Shown here one piece after another: positions 1 through 64,000 of a DNA stretch of 64,000 bases (positions within the stretch are counted from its first letter, which is position 1; the number at the start of each line of letters is the position of its first letter). This DNA is from Bilabrum cf. latius (Eukaryota), in contig OZ237767.1 in assembly GCA_965178125.1 (NCBI GenBank), positions 744,001 through 808,000 of the forward strand, in the 5' to 3' direction. The notes beneath the pieces were generated by a model that saw nothing but the letters and a program-made list of their open reading frames with translations, was not told the DNA's origin and did no database searches. The translations under genes and the position numbers were made by a program.

Positions 1-1233
1 TCGCTGGCAGGCGTATGTGCGTGGTCAGCAGGAGGCGGAGCTGCGGGCGGAGCTGGGCCGGCAGGAGGAGGCGCTGGAGGCTGTGCGTGCATCATCGAGT
101 CGCGATCGCGCTGATGCTGACGCGGCCATGAGCCGTTGTTTGGAGGAGCACGCGCAGGCTGTGTCGGCGCTTCGGTCCGAGCTGGATGGGGCGGCTGCCC
201 GGGAGCGCGCGCTGTAGCGGAAGCAGCGCCGGCTTGCGCTGGACGCGGTGCAGCGTCTGCGCAGTGGCGCTCGGGGTCGTGTGTTTGGTGCATGGCGTGG
301 CTGGTCGTAGGGCCGGGTGACAGCTCGGCGGGTGCTTCGTCGTCTGGTGAGCAGCCACACGCATGCTGGTTTGCTGGACGGATGGCGTCGCTGGCAGGCG
401 TATGTGCGTGGTCAGCAGGAGGCGGAGCTGCGGGCGGAGCTGGGCCGGCAGGAGGAGGCGCTGGAGGCTGTGCGTGCATCATCGAGTCGCGATCGCGCTG
501 ATGCTGACGCGGCCATGAGCCGTTGTTTGGAGGAGCACGCGCAGGCTGTGTCGGCGCTTCGGTCCGAGCTGGATGGGGCGGCTGCCCGGGAGCGCGCGCT
601 GTAGCGGAAGCAGCGCCGGCTTGCGCTGGACGCGGTGCAGCGTCTGCGCAGTGGCGCTCGGGGTCGTGTGTTTGGTGCGTGGCGTGGCTGGTCGTAGGGC
701 CGGGTGACAGCTCGGCGGGTGCTTCGTCGTCTGGTGAGCAGCCACACGCATGCTGGCTTGCTGGACGGATGGCGTCGCTGGCAGGCGTATGTGCGTGGTC
801 AGCAGGAGGCGGAGCTGCGGGCGGAGCTGGTCAGGCAGGAGGAGGCGCTGGAGGCTGTGCGTGCATCATCGAGTCGCGATCGCGCTGATGCTGACGCGGC
901 CATGAGCCGTCGTTTGGAGGAGCACGCGCAGGCTGTGTCGGCGCTTCGGTCCGAGCTGGATGGGGCGGCTGCCCGGGAGCGCGCGCTGTAGCGGAAGCAG
1001 CGCCGGCTTGCGCTGGACGCGGTGCAGCGTCTGCGCAGTGGCGCTCGGGGTCGTGTGTTTGGTGCGTGGCGTGGCTGGTCGTAGGGCCGGGTGACAGCTC
1101 GGCGGGTGCTTCGTCGTCTGGTGAGCAGCCACACGCATGCTGGTTTGCTGGACGGATGGCGTCGCTGGCAGGCGTATGTGCGTGGTCAGCAGGAGGCGGA
1201 GCTGCGGGCGGAGCTGGGCCGGCAGGAGGAGGC
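1..1233 (+). repeat. 387-bp near-identical coding tandem repeat, ~3.2 copies visible
   Basis: Identical blocks recur at 387-bp spacing (ORFs at 317/704/1091 and 25/412/799); the length is a multiple of 3 (129 codons). Confidence 0.95.
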
Positions 1234-3085
1234 ACTCGTGACTGCTGGTCGGGATGCGGCCGATCAACTAGCATCTGAGCGGAAGCGACTGGCAGCTGAA
1301 GGGGACGATCGCATGCGGGAGGCTGAGAGTCGCTATGGGCAGATGCTGCAAGAGCGCGACGAGGACATCCGCCGCTTGCGGGAGAAGGTTCATTTTCGGA
1401 GTACATCTGGCAGCAGTATTCATCCGGCCGCTAAAGGCTCTTCTGTTTCCCTGCATGACTACCTAGCTTCGCTATCCGTAACCGAAGCGGAAGTCGGTGC
1501 GATCTTGTCAATTCTTCTTGTGCGTTTGAGAGAAGTTCAAACTTCTGCTGAGGCAGCGTTGGGTTCAATGAGCGTAGACCACGGGCGAATCGACTCATCC
1601 GGGATGTAGCTGATCCGGTCGCTGCACTCAAGCATGTCTGCCAAGTGCCAGGACGTGCAAAACGCGATCGAGCTGACAAGAGAATCGTTTGGCCGACTCA
1701 AGACAAGTTTGACGGATGATCATCACTCTCGTCAAGGTACAACGGCGACGTCTTCCATTTTGGCCATGCAGAAACATCATGCTGCGCTGTCGGTGCTTAG
1801 AGGCTAGATTGCCGAAGAGCAGGCTGCGAATCAGCTCCTTCGTTCAAGGATCCTAGCTGTGTCTGCTCCAACGCCAGATGCTTTATTTGAAGCAACATAG
1901 ACTGGTAGCAGGCCCTAGAGGGACGCGGCAAAGGCCATTGGCGAGCTGATCGACGCCGAGGTGCAGCTCAGGGCAGCCGTCTCAGCTGCGCATGCCTACA
2001 AATCGTCACTTAGGCGCCACGAATAGCCAACATCAGCACCTGATGTGCCATCGAGACACGTATCGTTTGCGGATTTCGTAGGGTCCGGAGACTCAAGCGC
2101 GCTGTTGCAGGTCCTTAGTTCGGACTCGCACGCGTCAGCAAGCAGGCAGGCGCCGCTGGTGTCGTACTCTACCAGTGCCTCGGAAACTGTTGAAAACGCT
2201 GAACCTCACATGGAAGCTGTGCACCACGGGCCCCATCCCAAGCTGCAGGTGCTGTAGGCGGTTGTGGAGCGATTGGTGTCCAACAGCCAAGGTGTCCTCG
2301 GCTTACTTAGACAGGGTTGGCGAGCGGAGCTTGACGCCGCCTCATCCTAGACAAGCGCCCGCATCGACAGGTCTAGCCTCGAGCGAAGTCGACCCACAAT
2401 GAACGTTGCACTGGCCCAAAGTGCGTCCGGTCTCCTGTCTGGCCACCATCATGGCACGGGAGAAGACGGGGACACTTTCAACTGCAGCCAGTCCATGGCT
2501 CTAGTGCTGCCATCTCGCCCCAGCTCTCCACCGCCGCAGCCCCCAAGGGAACAACGGGCAGTCTTGGGTGGCCCGCACACCCTGCGAGGCGTGATTGACA
2601 GCTTGCTACAGGCGAGTGAGTGCCTTGGATAGGAGCCCAGGGAGGGGGCAGCACACGACAGCAGGATGGGCCCGGCCCTGCGCGATAGCGACACTGAATT
2701 ACCCGCCTGTGGTCCAGGCATTGCGCAGGCCGAGGACCTGCTGGCTTGGATGAGGGTGCTCACTAGCACCAGCACTGTTGTCAGCACTGGTGCTGGCGCT
2801 GGCATCGGCCTGCATCGTCGGGGGTATGAACTTGGTCTTAAGACATTATGGGAGGCGCTCCAGAGGCTCAAAGTTGATAATAATGGGGCACTTTAGTAGG
2901 AAGAGTCTCGGGGCAATCATGGCGCCCAAGTGGCAGTGTTGCACGAGCACCTTCTCGAGGCGTGCAGGTCTCTGGCGGTGCAACGGTTTCAAGCTGCGGC
3001 GGCTGGGCGGCACATCGATGCTGCCCTCGGCAGCTTGCAGAGCAAGCTCAGAAACTCGCATGCTCCATCATTGTTGTCAAGCTAA
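1..3085 (+). CDS. 5'-truncated large repeat/coiled-coil protein with Trp-rich Sfi1-like repeats (TAG read as Gln)
   Basis: ORF pieces 17, 317, 704, 1091, 2045, 2399 and 2666 share one frame and are separated only by TAG (including TAGTAG at 2894-2899). The first other stop is TAA at 3083-3085, followed by AT-rich UTR-like sequence. The 129-aa repeat contains RVFGAWRGW and LLDGWRRWQ motifs. Confidence 0.75.
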
Positions 3086-3613
3086 TATGATATTATTGAT
3101 GTTGAAGTTGTAGTTTGGTTAAATTTTGTTTTGTTTTTCTGACTGACAGCTGCAACGAGAAGGGTGGGGCGGTGAGAGCAGGTGGGGTGGGGTGGGGTGC
3201 TCCACTCAGCCTGGGGGCTCCCAGTGCCAGCATGCCGGCAAGCCATTTGCCCCCAGGTCGCGGGCACGTCGCAGCTCTTCGCCTTGAGCTGGGCTTCTGT
3301 CCCTCTGTGGGCCAGGGCCTGCCCAGTGGCCGATTCACTTCAAGTTGGGCGTTTACACTATTGTAGAAGTGATGCTGCTTGTCTGCGATTGAGAAACATG
3401 TTCTGCTATATACCCAGAGGGAACCGTACTCTACAAGTTCCGCAAAGTCCTGAGGGCTGGCCATGCTGGGCCAGCACTACGGCTCGGGCCTGCGGCGCGG
3501 CGCGGCGGCTGTCTCTCCCTGAAAAAGCACGGTACAACTTCAAGCCGTTCTCGAAAACCAGATTGTCTCTATCTGTTTCCCCAGTCACACATTCAAGAAC
3601 TACCAAATCTGAC

Positions 3614-4741
3614 ATGGCTTCGGCATCAAAGGAGATTGATGAGAAAATCGCAGCTGACATGGATGCTGCTGACCCAGAGCAGAAGGAAATGATGAAGGAG
3701 GAATGCATTGTTGTGACTGATGACGATGTACCGATTGGGCCTGGTTCGAAGAAGGAGTGTAAGGAATGCTCATGTTCGCGCCGACTTAATAACGCAGGCA
3801 AGGAAGTTATGCTTGCCGTTCGCCGTATGATTCCCCTGCAATCTGTCGTAGGTCACGTGATGGCGAACATCAAGGGCGGAATGCTGCACCGGGCGTTTTC
3901 GGTCTTTTTGTTCAATACCAAAGGCGAGGTACTGCTGCAGAAAGTAAGAATATCTTATGAGATGCTTTCAATCAGCACCGTGTCTGTTTCTTTGATGAAG
4001 CACGGTATTGATGCCTTTGCTGGTTTTCAAGAGACGCAGAGAGCATCGACAAAGATTACTTTCCCTGACTACTGGGCTAACACGTGCTGCTCCCATCCAT
4101 TGTGGCGTAAAGCTGAGCTAGAAGAAAAGGATGCCAGGGGTGTCAAGGTGGCCGCCATCCGGAAGCTGGAGCAGGAGCTCGGGATTCCCCCGGAGGACGT
4201 GCCGGTGGAGAGCTTCACGTTCCTGACAAAGGTGCATTACAGTGCCGCGAGCGGTCCTGGCTCGCCGTGGGGGGAGCATGAGATAGACCATGTACTTGTT
4301 TGCGTGCCTCCGAAGGATGTTCGGCTGCGCCTGAACCCGAACGAGGTCGGCGAGGCCCGGTACTTTGCACCCGGCGAGCTGCTGCCCTGGATCGAGGGTG
4401 CGCCCAAGCGCGGGGATCTCGTGTCTCCCTGGTTTCGCATCATCGCGGAGAGGCTCCTGTCCCCGTGGTGGAAGGTCGTGCTGGAGACACGCAAGGAGCA
4501 GCAGGACAAGGGCGAGGCCCAGCCCGGTGACGCAGCAGCCGCGCTGACTGCCCTGGCACAGCCCGATACAATCCACAGGGCAGGGGATTTCGACGCCGTG
4601 GGTGTCCGTGTGCTGGAGACTGTAAAGGCCTCTGGAGGCGCCTCGGGATCTGGCACCGATGGCATGGAGGCTGCCTCCCACGGCCGCGCAGAGGAGGAGA
4701 GCAAGTCCCCTGGGCCTGTGGAGGTCGAAGCCTCCAGCTGA
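3614..4741 (+). CDS. IDI1: Isopentenyl-diphosphate delta-isomerase type 1 (Nudix fold); introns 3759-3851 and 3944-4039
   Basis: Motifs LHRAFSVFLFN, KITFPDYWANTCCSHP, AAIRKLEQELGI, WGEHEIDH and SPWF. Removing two GT-AG introns restores KKECHVMANI and LLQKRASTKITFP. TGA stop. Confidence 0.93.
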   Translation: MASASKEIDEKIAADMDAADPEQKEMMKEECIVVTDDDVPIGPGSKKECKECSCSRRLNNAGKEVMLAVRRMIPLQSVVGHVMANIKGGMLHRAFSVFLFNTKGEVLLQKVRISYEMLSISTVSVSLMKHGIDAFAGFQETQRASTKITFPDYWANTCCSHPLWRKAELEEKDARGVKVAAIRKLEQELGIPPEDVPVESFTFLTKVHYSAASGPGSPWGEHEIDHVLVCVPPKDVRLRLNPNEVGEARYFAPGELLPWIEGAPKRGDLVSPWFRIIAERLLSPWWKVVLETRKEQQDKGEAQPGDAAAALTALAQPDTIHRAGDFDAVGVRVLETVKASGGASGSGTDGMEAASHGRAEEESKSPGPVEVEASS

Positions 4742-5348
4742 ACCCGGTGCATAGTATGTTCGACTTGAGCATCGTTTTGCCTGTGCCTGCCTCTGCTCGG
4801 GGTGATTGGCACGGGTGCCTTCGCCTAGGCGCAACCCAGCCTGATGACCAGCTGCCGTGCTCTTGCACGATTTGCTGGATCGGTCTGTGCGCCCGTGGCT
4901 TGTCTGTCTGTGCATGTGTACAAATTAGAATTTACACTATACTTTCCTGATTTTAGAGCCAACTATCACTGATTCACTACCGTTCCTTGTCAGCCCTTTC
5001 CTGCATATTTCCTACCTAATGAGCCTATGGTGAGCCAGACAAGGGCAGCTTCTCCTATTTTCTACTACCTTTCTTGAAATCCTCTTCGAATTTTCTTCGA
5101 ACTGATGCGTCCTTTAGGTGATTTGAGAAAATGTAATAGCCCAACAGGCTGCCGATCGCCGCAGCCCCTAGCACCTCAATCCGTGTAATGGTGGGTCCCC
5201 GGCCAGACATATGAGCTCTCCTGGTCGTAGTAGGCGGGTACTAGGCGCTCTCGGTTTAGCACGCACGTGGTAGAAGTGTGCCAGCATGTTCCATTGGGCT
5301 GCTGCTCCGGATACCCGTCGTTGTGCAAGGAGGGACTTTTAATTCTCC

Positions 5349-8300
5349 ATGCCGCAACTGAGCAGGCTACAAAAGCTCCGTTCGTTATTCTTCTCCACCC
5401 ACCCTGATGCTGCTGCATTCATTGTTGTGGCGGGGCCCGACGCTGCTCAAGATGAACCGAGTATGGTGATTCTAAAGTACTTGTTTGCCCCATCCACTGG
5501 CCCAGCAGTATTACAGCCCGAGGCTTCGTCTAGCATTGCAGCACTCGATGATGTTTTCCTTGTGGTTTTTCGTGATAGCGCTGTAGTGTACACAGGGGGC
5601 ACCAAATCTCAGGGCTGCGACACCGTAAAGGGAACGGCATCAAGTTGGCCTGGCACGGAGATTATGCAGTTGCCCGACAAAATGAATGCCCAAGATGCAA
5701 AAGCAGAGGAATTCAAGGCGCGGGCGTTCGTAGAAGCAACGTATGGGCTCGCTGGTGAACTGGTAGGCCTACTTTTCAAATCACCTGAAGGGGCCGACGA
5801 TTCAAACGACGAAGCAGCGCCCAAACGACTGTCAAATGCCCAGTCTTTGGTAGAAACGTGGCCTTTGGTCCAGGCAACTGCACTAGAATCCCACGGAATG
5901 CGTTCGCGGGGCTTCTTTTCGGCCACGCGGTCAATAGTCCCGTGCGGAGACCTGCTAAAAGCGGTCCTCGATGTCGATGGAACTACGATGCTGGACCTCG
6001 TGGGAGCAGCAGTCCCACGGTTAAATTCTCACTTTCATCGGTCTTTGAAGCTGCTTCAATCGCCGTTTTGGTCGTCTTGTGGCCACTCGCTGGGTCATGA
6101 TGCGAGCAGCGGCCGTTGGCAGGTATTGCCAGCTGCTGCCCAACTCTCGGAAGCCAAGGTGGCGGAGGATCTGCTGATGCTGCGCGAGTTTGCGGCGCTT
6201 CAGTAGGAGGGTGTCCTACATCTTCCTACTACGCAGACTCTTCTAGAAGTGCCACCTGACAGGGCTGGATGCTGGATGGGCATGCGCACGTCTCTGCTGC
6301 CCGCCACGCTGTGGGCTGCTGCTGTAGGAGGGAGAGGGAGAGATGGACCCGGCTTGGGCGATGCTGCTGCATCCAAAGGGGTCGATCGAGCCCCGCCCAT
6401 CGGTCAAGCTGGGCCTGCTGGTACGCTGGCCACGCACGCTGTGGTGCGCGGGCACGATCCCAGCAGCGGGCTGCAGCTGGCCCGCACGGTGATCCTGCAC
6501 GCTGGGGGCCTGGAGCAGAGCGAGTCTGGCAGCAACGCTGCTGTGTCGGCTGCCCTATCAGCCCTTCAAAAGGGCCATACGTTGGCGCAAAAGGCCATGG
6601 CCTCCTGTTTGGCGCGGGACGCTGGGCGTGCAAGCGGCGCTTCTGGCGCAGGAGACGAACTAGACGGGGGCAGGTGCTTGGTACGACTGGCTGCTGCTGC
6701 ACTTGCGGCTCTCACCAGAGCATGGGGCTTCCCTGCCATCGCTGAGTCCTTGGGCAAAGAGGCAATTCAAACGGCGAAATCCACTTTGCAGGTTGTGATT
6801 GATGTCACCAATGCAGCCGGGTAGCTCGAGGGCAGCGTGAGGGCGACGCCAGCCGGCTGCTCTGGTCCTTTTGATGCTAGGATGGCCGGAGAATCCACAG
6901 CATCGGTACATAGAACCCGTGTAGAGGGACGTGCAGGATCGGGTGAGCAAGATGTGGACGTTGACGTGGCTGGTGAGTGTGGGGCGGCCCCGTCATCGCG
7001 CATCTTGGTGGTGTCCTGCTGCTGCGGTGACGTGCGTGTGTTCGGGCGAGCTATTGGGGCCATGCTTCTCACTGACTCGATCGTTCTGGTTCCAGAGCAC
7101 ATTAGTGTATAGAAGAAGCCAATGCAAGGTGCGGGCTTGCTTGCGGCCTCCTCTGGGGCAGGGGCGGCTTCGGCGCTTCCTCCACGCAAGCCAAGTGCCA
7201 AGGCTGCCGCTGGCGCTCCTTGGTTCCTCTCCGATTCGGACGGTGCGGCCTGGGATTGCGCCGGACCACTCTCCTACGTGCCTTTGGTGCTCACAGACGA
7301 GGTACCTTTGTGGCAGAGCATGTAGTGGCCTTCGGCTGCGTCGGGTCAAGCAGCAGCAGCTCCTGCAGGTGCCGGTTCAGCGAGGGGGCGGGGAGCCACG
7401 GAGCTGCCAATCACAGTGCATTAGCTACTAACCGCTTCTAGCCGAGCTGTCCGGGCCGGTGCTTTGTGTGACATTGCTACTGGTGGATCCAGCATGCCTC
7501 TTGCAGTCCAGGCCCGGGTGCTGGCGACAGACAGCCGCCTACAAATCGCGCATCCTTTGCTCGGGGTCGTCACACTGGCAGCCGATGACGCGAGGTGGTA
7601 CGCGGAATACATCGCGGGTTCAGATATGGCCAAGATGGCTGGTACTAGGCTGCGCAAATACGAGGATAGAGTGGCGGTGTACTCTCAAATAGCATGCACC
7701 GGGCCCCAACCCGATGACGAGGCCGTGGTAAAGCTTGTTCAGTCCATCGAAGACGAGGAATCGGGCGGACCAGGTCAATTTGGTGCCATATGGAGACGCA
7801 AGACTTCGGCCGGGGCCAAGAGTCCTTTTGCACCTTCTGACGCTCTCATTCTGAAGCTGGATGCAGGACTGGCGCCCCGAAGGTCTACGACAGCATCAAC
7901 TACGAATGTGTTGGTGCTGCTGCTGTAGCAAGGGTCTCATGTCCAGGCCCTGCTGCGGCCATTGGTGAAAAAGTGGGAGGCTTCTGACCCAGCCAAGTCG
8001 TCAGCTGCAAGCGCGCGCCCGTCGCGCCAGTGCCTCGCAACCGTCGGTCGTAACCTGTGCGGCAGGTACGCCGTCGCCTGGAATGCGATGGTTGCCGCCG
8101 AGTGCATGGAGCGGCACTCGAGTATGCTGCACCCCAAACAAGCTCAGTGGGTGGATGAGTGTATACGTGCATCGACATCACACGCGCCTGAGGCCGTACG
8201 TGTAGACTTCTACATTGGCACAGCGGACTCGCGAGTGTGCCAAGTTGCTGCTGCTGCTGCTGCTGCACGGACTGCAGCCACCCCATTGCTCGTTGACCTG

Positions 8301-9809
8301 CACTCCAAGCCATTCAGGGCGGACGATGTCGCAGCAGAGATATATAAATCAATTCTTGCCCATGCTTCAGCTGAGTGCAATCATGTTGTTGTGGTGCTGC
8401 CTGCAGGAGTGGGAGCGTACGGCGCCACCGCTGTGATGGTCGAGCTTTTCAGTGCAGGTCACTGCTCCCCGAGGTTAGGGAACGCTGTACTGTGCATTGA
8501 GTGCAGTCAGCATGTATCATCGTCGCCTGGAAGTGGATTTTCGAGCCAGCTGCTGGCTCGCTGCGCAGTTCCCGGCGTGCTGACGCATGTCGCCGTGTTG
8601 TGCTCCAAAGGCCTGCGTCCCGGTCGGGAACTGTCGCAGCAAGTGCAGCGGCTGCTGCATGTAGTGGAAAATGCATCAAAAGTGTTAGTTGAGATCGACT
8701 CATCTGTGTATGAGCTTTCTATTGGATCTGCTGCTGTGGATGCGCTCTGCTCAGCGGCTCCTGCGGACCGTTCGCGAGTCGTGAGGGCCAAACTCGCCGT
8801 GGGAAGACCGCTGTCGGTGCAGCCATTTGATGGTGCTCAAGCTCATTGGCCGCAAGAGGTTACCGTCGAGATGCATGCGCCGTGTGTGCTGGACGGAGCT
8901 CGCCTGTCGCCACTCCTCGAGTCTTTGCAGCGCCCTACCACCCGGTGGTCTGCAGCTGACCTGAGCGCAAGCCACGCTGGCACGGTCGGTACTACCTTGC
9001 TGGAATCGATCGGCGGGGTGCGAGGCCGCTTCTATTCAACCACTGAAGAACCCATTGGTGGTTAGGGGAGTGTGTTGGGTGGCAAGTACGGCGGTCTACG
9101 CTTGAGTGACGCCATGGTGGTACGTGGGGGTGCTCTGATGCTTGAGGAGGCAGCAGTTGAGACTGGGGATGGAGAGGCTATTGGCAGCGGTGGAATGATT
9201 CGGGTTCGAGTATTAGATCCAGTCCTTTTTGGATCGAAGCATGCACCTGGAGCCACTTACACAGTTGAGGGTGTAAAGGAAGCCTTGGGACGCGCCCTTG
9301 GAGCGTGTCGGCCCCAGATACCCGCTCTGCTGCCCCGCCGAGACTACGCCGGGCTCACTGCAGAGGAGCGCCGGGAGTTTCAGCACTGCTGCAAGCAATT
9401 GCCCGTGCCTGCAGAGTGGATGTATGATGGGTCCAGGTGGGTGTCCTTCGATGGGCGTGTCTCGTACTTGCATCCCGCCCACGAGGACGCCTGGCGCGAA
9501 TGCGAGGCAGCCTTGAACCGCAGGGTTGACGAGTTCAACGAGACAATTAAGGGGCTGCGGGCCAGAGCCAGCCGCGAGGCAGACGCATTGGCAGGCACAG
9601 CTCGTGATCCATGGTGGAAAGACATCCCTGACGAGCCCACGGTGTCGGGCCCTGCTGGGATCGCGACCGTGATGGGTGAGTCAGTAGTGCAAGCTGCCGT
9701 TCGAGATCGGATTGGGGTCCAGGAGGGGAGCGCGACTGATCCGGATGCTGGCCCCCCAGAGGCTGCAAGTGGCGCAGGGGCAAGCGAATCGAAAGCCGGG
9801 GGCGACTAA
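5349..9809 (+). CDS. DNAAF9: DNAAF9/C20orf194 (Shulin)-like dynein assembly factor, ~1486 aa (TAG=Gln)
   Basis: A single frame broken only by TAG (6204, 6822, 7110, 7323, ~7422, 7926, 9063), ending in TAA 9807-9809. N-terminal LDDVFLVV..AEEFKARAFV..VETWPLVQATALE..GFF and C-terminal LPVPAEWMYDGSRWVSFDG..HP match my recollection of C20orf194 motifs. Confidence 0.8.
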
Positions 9810-9981
9810 CCTAACCCTGAGAAACCGAATCCAGATTCTGGACCCGCTCATCCCAGGATCTCCGCAGTTATAAAGGAATTCTGTTCCGGGTTGGACTTCG
9901 TGGATAGGACCTAGTTTGGATCAATCTACCTCAACAATAGTATGAGAATCTGATGAGAATGCACGTCAAATCGAACCAAGT

Positions 9982-12900
9982 TCAGTCATTAAGCTGGCAA
10001 AGCAGCGCCACGCCCTTGAGTACCCAGTTCTTTGGCTCCACCCCAGTCGGCATCTCCACAGCCACCACAAAGTTGGTGCTCATGCCGGTCGTGCTCAGCG
10101 TGCCTGCTCGAACGCTTGTCTTGTACACGGGAGCGGAGTACTCGTCTGGGTTCGGCTTGTAGTCTTTGTGCGGCATGAAGTGGATGATGGGCACCGTTGA
10201 AAACATCTCGCCTGGCTTCGAGTCGACCACCGAGACCTTGTCCGAGTCCCAACGAGCCCCGTCCATGTAGAGGCCGTGCACCAGCACGCCATCCGCAGGG
10301 ATCTGGTCTTCCTTGAGCTCATGTGGGCCCATCGCCTTGTAGATAGTGAATGAGAAACCAAGGGCATCGATGGGCTGCTGGAACTTTCTGGCGTGGTTCT
10401 GCAGTGTGCCAGTCATGAAGCCCTGAGGGAAAAAGAAACCGCTGAGCCAGAAACTCTTGGGCTGCCCGTTTACTAGCCACTCCCGCAGCATGGCAATACG
10501 TGAATGCAAGTCCTTGACCCACGATGCTAGCGGCTTAAGAGACGGATACGCCACGTTTTCCCAGTTGCCTGGCACCTGGTTGTTCAGCATGGAGCCATAC
10601 ATGCGGTCCAGCTCGTCCGACATGAGGGCCTCTCCTCGGATGGCCCTCTGAATCTCCTGCAGCGACTCCCTCATCACGTGCAACAGGCGGTTGAAGCGCA
10701 CCATTTCCTGTGACAACACAGTCGCGAGCGAATCCATGTGCTCTCCCCGCATCACGAATGTGCCAGCACCTGCTTCGGACCGGTGCAGCGATTCTGGCAG
10801 ATCCTCGTATATTGAGGTGGACAGCTCGCTCACCTCCTCATCGGGCGTCTTGCCGCTGCCAGAGCTGCCTCCTGTCCTGGGCTGGATGGACAGGCTGGTC
10901 TTAAGGATAGAGTCCGTTTCGTTCTGCTGGAAGGTAATGTTGGCATTCTCGTGCATGCCAAAGATCTCTGGACCATCGTCGCGGGGCAGCTTGCGCACGT
11001 ACTGCTGGAAATCGGTTATGGGACCACTAGTAGGCGCGTAGTACGTGCCTGAAGGGCTGAACTTGTACCCATCCTCGAGAATGTCGGGTTCATAGAACTG
11101 CTGCAGGATGCTCATCAGGCAGCGGCGGTCCCAGTCGTCAGTCACGCGGCCACCATAGTTGATTTGTCCTGTCACATAGCGCATGGCATCCCACGGAATC
11201 GTGGGCTGATCTTGCAGGAACTTCTTCAGCACCAGAATGCTCGTTTCAAGATCTGAGTCGTTGAACTCGTACCGGATGTTCCACCCGAGCGGCCCGAACT
11301 TGCGCCGCTCCTACACCACAGCGTGGAAGAAGCACAGCCCGAAGGCCAACTTCTTCCACGCATGTACTCGCTCCACCCCGTTGGCAAAGTGCTCAGGGGT
11401 TGCTGACATCTGCATGCCATCCAAAGCACCCGCCCCCGGGGCCGCACCTGGAGCACCAGCAGCACCGTCGTCATCTTCTTCGACGGCCTCGGGCACCGTG
11501 CCCTCGCAAGAATCCCACGGAGTCCATGAATCCAGTTGGCCGAGAGAGCGAGTAAGGTTCGCCCGAATTCCCTTCGGCGGCTCGTTGGTGAGCTTCACTC
11601 CGTTCTAGAGTACAGGAACGGGGAAGTACGGCGCCGGCATTGATGTGAGCCACAGTCGGAAGTCAGGGTGGACGAACTCGGGCGAGCCGGGGATGGGACC
11701 CGTTCCATCCGCCGCCCCAGCGGTCTGGCGCCGAACGCAATCAGCTAGCTCGTCGCAAATAGCCTCAAGGGAGGGCATCCAAGACTTGCCCAAATGACAA
11801 TTCTGCAGCAACACCCAGTCACCATTGGCCTTTGCCCTGTTGATGAGCGCCTCGGCCCGAGCCCCCTGCCCCTGCCCGAGCGAGCACAGGTGCAGGCGGT
11901 CCATGTAGTCGACCTCTTTGGCGTACGTGTACAGCACCCCCGTCGGATCTGCACCAACGCTCAGGATGAACACCACTGGCGTGTCCGCCCTGGTTTCTCC
12001 ATGCACAACCTTCATGCTGACGGGCGGCGACTGCACGAACTCCTCGCCCAAGTGCTCCACAACAAAGTCCTGGGTGGCGAAGACCAGCTTCTCCTCGCGG
12101 AATGCCTTCAGCACCAGCATGCGCTACATAGAATTGAGTTGATCGCACCACGGCTTCGGCAGCGGAAATGAGTGCGGGTCGTCACAAGCGGCCCATTCTT
12201 GCCACTGTGGCTTGGTCGCTGGAGATACGATGTGGTCAACCAGAGCAGTGAACTTGTCCGGGATGCCCTCTTCCAATGCCGCCAGCAGATTCCAGCCATT
12301 CTCACTAACACTATCCGGCATCGGGTTCTACGTCTTGTTGGTGACCATGCCTGCGCCTTTGAGCAGCAGCGACCACTCAGAGGTAGACACCTCTTTAGCC
12401 TCCCTCAAGATCTGGATGCAAACCAGGAACGAGAAAATGAGTTTGTGTGCCTCAAAAAGACCCCTGCACACATTCTTGTACACATTAAGCGTCATATACG
12501 CTTTGAGATTTTCCAGTCTCGTATCGAGATCGTCACTCTTGTCCGCCTCGTCGATGCACAGGTCGTACAACCTCTGGAAGTACGATAGCGAGAACTGGTA
12601 CATGGGGTCGATGCGCGCCAGGTCTGCCATCACGAAATATATGATTGAGCCGCGAGTGGCCACAGGGCGGTACTACTCTCGCATAGTGGTTATTTGAGCG
12701 TTGGTCTTCTCCGATTCGATGAGCCGCTCGCTGATGGTCTTGCTCACCACCTTGCTCTCGCCCAGCGTCTCGATGAGACCCACGTTGTCAACGACCACCC
12801 CTTCGCTGTCCCTAAGCATCCGCAGGATCTTCTCCTCGAGCTGGTTGAGCTGCAGCTTGTCGCTTGCCATGCTCACAAGCAGGTCGTTTTTCTTCTTCTC

Positions 12901-15900
12901 AACGTCCGGCCTCTCTTTCTTGACTAAAGCTCCAAGGAGCTGGTCCTCAAGGCCAGACATGGTCACTGTGAAGTTGATCACCGTCACCTTGATGCATACC
13001 TCTGGGAGGTAGTGCGGGTTGGGAAGCTTGGTAGACACATACAGTCTAAAATCATCATTGTAGTCGATGTTGTCGTCCCCGAGTCGAATCAGCTTGCGGC
13101 CCTGCTGCGAGAAGACAGCCCTGGCTAGAACAGGGTCCAAGGCAGGGTCCAGGAACTCGCCAATGTCTTCGATCAACAAAGGCCTTCCAAGACGGATACA
13201 GTTGCCTACAGACCGCAGCATGGACTTGTTGGTCAGTCGAGTCACCTCCAGCCCAGCCTTTTGCTGCATGCTCTTGATCCAACGCTTCGCCTGCTCCTGC
13301 GGGTCGATCATCAGGGGCCACCTGCGGCCCCTTGTGACCAGGATGGCATTATCAGTTGAAACTGAGTCTGTTGGCAGCCCATGTAGCTGCCAGTCTCGGA
13401 CCTGCACCGGGTCCCCGAGAGTGTGCATCAGAGTGGGCGACTCGCTCACTGGCACGCCACTCTCTTTGCAGGACTCGAGCCAAGTGCCGAGCAGCTGATC
13501 ACGATAGGTTCCAGTGAACGGCCCAGCATACGACACCAAGCCTGCCGAGAGTAGCACGTCCCCGACCAAGCGTTCGATCTAGTCGGTAAGAGTCTCCACA
13601 GAGGCTTTCCAGCGCACTTGCTCGTCGGCCAGCCCCGTGGTGAGCTTGTCGGCTCTGGCGAGCCGATCTTTGGTCAGCTGGGCCGTCCTCTCGAGGCTCT
13701 TTTTCTCGGCCTCTGTCTCTTGGGCAGTCTTCTACAGCGCAGCGACTTTGTCTAGTACCTCCTGCAAGCTGTCCTGCTTGACCTTGAGTGCTGCCTTAGC
13801 CTCATCCAGTTGGGCATTCATCTCGGCTAGCCTCTTCTTCTTCGGCTCCACGTCCTTGGCTACCAGGGAATACGTGTTGACTGCGTGCACCCAGGAGCAC
13901 ATGGGCCCTGCCGCTGCACTCTTTCTCTGCACGTCCTCTGGTTTCATCAGCGGGTGATCGACGTACTTGCCTCTGATCTTCGACAAGATCTTGGGCTCGA
14001 TGTTGTCCTTGTCGTACTTCATGAGGCGGTCCAGGAAATCAGACCCACTCATGACTCGCTTCGCATTGTCCCAGTCAGGCTTTTCGCCTAGTAGAATGCA
14101 CACCGCCTCCAGCACGACCTTCACTGCTTCGGGTGGGCTAGCGAAGCCCTTGACTTCACCGACTGCAGATTTGGTCAGCTTGCTCAGGTCCTTCTCGGCC
14201 TTCTCCAGAGCTGGAAGTGCCAGGTCTAGATCTGCCTGTGCATCTGCCTGTACCACCTCAACCTCGGCTACTTGTTTCCCAACAGCTTCAGCCTCAGCTT
14301 CTACAACGACTTTGATTTTGTCTGCCTCCTCCTTCTCCCCCGCCACTGTGACGAGAAGCTCAGCCACTTCTTTCTGTTTCGCCTCGAGCTTCGGTTGCAT
14401 CTCTTTCAGCTCCTCCTTCAGTCCCGCCACAGTGGCATTGGTTTCTTCTAATTTGGAGACACCCGTGGCCATGGTGGACTTCTGGTCGCCCAGCTGCTCA
14501 CGCTTCTCCTCGAGCATGGCCAGATACAGGTTGATCAGGTCCAGGTAAGACTTGGGGGTCGTGTATACCTTGCGCTGCAGCTCCTCGTAGAACAGCTCGC
14601 TCTGCCGCTCCACGCTTTGGTGGATAACGCCGCACATTTTGGCCACTGCCTCATTGACTCCGTCGCTGCCGAGGTCTTGCTCCTTCAGGAATTGCCGTGC
14701 AACGCTCAGCAGCGCATCTTCCGGCCATGGCATGTACCAATCGATCGTGCAGCAGTTGATCAGGCTTGGAAACTGCCTGCAACGAACTCGCAGGCTGTCT
14801 CCGACGGGGCTCATGGCCAGGACAATGTGCAAATTGTCGCGAACCCTTGACACAAACATGCGCCACATGTTGTCCGGAGTAGCTGGGATGCCTGCCTTGT
14901 CACAGACGGACCTCAGGCCGTCGTAAATAGCAGCGAGCTCATCTGTCTCCCACAAATTAGGGATTTCTCCCGTGTTGAGCACGTTGTTCACGTCTTCTAG
15001 GAATGCCTCGTCGACGAGCTGGGTATCGGTAAGGAGGAACACGATGTGCTTGCCCTCCATGCCCGACACCCGCATGAGGCTCTTGATGTCCTCACGAAAC
15101 TCTGTGAGGCCATAGACCCTGGTCAACTCGATCTAGAAGCAGCGAATCTCCGCCATCGCACACGCCATCCTCGTCAGGCTCTGCTTCCCACTCCCTCCAA
15201 CGCCCACCAGCATTGCGTTTCCGCGGGGCTGTCGCAGGATTCGAGCGATTCGAGCAACGTGCTCCACAGCATCGCGGAAGAAGACCAGCTTCATCTGGGT
15301 GGGGTTGCTCAGGTTGTACTCCTCCAGCGAGTCGTTCAGTACAGACACGACTCGCGCCATGGACTTGGCTTCTTCATACTTGCCCAGTCCATCGTCTGCG
15401 CGGGGGCTGATGAAATCAACGAACAGGAGAGGGGTTTCTGCCTCGAAAAGCTCCTCCTTGGTCCAGCCCTTGCCCTGCTTGCCCATGACTCTCTTCACCA
15501 GCTCCACCATTGCCTCCTAAAACCACTCCTTGTCCTCGATCGAGACGAGGCGGTCGTGGAACACACGAGAGCATTCGTGGGCCCATAGCCTCGTCATGAC
15601 ATCCCCGGAAGGGCAAGCCTTCTTGCTGATCATGAGGACACCCTGGAAAACCTTCGACACATCGCGGAGGTTAAACGTGTAGTGCGATTTGCTGGGTGTT
15701 GGCCGCATGGCAGTACGAATTTTGTCGTAAATCTCGATCGTGGCTTGCACCACTCGGCTTGACGTGGACTTGACATCCTCGTTGAACGGCTCCAGGAAAC
15801 CGGACAGAATAGAGCCGAAAATGTGCTTCAACACATCCGGGCTTGCAGGTGGTACGCAAAGCACGTGGAAGTGCCTTGAAAAGCGAGGCGTCACCTCTGC

Positions 15901-18900
15901 TCTGCCTCCCCCCGGTGGCGCTGCCGCTGCTACAGTGACCGTGTCGTCAATATTCTTCCAGAACAGCTTGTCGCGGTCATAGAAGCCATGGAAATCAACA
16001 AGCTACCTCAGCAGCTCGATGGGAGGTTGTGCACCATATTCCTCCACCGCTGGCATGTTGACGTCATCCACGAACACAACCGCGCGCTTGTTCGCGGGAG
16101 GCCCTAGCAAATCCTTCTTCTTTCGCTCCATCTTTTCCTCAATTGTAAGTTGAGAACCCTTCGATGGTGTGCGGGCTGAAAAGTTGAGTACAATTGGGGA
16201 CACCTGGATGCCACCATCATAGTCCTGGGCCGATGCGCGGTTCAAGTAGTCCTGCACAACGACAGTCTTACCGGTGCCCGTCAGGCCGGTGAAGAATACT
16301 GGGTACAGCCGTTCTAACTGGGCCTCAAAAACGTAGCTGAACCGCACTGTGTCCACAGTGGGCACCACGAGGGCAAAGTAGGGCAGCGACTTGTCGTAGT
16401 GGAAGTCGTCCACCATGTTGCTCCATTTGATCCAGGGTAGGTCCGGCTTCGAGAGATCAGGGCACACGTCGAACACGGATGCAGTGCCAGGCCATCTCAT
16501 GCGAGACAGCACCGGATGCCCCTTGACGAACTTATCAAATCGCTCCTAGGGAGTGAGGCCGCTCGCGCCTGCCTCGTCCTCTTCATCGTCTTCTCCAACA
16601 GCAACGCCCCCGACGCTGCCACCCACTGTCCAAACGTACGAAAAAGCGAATAAGCCATCGATGGCTCGCTAGGCTTCGTCCTCAGTAATTGTGGTCCAGT
16701 CCAATGCAGCCTGTCCCTTCCGCTCTAGGAAGCTCTACAGCAAGGAGCACAGCGAGGCCGCCAACTGCAAGTCAACGGTCCTGACTGGTTCTACTAGCTC
16801 CTTGCGCTGGAAGTCGAGGCCATCTTGGAAGGACGCGTCGAATAATTCCATGATTCGGAGCCTCAGGGGCTCGGGTACATTATCTGGTACACCGTTTGGC
16901 AACCATGACTGCACGTACGGCTTCCAGCCTAGGTCAGCCGGGGTCACGTAGACAACCCCCAGCCGCGATACGGTTGCAGGACTTGCCTCTTCCAGGTCAG
17001 CAACCTCGAACAGCATTCGCATCTGGGAACGAAGCTTGATTCTCTAGCCATTAGCCAAGCAGAGAGTCTGGTTGTCGTCCAGCACGGTGTTCATGTTCTC
17101 GATCCACAGCGCATCGATCGGACCGTCGAATACGGTCCACTTCCGGTCCTCACCCTCATCGGCGACGTACCGCCGCATGATGCTGGATGCGAGACCATCC
17201 GTCCATTCCTGCGTGACTGGATCCTCTTCGCCATAAAGCTCTCCCATGGAGATGCACTTGGGATTCAGAACGCTCGTGAATACTCGCTGCATCCGCTCAT
17301 CCTCTGATTTCGATTCGCGCAGGGCTGTCATCGACCCTTGCAGCACCTGGTAGATGGTAGTCTTGCCGCCGCCAGTCGGACCAGTCAGAACGACGCCAAA
17401 TCGAACATTGAAGGTCTCGAAAAGCTGCACAACTTTCTTCTCAAACGCCGCAACTTGCTGCAGCCCACGCTTTGCGACTTCCGCCCGGATCGCTACAGCT
17501 AGTTCACCTACGTCGTTGGGTGGGATGCTCACGCCAGGGAACAAATCTCCTACGATAGCATGGAACAGAGGAAGATCCTCTGCCAAGAACTTCGGCACGT
17601 TAGAATCCTGCATGGCTCGAATCAGCACTACGTCTTCGCTGAGGTCAGGATTCTCCCGTTTGAGTGAGCCCGCCATCACTAGCACGCTCTTGACCGCGCG
17701 CATTCCGAAATCGTAGTGGCGCTGCTAGCTAAGCTGCTCAGAAGACAGCTTGTAGAGCTTGGTCATCTTTCTAGCAAGATTTCGTGTGTCCCCGAAGCCC
17801 TCTGCAAACAGGATAATCTCAGCGATGAGGCCGTAGTCGGGCACCATCATGGCTACGGGCCGGAACAGGACCTTGAGGTTGTCGGGCAGCTCGGTTCTGC
17901 CGGCATACCCGGGGTTCATGGTGATGATAACACAATGTGGCAAGAGCTTGATTCTCCTCCCTTCGAATTCCATGTTCGGCAGGCCCTGCAGAATACCTTG
18001 CCGAAGCTGAGTCAGCTGCTGCGCGATCACGGAAAGCACCTCGATGTCAATTCGGTTGAACTCGTCCAGGCATGTCCAAGACCCACTCTGCGCAAGCCCT
18101 GCAAAGTGTTTTCCCATCTGCTTGTACGTGATCTGCTCCGAGCAGTTGAACACGATGCACTGGATCGCCAGCCCCTTGGCCAGATCTTTGCTGCTCTCCG
18201 TCTTGCCAGTGCCGGCGGGTCCCGCAGGCGCCGCCCCCAGCTTGAGAGCCAGCGCTCCTGTGATCGTCATCCAGCAGCGGTCCGTCAGGGGAGTGATCAC
18301 CAGACGACTCATGACGCCCTAGTACTCGTACCCGAAATCGATGGCAGAATCAGATTGCCGAACTAGCACGTGCTGTTTGGTGGTGAGCCACTCATACCGC
18401 AATTGCTGCTGCCACGTGAATTCGCCAGGGGACGACACCTTCTCCTCCACCATGCGGTCCAAGATGTCACGCGCATGTACATCTGTGGTAACCAGAGCAA
18501 CGATCGTTTTCCGCTCGATCTTGCTCAACTTACCGCGGACCAGCTCTGTGAGCTAAGACAGCTGGAACACGTTGAGGTCCAGCCACCTCCGCATGGCTTC
18601 AAGGGGCTCGGCCTCTCTCAGAGCCACCTCTGTGCCTCGGCTCCACTCGATCAGCGACACTGTTGCCACAACCTGCGCGCGGTGCTGCACAACCCAGTCT
18701 TTCCTGTCCTACTCGGCATAGTCTTCCACGCCCTGCTTCATGAGCTGCCTGAGGCTTTCTCGCATGCCCTTCTCCACATCTGTCAGCCAGTCCTCCACGT
18801 TGCCTCGAGCTCGGATATTGGGGGGCAGAGCGACTACCTCCCCCTACGGACTCTCCATGTTGATGATGTCCGTACTACCCACCTCTTCGCCGAAATGCAG

Positions 18901-21900
18901 CTTCACAAGGGCATCGAAACACTTGCGGAGGTGCGGCTGCACTGCTTGCGGGTCCCTGGTCTATGCCAGGATTTCGAGCAACTCGTCATCGGCAAGGAAG
19001 TAGAACCGAGGGAAAGCAGCGCGCTTCGTCTCTAGGTACTCTGCGAGAGACTTTTGGATGACGTCCAGAACTTCGTTATGCTTTGCGAGGCGGTCCTTGA
19101 GTCCTTTTTCGGACCCCACCACTAGAGCTCGTGGGTTGTCGTTGGTCTTGCGCATCATCCCCTTGAAGCTCTTGTCCACAGATGCAAATTTCTTTGCCTC
19201 TTCTGGGAGCTGCCTCTTGATATCATCCGCGCTGAATATTGTCTCGAGGTACATCCAGTTCCTCTAACAGACCAGCCATTCGTCGAGCGTATCTGAGAGC
19301 ACCCGGAGCAACTTCTGCGATTTCTCCACCCTCTCGCGAATCCTGCCCACAAACGGGCTCGCCATAATCGTCGATAGGGTGACCAGCGACTCATCGAGAG
19401 CTGCATACACATCGTCAGGGCCACCCAAAATGAACACGTCCTTGCTTTCCTTGTAGGGAAGAACTGGTAGCTCCAGCTCAGACCACACCGACTCCACCTT
19501 TTTATCATAGAGCTCCAGAAGAGCTGCCTCCTGGGCGGCACGGGTGGCCACTGACTGAATCTCATCTGCCTTCTCAACCAGGCCACTGTTGACAAGTCCA
19601 CCGAGCGTTACGTTGGCCCGCGCCTCCTCATCGAGCTCGGTGTTGAGCGCCTTGGCGATGTCAGTCCAGTGGTCTTCCTCCAGGACTGGCGATCGCAGGG
19701 CCTGCACGGCCGGAGTGATGGTTCGAAACTCCATGACCATTCCTCGAAGCTTCGGAGCTGCCTGGTTGCCAGGCAACTGGCGCTCTGCCTTGGTAGCCGT
19801 CTTGAGGTACGTCTGCACCTACTTTTCCATCTCTTGCGCATCTAGCTGCTCCAGCCTGGAATCGACCCACGTGGCCGTGATGCCTTCCCAGTCTCGCAAG
19901 CCCGACCACAGCTTCTGCTTAATGCCGAGATCCAGTTGCACTTCCTCCAGTTGGTCGTACTCAGCCACCGGTTGCTTCAGCATCTCTTGCCAGTGCGCGT
20001 ACTACTCTGCATCTTCGGCCAGCTCGTGCAGCCGCTTTGCCTGCTTGTCAAGCAGAGCATTGACGTGGGACATGTCAGCGTCAGCATCGCCCACGATAGG
20101 GTCGTCCAAGTGTTCTCGCACCTCTCGAATCGACTTGCGCAGCTTGGGAACCAGCTTGTCCACCATGCTCGCAAAACGACCCGTCTCGTCTCCCAGCCGA
20201 GCCTCGAACGAGCCACTAGAATCTTCAAGCTACTGCATCGTCTGTCGCAAAAGGCGAAGCAAAGCCTGCTCTTGCTCGCCCAGTGGCCACTTTTGACCGA
20301 TGTACATTTCGGCTAGCCTCCGAGTGTGCTCCTCCGCATTGCGCAGCGTAGGAAGCCGATCCTGAGCCTTGTACAGAGTCTCAACCTTGCGCACGAAGGG
20401 ATCAACCTCATCGACATCCTCAGTGAGTATCTTGCAGTAGCTCTACGCCTCTGAGAGCGTCTCTTCCCCGCTTGCCTTGAGCAGCTTGGGGATGAGATGC
20501 TTGAGAGCCTCCAACGCGCGCTGAGGGCTCGGGAGCAGGAACAGCTTGAGCTCTTCCGCATCTAGCCGCGAAATGCCTATGTCAGCCGAATAAGGGATAG
20601 ACTGGAAGTCGTCAAACTAGGCGCGGTACTTCGAAATGGCGCCCTGCAGCACATCCAACGAGCTGCTCGCGTTGAACTCCTGGTCGAGGTTCTGGATGCG
20701 ACTCTTGTTGGCAACATGTAACTGCCCATACGGGACGAAGACCTCGCTAAACTCGAGAGCTTGATGCTCGCAGTAATCAACTGCAGCGATTAGAGCGTCC
20801 TGGATGCGGCGGAATTCGGGATGAGTGGCCACACGGGCCTGCAGCGAATCGCCCACTGCGCCGCCATCTCCACCGTCGTCATCGTCGTCGCCGGCCCCGC
20901 CTGCCGCAGGACCACCAGCCTCATCCTCCCCGGCAGCCGACGTATATGGCCTCAAGTCCTCATGCTGAAGCATCGGAGGCATAGCAGTTGCAACAGCCAT
21001 TGCTCTCGCAAGCAGTGCAGATAGGCGTGACTTGACAGTCTCCGCAGAGGGCTCGAGCCCAATACGAACGCTCGGGAGCTGTTCCTGGGCATCCTCCGGC
21101 TCCTCGTTGAGAGCACCATCATCCGCGGACTGCTTGGATTCCGATGCACCGGCCCCTGTCGTAGCATCGCCCGCCTGAAAGCTGCCAGGCCCATCGCGTC
21201 CGGCCGGCATCTCTTCGTCCTCACCGACAGACACTGCACCTAAGTCAGCCTCCAGATCACTGGACTCAGGCTCGACCTCGTCAAGTCTGACCAGCATCTC
21301 AAGCAGCGGGACGCGGGGCTGCACCAGGCCATCTAGTCCGCTGCCAGCCAATGACTCTAGAGTCGTGGTACTCTGAACAGTCTTCCCGGCTTCATCCCCT
21401 GGTTCCCCTGCGTCTTCATCATCCTCTTCATCCAGACCTGAAGTGCCCTTCTTCTTGGGCGGGGCCAGGTCCCGCTCCTTCTTGTTGAGGTCCCTGCGGA
21501 TGATGCGCCGAGGAGTACTCTCGCCGGTGGGACGTACTGCCTCCAGCAAAGCAGCGGCCGAGTCGAGTGCTAGGTTCAGCAGGGCGTCTTGCACTGTGAA
21601 ATCACACACTCGGATGAAACGAGTCAGTGACCCGCATTGACCCCGCAGCGATGCTCGCTCCATGAATGTCATCTTCGTATCTCCATTGATCTCCTGCTTC
21701 TCCAAGAAAGCATGCAGTACCTCGTCGCACGCTCCACGCACAAGCAGGCGGACATCATCAGAGAACTCGGCCAGCCACGTGGCTACTGCTCTCCGCTTGG
21801 CGGCCTGTGTGGCGGTGAACTCGGCGATGGAATACACCCTGAGAGGGTCCACGTGAAATAGCCTCCACTTTTTTACGGCATCGCACAGGCGCCTCACGCG

Positions 21901-23239
21901 GCCTACGCATGTCCTCAGCACCGGATCCAGCACGAAGAGAGACTTGGACACGGCTCGGCTGGCATCGAATGCCTTGCGGCGCTGCAGCATCTGTTTCCAG
22001 CCGGTGAATGCCTTCCACCTGCGGTACAGCCGGAAGAAACGGACCTGCAGGATCCTCTGGAACATGCTGAACTCCCTATCCCACGCAGATAGGGGCGTGA
22101 AGTCGCTCGAGTCGCCGACAAACCTGGTTACGCCTCCCTCTGACAGGGTCATGTAGTCGCTAGGATCCACCTCCTGCGCCGAGCACACCTCGAGATCGTA
22201 TGCGCCTGCCCCGTTACCACGCTTGCGCCGAAGGTATACGAAGTTGCCGGCCTCGAGTTGCGCCACGTCCCCAGGCCCCACGCCCAGGGCCTGCAGGAAG
22301 CTGCCACGCCACGACGAGGACCCTGTGCCCACTCCGATCGCGGCGCCTCCGCCCGCCGCGGCAGACCTGCGCCCCCCCCTCGCCAGGGACCCGCCCAGTC
22401 GCCGAGACCCTGCGAGTGCCTCCGCATCGGCCTCGGTCCTCTTGGATTCGGAGGAATCATGGGCGTCCTTGCCCTCCTCTGGAGCTGAGCGTGGCGCTGC
22501 AGATGGTACGCCCGGTAAAGAAGTCAGAGACCCATCCGGTGCCAGCTGTCCCGCCCCCAAGCCCTCCAAAGCCACCGCCCTTCTTGCTCCCAGGCTGGGT
22601 CCGCGCCTGGTCCCGGGTTTCGAGGAGTGGAGACTCGCGGCACTGCGATTTCCTGCTAGCGTCTTCCCACCCAGTGGCTTCAGTCGTCCTCCAAACAGAT
22701 TGGGTTTGTGACGTTTGGGTAGAGCAGGGAGTGATGCGGCGGATATTGCATGTGGATCAATGGCAGGCACCGGCAGTGACGGCAGCGTCCGGTTGCCGCC
22801 TCCGCTGCCACTTCGTGCATGCCCGTCGCTGCCCCCACTCGTCTCGATCACCACATTAAGCAGTCTGCTTGCTCTCTGCAAAACTTAAAGGATATGATGG
22901 TGCCCCAATACTGACATGGATATCACAGTGCCATGCGAGTGCAGCAGAACTACAATGATGGCTGCATGGAGACCTTAAATGCCGGTACAACACCACTTTA
23001 CGACTCACACCGGTGTCTGCAGTTTCTCTCATTGATGCGGCACTCCTACGACCATTCCCACCATCCTGCTCGACTCCTGCGCCCCGTCTCAGCGTGGGCT
23101 CGAGTGCCAAGCTGCCAGTTGAAGTTGTGTGTCCAGATTGGCCAGATGCCAAGACCAGCGATGGTGAATCTTCAGAGAGTCTAGCATGATGAATAGACCC
23201 GCTCGCAAATAACTGTGAAGCTAGGTCTGAACCGTCCAT
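9982..23239 (-). CDS. DNAH6: Axonemal inner-arm dynein heavy chain, DNAH6-like, ~4370 aa; exon 1 23239-23009, intron 23008-22876, exon 2 22875-9982 (TAG=Gln)
   Basis: All dynein ORF fragments lie in one frame separated only by TAG. P-loops [24 protein letters not shown] and [52 protein letters not shown]-terminus [21 protein letters not shown] then TGA. A phase-0 GTGAGT..TTTTGCAG intron links to a candidate ATG at 23239 (start less certain than the rest). Confidence 0.93.
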
Positions 23240-23348
23240 GATAGCTTGAACTTGTGCATCCCGCATGGGGATCCGTTGGCCTAAAAGTGCTCGCAACAAT
23301 TGCAGGATGCGGAGTCCGCTGCTTCCTAGTCAAAAACGATTGGTCTCG

Positions 23349-26300
23349 ATGGCTTTTGTCCATGGCAAACATACTGGATGGACCACACATATATCGTGCA
23401 ATGACAGCTCCAGGCGCTTGTCTCAAAGCGAAGCCGAAGACCAGGAGGAGCAGCAAACTCAGGACGATCAGCTTGAGCCAATATTGGAACCAGTAGCCCC
23501 CTTGCAGGGAGACCATGCTAGTAGGAGTGACTCATTGTATGATGGCATTGTTGTTCCTCTTAAATCCAGGGTGTTTCATGCGTGTAAATCTGCCTGGGTG
23601 GCAAATCATGGCGTGGTCGTGAACCTGGCGGCTGCGAAAGTCTCTCTTGAACAAGCCGTAGAAACCAGAAGGTATCCGCACGTAGACGTATACTGGGGAG
23701 ACTATTCTCCACCAATGATAAACCACAATGCAACAATTTTTTTGAGCACAACAGCGTCGACACGGCATGCGATTGGATAGGCAGTCTGCGAAGCGGCATC
23801 GAGCAGCAGACAGGCTGTTGCCATGTTACAGGGAGTGTTGCACGTACTTGCTGCCATAGGATGTACATCAGGGCCTGACCAACTCCTGTGTGATGCAAGC
23901 ACATTGCTGATCGAGGTCCGGAGGGCTAGCGAGAAATCTGCGGCGGGGGTCGTGCTATCCAGGGTATACGCGAAGCAAATGTGCGTAGAACTGCACAGGG
24001 TAGTACCTCTGCGAGGAAATGGTTCCGGGGATTCATTAGACACTCTCACAGAACCTCTACCACGTGGAAGAGCAGCGTCGGGTGTTTTGGACATTCTAGT
24101 GCAGCTGGGGGCTGGGGCGGACAAGGGAGATCGGCGGCTGGCTGGGATCGGCACGGGCTCTGGCGTGCAGTCCTTCCAGTGCTTATGGGCAGGGAGGCCC
24201 ATCCCATCGATCAGTGGCTGCCGCCGCCGTTGGGCCAACACCCGAGCCAGCCTCCTGCACTTGCTCGGGACAGGGAGACCGCCGGCGGAAGCTGAGCAGA
24301 TTCTTGGGTCTGTGCTGCGAACATTAGGAGCTGTGCTTCACCTTGGTAATGCTGGACTGCAAGTAGACTCAGAGGCGGTATCAGATGGCGACTTGGGTGG
24401 CTGTCGTGGCAGCAGCCGAGCACGCGGCCCCCTCCAAGCAGCTGCCTCATGCCTTGGGGTGCGCCCCTCTGAACTAGAGGGGGCCGTGCTCGCACAGTCG
24501 GGGCAGATCGACTTCTACAAGCTCGACCGAGTGATCAGAGCTGTTTATCTACGGCTGCACGATTTTCTCGTGTCAGAATGTAACCGCGCCCTCGCGGCAG
24601 CTGTGGGAGGCGCAGCCAGGTCAAAGGGCAGTTCGGTGGCAGAGGACAGTGCAAGCTAGAGTGAGAGCATGAGTCAGCTCTTCGTCGCAACTGCCGGTTA
24701 TGTGTTGCGCAATCCAAGGCCTTCGTCGATTAATCGAAATGCTGCCGGTGAGCTGGAGCGAAGGCTGTCGCTCCGACGGCGCCTAGAGTTGGTGGCCCTG
24801 CGAGCTTGTGTCAAGCGAGGGGTGCAAGACGGGCATGTGCAGGGCTAGTTCGCGCCAACTGGTGGTGAATCGTTCGCACGCATCACATCTAGGATACAAG
24901 CAATCGAGCTGTCTTTAAAGGTGGAGCCATCAATGAGATGGCAACATCCAGAAGCCCCGCAGGCTGATTCTACAACGATCGATGAGCACGTGACAGACCG
25001 ATGCTGGACCAAGCCTGCTCGGGGTGAGGAACACCCTGTAGTGGGCTTTGGTACTGTGGGTGACTATGACACGCTGTAGTTGGGGGCATCTTTCATCAGT
25101 ATCATCTCTAGTGCAGAAGGCTCCAGAGAGGCCCATGGAGGTGCCAATAAAGCAGAGGCAGAGCAGGTGCTCTCCTAGGTTGCGGGAGTGGATCACGTGC
25201 GAACTCATTACGTAATTGCGCCGCGCCGTGATAGCAAGAGTGCACTAGCAAGCAGTGCTGACGGTGGGCTTTCTTCTGATTGTTTCGACTGGGGCTTCGT
25301 GGATGCCTAGTTGCAGGACCTGTTGGTATACGACCAAGAAATTGATTTTGTGCAGACTCTGGGTCGTACTGCGAGCTTGAGCCATTTAGTATCAAGGTTT
25401 AGGTGCTTTTCAGCGGGTAGCTCAGAGGCTGCCAAGCGCGATGCGAGTCTTACAGATTGTGCTGAGACAGTGAAGGAGCTACTCGCTACAGCCCGTCGGT
25501 GCTGGTTCGCGCTCCGAGGCACCTCATGTGAGTGCCCGATTCCTGAGGCTGTCGTACGCGCACAAACCAGTACGGATTCAATACCATCCCTTTGCGATGA
25601 CAGCAGTCGTACTGTGGCATTTGTTCATTTGGGGCAAGTGCGGGTGCCTTGCAGCGTGCTTCTCCCTGTTGTTGTGCTGCGGCATGACGTGCAAGCAATT
25701 GCAGCTGCCAGGATCGCAGCTTTCCTTGCTGCTGCTACTGCCAGGCTGGTACGGAGCCGTAAACAAAAGGCCGCCATCGGAATGCAACGAGCTATTCGCG
25801 GTCACATTACCAGGCGATTGCTGGGAGCACTCTGGGAGCTTGCAGTGGGCGAGTGGCTGTGCAAGCAGTTGCTATGTGAGATGTAGCAAGGCCACCTGAT
25901 TGCCGCTGCTGCGCTTCATCAGTGCAGAGCAGGTCTAGTGGAATGCAAGTCTGTAGTCTCAATAGTGGCCAATGCATCCAAAGCGCTTGATAGTCCTGGA
26001 CTAGGGAGGCGCTTCCATTCTCGCGCGATTGACCTGTAGTCTGAGTGTGATGGGGCGCTATAGCGCTTGGCTCGCGTATCTTCCAGCTGTAGTGACTTGG
26101 TAGACAGTCTGCATGCATCTGATAAACAGGCTTAGGCACTCTAGAGTGCCGTATAGAGCCTGTAGCACCGGATTCAAGCGAACTGCGACAGGATGCTGAA
26201 GCTGCGCTTGACCAATGGCAGTATGGGTGTGCTTGAGCACCTTCGACGGCAGATCCGGCACACCGATGCTCTACATCCCCTGTTGCAACGTTTGCTACAC

Positions 26301-28007
26301 GGAAAAAGGCTCGAAACGACAGCACGAACATCGATTGCTTGCGTCGGTGGGAGTGCACAGCGAGTCCTCCGGGAATATGACGACGCAGTTGCATCGGTTG
26401 ATGCTTGCCGCCTTGACTATGCCTCTCTGCGTGCATGCATTTATGCAGCAGAGCGTTAGCGGTAGAAGCAGGGAATGCAAATAATGGCGCGCGAGGATGC
26501 ATCCGCCAGGTTGATTGAAGCGAGCGCCAAAGCTGCGGCGGAAAGAGCGATGTATCAAATCTAGGCGCACCAGGCTCGCGAGCAGAGGCAGATGAGCAGC
26601 GAGGACGCTCTCTCGTTCCAACGCGAGCATGACGAGCGACAGTCTGCTGTGCTGCAGTCGCTTCGACAGAGAGTTGTAGAGCAGCTTGCAAGGGATGATG
26701 ATAAAATGTCATCGTAGCTTGTCTGTGAGATGCAGGCTGCACAGAACGAAGCTCAGTCAAGAATATCGGTTCCAGACGCTGACATTGCCCCTGCGGCAGC
26801 TGCTCCTACGCACCAAGCCGATGAGCCTGTCACCGTCACAGCAGGAACGCCAGAAACACCGTCTGGTGCAAGTACCGTTGTTTCTTAGCCGGATCTATCT
26901 GAGCTGCGGCAGCTTACCTCAAGCTTGGACAGCGTGCTTGAGGGTGCCGCAAGGCTGGATGCCCGCCTGCAGTCCCGCCGGCTGCAGCTGCTAGAGGGGC
27001 AAGTCAGAGGCGCGCACACCACGGAGGAAGACGTGGACGACGAATCTGGAGATTTGGCGGCGTCTGCCAGGGCAGTATTCAGCAGCGGACCGAACAGAAG
27101 TCCAGATTGTGAGCCTGCGCCCCCTGGCCGTCCATCGACGGGTCTAGCGCTGGGTCTGAAGGCAGTCGATGATGCTGCGGCCTCCGTGCGACTTTACGCT
27201 TCCACCATGCACCCCTCCTCGCGAGGCAGCATGTCGCCGATACGCTCGAAATAGGGAGTTCATCCGATGCCCTGGGAGTCGTTTAGCACCAGTCCAGGAG
27301 AACCTGAAAGCAACAGCCTCTCCGCCTCATCTAGAGCACAAGCAGTGGCAGCTGTCGGCAGACTGCACGAGTCGCGCAGCTCGAGAGCCATCGAGTCGCG
27401 GAGCAGAGACATGCAGCTTCTACTGGCCGCTGGCACAGCCCCGCCGTCAAACCCTTCGCAATCACCTACGGACGTTGCCGCGCTGCCTTCTCCATACGCC
27501 GCTGCTGCCCGCGCCCAATCTCCACGGGCCCGGCAGGGCTCATCGAGCGGCTTCCGTGGTACCAGGGCAAGGAGTCCATCACCTCCCCCCATGCAAAGAG
27601 GCTCTTCCCGGCGGAGGAGAAGCCCTAGTCCCAGCGGCAGGCAGGGTGGGCAGCCGAGCCAGTCCCGCAGCGGCAGCCCCCTGGCAGTGGCATGGCAGAG
27701 GGGAGGGGCTGCATCAGCTGGCTCGCCGATTCGCAAGAGTGACAGGGACACGGATAACTCCAGAACCGGAAAGGCTTAGTCTTCGCGCAGGTCGCTGGGG
27801 GCAATTCGAAAACATTCGGTGCTGCTCAGCGATGGATTCAAGGCGGCGATGGCCAGGGGAGCAGGCGCTGGAGCAGTGCCAGTGGGTGGGTATGGGGACC
27901 AAGACGACTCGATCTACTCGGCTGGTCCGCAGGAGCCGCGGACACCCAGGCCTGCGAGTCCCTGCACTGCCCCTTTGCCACCCCCTGGGACACCCCCGTA
28001 GGCGTGA
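23349..28007 (+). CDS. Highly divergent myosin-head-like protein with IQ-like motif, coiled coil and Ser/Pro/Arg-rich tail (TAG=Gln); start uncertain
   Basis: One frame with ~20 TAGs and no TAA/TGA until TGA 28005-28007, then AT-rich UTR. Myosin-like segments LGAVLHLGN, AASCLGV, LDRVIRAVYLRLHDFLVSECNRAL and FDWGFVDAQL; IQ-like MQRAIRGHITRR. Confidence 0.65.
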
Positions 28008-28155
28008 TCAGCGCAGATGTTGTAATATGATAATGATGTTGTTGAAGTGAATAATGCTCTTGATGCTTCGCTAGTAACTGAAAATGCAAATGGATTACGA
28101 GTGGCCACTGTGCAATACTACCAAATATGGGCGGTCAGGCACGACTCTGCAACTA

Positions 28156-28725
28156 TCAACTTGCGTCAGAACCACCAGCAGCCCCAGCTGCAGCGTCTCG
28201 TCGCCTCTGCCTGGCCTCTGCTTCTTGGCTAGCCATGTCGTCACGAGAGATCCGCTTGTCTGCGTCCTCCTGCTCCATGCGAGCACGCTTGAGCACTTCC
28301 TAAGCTTCTTTCGAGTGTGGTCGAAGCTGGACAATTGGACTATTGAATTGGTCTAATTCCTCCGGGTCTTCCTGGACGATTAGTTCGTCATCATTGTACT
28401 GATCGATTTTCATCAGCACGTCCAGCTCCTCCCGAATCGGCTTCTTTCGCTCTCCGTCCCTGACGCTACGCCCAAGTTTCTTCATATTCTACTCTTCCTG
28501 CCACATGTCTTCCGTAACATCAGTCTCGTGGAAGACAAACTTGTAATCCTTGAGGTGTGGGCGCTGGAAACCGGAGAGAGCGGGGCCGTAAGGACGCTTC
28601 TTGAGCTCCTTCTTCATGCTATGTCCTTCCGGGCCGAATTTAAGCCTAGGGAACTGGCCGAATATCTCCCGTCTCGCTTTACGAATCGATTCACGCTGCT
28701 CAAAAGAGCTCTGCACAAACTTCAT
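28156..28725 (-). CDS. Putative mitochondrial ribosomal protein mS33-like with C-terminal extension (TAG=Gln); start uncertain
   Basis: RKARREIFGQ..KKELKKRPYGPAL resembles mS33/Rsm27. In-frame TAGs at 28489 and 28300; TGA at 28156-28158. Confidence 0.5.
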
Positions 28726-28993
28726 CCTTCTTCTCTCGGACCCAAGAACACTCCCACACGAGCCATATTGCGCACCAATCAAAGGATACCTCAAACCAGT
28801 TGTTGAAATTGTGTAACTGCGCTGCACAAGTTTAACCAGCCTACAACTGGCCTACATCGTCGATGTTGTGGCAAACCCTGTTCGATAAATCGATTTTTGT
28901 AACGCGCATTCAAAGATAATATAACGTGGTGTTTAAGATATATCACATTCAGTTTTGGTGCGATAGCAGCTGCCAATCTGGGATCCTGCTGCA

Positions 28994-29738
28994 ATGCTCG
29001 CGAAAGCTGCGCGTTCCGTCGCCCGAATCGCTCGGCCTGCCATCAGTCTGGGCTGGAAGAGCACGTCCGTTTCCATTCGATGTGAGCCTTTTCAGTCACA
29101 GGCCTTGGTGAACTGAGGCACCCTTATGTCAGGAGGCAATCACCTAGCTTCGTGCCTCAGTTGTGCGAATTTTTGGTTCCCTACCGCAGGCATGAGTGAT
29201 ACACCTAGTAAAGATGACCTGGATAGGCATGCAAAGTACCAGGTCAAGGACGAAGGCCGTCTTCCGACGCCGAGAGAGCTGCTGGTCGGCAAGGCCCGCG
29301 AGGAGGAGATTTTCGAGGACACTTACGGCATTTCGCTGTATGATAGGCGAGCCATGCAATTCATGGAGGAAGGTACCCTTGATAACCCCATCTGCATCCT
29401 GTCCGAGGAGGACGAGCGGATCGTCGGTATTTCTCTTCAGGTGAGGCCAGCGTTTTGATTCTGTGCTTTACCCCTTTGTCATCACCACTGCAGCACCTGA
29501 ACTTGCCGTGTACTTTGTAGAATGTACATGTTTATAGTGTACGGTGCGGAAACTTGTTCTTGTTGATCGGCACACGCAGGACGACGCCAACATTCGGTGG
29601 TTTGTGCTGCGCGACGGCGAGATGGCGTTCGACCCGTACACCAACAACTACTTGGCTATCCGCCGCGTGTCTCAGGAGCAGATTGACACCCTGCTGGCGA
29701 TTGCTGATAAGCAGCCGGACCCTTTCAAGGTCGAATGA
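28994..29738 (+). CDS. COX5B: Cytochrome c oxidase subunit 5B-like; introns 29082-29189 and 29441-29579
   Basis: Arg/Ala-rich presequence MLAKAARSVARIARPAIS; GTLDNPICILSEEDERIVG and IRWFVLRDGE match COX5B; intron phases are consistent; TGA stop. Confidence 0.7.
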
Positions 29739-29860
29739 GCAAGCTTCGAGCGGGTTGCATGGCTCGATAGCTAGCCAATGTTGAATCCCGATACGCCGGG
29801 GACCGATATGTGGACAGTGGTGATTGCATTGGCAGTGATTAAATCAGACATCCGTTGGAC

Positions 29861-30664
29861 TTACTCTGCAGAATTCGATTGCATCCAGCCTCTCTCCTTT
29901 GCCTCCTGAAATAGCCCAATGCACGCCCGCTATTCTTGTGGACTGATGTCTGGATTCCAAAAGTCAACCAGCAGCACTGTCCTGGATCTGTCGCTGTCGT
30001 TTCGCACCGAGTGCGCGTAGCTGTCGTCAAAAATGATGACCTCGTCGGGCTTCCAAGGCAGGTCCTCGCCCGCCACTCGCAACACTGCCTTGCCATCGCT
30101 AGGGATGTCAATCGGGATGTGCATTCGCAATCTCAAGTTTGAGGGGCCACAATGGGCTGCAATGGTGGCGCCTGGCGAGAGCGTCGAGAAAAACGCGTAA
30201 GCGAAGGGGATCCCTGTCATAAGACCGGGGATTGATTCCAATGCCTCTGCCGTGTTGGGGCAGTGCGCAGCAAAATGAGCTTGTCGTTCGCCTTTCTGGA
30301 TGTAGCTTAGCCATGTCCAGCTGTCGCTTGCGGTTGAGCTGCTAGATTCAGAGTTCTATGGGGCTGTTGAGGCTGGTTGGTGCAGCTTCATTTCACCATC
30401 AGCAAGTGCGTAGTCATTCCTCAGCACACCAGAGCTCTGCGCGGAATGGAACTCCACCTTAATGCGTGGAATCATCTCCTTAATGCGGTCGATCCACTCG
30501 AATTCTGAACAGTTCCAAATAGGCTTCTGGCTCAAGCCAGGGAGTGTCAGCAGGGATGGCTGCGGCCGAAAGACGTCTCTTGCAAGGATCTGCAGCACGC
30601 CGCTCCGGCGGACTCGGGCAGGTATTGGAGTTTGCATGCATCGAAGGGCTCTTGATGTTCGCAT
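29861..30664 (-). CDS. Aspartyl/asparaginyl beta-hydroxylase family 2OG-Fe(II) oxygenase (TAG=Gln)
   Basis: HCPNT, FSTLSPGATIAAHCGPSNLRLRMH, FDDSYAHSVRN and RTVLLVDFWNP. TAGs at 30356 and 29930 are in frame; ends in TAA 29861-29863. Confidence 0.85.
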
Positions 30665-30846
30665 ATTCTTATTTTGTCGCAGTCCTGCCAGTTGAAGCAC
30701 TCCGGTTGGGCCCAGCCACTGGCAGCCACAGGCGGCGGCCGGGCGCTCCGAGTTGGCCGCACCGGCTGGAACAGTTTTGTCGCAATTCACGTGTAGTAAT
30801 GGAGATTTCCGGCAATTGTTTGGTGTCATGAGTGTAATCGAATGAA

Positions 30847-31851
30847 ATGCTTGCGATTTGCGCAGTTTATTTGATCATTGCCGCTACAACGACGGCAAGG
30901 CCAGAGCGCAGCAACTCGTTCGAGGTGTTTAGGCCGCATGCGAAACAAGTCAAGATCCGAAACAAGTACTGCATGAAATGCACACTAGTGTATGATAGCA
31001 GTAAGGCGAACAAGGAGGTTGCTGCTAGATTGCAGAGTGATCTGGAACGCGTCCGCGAGACTGGCATGGAGATGCAAGAGGGCCTGCGGGCAGCCGAGGC
31101 GCAGCGGCAGGCCGCGTCTGATCAAGTCGGGGACCCAATGTTCGGTTTAGGCGGCAAGCGGGATGGAAAGCGTAATGCAATCGACAAAGCGGAGCAAGCT
31201 TGCCTGGACACGACTGTGTCGGGCACACCTGAACGAGAGTCTTGCCTGCGCGAAGCAAACGGCGGCACGGTACAAAGGCCAGCGGAAGGCCGAGCAATCA
31301 ATCCAGAAGACTACCCCGTAAATCGCAAGCCGACTCCTGAATCAGCAGACGCGAGCCAGGGCGGCACGGACGCGGCAGCGCCCCAATCCGACCCACGAGG
31401 AACCCGTCCCGACCCCAAGCAGCAACCGCACCCCAACGCGCCTCCCGAGACCCTCCCGCCCCCGGTATCCGCGCCGTTCACTGGATTCATGCAAGGAAGA
31501 GCTCGGCCAGCTGGCAGTGTCGGGGGGTATGCCGCGCCCAGAAACACACGCACGGACGAGGCCGGGGGTGAGGGGGCCATGTCCATGTCCAGTGAGGAGC
31601 GGGAGCAGATCCTGGCCGGGGAGCCGCACTTCGTATCTCCCGAACAGGTGCAGGACGTGCTGCGCGATTCGCTCAGCATCAACGACCTGACCTCCATGCA
31701 GTAGGGGCAGTCCATGCATGCCACGGTCGAGCTCTTCCGGTCCGAGGTGTGCGTGAATCTCCCTTCTCGGCAGCTAGTCTACTCGCTCTTCCGAGGACTT
31801 TCCAACGCGGACGAGACCCCTGGAGCATCAGTTCGGTGTGAGGCTGCTTGA
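30847..31851 (+). CDS. Hypothetical secreted protein with N-terminal signal peptide and CxxC (TAG=Gln)
   Basis: Hydrophobic N-terminus MLAICAVYLIIAA; the ORF reads through TAG 31702-31704 to TGA 31849-31851. Confidence 0.6.
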
Positions 31852-31964
31852 CGTCGACGACTCATGATGAGCCAGCGTGCCTAGCGACGACACGCGCGCG
31901 CATCCAAGGATAGTACTATGCGCGCCGTTGCACCGGTGCACAAGTACCTTCTACTCAGACCCTG

Positions 31965-32944
31965 TCAAGTTCCCGGCTGCTGCGGGTACACCTGCCTGCT
32001 GCCGCCGCTATTGTGGCCCGGCCACGACTCGACATCGGATGGCTGCTACCTGACCTCCACAGGGTGCCCAATCACCGCTGCAACTGGGACATCATCCGTG
32101 TCTTCGATGAACATATTGGATTCTTCCAATTGCTTTCCCCACGTGCAACCCAAAGTTTGCAGCACAGCTCCAACAGCTCCCACGGCCAGCGATATGTAAA
32201 TACCCCGGGTTATCGCGCCCTTATCGTCGCAAATTTCTGCCCGATCCTCTTCGGATATAGCTTCGGTATCCATCCTTTCTTCGAAACACCTGCGCGGTGT
32301 CACTAGGCAAGAGCATGGCTACCCCCAATTGCAGCTCGCAATTTGTCGTCGATTCAGAGATGCTTCTGACGTCGCAGCGGGATCTCACTCATCGTCGCAA
32401 AGGCAGTTAATATTCGGAACCGTGATGGCTAGGTTAACAATAAGAACCAACACTGCGGCGAGAGCTTGGCCAATTGGAACGGGTGACACCGGCTGGGGCA
32501 GACGGGAAGCGGTTGGTGGCAGCGCCTCATCATATCGACACCGACAATGACCAGAGAGACGCGCAACTCGTAGTCGCTTCGAAAGCAGCACAAGTAAACA
32601 AGCTGTATTCCACCAATCTCACCGAACAAGCAGCTGCAAAGCCCATTGCAGACCCAGAACATGCGGAGCAATTGGGGCTTGTTGTATTTTGCACCCACCC
32701 ACCCACAAACAGGTATTATGAACGCAAGAAGCACATAAATATTGGAGTAGTCGCGGGCTTGGATAGCGAATGCTGCCTAAACAGCTGCCAATATAACCAT
32801 TAGCGCTGAAACGATCATTACCTTCCACGCGAGGGCAGCTGTTGCGCCGTCAGAAATGGGAATCCCGAGCACCACGTGCTGTTGCTACTGCTAGGGCGCT
32901 ATTTCAACTGGGTGTACCCCAATTGCACCGGGATAACGCTACAT
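31965..32944 (-). CDS. Hypothetical four-TM membrane protein, two introns (TAG=Gln)
   Basis: AAAATG start at 32944 followed directly by TAG; poly-Gln TAG-CAG-TAG-CAA-CAG; several hydrophobic helices and a Cys-rich loop (NCLCDDECF after splicing); GTGAGA donors near 32622 and 32388; TGA 31965-31967. Confidence 0.65.
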
Positions 32945-33220
32945 TTTGTTTCTGACGAGGCCCGAGAGAGCTGGTGTTTTGGCCAAGCACCGGACCGAAG
33001 ATAGCGCCCAAAGTGCGCGCTACTTGCCAGTTCTGTGCAGTTCCAGACAGGTTTTGAAGGCGTAAGGGTGCCGACGACTAGACAAATTGTGGAAAGCTAG
33101 ATTAGCAGTGAAGCGGGCAATCCCCGAAGAGGTCATCACGGGCATTGCGCTGGGTGGCAAAGCCAGCCTGACAGCCTGAGCCGAGCCCGCCCCACTGCCT
33201 GTGCCAGTGGCAGTTGCAGT

Positions 33221-33284
33221 GGCACTGGCACTGGCACTGGCACTGGCACTGGCACTGGCGCTGGCACTGGCGCTGGCACTGGCA
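33221..33284 (+). repeat. (GGCACT)n hexamer microsatellite, intergenic/3' UTR
   Basis: About 10 tandem GGCACT/GGCGCT units. Confidence 0.9.
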
Positions 33285-33387
33285 TGCCTGGCAGTGGGAC
33301 CTCCGGAACTCAGACCTGTTTCCCACGAGCAAGAAATTGCTTACCTGCATCGGTCTTACGGTCACAGCAGCTCCTAGCTCTCTGCGC

Positions 33388-35187
33388 TCAACCCATGGAT
33401 ACAAACGGCGCGCCCCCTCCGCCGAACTGGCTTGCGAGCCTCTCATCCTCAGAGGGCTGATTGGGGCACCTGCAGCCGCAAGCAGGCAGCAGGGCTCCCA
33501 CCGTGAGCGCACCGACAGCCAGCGAGACTGCGCACGCAATGGCCAGGGCGGTAAAATCGAACTTCCTGTCCACAAGTGAGCGGGATGGGCTCGCAGGGGC
33601 CTCCGTGCACACCTGCTCTGCGGCATCATCCGAGGCCACAGCTACTGCCTTCGTGGCCAGCACGAGCGAGTCTAGGCTGCAAGATGCGTCCGAAGGGACG
33701 CCCGGCGTGTTCCCTGGCTGTCCCTCACAGGCCTGAGGGACCACCAGGTCCTCGCTGTTGAAGCCCTCCCCGCTGCCAGACCTCTCGTTGTAGTACAACC
33801 GCACGAAGTAGTACGGCCCCGCGCCTACTGCATTGGGCCCTGCGGACTATATGGGAGCCTGCTAGGCAGCGCGCAAGAGGCTCTCTTCCTCAACCTGCTT
33901 GCTAGTAGCGACGCCACTGCTACCGACCTCCATGGCGGCCAAAGGGGCCCCATGGGCAGACTCCTCCATGAGCAGCTGCATCTTGCTTCTGTGACCTGGA
34001 GAACCAGCAGCGCTATCATCAGCACCAGCACCAGCACCAGCACCAGCACCAGCACCAGCACCAGCACCAGCACCAGCACCAGCTCTCCAACCTCCCGGGG
34101 CCCTCCCGACCTAGCCCCTCATACCTTGGCCATCGGCCTGGACCCCGCGCATAGCAGGCGCCTTCGATGCCACATCAGTGCTCCACAGCTCGAGCGCCAC
34201 CGAGGACGCGTAGGGGGGATGCACGCCGTTGTACGCACCAAGCGCCTGCAGCAGGGCTACGAGTGTAGCGTCGTGGGCCGAGTACAGCGCCAGCCGAGGG
34301 CCCGTCTGCACGCGTGGGTCCACGGTGCCAGCGTTCGGAGCGAACGAGGAAGGGTCAAACCCAGGCTGCGGCTTGCCCTCCCTGGCGGCCTGAGCGCGGG
34401 CAATGAGCTGCCCCACCAGGCGTCCGGCTGCCAGCTTCTGCTGCTCGGTGGTGTTGAACAGGTGAGACAGGGACCAGTCACCCACCTCCTTCGTGATGTT
34501 GTACATCTCCGACGTGAACCCATCGGGCAGCGGGTACCCATGGTCCATATTGCACAGCGCAGTGTCCGCCACGACGTAGATCCCAGAGGCGGTCAGCGAG
34601 GATGCAGGCAACCCAGTCGCAGCGGCGAGGGCCTCCTTGATGGGGGCTAGCTTGCTCTCCTACTCGGCCCACTCCTACGCGTGCTCCTTCTCCTCCTCCT
34701 GTCCAGCATCTGCAAATCGGGGGCAGGTTGAAGCGCTCCAGGCCCGGAGCAGCCGGTCGTTGCCAGTGGCAACAGTGTGCTCTGGGACGGCTTGCAGACG
34801 AAGATCGGTCAATCCGCCTATTGGACCACTACCCGGAGGGAAGAGACCCTGCAGAACACTTTCAGATGTCTGCAGCGTCCTGTCGTAGTCGGTGGAACGC
34901 ACGACTGAATCGATTCGTGTGTAGTTGGGTCGGATAAGCCCAATGTCTTCGACGTACCTGGATCGAAGAAGACTACCAAGAAATTCTCCCATGCGCATAC
35001 CTCGCGCACTCAGTTGGCCAAACCCTTGTGGCCACTGGGTTGCGCATTGGCTCGTGGATTCCTCCACAGGAAAGCAAGTCGTGGGTGAGCGGTCCCCATG
35101 TCGGTGGATGACCGAAGAGAAAAGGAGCTTTTCGGCAGCAAATACGGGGAAAGCAATAAAGATCGCGCAAACAGGTAGAAGCATCAT
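33388..35187 (-). CDS. Histidine acid phosphatase (lysosomal/prostatic type) with signal peptide, Gly-Ala insert and C-terminal TM (TAG=Gln)
   Basis: RHGDRSP catalytic motif, GQLSARG, RSTDYDRTLQT, LYSAHDATL, PPYASS and FVRLYYN. Fragments are joined in frame across TAGs; TGA 33388-33390. Confidence 0.88.
34021..34083 (-). repeat. (GGTGCT)n coding Gly-Ala dipeptide repeat within the acid phosphatase
   Basis: About 10 CACCAG units on the + strand. Confidence 0.9.
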
Positions 35188-35342
35188 GCGCCTAGAATTA
35201 TTTGAATTCAATGCCTTCTGAGGGGCAGATCTGCTGAGGGGGCCTTTTGTCTGCTAGGGAACCCCATTTTTTTCCCGGCGAACGTCTTGTTAAGGTTCGC
35301 TGTGACAGCGAGCAAGTTTTGCACGAAAAGAACCTTTGGTAC

Positions 35343-37982
35343 ATGCGCTTGGCCGTATCCGCCATCTTCGGAACTTGTTGGGCATTATTATCGAATGCAT
35401 CTCCAAGTACACCGCTGTGGTGCTCTTACTCCGCGACATCCAATGCATCTAGCTGCCTGTCTTCGTCAGTCAGCTCCAATACATGCTACCGACACGCAAA
35501 TCTCAGCTATGGCGGAGTGATGGGGACGCATCACCTCATATTGGACCATGATCATCCAGCGATGGGGGCATTTGCAGAGTTTGCGTGGGATAAGATTGAG
35601 AAGGAGACTGCCGAAGTACTCGGAGCAAGCTCTCATGCTGTTCCTGTCGCCCGTCGAACTTGTAACATGACTTTGCTTGAGCTTCGCACAAGCTTCGACG
35701 GGGCCGAACCATTTGAGCAGCGGTTCAGAAATCGCCAGGGCGAGGTAGAGCAGTTTCCTGTGTTCGCTGGAGTGACTGCATTTGCTCTACTGAAGACCGT
35801 GTGGGCGCGACCATCTGCCGTCAATACAGCTTAGATCATAGTTTTAGATCATAAAGTCACCGTAACCTATGACGTGACTCGTAGCATGACCTTGACGGAG
35901 CACACCTGGGAGCCAGCAGCAGTTGGTGCTGTTGAGCTCCCTGCCGCCGGAACAGAAGCTATCGGGGATGAAATAGAGGACACTGCCGAAGTAATACCGG
36001 CGTGGATTCGGCGGAGCATAGGGGATGACTGGTTGCCTTCGACGTGCAGCGGGCGGAGGGAGCGGCCTCGGCGAGGCACTGGACGCCCCTCCGCTACTGC
36101 TGACGGGCTTGGCCCCGCTGATCGAGGGATCGACTGGTTCACGGGAACGTGCGGCGAAATGAATCCTGAAGAGCTTACGAAGTATTCTTTGCGCACAGAG
36201 TTGTGCGAACCGGTCGAGGACGGGGTGCATGCAGGTGCAGACCTGGCAGCAGGCAACTAGTCAGCACCGCAGCCCTCTCCTAGATGCACCTCTCTCCTGA
36301 GCTTCGGCCGGCAGGACTTTAGCCATTGGCGATGCAGCAGGCACCGGAAGCCCTCAGAAGTTGGTGGCGCTGCTGCAGATACAGTAGAAGTACGGCCCGA
36401 TGCATCGTTCGAGGCAGTGGCCGCAGCCAGGCTCGTTGATGAGCTGCCGGCCCCTCCCCCTGGGGCATCGGAGGGGTACCCTGTTCCTCGACTGAGGGGC
36501 TTACCGCAGGCTGCTGCCAAGGCTGTACTGCGGAACTTCAGGGCCGTGTGCTACAATGCCTGGAACAGCAACCCGCCCTCCTGGCTCGTTCCCAACCCGC
36601 AGGCAAGGTTTCAGCGGTACCGCGACAGGCTCGATCTGCTCGCCGAGCAGGTGGGGCCGCTCTAGCCAGATGTGGTGCTGCTGCAAGAAGTCAGACTGGA
36701 CTCAACGCTTGGTGGCCCCAACGAGCACGGCCAGATGGCACACATCGCAGCTCGGTTCCCCGGGTACCAGTACGTGTCCCAGCCCGCCATGCTGCATCAC
36801 GGCTTCGGGAGAGAAGGACCCAGCGCTGGTGGGTTTGGCGGAGGTCTGCACCATCGGGACGAGGAGGGCGTGGCAGTGCTAAGTCGGCACCCGATCGTAC
36901 TGTCTGAGTACGCGCTGTTGTCGCGAGACGCGGATGATCGGCATGACGGACATCAGAGGGTGGTGCTGCACGCGTTGGTTGAGCTGTCCACTTCACCTGG
37001 ACTCGAGCCCTTGCTGGTTGACGTATACACTGTTCACATGCCGCTGGGCGTAAGGGCTCGACGGCGGCTTGCGAGGGAGATGCACGCCTTTGTGCGAGCA
37101 AGCAGGCGGGGGCACGCTGTGGTGGTGGCGGGGGATATGAACGCCGAGCCTGACGAACCATGCATTCAGTTCTGGCAGGGGCTGGGCCCGCCTCCCCAAG
37201 TGCCCAGCCTGACCGAGCAGGACGAGATGATGGAGGCTGGCGAGGAGGACCAGAAGGACCAGAAGGACCTAGAGGACGATGAGGGAGGTGGTAGTTAGGG
37301 CGAAGAAAACCGGAGGGTGGATGCAGAGGACGTTGACACATGCGATTGGGGCCAGTTGCTGGGACACGATGATGCGAGCAGCAGGAGCGGATTCTTCGAC
37401 GCGTGGATGGTCCCTGCCTCGGATGCGGGCGAAAGTGCCCTGCCAGTGGCCGTCGGCAGGGACGGCACGGAGCTCCCGTCCCTGTGGGGGCCCCTCCTGG
37501 CTGGGGCTGGGGATGGAGCTGGGGCTGGGACCGGTTCCGGTCAGGGGCAGGCTGAGAGGCTGCTGCCCCGCGAGGTGGCTCTGGGCTGGCCGCAGGAGAG
37601 AGTCCTGAGGGAGGCCATGACCTTTCCCAGCGACAACCCCGCCAAGAGGATCGATTTCGTGTTTGTGGCCCACCCAGACGCAGCCGGGGCCTGGGTCAGT
37701 GCAGGGTCCAGCTGCAAGGCGGCAGCATGGGCCCGAGCGGGGCGGGTCCTGGCAGGGCAACTTGAAGGCTATTGGCCAGCAAACGACACAGGTTGCTTCG
37801 AGAGGCCAGCTCTGGCCATGACACAGGTAACAGCCGCATGGCTAGTAGGCCAAGACCCGAAACCAGGGGTTGGAAACCTGACGGCGAAGGGGTTGGGAAT
37901 GGTGAGTCCGGATTCTCCGCTGTGGGCCTCGGACCACCGCGGGCTGGTAGTCGACCTCCGGACATTGGTGGGCCAACGTTAA
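35343..37982 (+). CDS. Secreted endonuclease/exonuclease/phosphatase (EEP) family protein (TAG=Gln)
   Basis: Signal peptide; CYNAWN, (Q)PDVVLLQEV, GVAVLSRHPI, VVVAGDMN, TFP..RIDFVF and ASDHRGL. TAGs at 35832, 36258, 36663 and 37296; ends in TAA 37980-37982 just after the SDH motif. Confidence 0.85.
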
Positions 37983-38123
37983 GGGATAGCTTGCGATCTA
38001 CATAGCAGGGCTGACAAGACTTTCAATTAACACACACATGGCAGCGGCGACTAATGACTCGGATTTCTGTCGAGAAAAAAAGCACAGCTCACCAGCCACA
38101 TCCGGGATGTAGGTGCCTGGGGT

Positions 38124-40439
38124 ATGAAAAGAACCTTTGATACGTTCGGGCGGTACATTGCTCGTGCTGGACACCGTTGTAGGGGGCCCAAGTTTCACAT
38201 CCCCTTCAAGACATTTGGATCCACAACTACGCGTCCGAAATCTGGGTTCTCCTCAAAGCCCCCCAAGATTTCGGTACCAGCAGCTCTAAGCTCCACATAT
38301 GGGTCCGACTTTGACTGCTCAACCACATCTTAGCGGGGTCGTTCTCGCCGATACTTTAGAATGCTTTAGAGACTTGGCACTCAGGCTGTAGGTGCGATGG
38401 CAAGTAGAGGCTCACTGACACTTGCAGCTGGCACATGCGCAGGCATATGGACCATAGCGGCCATTGAAGCCATGGTTCTTCTGTCAGGCGGTGGCAGTGT
38501 TGCTGCAGTCTCAAGCCATGCCCTATTTGTTTGGGCCTACGGTGCCGTATAGGTCTTGCCATCGTGCATCTGGTCCACTGTTCCGGCCGAAACAGTTGCT
38601 GCAGCGTTCGAAGTCTCAATTTAGTCCGATTCGCATGGTGTGCCGCCGGCTACTGCTGTGGTCGTGGAAGCAATGGAGGGGGTGGCAAGCCAGCCTTTGC
38701 CCGATCCACGCTCGACGAGTACTGGCGGTGCTATCAACGCTAACGTTGTGGCAGAATCGCGCCGCCAATTGTGCATCCATATGCTGCAGTCGTGTCGGTC
38801 ATTGCTTGGGGGTTCTGTTCTCCTGTCACAGGTGTTTCGTGCGATCGGTCTCTCACAGCGAGCTGTGGCAGGCCTCGAGGCACGCACGAGCTCTGGGCGC
38901 GAGTCGATGCTGCCAGGCGTCAGAGAGAGAGTAGTCCGTCTGTCGGGGCGCTCTAGCGATGCGACGGCGCTCAGTCTCCGGATCCATGGCGAGCACGTCG
39001 TCCCTGTCTTCGAGGAGCCCCGCCGCATCGCCCACCTGGTGACTGCCGTCCAGCGAGCCGCCGGTGCGCCCGTGCCAGTCTTCTGGAGGGTGGAGCCTGG
39101 GGAGTACGGCTTCCGGCACTCGTGGGAGGGGATCGGATTCCACGATGAATGGCTCGTGCGCACGTCCACGGGCCGGCGGCTGCTGGTGGTGGAGGCAGAC
39201 GCGACTAACTCGGAGGAGGCGCTGGCTCTGGGGGGTGGCAGCAAGGACCTGTCTCTTGAAGATGCCACGCAGGCTGCAAGGGTGCTGGAGCGGGCTGCAA
39301 GGAAGCAGCTCTCCGCGGGTCGGTTTCGCATGCTTCGCGTATTTCTCGGGGACTCGCGGCAGGAGTTCGAGTCTGGGAGCGGCGTGCGGGTGTCGCTGCG
39401 AGACAGGGTGCGAGCCCACCGCAGCATGGACGTGGTCATCGACAGCAGAGCCCCGGTGCTGCTGGCGCTACTTAAATGGACAGGCCGTCTCGCTCATTAG
39501 CTGCGGCTGAAACGGACCAAGGACGGCGATGGTGCTGGAGCCTCTACGGGCACCAGCAGCAGGAGAGGCCGTGCAGAGAACGACGACCATGCGAACGGCG
39601 CGAGAGGGCTGTCTTGGATGCAGCGCCGGTGGCAGCCCTCGGACTGGTTCGGTGGGGTCAGGGGGGATTGGAGCGGGAAGCAGCAGGAGCAAGAGGGCGT
39701 GGGGTTTTCTGAGGAACAGGACCAGGGTCAGGGGGGTGACGGTCAGACTGCACCAGGCCTTGAGGAACCAAGCAGCATGCCGCTGCTTTCGGACGATCAC
39801 CTGCACAGCTGTGCGCCCATACACGCAGACGACTCAGATGCGACAGGTAGTAGCGTGCGCCCTGCCCTGGTGCTGTCCACCAGCGAGCCCGACTACTTCG
39901 CGTCACTGTCCTCGCTGCTGGGCGAGTATGGCTTCCATGTGATCGACCATGCCGCCCTGACGGCCGATCAGGCGGTGCAGCTGCCGCACGTGTTTTACCA
40001 CCGCACCACCGCTGAGACAGTGACTGCTGCCATGGACCTGGTGCGTGCTGGGGCGGTGGAACCCCGGTTGTGTTGTGCGATCGTTGATAAGGTGGAGGGT
40101 GCGGAAGACCTAAGGGAGTTCATGGGCGAGAGGGCGGCGGCTAGTGCCAGTGCCAGTGCCAGTGCCGGCAAGTCAACCCAGGGACGCAGAGACTCAAGCG
40201 GGCCCCCGGATTCGTAGCAGGCCATCGAAGCAGAGTCGGCGCCCGAAATGGAGATAGTATGTGCCGCGGAGCTGTACGAGTCGTTATTTCATCAGGTGCG
40301 CGAATGGGCCCGCGAAGGTCTCCCAGCAGGGCAGATTCAGGGTATGCTGGATGAGACGTTTGGCGACGTGCTACAGCAGTAGGCTGGGCTCGAATCAACC
40401 GTAGAAGAGGAAGCCTCCCGTGGCGAAAGCTCGCGGTAA
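38124..40439 (+). CDS. Hypothetical protein of ~770 aa with N-terminal hydrophobic segments (TAG=Gln)
   Basis: ORFs 38124, 38640 and 39618 share a frame and are separated only by TAG; ends in TAA 40437-40439. No family recognised; start uncertain. Confidence 0.6.
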
Positions 40440-40572
40440 CGCACGTTGGCCAGGCACAATAAGTCTGAATTGCATGCCGCAGTGTACTACATTAGTAAAC
40501 TGCACCTCACAACAAAAGGATCTCGCAGCGCAGCCGCCGTTCTCACGCGCAGAATTGAGCTACATTTTAGTC

Positions 40573-43522
40573 ATGGCCGCATTGAAGCCGTTCAGGTTTT
40601 CGAGCTGTGATTTCGGGGCCTTTTGGGGGGCCGGTAATCAGATTAACAAGGGCGACAAGTTCATGATACCAGACCCCACAAAGCCGGAGGATGGCTATGT
40701 CGAGCCAGAGCCCGAGATCGTACAGGGTTTTACAGACAGCACTTTTGATGCACTTACAGGGCGAATTGAGTCTGCCGGCTCTCACTTGGATCTCGACCGC
40801 TCCATTGTGTACCTGAAAGTGTTTGGCATTCACCTGTTGCGCCACAAGCTTCGCGACGGCGTGGATGGATTCAGGGGCGATCAGGTTGTAACCCCAAAGC
40901 TTTTTAATACGCTGTCTGCTTTGGCCAAAAAAGAGGACTTGGGCGAAACGGATATCGAGAAAAGCAAGCTGGTAGAATCTGCGTGAGAACCGGACCTGTG
41001 GAATCACCCGAGAATCTCGCTCGCCAAACATGCTCATTCGCCTTGCGCCCGCTCCCTGACGCATCAATGCAGATTCACAAACCCTGTTAAGGAGTATCTC
41101 ATCAACTAGTGCCTTCCCAAGCTCCGCGAGAAGACCGGTGACGCCCTTTTGATCGAGTTCAGGAACCGATGGGAGGAGCACAAGATCCTCACCGACTGGC
41201 TTCGCCGCATGTATGTATTTATCGATTAGAGAGCCTTCAAGGCAAGCATCGGTGGACCAGACCGAAAATCTCTTACTGGAATTTCAATGCTGCTGTTCCG
41301 CGATGTGAGACTAGCCTCCTGCGAACTCTTCAACCTTGTCTAGAGAGCAGCGCTCTGCGGTGCTGCTGCTGCTGCTGCAGTAGCTTTTCATGCAAATGCC
41401 GTTTTAGCATTTTTTTAAATTCACATCGCAGCTTGTGTTCAAGGCTTCCAAGGCCAGCCTGGTGACTGCGGTTCGAGGGCAGGTCCGACGGGATCGGGAG
41501 GGCGAGGTGGTGGACAGGACGCTGCTTCGGTCTATTGTGCAGCTCATCCTGATCATGGGCGCGCTCGATAAGAAGAAGGATTTTCGCAACAGGATAGACG
41601 TCAACTTGTTCTCGAAATCGGACGATGCTGTCCAGGACAACGATACATACGTCAACGACTTCGAGGCGCCATTCCTGACGGGCAGCGCGGAGGAGTTCGA
41701 GGCCAAGGCGCAGGAGTGGCAGGCCACCGACTCCGTTGCAGCCTATCTGCTCAAGGCGGACAGAGCCATCCAAGACGAGGAAACGCGGTGCCTCAGCTTC
41801 CTGAGCCCGTCGTCCAAGCCCAAGCTGCGGGCGCGGCTCACGAAGGTGCTTATCGAAAAGCGGCTGCAGTGGTGCGTGGATCCAAACGGGACCGGTCTTC
41901 CGGAGATGTTGCGGCAAGACAAGCTGGACGACATCAAGCGCATGTATGAGCTCACGTCCCAGGTGGCCGACGGCAAGGGGTCGGCGGCCATGGGCAAGTG
42001 CGTGGAAGACTTCGTGGTCCAGCAAGGCAAGAGGTATGTGGAGGACCGCCGAACTTCCCTCACGGCAGCGCCTGTCGCACCGAAGGCTGCTGCCTCTGCA
42101 GGGACTGCGGATGGAAAGGGTGACGACAAGGGGAAGAAGAAGCGCCCCGCGAAGGTGCATCGCCCCGTGACGCATGACCCCGACTTTGTTGAGAAGCTGA
42201 TCAAGCAGCACGTCCGCTTCCAGGACATTATTGAGAAACAGATGGAGAGCGATACCGTGGTGGCTCGCAGCTTTGCTGAAGCAGTCAAGACCACAGTCAA
42301 CACGAGAGCCATGGGTGACAAGGATCCGCACCCCACGTTCGAGCTGCTGGCCGCCTTTGCTGACATGGTGCTGCGGGGCAAGCACAAGGGCGAGCGGTTG
42401 TCCGAAGAGAAGATCCAGTACTACGTCAAGCAGGTACACGACCTGTTCTACTTTGTCAGCGACAAGGACCTTTTCAAAGAGCACTACCAGAACTACCTCT
42501 CGGCCCGGCTGCTGCAGGGCAAGACGGCGTCCGACAGCGCCGAGGAGGCGATGCTGGGCATGATGAAGACCTCGCAGGGGATGCAGTTCACGCTGCAGCT
42601 AGAAAACATGATCCAGGACTACAAGCTCAAGGATGACTCCATGACAGCACACCCAACCGCCTGGTCTCGCGAAGGACAGGCCCTTATCGCAAGCTCTGGG
42701 GATTCGCGCGCGGTGGCGGTGAGCTGCGTGGGTGGGACTCCGTTCGGGTTCGGCTGCAAGGTGCTGTGCGGCGCATACTGGCCCACGCAGTCCCCGGCTA
42801 AAGACCTACCGCCCCCTGCTCCCATGCAGGCGGCCATCGACCACCATATGGCTGCGTACATGCAGGCTCACAAGGACAACCGCAAGCTCGAGTACTCGAT
42901 GCAGGAGGGCACTGCCGAGCTGTCCTTCCGACCCAAGAGCGACTCTAGGCTGTACGTCGTGAATACCTCCACCGTGCAGTGCGCTGCCATCCTCACGGTG
43001 CAGGACCTGCAGGCCCAGGGCAAGACGCCGACCATCGGGAGCCTCACCTCGGCTCTCAAGCTGACTATCCCCGTTCTCAAGCGGGTGCTAGACCCAATGC
43101 TGATCCCTGGCAAATGCGGGCCAAAGGTGCCTCCTCTGCTCAAGGTCAACATCAAGAAAGACCCCGCCATCAAGAAGGCCCGGGTGGCAGCAGGCGGCCT
43201 GCATCACGAGGACTCCGTCGTGGTCAACACTGGCTTTTCGGCACGGAGCGCCAAGATCACTGTGCCGGTGCTCTCGTTAAACATTAACGCCAAGCCCAAG
43301 GCCGCCGAGAACCGCACGCATGTAATTGACGCCTGCCTGGTCCGTGTGATGAAGAGTCGCAAGGCGCTGGACGTGCAAGAGCTCATCTCGGAGGCAGTGA
43401 AGCAGATCCGCATGTTCGACCTGGATGTGCGCCAGTGCAGGCAGCGCATCGACTACCTGATCGACAAGGAGTACTTTGAGCGGGACGAGGACGACAGCAG
43501 GAAGCTGACCTACCTGGCATGA
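40573..43522 (+). CDS. Cullin (CUL1-like); introns 40983-41072 and 41305-41431
   Basis: LPKLREK..RWEEHKILTDWLRRMY, YVNDFEAPFL, SDKDLFKEHYQNYLSARLL, LENMIQD and neddylation motif IDACLVRVMKSRK..RIDYLIDKEYFERD. Two TAGs lie in exon 2; TGA stop. Confidence 0.9.
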
Positions 43523-43735
43523 GTGGCATGGGGACTCGGTACTTTTGTTGCAGTTGCATTGCATTGTATTGCAGTCTCTTTTCGCTCAATCCTCAATCGG
43601 TCCTCAGCAAGCTAGGCTGCTACAAGCTGAGCTGCAAGAGAGCTGCCTTGCTCGTTCATTCACTTGTCACACTCACCTAGGTGTAGTTGTCTGGGCCCCC
43701 CCTATTCTGCCCACTGCGCCACTTCAGCGTTAGCT

Positions 43736-46700
43736 TCACAGGCCACCGACCACCGCGCCGCTCTCTCCCTCAAAGAACCCGAGCAGAGACTGCCCCACCT
43801 TTGGAGACCCAGCCTCCGACTGACTGGCAATCGACTCCAAGTCCTGTCCCTCTGGCGAAGGGGGCAGCATACCGGCTCTCAGGCTCGACTCATGGGCCTC
43901 GTCCATCGCGCCCTGTTCCTGCTTGTCCGCCTGCCGCCCGCAATCTAGCCGGCTCTTCGCATTACGGACCCGCTGCTTCCAGTCGCTCTTCTTGCTGCTC
44001 CCAACAGCCCCGCTCCTCGCGTTGCCTCTCTTGGATGAGCCCAATACTGGGGCTCTTGCTGTGCGACCCCCCCTGAAGCTGCCAGCAGTGCTGGCGGCGC
44101 TCCCCTTCGGCTGCTGGCTGGGCCTCCTGAGGTGTATCGGGGTCGCGGGTGGGACTGCACCTGCGGTCGTGCGGGTTGTCTTCTTCTTGGTGGCAGAAGC
44201 AGCACCTCGGCGCTGGGCCGGCCGAGCAAGCCGCATGGGCGTCTTGGGTGGCAGTCGGGAGCTCGCTCTAGCCGGGGGCGCTGCGCTTCGAGCGGCACCA
44301 AGTGCTGGTTCGCGCGCGTGCTCTCCACCAGCCTGCGCGTCGCTTCCACATGAGAGTGGCCTCCACTCGCTGGGGCCCGCCCGGTCCTTTTTCGCAGACG
44401 GAGCCCGGACCGACCTGCGGCTGCCGCGGCTACCCTGGCTCTCGAGCGAGTCGCGGGAGGCCTGGGCAGCGGATCGAGTGGCCTCGGCGGCTATCTATCG
44501 CTGTCTGGCCACCTCCTTGCGCAGCTTTTCTATCTCCTTGTCTCGGTCCTGGCACCGAGCCTTCTCCCGGGCCAGCTGGGTCCTCGCCCGCAGCAGGTCC
44601 TGCTTGGCGCGTGTGGCGCCAGCACCCGAATCTGCCCCGCTCGGCCCTGCTCCCTGCTGCCTCTTGGCGGCGGCTCGCCCAAGTTGGACCTTGGCCGCCC
44701 GCACCGCGAACTCCAACGTGCACGTGCTCTCCTGCGCATCGGCGCTTACCGGTGAGACGTGAGCGAACAGGATCGCCCTGCCGCCACTGCCCGGGGTCAG
44801 GCAAGGCGACAGCAGGCTCGTCAGCGCGGAGTCTCGGAACGGCACATGGGGAGACTTGCGCTGCAGGGCTGCGAGCACGCTCCCCAGCGTGCTCAGGCTC
44901 TAGTTGATGTGCTGTGCCTCCTTGCGAGCACTACCCACGGCACCTGACCTGGCCAGCCGTTCGGACCCTGCTAGATCCACCAGAGTCAGAACGCCTTCCC
45001 TGAACTCAGCCGGGGGTGCGTCGCTTCCGTCGTCACGATCTGACTCGCCCGCTAGGCCTGCAGTCAGCCGTGCTCTCACTCTCACCACGAGGTGCGATCG
45101 GGAGGACCGCTCGTTCATGTCAGTCTTGGACGAGGCGCGCTGCTCCAGACCGTGCAGTACCGCCCGCATCACCTCGCGGGGCTCGTGCACGGCCTGCTCG
45201 GCGAGACCCTCCAGTAGGACACCCCCATGACTCGGGTGCTCCGAGGCTGCAGCTCGACTGGGGTCCACCATACGGGCTAGCACCTTGCGGGGTCCTGCAG
45301 TCGAGTCGTCAGCCGCGGATAGCCTGGGCAGCAGGTCCCTGATCTGCTCGTTGTAGATCTCCATCATGCTCAGGTGCAGCTCAACGGTGCCCTCCCCGCA
45401 TGCCCTTACCTCCTCTGCGGCTTCGAACAGCTGCAGCACGGCCCGCGGGATGAGGCCAGCCTGGGCCAACTCTGGGCCGGCACCATCCCCGGCTTGCTCG
45501 TTCCCAGCGGCTCCCGGCTCGGCAGCAAGATGAGTAGAGTACTCCTCCGGGCCTAGCATGGTGTACGTCTTGCCAGATCCAGTTTGCCCGTAGCTCAGCA
45601 CGGCGCAGTCCACACCCTGCACCACGGATGCAACGCTGTCCCTCACCTCGGAGAAACACTCCTGCTGGGTAGATGCGGGGCCGTGCACGCTGTCCACATC
45701 AAAGGAGCGGACAGACTTGCGGCTGCCTTCTCGTGTGCCTCCAGACTCAGTGTCCACCAGAAGCCTGCCCTCGCCCGTGGCAGTGGCCCCGGGAGCCACC
45801 CGAAGCGCCTCCACGTCCTCCCTGGCCTGTGCCCCCGAGCGGCGTGGGGGCGGCCTCACCCTCACCACGACCCGGATGGCGCCCTTCAGTTCTGCCACCT
45901 GGTTGCGGAGAGCACGCGCCTCCTTCACTGCGAGCCTTACCCTGGCCTGCAGCTCCTGGGCCTGCTGGCTGGCCTTCTCTTGCGCCTGCTGCCTCTCGAG
46001 GCGAGCATCCTGCAGCGCCCGCCCCAGTGCCTCTGCCTCCTGCTGCGCTTTTGCCGCGCGGCAAGCGGCCGCCTCGAGAGCTTGAGAGCCTTCTTTCGCA
46101 CTAGAGGTTGCCGATGCATCCTGCTCTGCCCGTGCACTCTCCATCTCCCGCCGGGCCAGGTCCAGCTCAGCCCTCGCCGCCTCCAAGTCAGCGCGCACAG
46201 CGGACAGCTCGTGCTCGTGAGACTCTTGAGCGGCAAGGGACGAAGCCGCGGAATTATCTCTCCTCAATTTGCGCGCATGCGCTGCTTCTTCTTGCGCTCG
46301 TTGTGCCTGCTGCTCTGCACTTGCTGCTCGCTTGAGCGCTGCAACACGGGCAGCATCCGTTCCAACTCGTGCCTACTCTGCTTGTCTCGCGCGATACCGG
46401 GCGTCCCTCAGGCCTTCCTGGGCCCTCTTTGCATCTTGTTTGCACTCCTCTAGCTGCTGCTCGGCAGAACTCGCTCTCGATTCGGCTAGCTGGACTGCAA
46501 CCGAGAGTCGTTGCAGCTCAGCTTTCATCGCTGAAACCTTCGACTTCGTCGTGTCCAGGGTCACCTTGTGAGCGTCAGAAGATCTTTTTTTCTCCATTGT
46601 TGTTGTGATTGCATCGCAGTGAGTTCGGGCGAGGTCGGACTTTAGCTATTCGTTGGTCCGCTCCAAGATCTCTCGCGAGCGCTCAGACTCTTCCAGAGCA

Positions 46701-46957
46701 TCTCGCAGCTTCATTAGCTCTGACGCTTGCAACGACATTTCGTTTTCAAACTTTCGAGATAGTTCTCTCTCCCGTTGCTTCATCTCCAGCTTGTGGTCCT
46801 CATCCCGTCGCTGTATCTCTTGCAGCAGCACTTGCGTCTCCTCGGACTCGGACACGCCATCTATTGCACTGCTCGCCCCGCTTCTCTACAAAATTGATGC
46901 TTTATTACGTTCAATTAAAGGTTGACTGCCTTCAGCCTTGGTGAAAAACCCAAACAT
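43736..46957 (-). CDS. Kinesin-14 (KIFC3-like): N-terminal coiled coil, motor domain, basic tail (TAG=Gln)
   Basis: Neck LRNQVAELKGAIRVVVRVRP, P-loop YGQTGSGKTYTM, NERSSRSH, LVDLAGSER and HVPFRDSALT. TAGs at 46646, 46373, 44900 and 44495 are in frame; TGA 43736-43738. The start ATG at 46957 is inferred. Confidence 0.88.
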
Positions 46958-47137
46958 GCTCCAATTGCTCAACCTTTCGGAATGGCGCGAACCGCAACTC
47001 TCACCAAACCGGAACAACTCGGGAAAACAGAACGTTCGTCACGCGGGGCTTCAAAGTTCGTTTCTCTGATCCGGGATCCTCCCGACAGTCCTGCAGAAAC
47101 ACGTTCACAGGGACTTGTCATCAAGCAAAAGTTTAGC

Positions 47138-48757
47138 ATGCTAGTTTTGAGCTTGGTGGCGCTGGTATCGAGTTCGAGTGCTTAGAATGATGGATTCTAT
47201 TCTGGAAGATCGGAGTGGACGCGTCATTTGCTCGGTATGCCTAAACGCACAACCGTGATGACCGCCCAACAGATCATGTATGATCGCCATCTGCACGTGC
47301 GCTCTCAATCAAGCAACCAGTCTGCATGGATCTCGGTGCTAGATTACGGTGCAGACCCAACAGGCGAGTCTGACAGCTCCACAGCTGTGCTTGCCGCGTT
47401 GTCGGCGGCTGCAAACTTGTCATCACGAGCCGATCCAAACGTAGGGTCGGCTGATGTCCAAGTGAGCCTTGAAGGGGGTTTGTACCGCATCGACTCGCCG
47501 CTCCAGATTCCAGGCAACTCCAAGGGTGTCTCGCTCGTCGATGGCGCACTAGTCGCTGGGCCGGGGTTCCCATCATCGAGGCACATGATCGAGGTGATGC
47601 CGCAGCCGGGGACTGGCACTCCGACAGAATTAGCGTTTACGAATCTCGTGCTGGATGCATCCCACCGAGGGGGGTGCTTCCGCTCGGACAGCATCGTGCA
47701 GATGACCGTGCAAGAGGTCTTCTTCTTGCACTACTCATCGGAGGGAATCTTGGGGTCCTCGGAGCATGGATCCGGGCACGAGCTCATGGTGAGCAAGTGC
47801 TTCTTTGCCGAGTACATGTGGGGCGAGCCTGGATTCAACGTGAAGGCCATGAAGACAGGCACCGCCGTGCACATGACCTACCCGGACTCGCACGTGATCG
47901 ACTCGATCATCCGCTGCTCGAAGGTGGGCGTGTACAACGAGGGCGGCTCTAACCTGTTCCAGGGCCTCCACATCTACACCACGTGCGATCACGGATCAGA
48001 CGCTGCCAACATGACGGACGGGTACATTGCGGCCGGCACACAGCAGAGATTCATTGATGGTTACATCGACAGCTGCGTAGCTCGAGTGAAGACGTTCGGG
48101 GGCACTTCAATCCAGAACACGCTATTTTTTGGGCAAGGCCGGCTCGTGCTGGATCCAAAACGTTGGAGCAAGTCCAGCAACTTCGCTCACGTGCAGGGTC
48201 TAATCGTGGAGGGCAACCACTTCACGTGCGCGGGGGCACCATGGGGCCAGGCGTGCGGCAACATGACCATCGAGTCTACCGAGGGTGTGCGGCTGCTGCC
48301 CAACGCGGTTTTTTCCTCCTCCGTCGTGGACAACAACTGGGCGAATGCCCCCGACGCAGCCAGCACCAGGCCGCAGGGACGTGTGTTCTTGAATGCCACC
48401 CTGGCTGAGCTATCGCAGGGGCCGGGCGGTGGCGGTGGCGTGGTGGTGAATGTGACGCTTGATCAGCGGTTTGCTCTACCCGTGACCCTGGCCAAGGTCG
48501 GCCCCGGTGCCACCATTGGCATTGACAGCGAGGCTTCCCCGCTGCGGCGGGTGCAAGCAACCGCCACATCGTCGACGCCCGTAGGTAGCGGCTCGTGTGG
48601 GTCTGCAAGGGTGGCGCCATTGGTAGCAACCCCGCTGTCGCTCGGTGCCGAAGGAACTAGCATGCAGGTGATGGTACACTCGACGTGCCAGGTCCAAGGT
48701 GCGGACTCTTCGCAGATCTCCGTGGGTGTGTATGTCCAGGCGGATCAGTCCACGTGA
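47138..48757 (+). CDS. Secreted pectin-lyase-fold beta-helix protein, QRT3 polygalacturonase-like (TAG=Gln)
   Basis: Signal peptide MLVLSLVALVSSSSA, then TAG 47183-47185 in frame with the 509-aa ORF. Motifs VLDYGADPTG, LEGGLYRIDSPL, LDASHRGG, GHEL, GTAV and NLFQGLHIY; TGA stop. Confidence 0.75.
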
Positions 48758-48879
48758 TTTGCGCTGCGTGCACGGGGCCTCGAGCGACTGGGGCCTACAT
48801 CCGGACTGTGCGCGCATGCGTGCGATCGAGCGAGCGAGCATGTGTATTCAGATTATCAATCCGTGCAGTCGTGTATTCT

Positions 48880-50398
48880 TTAGTCCAACTCGCCAACAAC
48901 AACCGCAGCCGCTCCCTCCTCGCTGCCAGGCGCCTCACCATCCCCCCCTGCATCCGCCACCGCACCCTCGCTTCCGTCTGCATCTCCAGCTTCAGCCGCA
49001 GCCTTCGCCCCAGACTCGGCAGCTTCGTCCTGCCCTGCGTCCCCCTTTATCCCCGCAGCTGTATCCTCCCCCTCATCCCCCGGCTAGGCTTTCCCTGTGT
49101 CGCGGAGGCTGCTCTCCACTGGCACTGCAGAAGCTGCAGGGGAAGGGGCGGCAGCGCCACCTGCGTCCAGCGGCGGCACATCTTGCTCCTTCGATGCGGT
49201 CGCCTGCTCACTCGCGATGGTAGCATCCTTCGAAACTGCTCCCATGGCCTTCTTGAGCTGCTTGACCGCCCTCCCTTGCAACTGCCGGCACAAACTCTCT
49301 AGCTTCGAGTTGCGGGACTGCAGCCGAGCGCACAGCCGAAGCGCCTCCGCTGCCTCCTCGCCCCTTCGCGCTGCCAGCTTCTCCAGCTCCCGGGTGCGCT
49401 TGTTCAGCATTGAAGAACGCTTACTGGCCTCTTGCAGCGTGCGCGTAGTCTCCGTAATCAAGGCCTGCTGCTCTGAAAGCTGCGCTCTCAGCGCATCTAC
49501 CTCCTTCTGCTTCGAATCCAAGGCATCCTTCTGCTGGTCCATCAGAGCGGCCATTTTCTCAAGGTGGGCCATGGCTTTCGTCGACTTCTCTTCTGCTATC
49601 TATTTTTCCAGCTTTGCGATGCGCAGTTCCGCCACGTGACTTTGCTGAACCATGTCAATCTAGCGCTCGAGTGCAGCGGCGCGGTCGACAGCGCTGCGTA
49701 GTGGGGGCAGAGACAAGTCTAGATCATCTGCCTTAATGACACAAACACATCATGAATACGGTATATAAGCTAGAACTTGCATGAAATTGAAACGGATTAA
49801 CCACAAAGAATACTTACGCCGCCCTGGCCTTGTCGAGGGCCCCGTGGTCGTCAACTTTTTTCATCACATCCTGCGATAACGTACCGGTGGCCCGGATCGG
49901 ATGGACAAGTATTATAGTCGTGCTAACAAGGTGGCAAAGTAGCACTACTAGCAGACTACCCGAGCGCCTCAGCTCAATCAAGTCTGCATGGCTTTAGCCC
50001 AAGCATCTAACCTCAATGCGTCGTTCAAACTCCGCCCTATCCTGCTTTTGCCGCTCAGAAACTTCCAAATTTAGCTTTTCTACCCTTTCTGCGTGAGCCT
50101 TTTGGTGTGCCTCTTGCTCTTTTGCTTTCTGTTTCAAAACAGATGTCAAACGCTGCAACACCTCATTCTACCGCTAAAGCTTCTCAGTCTTTTGTTTTTC
50201 GCTGCCTAATGCACGTTGCGATACTTGTAGATCCCCTTTATGCTGTTCCACCTCAGATTTGAATCGTTTTGTAGCCTCCGTGGCTTGCTGCAGTTGTGCC
50301 CGCAACTACAAACGACTTGATACGTTCTTTTCCTGCTCCGATTTCAAGAGACTCCGAAGCTCTTTGACCTGTTGCTCTAGTCTACCGGTATCAGACAT
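48880..50398 (-). CDS. Taxilin-like coiled-coil protein, two introns (TAG=Gln)
   Basis: Coiled coil ending SKLESLCRQLQ. GT-AG introns at about 50003-49871 and 49817-49694 have compatible phases; several in-frame TAGs; TAA 48880-48882. Confidence 0.7.
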
Positions 50399-50573
50399 GT
50401 GATGGTCAAATTCTGAGCAGAAAAACGCGCTTAAATGACATAACACGCAGATTGGTGAATCGCTCGTCACACTAGTAGGAGTACGCACCGCAGCAGTGCC
50501 CCCAGCCTAGATGTTTATCCACATGTCTGTCCGGTTTCCAGCGGCCGTCGAGGCACGTCATTGCAGTAGAGAC

Positions 50574-51908
50574 TTACAAGGCTGATCCAGAACTGGGGGC
50601 AGCACCAGCACCAGCACCAGCACCAGCACCAGCACCAGCACCAGCACCAGCACCAGCACCAGCACCAGCACCAGCACCAGCACCAGCACCAGCACCAGCA
50701 CCAGCACCAGCACCAGCACCAGCACCAGCACCAGCACCAGCACCAGCACCAGCACCAGCACCAGCACTCTCGGTCTCAAGTTCTTCGATGCTCCGCTTGG
50801 CCTCAAGCAGACGGGCCAGCCGGGCCTTCTTGGTCGCGACTTTCGCCCGAGCATCAGCCACTAGAGTGCTTCTTCGCGCAGCTTCTATTCGAACGCGTTC
50901 CGCCCGAACCTTGAGGTCTTCCGCAGCAGCCCATGCGTGACCCTCCACGCCGGCGCTCCAACCGATCAGCGCATCTGCTAGCCGGTGGTGACCCGCCCTT
51001 CGTGCCACCTCGGCTACGGATGCCCCCGTCCCGGGGTCAGCCGGTGCATGCACCCAGGCGGCAGAGGGGGCATCCGCCGAGAGCGCGCGCAGAGTCCCAA
51101 TCCGACCAGCAGCCGCGGCGAGCGTCACTGCAAGCCCGCCTCCCGCCCCGGAATCAGGTGCGGAGACCCTTGCCGCCCGGGAGGCCCCTGCCGCCACGAG
51201 CACGCGCACCGCCTCAGTGTGGCCCTTCCTCGCCGCAATGTGCAGCGCGGTCTCTCCCGCTCCTGTGCGCGCCTCCAGGTCCAGCCCAAGCGAGCCCCGA
51301 GGAGGTGGAGCCGGGCCCGCACTTGAGACTAGCAGTGCGCGAAGGACCGCCGCGTGACCCCCGGCCGCTGCCAAGTGTAGTGGCGTCCAGCCGTTTCTGG
51401 GATCGCGTGCCAGCAATGCGCCGGCCTTTGGCGAAGCGTGGCCTGTTCCGCCTCCCGCAGTTTTGGCCAAGGCACCAGGTCGCACGTCCATCACGGGTTG
51501 GTTCAGATCAAAAAGCAGCAGTCGCCCGCCTGTCGCGCGATTCTAGGCGTGTCCCAGTCGCACCAGCTCTTCTACTACATCAACTTCTCCTCTACGGCAG
51601 GCATCGTGCAGGGCTGAGCGACCGTTGCCATCAAGAGCAGTGACGTCGGCTCCAAGCCTCTGCAACATCCGCAGGATTTCAAAGGAGCGCACGCCTCCTC
51701 TAGCTGCAACATGCACACATGTTTTGCCAAAATGGTGCATCCAGTCCCTAGCATTCAGGTCTCCCCCACGGGCCACAGCCGAGGCCAGCAATGTAGTGTC
51801 ACGCCGCTCCACAGCCTCGAATGCCTCCTACTCGGGCAAAGACAAAGGTCTCTCCCCGCGGGCTATGTCACAGAGCACAATTTCGGCCGTTTCAGAGTCT
51901 GCGATCAT
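50574..51908 (-). CDS. Ankyrin-repeat protein with C-terminal Gly-Ala tract (TAG=Gln)
   Basis: GKTCVHVAA, GRSALHDAC, GWTPLHLAA and GETALHIAA. TAGs near 51828 and at 51543 are in frame; TAA 50574-50576. Confidence 0.85.
50601..50766 (-). repeat. (GGTGCT)n, ~27 copies, coding poly(Gly-Ala)
   Basis: Perfect CACCAG array on the + strand. Confidence 0.95.
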
Positions 51909-52193
51909 GTTGCTAGCCAGGAAACCAATGCTACCACGACCCCAACGGATCCAATCGCTTCTCAGCGTGCAATCGCTACAATTCTCAGTATTCACTCCAC
52001 GACATGCTCCTCAATCCAGATAAACACCTGCTGCTAGTAGATTATGTCTGAGACATTTCATTTATGTGTTTCTCTCAATGTGAATATCGCTTTGAATGTA
52101 AACGCTGCCGATCTGCGAATTATGAAGATGAAAACTATGCTGCAACGCCACAGGACTCTCAGAAGGCCTTCACCCGTCGTGCCAATACACGCA

Positions 52194-52964
52194 ATGTCTG
52201 GGAAAGCAGATTCGAATATAACGGTTCGAATGGGGGAAGGCCGTAGGCGTATTGTCCGGTAGGTTCAAGCTTCCAGGGGGGCAGCGACCTTGTCGGAGCG
52301 ATTCGCGCAGATAAGACGCAGGGCAGCAGCCCTGTAGCGAGAAAGATCAAAGCAGCCGGCGGTTGTTGTTTAGGTGCCCCGAGTGTCTGTGCAGCAAAGC
52401 CAGCGCCCTCAGCTGCAGGTTGACCGCCCGAAATCCAATGGTCGTTTAGAGATTCGCAAGTCACCGGGAGGTCGCCAGCGTTTCTTGGATGTTCAGCCCA
52501 AGAGTTCCAAGTATCAAGCCATGGACGCGTCATACAAGCGTGGCGATGCTGGCAAGCGATCGTCTGGCAGTCCCCGGGTTCGTGGCGGTGGCCGGGATCG
52601 GGCAGACCAGCCTCAACGTGGCCCCAAGCAGCAAGCGAAGAAGCAGACCGCCCGAGCTCCGTAGCGCAAGGCTGCATCACAGGCTGCTGCCGCTCCAGGT
52701 GGCAAGAAGAATGGGGTGGCAAAGGCAGGTGCTGGCGCCGGCGCAAAGCCGAAGGGCAAGGAATCGAAGAAGCAGGAGAAGGGTGCTGACTTGGGGCTGT
52801 CCAAGAGCGTAGACCCCGCGAGTCTTGACTACGAAATGGACCGCTACAGGCACCAGGCAGGGCGAGGTCCCGACCCAGATCAGGCCCGGTTGGATCGGGA
52901 GCTGGAGGGGTACAGGGCAGGTCGCAAAGGCAAAGGGACTGCGGGAGCCGAGGGGTCGACCTGA
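52194..52964 (+). CDS. CHTOP/Friend-of-PRMT1-like RNA-binding protein (TAG=Gln)
   Basis: N-terminal TLSERF, RGG segments, and duplicated C-terminal SLDYEMDRY / RLDRELEGY motifs. Four in-frame TAGs; TGA 52962-52964. Confidence 0.65.
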
Positions 52965-53165
52965 AGACAGAGCGGGCCCCTGGCCGTCCATCGGATGACA
53001 CTCACAGTTTTAATCATGACGATTTGCAACCGTTTCTATAACCCACTAGGCTCTGTAGCAGAAACCCAACGATTTCCCAGGCCAGCAATTATTCCAGGTC
53101 CATGTGACGATCGTCACACGGGATCGACTGGGGAACTTCGCGAGCACAACAAACAGGCATCAGCA

Positions 53166-54497
53166 ATGTTTGCGAGCACGAATCAGCTAGAATCGGCTAT
53201 ACTAGAATACTTTGATGGCCGCTCCTGCAGGGCTGCAGTGAAGTCTCTGGAATCCGCAGGTTGGGCACGAAATGTGAGACAAACGAGCAGTTGCAGTTTT
53301 GAGATATGACCATTGGGCATGCAGGTGCGTTTTCCGAATACTAAGTTAGCATCGCTGGCTTGTGTTATTTTCTGTATGTTGCAGGTGCACCAGGGCTCCC
53401 TACGGGAGCGTGCCAAACAATTGCTGGGGTCATCAAGGCTATCCCAGCGACCAGGTAGCGAGCAGCTCGACACAGGAAGCCGGTCATCCTCAGATTCCAG
53501 CTCAGATTCTAACTCAAGCTCTGACAGTGACAGTGGTACCGACAGTGATAGTGACAGGGATGACGCTAGCGAAAATCAGAGTGTGCCCATAGCTGCTGCC
53601 GTTGCTGCCGCTTCGGGAGAGGTCAAGGTACAGGTAGTCCCTCAAGATGGAGCCGACGCAGACGACGAGTCTTCATCTTCCAGTGACAGTGACAGTGATA
53701 GTGATAGTGATAGTGATAGTGATAGTGATAGTGATAGTGACAGTGATAGTGATAGTGATAGTGATGGGGGCGCCAAGGCTGGTGCCGCCGATGAGACTTC
53801 ACAGAAGCAAGCCAGCGGCAGTGCTGGCAGCAGCAGCAGTGACAGTAGCAGCAGCAGCAGTGACAGTAGCAGCAGCAGTGACAGCAGCAGCAGCAGTGAC
53901 AGCAGCAGCAGCAGTGACAGCGATTCCTCGTCAGAATCTAGCGACGATGAGAAGGAGAAGGACGAGGAGAAGGACGAGGAGGAGGCGCGGGCAGGGCTGG
54001 GACAGAAACGGCCGCGACCGACCTACGGGTCAGATGAAGCAGGAGGGGCCGAGCTTAAGTTCATGCAGAAACCTGATGAGGAGCTCGAAGACGGTCACGT
54101 GGCCAAGCGAGGGAGGACTGAAGCAGCACCCACCACGCCGGGCGCTCCCCCAGTGGAGTCCGAGTTCTACAATGCTGGAATTGCAGGGTACGGCATCGGT
54201 TCGGCTGCTCCTCGCCCCAATGGCAGAGTGAGTGATGGGAAGCGCAAGGCTTTTTGCCGCATCAACGTGGAGGAGGAAGCCGCCAAGCTGCAGGGCGCCG
54301 ACCATCGGATCAGGGACAACAGCTATGCTGGCACATTTGGCGACAAGGGCTGGGGTGCTCGAGCTAGTCAGGCAATGATGCGGGTGCGTGGCAAGGATTT
54401 CAGGCATGAAAAGACGAAGCGCAAGCGGGGTGGATATCGCGGGGGTCGTATCGACCCGATGGCAGTGACGTCATACATCTTCGAGGACAGTGACTGA
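53166..54497 (+). CDS. NOLC1: Nopp140/SRP40-like nucleolar phosphoprotein; intron 53274-53384
   Basis: LisH-like exon 1, Ser/Asp tracts, and SRP40 C-terminal domain DNSY..WGARA..VRGKDFRHEKTKRKRGGYRGGRID; TGA stop. Confidence 0.85.
53682..53920 (+). repeat. (AGTGAT)n and (AGC)n-type coding repeats giving Ser-Asp and poly-Ser tracts
   Basis: Directly visible simple repeats inside the NOLC1-like CDS. Confidence 0.9.
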
Positions 54498-54750
54498 TAG
54501 ACAGTTGCAGCGTTTACGTTTGTCGGGCAAGCTTCGTTAATCCACTAACCCTGTAACTATTCGACATTCCAATCAAAGCATTCGCTGCCCGAATCGCCCC
54601 CCGGGGAGTCAATCCTGTAGCTCAAGTGGCGCTTGGAGGTCAGGTGTGCAGCTCTGGCTGCCGTTGAGGGTGGGAACCCTATCTAATCCTGTGAGCGGAA
54701 GGGACCTGTCGGTAACAGATGTCAGGCGGGCAGCTATACCTAACCCTAGC

Positions 54751-55313
54751 CAGCACCATGGCCTCATCCACGGCCCTCTCCACCCATCCACTGCCCGCCC
54801 CACCAGCACCATGGCCTCATCCACGGCCCTCTCCACCCATCCACTGCCCGCCCCACCAGCACCATGGCCTCATCCACGGCCCTCTCCACCCATCCACTGC
54901 CCGCCCCACCAGCACCATGGCCTCATCCACGGCCCTCTCCACCCATCCACTGCCCGCCCTACCAGCACCATGGCCTCATCCACGGCCCTCTCCACCCATC
55001 CACTGCCCGCCCCACCAGCACCATGGCCTCATCCACGGCCCTCTCCACCCATCCACTGCCCGCCCCACCAGCACCATGGCCTCATCCACGGCCCTCTCCA
55101 CCCATCCACTGCCCGCCCCACCAGCACCATGGCCTCATCCACGGCCCTCTCCACCCATCCACTGCCCGCCCCACCAGCACCATGGCCTCATCCACGGCCC
55201 TCTCCACCCATCCACTGCCCGCCCCACCAGCACCATGGCCTCATCCACGGCCCTCTCCACCCATCCACTGCCCGCCCCACCAGCACCATGGCCTCATCCA
55301 CGGCCCTCTCCAC
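54751..55313 (+). repeat. 53-bp subtelomeric tandem repeat, ~10.6 copies
   Basis: Unit CAGCACCATGGCCTCATCCACGGCCCTCTCCACCCATCCACTGCCCGCCCCAC, nearly invariant. Confidence 0.95.
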
Positions 55314-56283
55314 TTAGGGGGTTTAGGGGTTAGGGTTAGGGTTAGGGTTAGGGTTAGGGTTAGGGTTAGGGTTAGGGTTAGGGTTAGGGTTAGGGTTAGG
55401 GTTAGGGTTAGGGTTAGGGTTAGGGTTAGGGTTAGGGTTAGGGTTAGGGTTAGGGTTAGGGTTAGGGTTAGGGTTAGGGTTAGGGTTAGGGTTAGGGTTA
55501 GGGTTAGGGTTAGGGTTAGGGTTAGGGTTAGGGTTAGGGTTAGGGTTAGGGTTAGGGTTAGGGTTAGGGTTAGGGTTAGGGTTAGGGTTAGGGTTAGGGT
55601 TAGGGTTAGGGTTAGGGTTAGGGTTAGGGTTAGGGTTAGGGTTAGGGTTAGGGTTAGGGTTAGGGTTAGGGTTAGGGTTAGGGTTAGGGTTAGGGTTAGG
55701 GTTAGGGTTAGGGTTAGGGTTAGGGTTAGGGTTAGGGTTAGGGTTAGGGTTAGGGTTAGGGTTAGGGTTAGGGTTAGGGTTAGGGTTAGGGTTAGGGTTA
55801 GGGTTAGGGTTAGGGTTAGGGTTAGGGTTAGGGTTAGGGTTAGGGTTAGGGTTAGGGTTAGGGTTAGGGTTAGGGTTAGGGTTAGGGTTAGGGTTAGGGT
55901 TAGGGTTAGGGTTAGGGTTAGGGTTAGGGTTAGGGTTAGGGTTAGGGTTAGGGTTAGGGTTAGGGTTAGGGTTAGGGTTAGGGTTAGGGTTAGGGTTAGG
56001 GTTAGGGTTAGGGTTAGGGTTAGGGTTAGGGTTAGGGTTAGGGTTAGGGTTAGGGTTAGGGTTAGGGTTAGGGTTAGGGTTAGGGTTAGGGTTAGGGTTA
56101 GGGTTAGGGTTAGGGTTAGGGTTAGGGTTAGGGTTAGGGTTAGGGTTAGGGTTAGGGTTAGGGTTAGGGTTAGGGTTAGGGTTAGGGTTAGGGTTAGGGT
56201 TAGGGTTAGGGTTAGGGTTAGGGTTAGGGTTAGGGTTAGGGTTAGGGTTAGGGTTAGGGTTAGGGTTAGGGTTAGGGTTAGGG
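55314..56283 (+). repeat. Telomeric repeat (TTAGGG)n, ~160 copies
   Basis: Perfect TTAGGG array, G-strand on +, with two irregular proximal units (TTAGGGGG, TTTAGGGG). Confidence 0.98.
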
Positions 56284-56341
56284 TATCTAATATAAAGTCA
56301 GGGACAGGGTCGGGGAAAAAAAATTTTCATCTTCACTTTTT

Positions 56342-57840
56342 GTCGAAAAAATGCGCGCGACGATCTCGGCAACCAGATGAGATATGAGGACCGTTCAAAC
56401 TGCATCGGGACGGCCTGGGGGTACAATGTGGGGCAAATGTTCCCCAGGTTCCGTTTTGACCGCGCGGCGACAATATGGCTGGACGAAGATTGTCATGCAG
56501 AAAAAATGCGCGCAACGATCTCGGCAACCAGATGAGATATGAAGACTGTTCAAACTGCATCGGGACGGCCTGGGGGTACAATGTTAGGCAAATGTTCCCC
56601 AGGTTCCGTTTATACCGCGCGGCGACAATATGGCTGGACGAAGATTGTCATGCAGAAAAAATGCGCGCGACGATCTCGGCAACCAGATGAGATATGAAGA
56701 CCGTTCAAACTGCATCGGGACGGCCTGGGACCACAACTGGGGGCAAATGTTCCCCAGGTTCCGTTTATACCGCGCGGCGACAATATGGCTGGACGAAGAT
56801 TGTCATGCAGAAAAAATGCGCGCGGCGATCTCGGCAACCAGATGAGATATGAAGACCGTTCAAACTGCATCGGGACGGCCTGGGACCACAACTGGGGGCA
56901 AATGTTCCCCAGGTTCCGTTTATTCCGCGCGGCGACAATATGGCTGGACGAAGATTGTCATGCAGAAAAAATGCGCGCGACGATCTCGGCAACCAGATGA
57001 GATATGAAGACCGTTCATACTGCATCGGGACGGCCTGGGGGTACAATGTGGGGCAAATGTTCCCCAGATTCCGTTTTGACCGCGCGGCGACAGTATGGGG
57101 GGACGAAGATTTTCAGGCAGAAAAAATGCGCGCGGCGATCTCGGCAACCACAGGAGATATGAAGACCGTTCAAACTGCATCGGGACGGCCTGGGACCACA
57201 ACTGGGGGCAAATGTTCCCCAGGTTCCGTTTATACCGCGCGGCGACAATATGGCTGGACGAAGATTGTCATGCAGAAAAAATGCGCGCGGCGATCTCGGC
57301 AACCAGATGAGATATGAAGACCGTTCAAACTGCATCGGGACGGCCTGGGACCACAACTGGGGGCAAATGTTCCCCAGGTTCCGTTTATTCCGCGCGGCGA
57401 CAATATGGCTGGACGAAGATTGTCATGCAGAAAAAATGCGCGCGACGATCTCGGCAACCAGATGAGATATGAAGACCGTTCATACTGCATCGGGACGGCC
57501 TGGGGGTACAATGTGGGGCAAATGTTCCCCAGATTCCGTTTTGACCGCGCGGCGACAGTATGGGGGGACGAAGATTTTCAGGCAGAAAAAATGCGCGCGG
57601 CGATCTCGGCAACCACAGGAGATATGAAGACCGTTCAAACTGCATCGGGACGGCCTGGGACCACAACAGGGGGCAAATGTTCCCCAGGTTCCGTTTATAC
57701 CGCGCGGCGACAGTATGGTGGGACGAAGATTGTCATGCAGAAAAAATGCGCGCGGCGATCTCGGCAACCAGATGAGATATGAAGACCGTTCAAACTGCAT
57801 CGGGACGGCCTGGGACCACAACTGGGGGCAAATGTTCCCC
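56342..57840. repeat. 155-bp satellite array, ~9.7 copies, with 465-bp sub-periodicity
   Basis: Spurious ORFs recur every 155 bp (56475 to 57715); identical variants recur at 465 bp (56765/57230, 56920/57385). Confidence 0.95.
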
Positions 57841-58134
57841 GTGATTCTATTACATCAAGCATTGCAAGTATGGGGTTTGCACACCTACATGGTTGGGTTT
57901 GCATACGTACATGGGTTCGGGTTAGGTAAGAGGTTTTCCTTAGGGGCGTTCATTAGCTGTAAATGAGATTTCTTGATTTCAGCCGTTCATTCGCACTTTG
58001 AGTCATCATCATGTGTCATGTGTGCGAAGTTTGGAGAATGGCTGGCACACAGCTCTCGAGCAATCGAGCAATACAAGTAAGTGCTCATCTGGTCGGCGCC
58101 ACGCCCACAGTGACTGGGTGACTGGCGATCTTCA

Positions 58135-58590
58135 TTAATGTCAGAAAACCAAGTACCGTAAATGATACAGTGCAATAATGCAAACTCATGAATCAGCAAA
58201 TCGAATTTGCAACTCCCCCACAAAGGGGCAAGGCTAGGAATAGGGTGTATGTCATATACCGGCGAGAGGAGGTTGGCCCCGAAAATTGGGTGGATTTTTT
58301 AATCATGTCAGAAAACCAAGTACCGTAAATGATACAGTGCAATAATGCAAACTCATGAATCAGCAAATCAAATTTGCAACTCCCCCACAAAGGGGCAAGG
58401 CTAGGAATAGGGTGTATGTCATATACCGGCGAGAGGAGGTTGGCCCCGAAAATTGGGTGGATTTTTTAATCATGTCAGAAAACCAAGTACCGTAAATGAT
58501 ACAGTGCAATAATGCAAACTCATGAATCAGCAAATCGAATTTGCAACTCCCCCACAAAGGGGCAAGGCTAGGAATAGGGTGCATGTCACA
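58135..58590. repeat. 167-bp tandem repeat, ~2.7 copies
   Basis: ATGTCAGAAAACCAAGTACCGTAAATG recurs at 167-bp spacing. Confidence 0.9.
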
Positions 58591-58879
58591 GACCGGTAAG
58601 AGTGAGACTTGGTTGAAAATTATGAAACTCCGAGTAATTCCAGGGAACAGAGGTGCGTAGACATCATGTGGAAGGTGTAAGGCATTGGACATATTTCCGG
58701 GCTGAGAAAACATGGATCAAAGATTCGGGCTAGCCCAAACATTTGCGCAAGTCCCGATAGCTCAGCAACCAGATGCGGCATGAGTGCGTTTGAATATGCA
58801 TTCTATAAAAATGCCACGCCGGGCTACTTCGGCAATCCGAGATCACATATCCTGGAACACATGGATTTCATGGCTCTGA

Positions 58880-60372
58880 CTCTACCATTCGCCGTGATGC
58901 ATGCTGGTGGTCAAACTGCGTCGCAGCACATGCCTGTGGGTCTGGAGCACCTCCATGATACAGTCCGAGGGCACAGTGAGGGCAGGAAGGGGTGTGAAAT
59001 TCGACTCCGAGTTCGAAAAGTAACCGACGCGAAAGCAGTCGTGACCCGGCTATGACGAAGCCGCAGCCATCAACGACCAGTATCGGCTGAGATATGGACC
59101 ATTAAACACCCAAATATGCCACTTTCGTAACCCTAGCTATACGGAGAACGCCGATTTCTCGGCCCACAGACAGGATGTGCGTGCTATACGATGCGGGTTA
59201 GATAGGCCGGAGTCAGAACTAGTCGAGACGACGCGGGCACATGTTCGCTTGCAATCCGGAATCAGATAGGAGCAGGTAAACTGGTTCGGCTCTACCATTC
59301 GCCGTGATGCATGCTGGTGGTCAAACTGCGTCGCAGCACATGCCTGTGGGTCTGGAGCACCTCCATGATACAGTCCGAGGGCACAGTGAGGGCAGGAAGG
59401 GGTGTGAAATTCGACTCCGAGTTCGAAAAGTAATCGACGCGAAAGCAGTCGTGACCCGGCTATGACGAAGCCGCAGCCATCAACGACCAGTATCGGCTGA
59501 GATATGGACCATTAAACACCCAAATATGCCACTTTCGTAACCCTAGCTATACGGAGAACGCCGATTTCTCGGCCCACAGACAGGATGTGCGTGCTATACG
59601 ATGCGGGTTAGATAGGCCGGAGTCGGAACTAGTCGAGACGACGCGGGCACATGTTCGCTTGCAATCCGGAATCAGATAGGAGCAGGTAAACTGGTTCGGC
59701 TCTACCATTCGCCGTGATGCATGCTGGTGGCCAAACTGCGTCGCAGCACATGCCTGTGGGTCTGGAGCACCTCCATGATACAGTCCGAGGGCACAGTGAG
59801 GGCAGGAAGGGGTGTGAAATTCGACTCCGAGTTCGAAAAGTAACCGACGCGAAAGCAGTCGTGACCCGGCTATGACGAAGCCGCAGCCATCAACGACCAG
59901 TATCGGCTGAGATATGGACCATTAAACACCCAAATATGCCACTTTCGTAACCCTAGCTATACGGAGAACGCCGATTTCTCGGCCCACAGACAGGATGTGC
60001 GTGCTATACGATGCGGGTTAGATAGGCCGGAGTCGGAACTAGTCGAGACGACGCGGGCACATGTTCGCTTGCAATCCGGAATCAGATAGGAGCAGGTAAA
60101 CTGGTTCGGCTCTACCATTCGCCGTGATGCATGCTGGTGGTCAAACTGCGTCGCAGCACATGCCTGTGGGTCTGGAGCACCTCCATGATACAGTCCGAGG
60201 GCACAGTGAGGGCAGGAAGGGGTGTGAAATTCGACTCCGAGTTCGAAAAGTAGCCGACGCGAAAGCAGTCGTGACCCGGCTATGACGAAGCCGCAGCCAT
60301 CAACGACCAGTATCGGCTGAGATATGGACCATTAAACACCCAAATATGCCACTTTCGTAACCCTAGCTATAC
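58880..60372. repeat. 410-bp tandem repeat, ~3.6 copies
   Basis: CTCTACCATTCGCCGTGATGC at 58880, 59290, 59700 and 60110. Confidence 0.95.
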
Positions 60373-61251
60373 GCAGAAAAAATGCGCGCGGCGATCTCGG
60401 CAACCAGATGAGATATGAAGACCGTTCAAACTGCATCGGGACGGCCTGGGACCACAACAGGGGGCAAATGTTCCCCAGGTTCCGTTTTGACCGCGCGGCG
60501 ATAATATGGTGGGACGAAGATTGTCATGCAGAAAAAATGCGCGCGACGATCTCGGCAACCAGATGAGATATGAAGACCGTTCATACTGCATCGGGACGGC
60601 CTGGGACCACAACAGGGGGCAAATGTTCCCCAGGTTCCGTTTTGACCGCGCGGCGACAGTATGGGGGGACGAAGATTTTCAGGCAGAAAAAATGCGCGCG
60701 GCGATCTCGGCAACCAGATGAGATATGAAGACCGTTCATACTGCATTGGGACGGCCGGGGACCACAACTGGGGGCAAATGTTCCCCAGGTTCCATTTTGA
60801 CCGCGCGGCGACAATATGGTGGGACGAAGATTTTCAGGCAGAAAAAATGCGCGCGGCGATCTCGGCAACCAGATGAGATATGAAGACCGTTCAAACTGCA
60901 TTGGGACGGCCTGGGACCACAACAGGGGGCAAATGTTCCCCAGGTTCCGTTTTGACCGCGCGGCGACAGTATGGGGGGATGAAGATTTTCAGGCAGAGAA
61001 AATGCGCGCGGCGATCTCGGCAACCAGATGAGATATGAAGACCGTTCATACTGCATTGGGACGGCCTGGGACCACAACTGGGGGCAAATGTTCCCCAGGT
61101 TCCGTTTATACCGCGCGGCGACAATATGGCTGGACGAAGATTGTCAGGCAGAAAAAATGCGCGCGGCGATCTCGGCAACCAGATGAGATATGAAGACCGT
61201 TCAAACTGCATCGGGACGGCCGGGGACCACAACTGGGGGCAAATATTCCCC
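60373..61251. repeat. Second 155-bp satellite array, ~5.7 copies
   Basis: Same unit as 56342-57840. Confidence 0.95.
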
Positions 61252-62607
61252 GTGATTCTATTACATCAAGCATTGCAAGTATGGGGTTTGCACACCTACA
61301 TGGTTGGGTTTGCATACGTACATGGGTTCGGGTTAGGTAAGAGGTTTTCCTAAGGGGCGTTCATTAGCTGTAAATGAGATTTCTTGATTTCAGCCGTTCA
61401 TTCGCACTTTGAGTCATCATCATGTGTCATGTGTGCGAAGTTTGGAGAATGGCTGGCACACAGCTCTCGAGCAATCGAGCAATACAAGTAAGTGCTCATC
61501 TGGTCGGCGCCACGCCCACAGTGACTGGGTGACTGGCGATCTTCATTAATGTCAGAAAACCAAGTACCGTAAATGATACAGTGCAATAATACAAACTCAT
61601 GAATCAGCAAATCGAATTTGCAACTCCCCCACAGAGGGGCAAGGCTAGGAATAGGGTGTATGTCATATACCGGCGAGAGGAGGTTGGCCCCGAAAATTGG
61701 GTGGATTTTTTAATCATGTCAGAAAACCAAGTACCGTAAATGATACAGTGCAATAATGCAAACTCATGAATCAGCAAATCGAATTTGCAACTCCCCCACA
61801 GAGGGGCAAGGCTAGGAATAGGGTGTATGTCATATACCGGCGAGAGGAGCTTGGCCCCGAAAATTGGGTGGATTTTTTAATCATGTCAGAAAACCAAGTA
61901 CCGTAAATGATACAGTGCAATAATACAAACTCATGAATCAGCAAATCGAATTTGCAACTCCCCCACAAAGGGGCAAGGCTAGGAATAGGGTGCATGTCAC
62001 AGACCGGTAAGAGTGAGACTTGGTTGAAAATTATGAAACTCCGAGTAATTCCAGGGAACAGAGGTGCGTAGACATCATGTGGAAGGTGTAAGGCATTGGA
62101 CATATTTCCGGGCTGAGAAAACATGGATCAAAGATTCGGGCTAGCCCAAACATTTGCGCAAGCCGCGATAGCTCAGCACCCAGATGCGGCATGGGTGCGT
62201 TTGAATATGCATTCTATAAAAATGCCACGCCGGGCTACTTCGGCAATCCGAGATCACATATCCTGGAACACATAGATCTCAGGTCTCTGACTCTACCATT
62301 CGCCGTGACGCATGCTGGTGGTCAAACTGCGTCGCAGCACATGCCTGTGGGTCTGGAGCACCTCCATGATACAGTCCGAGGGCACAGTGAGGGCAGGAAG
62401 GGGTGTGAAATTCGACTCCGAGTTCGAAAAGTAGCCGACGCGAAAGCAGTCGTGACCCGGCTATGACGAAGCCGCAGCCATCAACGACCAGTATCGGCTG
62501 AGATATGGACCATTAAACACCCAAATATGCCACTTTCGTAACCCTAGCTATACGGAGAACGCCGATTTCTCGGCCCACAGACAGGATGTGCGTGCTATAC
62601 GATGCGG
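61252..62607. repeat. Second copy of the spacer + 167-bp array + 410-bp unit (3411-bp higher-order repeat)
   Basis: 57841 matches 61252; ORFs 58360/61771 and 58780/62191 are offset by 3411. Confidence 0.92.
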
Positions 62608-62650
62608 AATGTCATGCTGCTTGGGGTTTTAGCATGGTAACATTGAGTTT

Positions 62651-64000
62651 GTGCATGGCTACATGAGGATCTTGCAAATGTGTATGGGGGTATGTGCATG
62701 CCTACATGGGCGGTATGTCATGCTACATGGGGTCTGTGTATGGCTACATTGGGTGTGTGCATGGCTACATGGAGATCGTGCAAATGTGTATGGGGGTATG
62801 TGCATGGCTACATGGGCGGTATGTCATGCTACATGGGGTCTGTGTATGGCTACATGGGGTGTGTGCATGGCTACATGGAGATCGTGCAAATGTGTATGTG
62901 AGGAGTGTGTATGGCTACATGGGCGGTATGGCATGCTACATGGGGTGTGTGCATGGCTACATGGAGATCTTGTAAATGTGTATGGGGGTATGTGCATGGC
63001 TACATGGGCGGTATGTCATGCTACATGGGGTGTGTGCATGGCTACAATGGAGGTATGGCATGCTACATGGTGTGTGTGCATGGCTACATGGAGATCTTGC
63101 AAATGTGTATGGGGGTATGTGCATGGCTACATGAGCGGAATGGCATCCTACATGGGGTCTGTGCATGGCTACATGGAGATCTTGCAAATGTGTATGGGGG
63201 TATGTGCATGGCTACAATGGAGGTATGTCATGCTACATGGGGTGTGTGCATGGCTACATGGAGGTCTTGCAAATGTGTATGGGGGTATGTGCATGGCTAC
63301 ATGAGCGGAATGGCATGCTACATGGGGTCTGTGCATGGCTACATGGAGGTCTTGCAATTGTGTATGGGGGTATGTGCATGGCTACATGAGCGGTATATCA
63401 TGCTACATGGGGTCTGTGTATGGCTACATGGTGTGTGTGCATGGCTACATGGAGATCGTGCAAATGTGTATGTGAGGTGTGTGTATGGCTACATGGGCGG
63501 TATGGCATGCTACATGGGGTGTGTGCATGGCTACATGGAGGTCTTGCAAATGTGTATGGGGGTATGTGCATGGCTACATGAGCGGTATATCATGCTACAT
63601 GGGGTCTGTGTATGGCTACATGGTGTGTGTGCATCGCTACATGGAGATCGTGCAAATGTGTATGTGAGGTGTGTGTATGGCTACATGGGCGGTATGTCAT
63701 GCTACATGGGGTGTGTGCATGGCTACAATGGAGGTATGGCATGCTACATGGTGTGTGTGCATGGCTACATGGAGATCTTGCAAATGTGTATGGGGGTATG
63801 TGCATGGCTACATGGGCGGTATGTCATGCTACATGGGGTGTGTGCATGGCTACAATGGAGGTATGGCATGCTACATGGTGTGTGTGCATGGCTACATGGA
63901 GATCTTGCAAATGTGTATGGGGGTATGTGCATGGCTACATGAGCGGAATGGCATGCTACATGGGGTGTGTGCATGTCTACATGGAGGTCTTGCAAATGTG
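62651..64000. repeat. Complex minisatellite built on a TGCATGGCTACATGG core
   Basis: Dozens of GCTACATG cores with shuffled spacer modules; runs off the window end. Confidence 0.93.

Follow-up and report, generated by a model that had tools for sequence, protein, structure and literature searches.

A lineage sister to Cafeteria appears to have fully reassigned UAG from stop to glutamine, leaving only UAA and UGA to terminate translation, a reading to which we assign a probability of roughly 85%. The window (the whole 64-kb stretch of DNA analyzed here) belongs to the nuclear genome of a heterotrophic flagellate, a stramenopile of the bicosoecids and a relative of Cafeteria. Glutamine at UAG with UAA still a stop is a rare code variant; it is of the NCBI table 15 type, so that the variant is already known, while the lineage carrying it is new. 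A preliminary description of this DNA had proposed that UAG is reassigned and that UAA and UGA terminate, and this is backed by homolog alignments, the orthologous locus of a relative and unedited RNA-type contigs. The DNA examined comprises the 64-kb window and 17 kb of one relative, and rare sense TAA or TAG stops may occur elsewhere.

Gene content of the window

With TAG read as sense, the window contains long, intron-poor, eukaryotic genes. Frames of 4,300, 1,585, 1,488, 1,100, 1,027 codons and more encode members of the dynein, cullin, kinesin, endonuclease/exonuclease/phosphatase (EEP), histidine phosphatase, aspartyl/asparaginyl beta-hydroxylase-like (AspH), DAAF9, DUF6739, ankyrin and SRP40 families. 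TAA closes seven long frames. On the forward strand these are the coiled-coil repeat protein gene with an open 5' end (2..3085, stop 3083-3085), which has 16 TAG codons and carries a 387-bp repeat in 3.2 copies; the DAAF9-like gene (5343..9809, stop 9807-9809; Pfam DAAF9_N, 2.9e-14) with 7 TAG; the EEP gene (35238..37982, stop 37980-37982; Pfam, 1.4e-16) with 4; and the DUF6739 gene (38058..40439, stop 40437-40439; Pfam, 5.4e-73) with 7. On the reverse strand they are the AspH gene (29861..30664, stop 29861-29863; 2 TAG), whose match to Pfam Asp_Arg_Hydrox (1.3e-38) runs to the profile end; a coiled-coil protein gene (48880..49749, stop 48880-48882; 3 TAG); and a gene for ankyrin repeats followed by an (Ala-Gly)n tail (50574..52010, stop 50574-50576; Ank_2, 7.2e-27; 2 TAG), with a hexamer repeat at 50600-50767.

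Twelve clear genes end in TGA. The forward strand holds an isopentenyl-diphosphate isomerase-like (IDI) gene (3176..4741, stop 4739-4741; Pfam NUDIX, 2.7e-12), which probably contains introns; a large gene of no Pfam family (23250..28007, stop 28005-28007; 21 TAG); a small, strongly covered gene (28994..29738, stop 29736-29738) with GT..AG introns at 29082-29189 and 29438-29576; a cullin gene (40569..43522, stop 43520-43522; Pfam Cullin, 7e-88), whose three exons (to 40982, 41073-41304 and 41432-43522) are joined in a spliced RNA contig and whose 2 TAG both lie in exon 2; a gene for a secreted beta-helix-like protein (46919..48757, stop 48755-48757; 1 TAG), with a weak Pfam match (0.0046) below the curated cut-off; a gene resembling FoP (Friend of PRMT1 C-terminal duplication; 51618..52964, stop 52962-52964; 6 TAG), its Pfam E value of 1.3e-4 likewise below the curated cut-off; and an SRP40/Nopp140-like gene (53310..54497, stop 54495-54497; 0 TAG). 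The reverse strand holds the axonemal dynein heavy chain gene, a single frame of 4,300 codons (9982..22884, stop 9982-9984; 26 TAG); a small gene of no Pfam family (28156..28932, stop 28156-28158; 3 TAG) with an RNA-type contig at 28131-28851; a membrane-protein gene (31965..33340, stop 31965-31967) with introns at 32287-32385 and 32453-32622 (CT..AC on the forward strand), whose joints are present in runs X5, X7 and X8; a histidine acid phosphatase gene (33388..35289, stop 33388-33390; His_Phos_2, 9.1e-28) with 6 TAG, 5 of them RNA-covered; and a kinesin gene of the C-terminal motor type (43736..47038, stop 43736-43738; Pfam Kinesin, 1.1e-75) with 5 TAG. A possible 13th TGA end, at 31851, belongs to an uncertain frame. 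All seven TAA coordinates of the preliminary description are thereby confirmed, and 12-13 TGA ends agree with its ratio of 7 to 13.

UAG is read as glutamine

The 26 TAG sites of the dynein gene, all at residue 756 or later, were compared with 120 homologs. Glutamine makes up 1,206 of the approximately 3,040 homologous residues (39.7%), a 9.5-fold enrichment that confirms the amino acid implied earlier; it leads at 12 of the 26 sites, and at seven sites its share is at least 92%. Another amino acid, such as glutamate, lysine or leucine as in other variant codes, might be suggested by two sites where homologs mostly carry glutamate (110 of 116 and 101 of 120) and by a few variable sites led by lysine or arginine. 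Over all sites, however, glutamate is second to glutamine at 15.5% (2.1-fold), lysine is enriched 1.4-fold and leucine (75 of approximately 3,040) not at all, and between two species TAG is exchanged mainly with CAG and CAA, which makes this alternative scarcely credible. The exchanges come from a relative that is 90% identical and is represented by two metagenome contigs of an independent assembly, with the same code as the window. Opposite 23 TAG codons of the window the relative has CAG 8 times, CAA 6 times, TAG once and other codons 8 times; opposite its own 47 TAG codons the window has CAG 18 times, CAA 3 times, TAG once and other codons 25 times, mostly in the fast-evolving DAAF9 gene. 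TAG accounts for approximately 14% of glutamine codons in the frames examined.

Could the code be unchanged, with TAG removed or altered before translation by splicing or RNA editing, or with pseudogenes or faulty assembly producing the pattern? Short introns are indeed present in the genome, and six are seen: runs X5, X7 and X8 contain six GT..AG or CT..AC joints that are lacking in the DNA run X1. From this splicing and their uneven depth we infer that the three runs are RNA; their label 'RNA?' is itself a guess, and the end of a contig need not be that of the transcript. Pieces of the RNA-type contigs cover 23 of the 27 in-frame TAG codons in six genes, as well as both in the cullin gene. 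They include all 4 in the EEP gene and all 5 in the kinesin gene, the latter spanned by one contig (43569-46962). At these 25 codons the contigs are colinear with the DNA, with no joints and no differing letters listed, and editing and splicing are therefore ruled out for those sites. Four independent DNA runs also contain the complete stretch, TAG occupies invariant glutamine sites in a dynein that is 90% conserved, and the separately assembled relative behaves alike. An unchanged code deserves hardly any credence.

UAA and UGA remain stops

Eighteen stop-to-stop frames with 16,252 codons contain 113 in-frame TAG, no TAA and no TGA, while the +1 and +2 frames of the same genes contain 45 and 76 TAA. 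The absence of TAA is partly built in, because the frames are delimited by TAA and TGA by construction (some 5' leader and intron sequence is included), and it is independent evidence only where homology is continuous, as in dynein or in Pfam domains that extend up to the stop. Such domains include Cullin_Nedd8 (positions 1-63 of 63) and SRP40_C (2-76 of 76, at residues 315-391 of 395), both matched to the last profile position just ahead of the stop. The earlier statement that exons lack TAA holds in these 18 frames, and its non-circular support is the homology that continues without a break through them. A coupled reassignment of the ciliate type (table 6), with UAA and UAG both glutamine and UGA the sole stop, would have to attribute the rarity of TAA to base composition. 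The genome is 58% G+C, codons ending in A are a minority (CAA 192 versus CAG 502), and beyond the seven TAA ends only 8-63 more codons follow in frame before a TGA, so that the extended protein lengths would not be absurd. Yet if TAA were used like TAG at the CAA:CAG ratio, approximately 43 in-frame TAA would be expected over all frames, against none observed; the homology-continuous dynein alone should contain approximately 7.2 and has none (P = 8e-4).

Gene ends speak against coupling as well. Three TAA ends coincide with the C-termini of homologs. The DAAF9-like gene has a syntenic ortholog in the relative (contig L002, 5953..10722, reverse strand) with TGA at the aligned C-terminus (...GASESK) where the window has TAA. 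The DUF6739 protein is aligned to residue 753 of 771, 18 residues from its end, with a homolog (P0242) that itself ends 23 residues past the alignment. Library homologs of AspH align up to query residue 260-263 of 267, and among its 20 top hits 10 end at most 3 residues, and 16 at most 10 residues, past the alignment end. RNA-type contigs of the EEP gene (35334-38018 in X5, 35618-37986 in X7) end 36 and 4 nt past the TAA, both short of the next in-frame stop at 38028. That TAA falls just past C-terminal motifs, as had been noted before, holds for EEP (...SDHRGLVVDLRTLVGQR*) and for the beta-hydroxylase, where DFWNP is followed by 24 residues and the stop. Coupled reassignment of UAA and UAG is close to refuted.

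The rival with somewhat more claim to attention, though still improbable, is an ambiguous code in which UAG mostly encodes glutamine but also acts as a context-dependent stop, as in Condylostoma, karyorelicts and Blastocrithidia. In the gene ending at 28007 one TAG lies two codons ahead of the TGA and could in principle be the real stop, and another TAG directly follows the TGA of the SRP40/Nopp140-like gene. Within the final 50 codons of genes TAG makes up 4 of 44 glutamine codons, versus 105 of 741 elsewhere, a slightly lower but not significantly different share, and some 20 genes are too few to reveal a minority use as stop. Organisms with ambiguous codes have very short 3' UTRs, whereas those implied by the RNA contigs here measure 36-170 nt; neither TAA nor TGA is ever a sense codon in the 18 frames; and every C-terminus that can be checked against homologs or orthologs (7 of 7: dynein, cullin, SRP40, IDI, DAAF9, DUF6739 and AspH) lies at TAA or TGA. 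The dynein C-terminus (...LLCQLND) is identical in the window and the relative, and the relative's IDI ortholog has its TGA after a matching tail (...ETSS/...EASS). The relative's coiled-coil repeat ortholog (L002, 12744..14264, reverse strand) also ends in TAA.

Origin and proposed mechanism

In a dynein tree, built by a quick IQ-TREE search from this one protein and 23 hand-picked homologs out of the 120, the window groups with the relative (SH-aLRT 100), and this pair is the sister group (SH-aLRT 100) of P0002, Cafeteria roenbergensis and the protein of a Cafeteria-like locus, L001. The dynein heavy chain of C. roenbergensis is 67% identical to that of the window, and both genomes are intron-poor and G+C-rich. 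In the dynein of L001, CAG occurs 189 times and TAG never over approximately 4,118 coding codons. The Cafeteria protein was predicted to be full-length under standard annotation and the L001 dynein is TAG-free, which fits the standard code. Literature searches found no stramenopile or bicosoecid case of UAG-only reassignment. Together with the position sister to Cafeteria and the lack of sense TAG in the L001 dynein, this supports the earlier suggestion that the reassignment may be an independent origin, so far undescribed.

By analogy with known codes of this type, in the available text of PMC5304391, UAG would be decoded by a dedicated tRNA-Gln whose anticodon, CUA, differs by a single mutation from that of tRNA-Gln(CUG), and eRF1 would have lost recognition of UAG and kept that of UAA and UGA. 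UAA and UAG can be uncoupled because anticodon CUA cannot pair with UAA. Neither a tRNA gene nor an eRF1 gene is present in the window or loci L001-L003.

Comparison with known variant codes

Table 6, the ciliate, diplomonad and ulvophyte code, likewise assigns UAG to glutamine; UAA is a sense codon there, whereas in the window seven genes end in TAA and no frame contains it. Ciliates are a group long known for code changes. The rhizarian exLh reads UAG as leucine, and Scotinosphaera reads it as serine (PMC11687900, available text); both share with the window a nuclear UAG uncoupled from UAA but differ in the amino acid. The closest codon tables belong to the phyllopharyngean ciliates Hartmannula sinica and Trochilia petrani and to Protocruzia tuzeti, where, in the available text of McGowan et al. 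2024 (PMC11687900), UAG is glutamine under table 15 and UAA and UGA are stops. The evidence given there is also alike, consisting of C-terminal alignments and a distribution of UAG along genes like that of other glutamine codons. UAA is the main stop in those ciliates, at 93.5-100% of aligned C-termini (same source), whereas TGA is commoner in the G+C-rich window. The precedents named in the preliminary description were correct but incomplete, lacking P. tuzeti and Scotinosphaera, both covered by that text. The fornicate Iotanema spirale, known from a transcriptome only, has a nuclear code with UAG as glutamine and UAA as the dominant stop, and a T32G change in the GTS motif of eRF1, according to the available text of Panek et al. 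2017 (PMC5304391). It resembles the window in that only UAG is reassigned, to glutamine, with UAA kept as a terminator, and in the mechanism proposed in that text, tRNA-Gln(CUA) derived from tRNA-Gln(CUG) with an altered eRF1. I. spirale is a metamonad, from a supergroup unrelated to the stramenopile lineage of the window, and its dominant UAA differs from the use of UAA and UGA here, at 7 to 12-13.

Open reading frames and gene content

When the standard stop codons are applied, only moderate open frames are present in the window, the longest reaching 754 codons. Reading TAG as a sense codon yields frames of 4,300, 1,585, 1,488, 1,100 and 1,027 codons, with 4–26 TAG in each, and the products of the TAG-sense frames are typically eukaryotic, as judged from homologs for the longest frame and from Pfam for the others. 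The 4,300-codon frame (9982..22884, minus strand) is identified by homolog search as an axonemal dynein heavy chain; its 12.9 kb contain neither TAA nor TGA throughout, and therefore no intron is needed. The Pfam families include a DAAF9-like protein, an Asp/Asn beta-hydroxylase, a histidine acid phosphatase, a NUDIX/IDI enzyme, an EEP nuclease/phosphatase, DUF6739, a cullin, a kinesin, an ankyrin, an SRP40-like and an FoP-like protein. The window has a G+C content of 51–62%. tRNA scans found no tRNA genes in its 64 kb, and an Rfam scan of the window returned no RNA family, rRNA included.

The genes are spaced very tightly, with 172 bp between the stops of DAAF9 and dynein. Introns are few and short (90–170 nt, GT..AG ends), six of them occurring in three genes between 28000 and 47900. 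Several coding sequences are themselves repetitive: a 387-bp unit repeated 3.2 times in tandem (1-1233) encodes 129-residue repeats in a coiled-coil gene, and hexamer microsatellites give rise to (Ala-Gly)n runs in the ankyrin and phosphatase proteins and to Ser/Asp runs in the SRP40-like one, the further coding repeats lying at 50600-50767, 33208-33284, 34020-34083 and 53682-53921. The last gene ends at 54497, and none is found beyond it. The right end of the window is made up of a 53-bp repeat present in 10.6 copies (54750-55313), followed by a telomere-type (TTAGGG) array of approximately 160 GGGTTA copies (55327-56284) and by satellites with units of 155, 167, 410 and ~85–234 bp that extend from 56345 to the window end at 64000. 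The array may mark the end of a chromosome, the satellites then being subtelomeric, or it may be interstitial or the product of an assembly join. A frame with 159 'TAG' is a spurious product of the GGGTTA array.

Identity of the amino acid at UAG

The dynein was translated with X at each TAG and aligned pairwise to 120 homologs from a protein search. Glutamine accounts for 1,206 of about 3,040 residues aligned to the 26 TAG sites (39.7%), which is 9.5 times its general share of 4.2% in the homologs. Glutamate comes second (15.5%, 2.1-fold), and all other residues show at most 1.5-fold enrichment. Glutamine is the commonest residue at 12 of the 26 sites and makes up 92% or more at seven; two of these seven, in the motifs ...LVCxRNWMY... 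and ...VLxNGVKLT... (x = TAG), have it in 115 of 115 and 120 of 120 homologs. Two other sites are occupied mostly by glutamate in the homologs. In-frame UAG is thus found at conserved glutamine positions, as in NCBI translation table 15, and on these alignments glutamine is clearly the reading. Pyrrolysine was dropped as a candidate, the organism being a eukaryote and the sites being those of glutamine.

Used as a query against metagenome contigs, the dynein recovered L001, L002 and L003. The dyneins of L002 (14.3 kb) and L003 (2.7 kb) share 90–91% protein identity with that of the window, and that of L001 shares 67%. Both L002 (17 TAG in 1,926 codons) and L003 (12 in 890) need TAG to be read as sense, and L002 is syntenic with the window, its genes standing in the order dynein, DAAF9, IDI, coiled-coil gene. 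Opposite 23 TAG codons of the window, the relative has CAG in 8 cases, CAA in 6, TAG in 1 and other codons in 8; opposite 47 TAG codons of the relative, the window has CAG in 18, CAA in 3, TAG in 1 and other codons in 25. The other codons fall mostly in DAAF9, where identity is only 36%. The proposition that UAG specifies another amino acid is contradicted by this exchange with CAG and CAA in the ortholog and by the glutamine enrichment at the dynein sites.

UAA and UGA as terminators

The preliminary description had counted seven genes ending in TAA and 13 in TGA. All seven TAA are confirmed as codons closing TAG-sense frames, and the tally is reproduced, with TGA closing 12 clear genes and one uncertain frame. 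Its statement that no TAA was seen inside the exons translated is likewise borne out: over the 16,252 codons of 18 stop-to-stop frames, which take in some 5' leader and intron sequence, TAG occurs in frame 113 times and TAA and TGA never, and reading this DNA in the other two frames gives 45 and 76 TAA, although the zero for in-frame TAA is partly built in because the frames are delimited by TAA and TGA. The three TAG counted in the cullin frame, for example, are intronic or upstream, and the spliced gene contains two different ones. What is independent of this delimitation is the unbroken homology along the frames, with all 26 dynein TAG lying within the homolog-aligned region.

A coupled reassignment of UAA and UAG, as in the ciliate code (table 6), would place UAA at glutamine positions as well. 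If TAA encoded glutamine in the proportion of CAA to CAG (192:502), about 43 in-frame TAA would be expected overall against the zero found, and about 7 in the dynein alone, where the probability of none is 8e-4. No in-frame UAA is seen at glutamine positions, and TAA occurs at conserved C-termini, which brings the coupled reading close to refutation. A code with no dedicated stop, of the Condylostoma or Blastocrithidia type, was rejected, TAA and TGA never occurring in frame.

Several Pfam matches run to the end of the profile immediately ahead of the stop codon: Cullin_Nedd8 (63/63), SRP40_C (76/76) and Asp_Arg_Hydrox (157/157). TGA stands exactly at the conserved C-termini of dynein, cullin, SRP40 and IDI, as befits a terminator. 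Seven genes end in TAA, and three of these ends agree with the C-termini of homologs or orthologs, which marks TAA as a terminator and not a sense codon. In the beta-hydroxylase (TAA at 29861), an exhaustive library search produced alignments ending at query residue 260–263 of 267; 10 of the 20 top matches end at most three residues past the alignment end and 16 within ten residues, while the remaining four are multi-domain proteins or are split into two stretches. The EEP protein (TAA at 37980) terminates 15 residues past its SDH motif. A protein search with the DUF6739 gene (TAA at 40437) returned only two matches: P0242 is aligned to residue 753 of 771 and ends 23 residues past the alignment, and the alignment of P0243 covers the N-terminal and middle part only. 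Neither the two coiled-coil genes nor the ankyrin gene had a homolog whose end was informative.

Comparison with L002 adds matched ends. The dynein stop is TGA in both, behind an identical ...LLCQLND tail, the IDI stop is TGA in both with matching tails, and the coiled-coil gene ends in TAA in both. DAAF9 ends in TAA in the window and TGA in L002 at the aligned end ...GASESK..; such an exchange at one C-terminus is, on the aligned sequences, what a real terminator would be predicted to show.

UAG might nevertheless terminate some genes in a context-dependent manner, and one gene does carry TAG two codons ahead of its TGA. Against such dual use, each of the seven checkable C-termini coincides with TAA or TGA; TAG at true C-termini, the frequent occurrence of which the preliminary description had named as an observation that would count against it, was looked for and found at none of the seven. 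TAG makes up 4 of 44 glutamine codons near gene ends versus 105 of 741 elsewhere, no clear depletion. About 20 genes are a small sample, in which a minority use of UAG as a stop could escape notice.

RNA-type contigs

A 10-kb probe is complete in four sequencing runs, at an even depth of 16–18, and these are the probable DNA source. Three other runs (X5, X7 and X8), from two other studies, cover 54–92% of the probe. Over 28000-47900 they display six GT..AG or CT..AC joints missing from the DNA run, together with very uneven depth; because of these spliced joints and the uneven depth we treat them as RNA, their 'RNA?' label being a guess. The joints define introns in the cullin gene (40983-41072 and 41305-41431), in a small plus-strand gene (29082-29189 and 29438-29576) and in a minus-strand membrane-protein gene (32287-32385 and 32453-32622).

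Over 28000-47900, the RNA-type contigs are reported with no mismatch, insertion or deletion relative to the DNA. Contig pieces cover 23 of the 27 in-frame TAG in six genes and both of those in the spliced cullin, and since the contigs are unchanged over them, RNA editing and splicing are ruled out for the covered TAG. Taken more widely, the RNA-type contigs, the full cover of the probe in four DNA runs and the independent relative contradict an origin of the in-frame TAG by artefact, editing or pseudogene formation. In the EEP gene, contigs of two studies extend 4 and 36 nt beyond the TAA (to 37986 and 38018) and end ahead of the next in-frame stop at 38028, a weak hint that transcripts end just after TAA. 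No poly(A) tails were seen among the contig rows listed.

The convergent RNA-type contigs of the cullin (to 43594) and the kinesin (from 43569) overlap at their 3' ends, and the contig of the small plus-strand gene reaches 29868, crossing the beta-hydroxylase TAA (29861-29863). Another contig continues from the membrane-protein gene (TGA at 31965) to 30800 and crosses a plus-strand frame at 30838..31851. The stretch 30800-32286 thus holds either a 3' UTR of ~1.1 kb or two overlapping transcripts merged into one, so that the plus-strand frame is regarded as an uncertain gene. The organism is present in DNA and RNA-type runs of several studies. Its spliced transcripts occur in runs filed under three other organism names, in studies other than that of the DNA source, which suggests that it lives in mixed cultures or in samples labelled for another organism.

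Phylogenetic position and the Cafeteria-side sister

A dynein tree of 25 rows (the window, L002 and 23 hand-picked from the 120 homologs; one protein, quick IQ-TREE search) unites the window and L002 with an SH-aLRT of 100 and places them as sister (100) to a group of the homolog P0002, Cafeteria roenbergensis and the L001 protein. All of these fall inside a 13-row clade apart from the oomycete, ochrophyte and labyrinthulid rows, so that within the limits of one protein and a quick search the lineage groups with Cafeteria within stramenopiles, a bicosoecid placement.

In the ~4,118 coding codons of the L001 dynein (71% G+C), CAG occurs 189 times and TAG is absent; ahead of the predicted start there are two TAG. 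Reading UAG as glutamine is common to the two species and missing in the sister clade as represented by this Cafeteria-like dynein, which dates the UAG change to after the divergence of the two clades. L001 is not syntenic with the window: its dynein neighbours a ubiquitin C-terminal hydrolase (17405-19309, minus strand) in place of DAAF9. The hydrolase gene has TAG four codons ahead of a TAA, and under the standard code the TAG could be its true stop. A protein search aimed at short dynein pieces, the form that standard-code gene calls of the organism or its close relatives would take, gave a best match of only 61% identity.

Decoding of UAG

UAG is translated as glutamine, and UAA and UGA terminate. 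Such decoding would require pairing of a tRNA with UAG and not with UAA, presumably through a CUA anticodon; tRNA-Gln(CUA) would lie one mutation from tRNA-Gln(CUG), and eRF1 would have to lose recognition of UAG while retaining that of UAA and UGA. Panek et al. 2017 (PMC5304391) make the same tRNA and eRF1 argument and report that the GTS motif of the Iotanema eRF1 carries T32G. Leaky near-cognate readthrough of 26 UAG in one dynein would leave no full-length protein, and therefore a dedicated tRNA is the likely decoding route. L001–L003, like the window, yielded no tRNA genes in tRNA scans, and neither they nor the window contain an eRF1 gene.

Relation to known nuclear codes

The UAG-only change with UAA and UGA kept, as proposed in the preliminary description, is supported in agreement by homolog alignments, the ortholog and the RNA-type contigs. 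Its suggestion of an undescribed independent origin gains from the sister-clade dynein without sense TAG and, provisionally, from a literature without a stramenopile case: a full-text search, with most subscription journals outside its scope, found no nuclear code change in stramenopiles, and PMC12560768, considered as such a report, was rejected because it cites ciliate work only. The change probably represents an additional independent origin and the first to come from a stramenopile. In its full form, the reading is that of the first nuclear code change in stramenopiles, in a sister lineage of Cafeteria, comprising two or more species, in which UAG passed to glutamine after the split from standard-code relatives and UAA and UGA were kept as frequent stops; we put its probability at roughly 0.55.

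Under standard-code annotation, about 14% of glutamine positions in this genome and the related contigs become false stops and most genes are fragmented, the 4,300-codon dynein, for example, falling into pieces of at most 754 codons. The close standard-code sister could make a tractable pair for comparison of eRF1 and tRNA-Gln genes, and the eRF1 comparison with Cafeteria could make it testable which residues discriminate a third-position G from A. If true, an independent stramenopile origin would add evidence that UAG-only reassignment recurs.

According to two sources (PMC11687900, PMC5304391), a change in UAA is nearly always accompanied by one in UAG, and only a handful of lineages are known whose nuclear codes treat the two differently. 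UAG alone is recorded there as leucine in a rhizarian and some ciliates and as serine in Scotinosphaera. The code of the window equals NCBI table 15 (UAG for glutamine, UAA and UGA as stops), which the same sources report for Iotanema spirale, Protocruzia tuzeti and the phyllopharyngeans Hartmannula sinica and Trochilia petrani.

Follow-up and report, generated by a model that had tools for sequence, protein, structure and literature searches.

Evidence that UAG encodes glutamine, with UAA and UGA retained as terminators, in a Cafeteria-related stramenopile

In-frame UAG codons are very probably translated as glutamine, and UAA and UGA codons serve as terminators, in the nuclear DNA of a heterotrophic stramenopile flagellate that appears to be bicosoecid-like and adjacent to Cafeteria. 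This reading, to which we assign a probability of roughly 0.9, derives from the analysis of a 64,000-nucleotide stretch of DNA (hereafter the window) and of related sequences. Three independent lines of sequence comparison support the glutamine assignment: the residues that occupy TAG columns in an alignment of dynein homologs, the exchange of TAG for CAG or CAA between the window and a metagenomic relative designated L001, and the TAG columns of a kinesin and a DUF6739 protein. The resulting code corresponds to NCBI translation table 15. Codes in which both UAA and UAG (UAR) specify glutamine are of the table 6 type.

One ORF of the window (Table 1) encodes what is, judged from its sequence, a DNAH6-type inner-arm axonemal dynein heavy chain. 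The best match in the PDB is 8glv_Fm (3824 bits), and the DNAH6 chains 9fqr_Xz, 9d2f_T and 8j07_g5 score 3525, 3511 and 3509 bits, respectively, with the next dynein class, DNAH1/DHC2, lying below them at approximately 2830-2870 bits. When TAG is treated as a sense codon, the frame contains 26 TAG codons, no TAA and a single TGA, which is the terminator. By comparison, each of the five alternative frames across this interval carries 7-23 TAA, 13-44 TAG and 22-134 TGA triplets. Under the standard code, the longest fragment of the dynein frame would be 755 amino acids. The in-frame TAGs are located at codons 756, 814, 885, 961, 1022, 1207, 1308, 1347, 1392, 1444, 1522, 1720 and 1947 in the first half and at codons 2050, 2072, 2113, 2294, 2456, 2584, 3051, 3102, 3404, 3519, 3587, 3760 and 3858 in the second, and thus span window positions 20617-20619 (codon 756) down to 11311-11313 (codon 3858).

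These results bear out the earlier description, made without database searches, of one continuous dynein frame with 26 TAGs and neither TAA nor frameshift. All seven TAG sites that were singled out in that sequence-only reading (positions 11311, 11605, 15133, 16003, 17725, 18961 and 19264) are indeed TAG codons of this frame. Its upstream end requires correction, however, from 22875 to 22884. The open frame is bounded there by a TAA and its first ATG is found only at codon 245, such that 4300 is a count of open-frame codons. A 466-amino-acid piece of the dynein that is free of TAG was also used as a query for broken gene calls in relatives, and nothing above 54% identity was found.

In a MAFFT alignment of the dynein with 120 homologs, glutamine is the commonest homolog residue at 13 of the 26 TAG columns, compared with 3.08% of the 3892 usable columns (binomial P = 1.6e-13). 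The sequence-only reading had named the lack of such an enrichment beforehand as a point on which its proposal would be refuted, and the enrichment is present. At seven TAG columns (756, 1207, 1308, 1720, 2294, 3760 and 3858), glutamine is nearly invariant, being found in 103-120 of the 120 homologs. The mean glutamine fraction of TAG columns (0.410) resembles that of CAG (0.406) and CAA (0.293) columns, and the corresponding values for GAG and AAG columns are 0.046 and 0.051. When expressed as log-odds over the dynein columns, the evidence for TAG amounts to +40.7 nats for glutamine, -14.6 for glutamate and -24.3 for lysine, and on these values glutamate and lysine are rejected as the meaning of this codon. 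Per codon, the glutamine log-odds are 1.57 for TAG versus 1.50 for CAG and 1.14 for CAA. The same test assigned the standard meaning to 61 of 61 sense codons.

Some TAG codons occupy positions that are not typical of glutamine. Two are located at well-conserved glutamate columns, specifically 1347 (glutamate in 111 of 120 homologs) and 1947 (glutamate in 101, glutamine in 19), and the dyneins of Cafeteria, which are the closest standard-code relatives, carry glutamine at only 11 of the 26 TAG columns. These cases, along with the TAG codons that are paired with non-glutamine codons in L001 (see below), fit ordinary substitution at variable sites, and they are no proof that decoding is purely by glutamine. 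The bases flanking TAG showed nothing unlike those flanking CAG and CAA.

The window as a whole holds 18 stop-to-stop ORFs, distributed over both strands and totalling 16,309 codons, with 116 in-frame TAGs among them. The earlier suggestion that read-through of TAG repairs further genes on both strands therefore stands. TAG accounts for approximately 14% of the glutamine-type codons in these ORFs, alongside 501 CAG and 193 CAA.

Table 1. ORFs of the window discussed in the text, called with TAG as a sense codon
Feature	Position	Strand	Length	TAG codons	End	Remarks
Repeat-rich coiled-coil ORF	2..3085	+	1027 codons	16	TAA	Open at the 5' end of the window; Pfam matches only sub-threshold
DAAF9-like (dynein axonemal assembly factor 9) ORF	5343..9809	+	1488 codons	7	TAA	PF23281, 53.3 bits
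Predicted DNAH6-type axonemal inner-arm dynein heavy chain	9982..22884	-	4300 codons plus stop	26	TGA	Stop at 9982-9984
ORF without Pfam family	23250..28007	+	1585 codons	21	TGA	
Aspartyl/asparaginyl beta-hydroxylase-family ORF	29861..30874	-	337 codons	2	TAA	PF05118, 132.7 bits
Histidine phosphatase (branch 2) ORF	33388..35289	-	633 codons	6	TGA	PF00328, 98.1 bits
Endonuclease/exonuclease/phosphatase-family (EEP) ORF	35238..37982	+	914 codons	4	TAA	PF03372, 61.3 bits
DUF6739 ORF	38058..40439	+	793 codons	7	TAA	PF20524, 246.6 bits
Cullin ORF	41309..43522	+	737 codons	3	TGA	TAG at codons 2, 25 and 33; TGA at the usual cullin C-terminus
Kinesin ORF	43736..47038	-	1100 residues	5	TGA	PF00225, 255.1 bits
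Ankyrin-repeat ORF	50574..52010	-	478 codons	2	TAA	

Two of these genes add informative columns. The predicted kinesin carries its motor domain at residues 414-783, preceded by a coiled-coil part, and TAG713 within the motor domain (HINxSLSTLG, where x marks the TAG) aligns with the glutamine of NINQSLLTLG in KIF11. This codon is the HIN*SL site mentioned in the sequence-only reading, and it belongs to the kinesin gene on the minus strand rather than to the dynein. In DUF6739, the homolog column at TAG165 contains 33 glutamine and 31 asparagine residues among 70 sequences, and the remaining six of the seven TAGs fall at variable or gapped columns. Other ORFs carry less information on the code. 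The cullin TAGs precede the region that can be aligned with cullins of known structure, and are therefore uninformative. The DAAF9-like ORF is convergent with the dynein gene, an arrangement that is also kept in L001. A search for its homologs passed none of the 8000 candidates that were scored, and it shares only 35% identity with its L001 counterpart, where TAG pairs are uninformative.

The metagenomic relative L001 offers a comparison at closer range. Its dynein has 89.1% protein identity and 76.2% DNA identity to that of the window over 1926 codons, and itself contains 17 in-frame TAGs. Among the 25 aligned codon pairs that involve TAG, 19 match TAG with CAG or CAA, one is TAG in both, and the other five have TCC (twice), TGT, AAG or GTG as the partner. 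The reassignment had been proposed to be genome-wide, and it holds over the extent covered here, namely this window and one 12-kb locus of L001. The dynein stretch was also recovered in contigs from sequencing runs of three studies. Every one of the 26 TAGs lies inside identical pieces in both X1 and X5, and none of the seven variant sites among the run contigs touches a TAG. A contig scan of a prokaryote genome collection found no relatives.

A more elaborate possibility is that UAG has two meanings, specifying glutamine inside genes and stopping translation close to the 3' terminus of certain mRNAs, in the manner of the context-dependent codes of Condylostoma and Blastocrithidia. ORF calls that take TAG as a sense codon would hide a terminating TAG, and the last TAG is situated within 61 codons of the end in 7 of the 18 ORFs. 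In the ORF that lacks a Pfam family, it is codon 1584 of 1585, one codon ahead of the TGA. However, TAG is not overrepresented towards the ends of ORFs. By arithmetic from the uniform density of 116 TAGs in 16,291 internal codons, approximately 6.3 ORFs are expected to contain TAG among their final 61 codons, and approximately 2.9 are expected to contain it among their final 25, where 4 were observed. Furthermore, wherever a C-terminus can be checked, it coincides with TGA or TAA, as is the case for cullin, for DUF6739 and for dynein, in which 117 of 120 homologs stop at the alignment column that holds the TGA. For DUF6739, the calls P0122 and P0123 of a close relative, made with the standard code, have termini exactly before TAG481 and TAG775, and 38 of 70 homologs run at least 10 residues beyond the TAG775 column. 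We consequently regard a dual meaning of UAG as unlikely, although TAG may still terminate some genes.

Glutamine decoding could also be mimicked if the mature mRNAs contained no UAG, because U-to-C editing restored CAG or because removal of tiny segments skipped the codon, with the standard code left intact. The RNA nature of runs X5 to X7 is only a guess, which leaves some room for this proposal. Each of the 116 sites in 18 ORFs would nevertheless require precise editing, and just 1 of 25 TAG positions is shared between the window and L001, with most of the others swapped for CAG or CAA. Such free turnover is expected for a synonymous codon and not for specified editing sites. None of the contig joints skips a TAG; eight joints were listed, with short sides of 21-48 letters, and they adjoin short mismatched pieces, so they probably represent contigs of paralogs. 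Identical contigs from X6 and X7 each cover 10 of the 26 TAGs unchanged, a result that counts against editing if these runs truly are RNA. An editing mechanism is thus highly improbable.

We assign a similarly low likelihood to a code in which UAA also means glutamine and TAA is merely rare owing to high GC content. The GC content is approximately 58%, and of the three stop triplets TAA occurs least often (641 on both strands, compared with 1194 TAG and 1788 TGA). However, CAA is common in the ORFs of the window, and the CAA:CAG ratio predicts approximately 45 internal TAA codons if TAA were read as glutamine, whereas the 16,291 internal codons contain no TAA and no TGA. TAA terminates 6 of the 18 ORFs and TGA the other 12. 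In addition, none of the 70 DUF6739 homologs extends beyond the TAA, and the EEP and PF05118 hydroxylase ORFs reach their TAA soon after the last Pfam-matching residues. The absence of internal TAA and its use as a terminator indicate that the change involves UAG only, and not UAR. This refines the first reading of the sequence: on the evidence of this window, TAA is not reassigned.

The notion that the TAGs are true stops marking pseudogenes, or artefacts of sequencing or assembly, is barely credible: although the standard code breaks every large gene here, the frames are interrupted by TAG alone and never by TAA, TGA or a frameshift, no differences at the TAGs are seen among contigs from runs of three studies, in-frame TAGs recur in the second species L001, and the divergence of the dynein between the window and L001 (pN 0.07, pS 0.78) points to purifying selection in both lineages.

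With UAG assigned to glutamine, UAG would be decoded by a tRNA-Gln with the anticodon CUA, which is expected to pair with UAG and not with UAA, following the argument presented for Iotanema (PMC5304391). The release factor eRF1 would have lost or weakened its recognition of UAG and kept that of UAA and UGA. ARAGORN identified no tRNA genes in the window or in L001-L008, Rfam matched no RNA family in the window, and the eRF1 gene does not reside within the window.

In a dynein tree, the organism is placed as sister to the Cafeteria clade with a support of 1.0. The ortholog from Cafeteria roenbergensis (P0003), the closest named relative, shares 65-67% identity with the dynein of the window. It is annotated as a single protein of 4210 amino acids with a residue, and never a gap, at all 26 TAG columns. 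An intact protein across these columns points to the use of the standard code in C. roenbergensis, in which case the UAG change probably postdates the divergence from the Cafeteria clade. The genome of C. roenbergensis is GC-rich and intron-poor. Draft genome assemblies have been described for four Cafeteria strains (PMC6972860).

The same code variant has evolved elsewhere among eukaryotes. In the fornicate Iotanema spirale, UAG is reported to encode glutamine and UAA to remain a stop (PMC5304391). The two systems share the uncoupling of UAG from UAA and a predicted tRNA-Gln(CUA). However, Iotanema belongs to Metamonada rather than to the stramenopiles, and the evidence given there consists of a transcriptome and the eRF1 substitution T32G (PMC5304391), whereas that presented here is genomic DNA from two related species. 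Protocruzia tuzeti and two lineages of phyllopharyngean ciliates are likewise described as using UAG, but not UAA, for glutamine, as inferred from in-frame UAG codons at glutamine columns (PMC11687900). These organisms are ciliates, in which code changes are frequent, unlike the stramenopile considered here. Reassignment of UAR to glutamine is listed for many ciliates, Ulvophyceae, Hexamita, Streblomastix and Amoeboaphelidium (PMC11687900). These codes resemble the present one in that glutamine has captured a stop codon one transition away from CAG, but TAA is also a sense codon there, which is not so in this window. Split meanings of UAG and UAA are recorded by the same source for a rhizarian, Iotanema, Scotinosphaera and a few ciliates (PMC11687900).

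A literature search conducted largely outside subscription journals and supplements did not reveal any published nuclear code change for a stramenopile or bicosoecid. We lean, by a modest degree, towards the view that this is the first such change in stramenopiles, that it is present in at least two deeply diverged Cafeteria-related species with UAG as glutamine and UAA and UGA as stops, and that it arose under GC-rich conditions (approximately 53-58%) after the split from Cafeteria. Standard-code gene callers split genes of this lineage at every TAG, as is seen for P0122 and P0123, and therefore annotation, phylogenomics and metagenome binning of the lineage will be in error unless TAG is translated as glutamine.

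Nuclear code changes are rare, and those that give UAG and UAA different meanings are rarer still. If our reading is true, the lineage would provide an additional independent uncoupling of the two codons, against which ideas on the usual joint reassignment of UAA and UAG could be examined. The sister clade appears to use the standard code and has published assemblies, such that the order of tRNA and eRF1 changes could be compared. Pairing this lineage with standard-code Cafeteria would help to show how eRF1 loses recognition of a single stop codon.

The dynein gene, with TAG read as sense, forms a single frame of 4300 codons that contains 26 in-frame TAG codons, no TAA and one TGA, its terminator. 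The remaining five frames of the same interval each contain 7-23 TAA, 13-44 TAG and 22-134 TGA codons, and under the standard code the dynein frame is split into pieces of at most 755 amino acids. The sequence-only reading had described this frame with 26 TAGs and had located seven of them, and all seven positions prove to be TAG codons of the frame. Upstream, the frame is bounded by a TAA and is open to position 22884, with its earliest ATG at codon 245. Residues 1-244 give weak alignments to relatives (23-33%, spanning 78-171 residues), which makes any assignment of the start codon provisional. No TAG occurs in codons 1-755. The N-terminal part is of low complexity and poorly conserved, and an upstream exon may exist.

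Features of the window and of the related metagenome locus L001, with TAG read as sense
Feature	Coordinates	Strand	In-frame TAG	Remarks
Coiled-coil ORF	2-3085	+		unit of ~129 residues in three near-identical copies; TAGs at matching unit positions (codons 72/201/330 and 103/232/361)
NUDIX ORF	3176-4741	+	0
Dynein heavy chain	9982-22884	-	26
Dynein codons 1-755	20620-22884	-	0	~4.6 TAG expected at the gene's own density
ORF with no Pfam family	23250-28007	+	21	1585 codons; last TAG is codon 1584, one codon before TGA
DAAF9_N ORF			7
Asp/Arg hydroxylase ORF			2
His_Phos_2 ORF			6
Exo_endo_phos ORF			4
DUF6739 ORF			7
Cullin ORF			3
Kinesin ORF			5
Ankyrin ORF			2
SRP40_C ORF			0
FoP_duplication ORF			6	match slightly below Pfam cut-off
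53-bp satellite	54750-55313			precedes the TTAGGG array
TTAGGG array	55327-56284	+		~159 telomere-type repeats, 100% matches
Satellites and degenerate repeats	beyond the TTAGGG array to 64000			155-, 167- and 410-bp arrays; degenerate 85-234-bp repeats; GC lower, ~51%
DAAF9-like neighbour in L001	L001 5953-10722	-	18	35% identical, adjacent dynein 89%

We consider it about 90% probable that UAG encodes glutamine in this organism while UAA and UGA serve as stops. The window protein, with X at each TAG, was aligned with all 120 listed homologs, and Q is the most frequent homolog residue in 13 of the 26 TAG columns. Given that Q is commonest in 3.08% of the 3892 usable columns, this enrichment, which the earlier reading had anticipated, has a binomial P of 1.6e-13. 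Q is near-invariant in seven columns: 756 (103/120), 1207 (115/120), 1308 (111/120), 1720 (117/120), 2294 (115/120), 3760 (120/120) and 3858 (116/120). Conserved Glu occupies two others (1347, E 111; 1947, E 101 and Q 19; 120 homologs), and the rest are variable. A Codetta-like sum of log-odds, limited to columns where 60 or more homologs have a residue, also assigns TAG to Q (+40.7 nats, compared with -14.6 for E and -24.3 for K), and the test is validated by its recovery of all 61 sense codons with their standard meaning. Per codon, the log-odds are 1.57 for TAG, compared with 1.50 for CAG and 1.14 for CAA. The mean Q fraction is 0.410 in TAG columns, 0.406 for CAG and 0.293 for CAA, versus 0.046 for GAG and 0.051 for AAG.

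A scan of JGI metagenome contigs yielded L001, a locus from a second, related species whose dynein stretch (1926 codons, ending in TGA) is 89.1% identical to the window's in protein and 76.2% in DNA. The shared part carries 17 in-frame TAGs in L001 and 9 in the window. The alignment includes 25 codon pairs in which at least one codon is TAG; it stands opposite CAG or CAA in 19 and opposite TAG in one, and the other five partners are TCC (twice), TGT, AAG and GTG. Conversely, the window has 59 CAG codons in the shared part, and at these positions L001 has a Gln codon in 45 cases and TAG in 10. Judged from these pairs, TAG behaves as a synonym of the Gln codons. A pN of 0.07 against a saturated pS of 0.78 indicates purifying selection in both lineages, which are well separated. 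Gene order is kept, since the L001 dynein is followed by a convergent DAAF9 homolog, 35% identical to the window's. This DAAF9-like gene is very fast-evolving in a conserved position.

When TAG is read as sense, the two strands together contain 18 long stop-to-stop ORFs, which total 16,309 codons and include 116 in-frame TAGs; this bears out the claim that read-through repairs other genes in the window. Pfam families are listed for 12 of the 18, eleven above the cut-off, with the dynein assigned by structure match. In the kinesin ORF, the TAG in HINxSLSTLG (x) lies opposite the Q of KIF11 NINQSLLTLG. Of the seven DUF6739 TAGs, one coincides with a conserved column (33 Q and 31 N among 70 homologs) and six with variable or gapped columns; those of the cullin are outside the part that can be aligned. 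Two Logan-derived database proteins, P0122 (97% identity) and P0123 (88%), end directly before TAG481 and TAG775 of DUF6739, as would be expected from a standard-code gene caller applied to a close relative. The NUDIX ORF has non-coding-looking stretches between the conserved parts of its translation, a sign of either small in-frame introns or a wrongly set frame; by its domain match, we guess that it could be an isopentenyl-diphosphate isomerase. The perfect TTAGGG array is internal to the window and may represent either an interstitial block of telomere repeats or a chromosome end that the assembly fused to other sequence.

The TAG one codon before the TGA of the ORF with no Pfam family may be due to chance or may be a sign that TAG can still terminate. 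In seven of the 18 ORFs the final TAG is no more than 61 codons from the end (~6.3 expected), and in four no more than 25 (~2.9 expected), counts that fit a uniform density of sense codons. A code in which UAA also encodes Gln is rejected on the ORFs of the window: with 501 CAG, 193 CAA and 116 TAG codons, ~45 internal TAAs would be expected, and there are none. TAA is only terminal (6 ORFs), as is TGA (12 ORFs). The dynein TGA coincides with the C-terminus in 117 of 120 homologs. In DUF6739, 38 of 70 homologs run on in a similar pattern for at least 10 residues beyond the TAG775 column, and none of the 70 has residues past the TAA. The change is therefore confined to UAG. The sequence-only observation is confirmed; its reading of UAG as Gln is supported by the columns, the L001 pairs and the kinesin and DUF6739 TAGs, and is refined to UAG only. 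An assembly or sequencing artefact is ruled out by run contigs from three studies that carry the dynein stretch with its TAGs unchanged (26/26 in difference-free pieces of runs X1 and X5; 10/26 in the pieces listed for X6, and 10/26 in those for X7; 0/7 variant positions at a TAG; runs marked 'RNA?' are guessed RNA). The runs of the three studies are filed under three organism labels, so the flagellate may accompany or contaminate cultures or samples that bear the names of other organisms.

Reading of UAG as Gln would involve a tRNA-Gln with anticodon CUA and an eRF1 that no longer recognizes UAG efficiently. CUA is the sole anticodon that reads UAG and leaves UAA unread, an argument made for Iotanema in PMC5304391; no tRNA gene was found, either in the window or in the loci retrieved. 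This kind of variant is known: PMC11687900 lists UAG-only Gln codes in Iotanema spirale, Protocruzia tuzeti and two phyllopharyngean ciliate lineages, and UAR = Gln in several other groups. For this lineage none was found in print. The word 'stramenopile' is absent from both papers, a 2024 stramenopile review has 'genetic code' only within a mitochondria reference, and literature searches with most subscription journals and supplements outside their reach turned up no nuclear code change described for a stramenopile or bicosoecid, so that an earlier description may exist.

The dynein protein matches solved axonemal heavy chains across nearly its full length. Chlamydomonas chain 8glv_Fm (3824 bits) and mammalian DNAH6 chains (~3510-3525 bits) rank above the DNAH1/DHC2 class (~2830-2870 bits), which makes it a DNAH6-type, single-headed inner-arm dynein. 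Its closest relatives among 1775 scored database homologs are a JGI protein (P0002) and Cafeteria roenbergensis FNF29_05515 (P0003), each 67% identical over the motor; the Cantina marsupialis dynein is 60% identical. In an LG+gamma tree built with FastTree from 47 sequences of the 121 in the alignment (the first 35 and a further 12 with names; 3696 columns), the window dynein is sister to P0002, Cafeteria and the database protein P0004, with the latter two paired (SH-like support 1.0), and this clade is nested in a larger one of marine sequences and a TSA entry. The organism is placed beside the Cafeteria clade, provisionally because this is a single-gene tree. In Cafeteria, the closest named relative, the dynein has a 4210-aa standard-code gene model that fills every one of the 26 TAG columns with a residue, without gaps (Q at 11), which suggests that the code change postdates the split from the Cafeteria clade.
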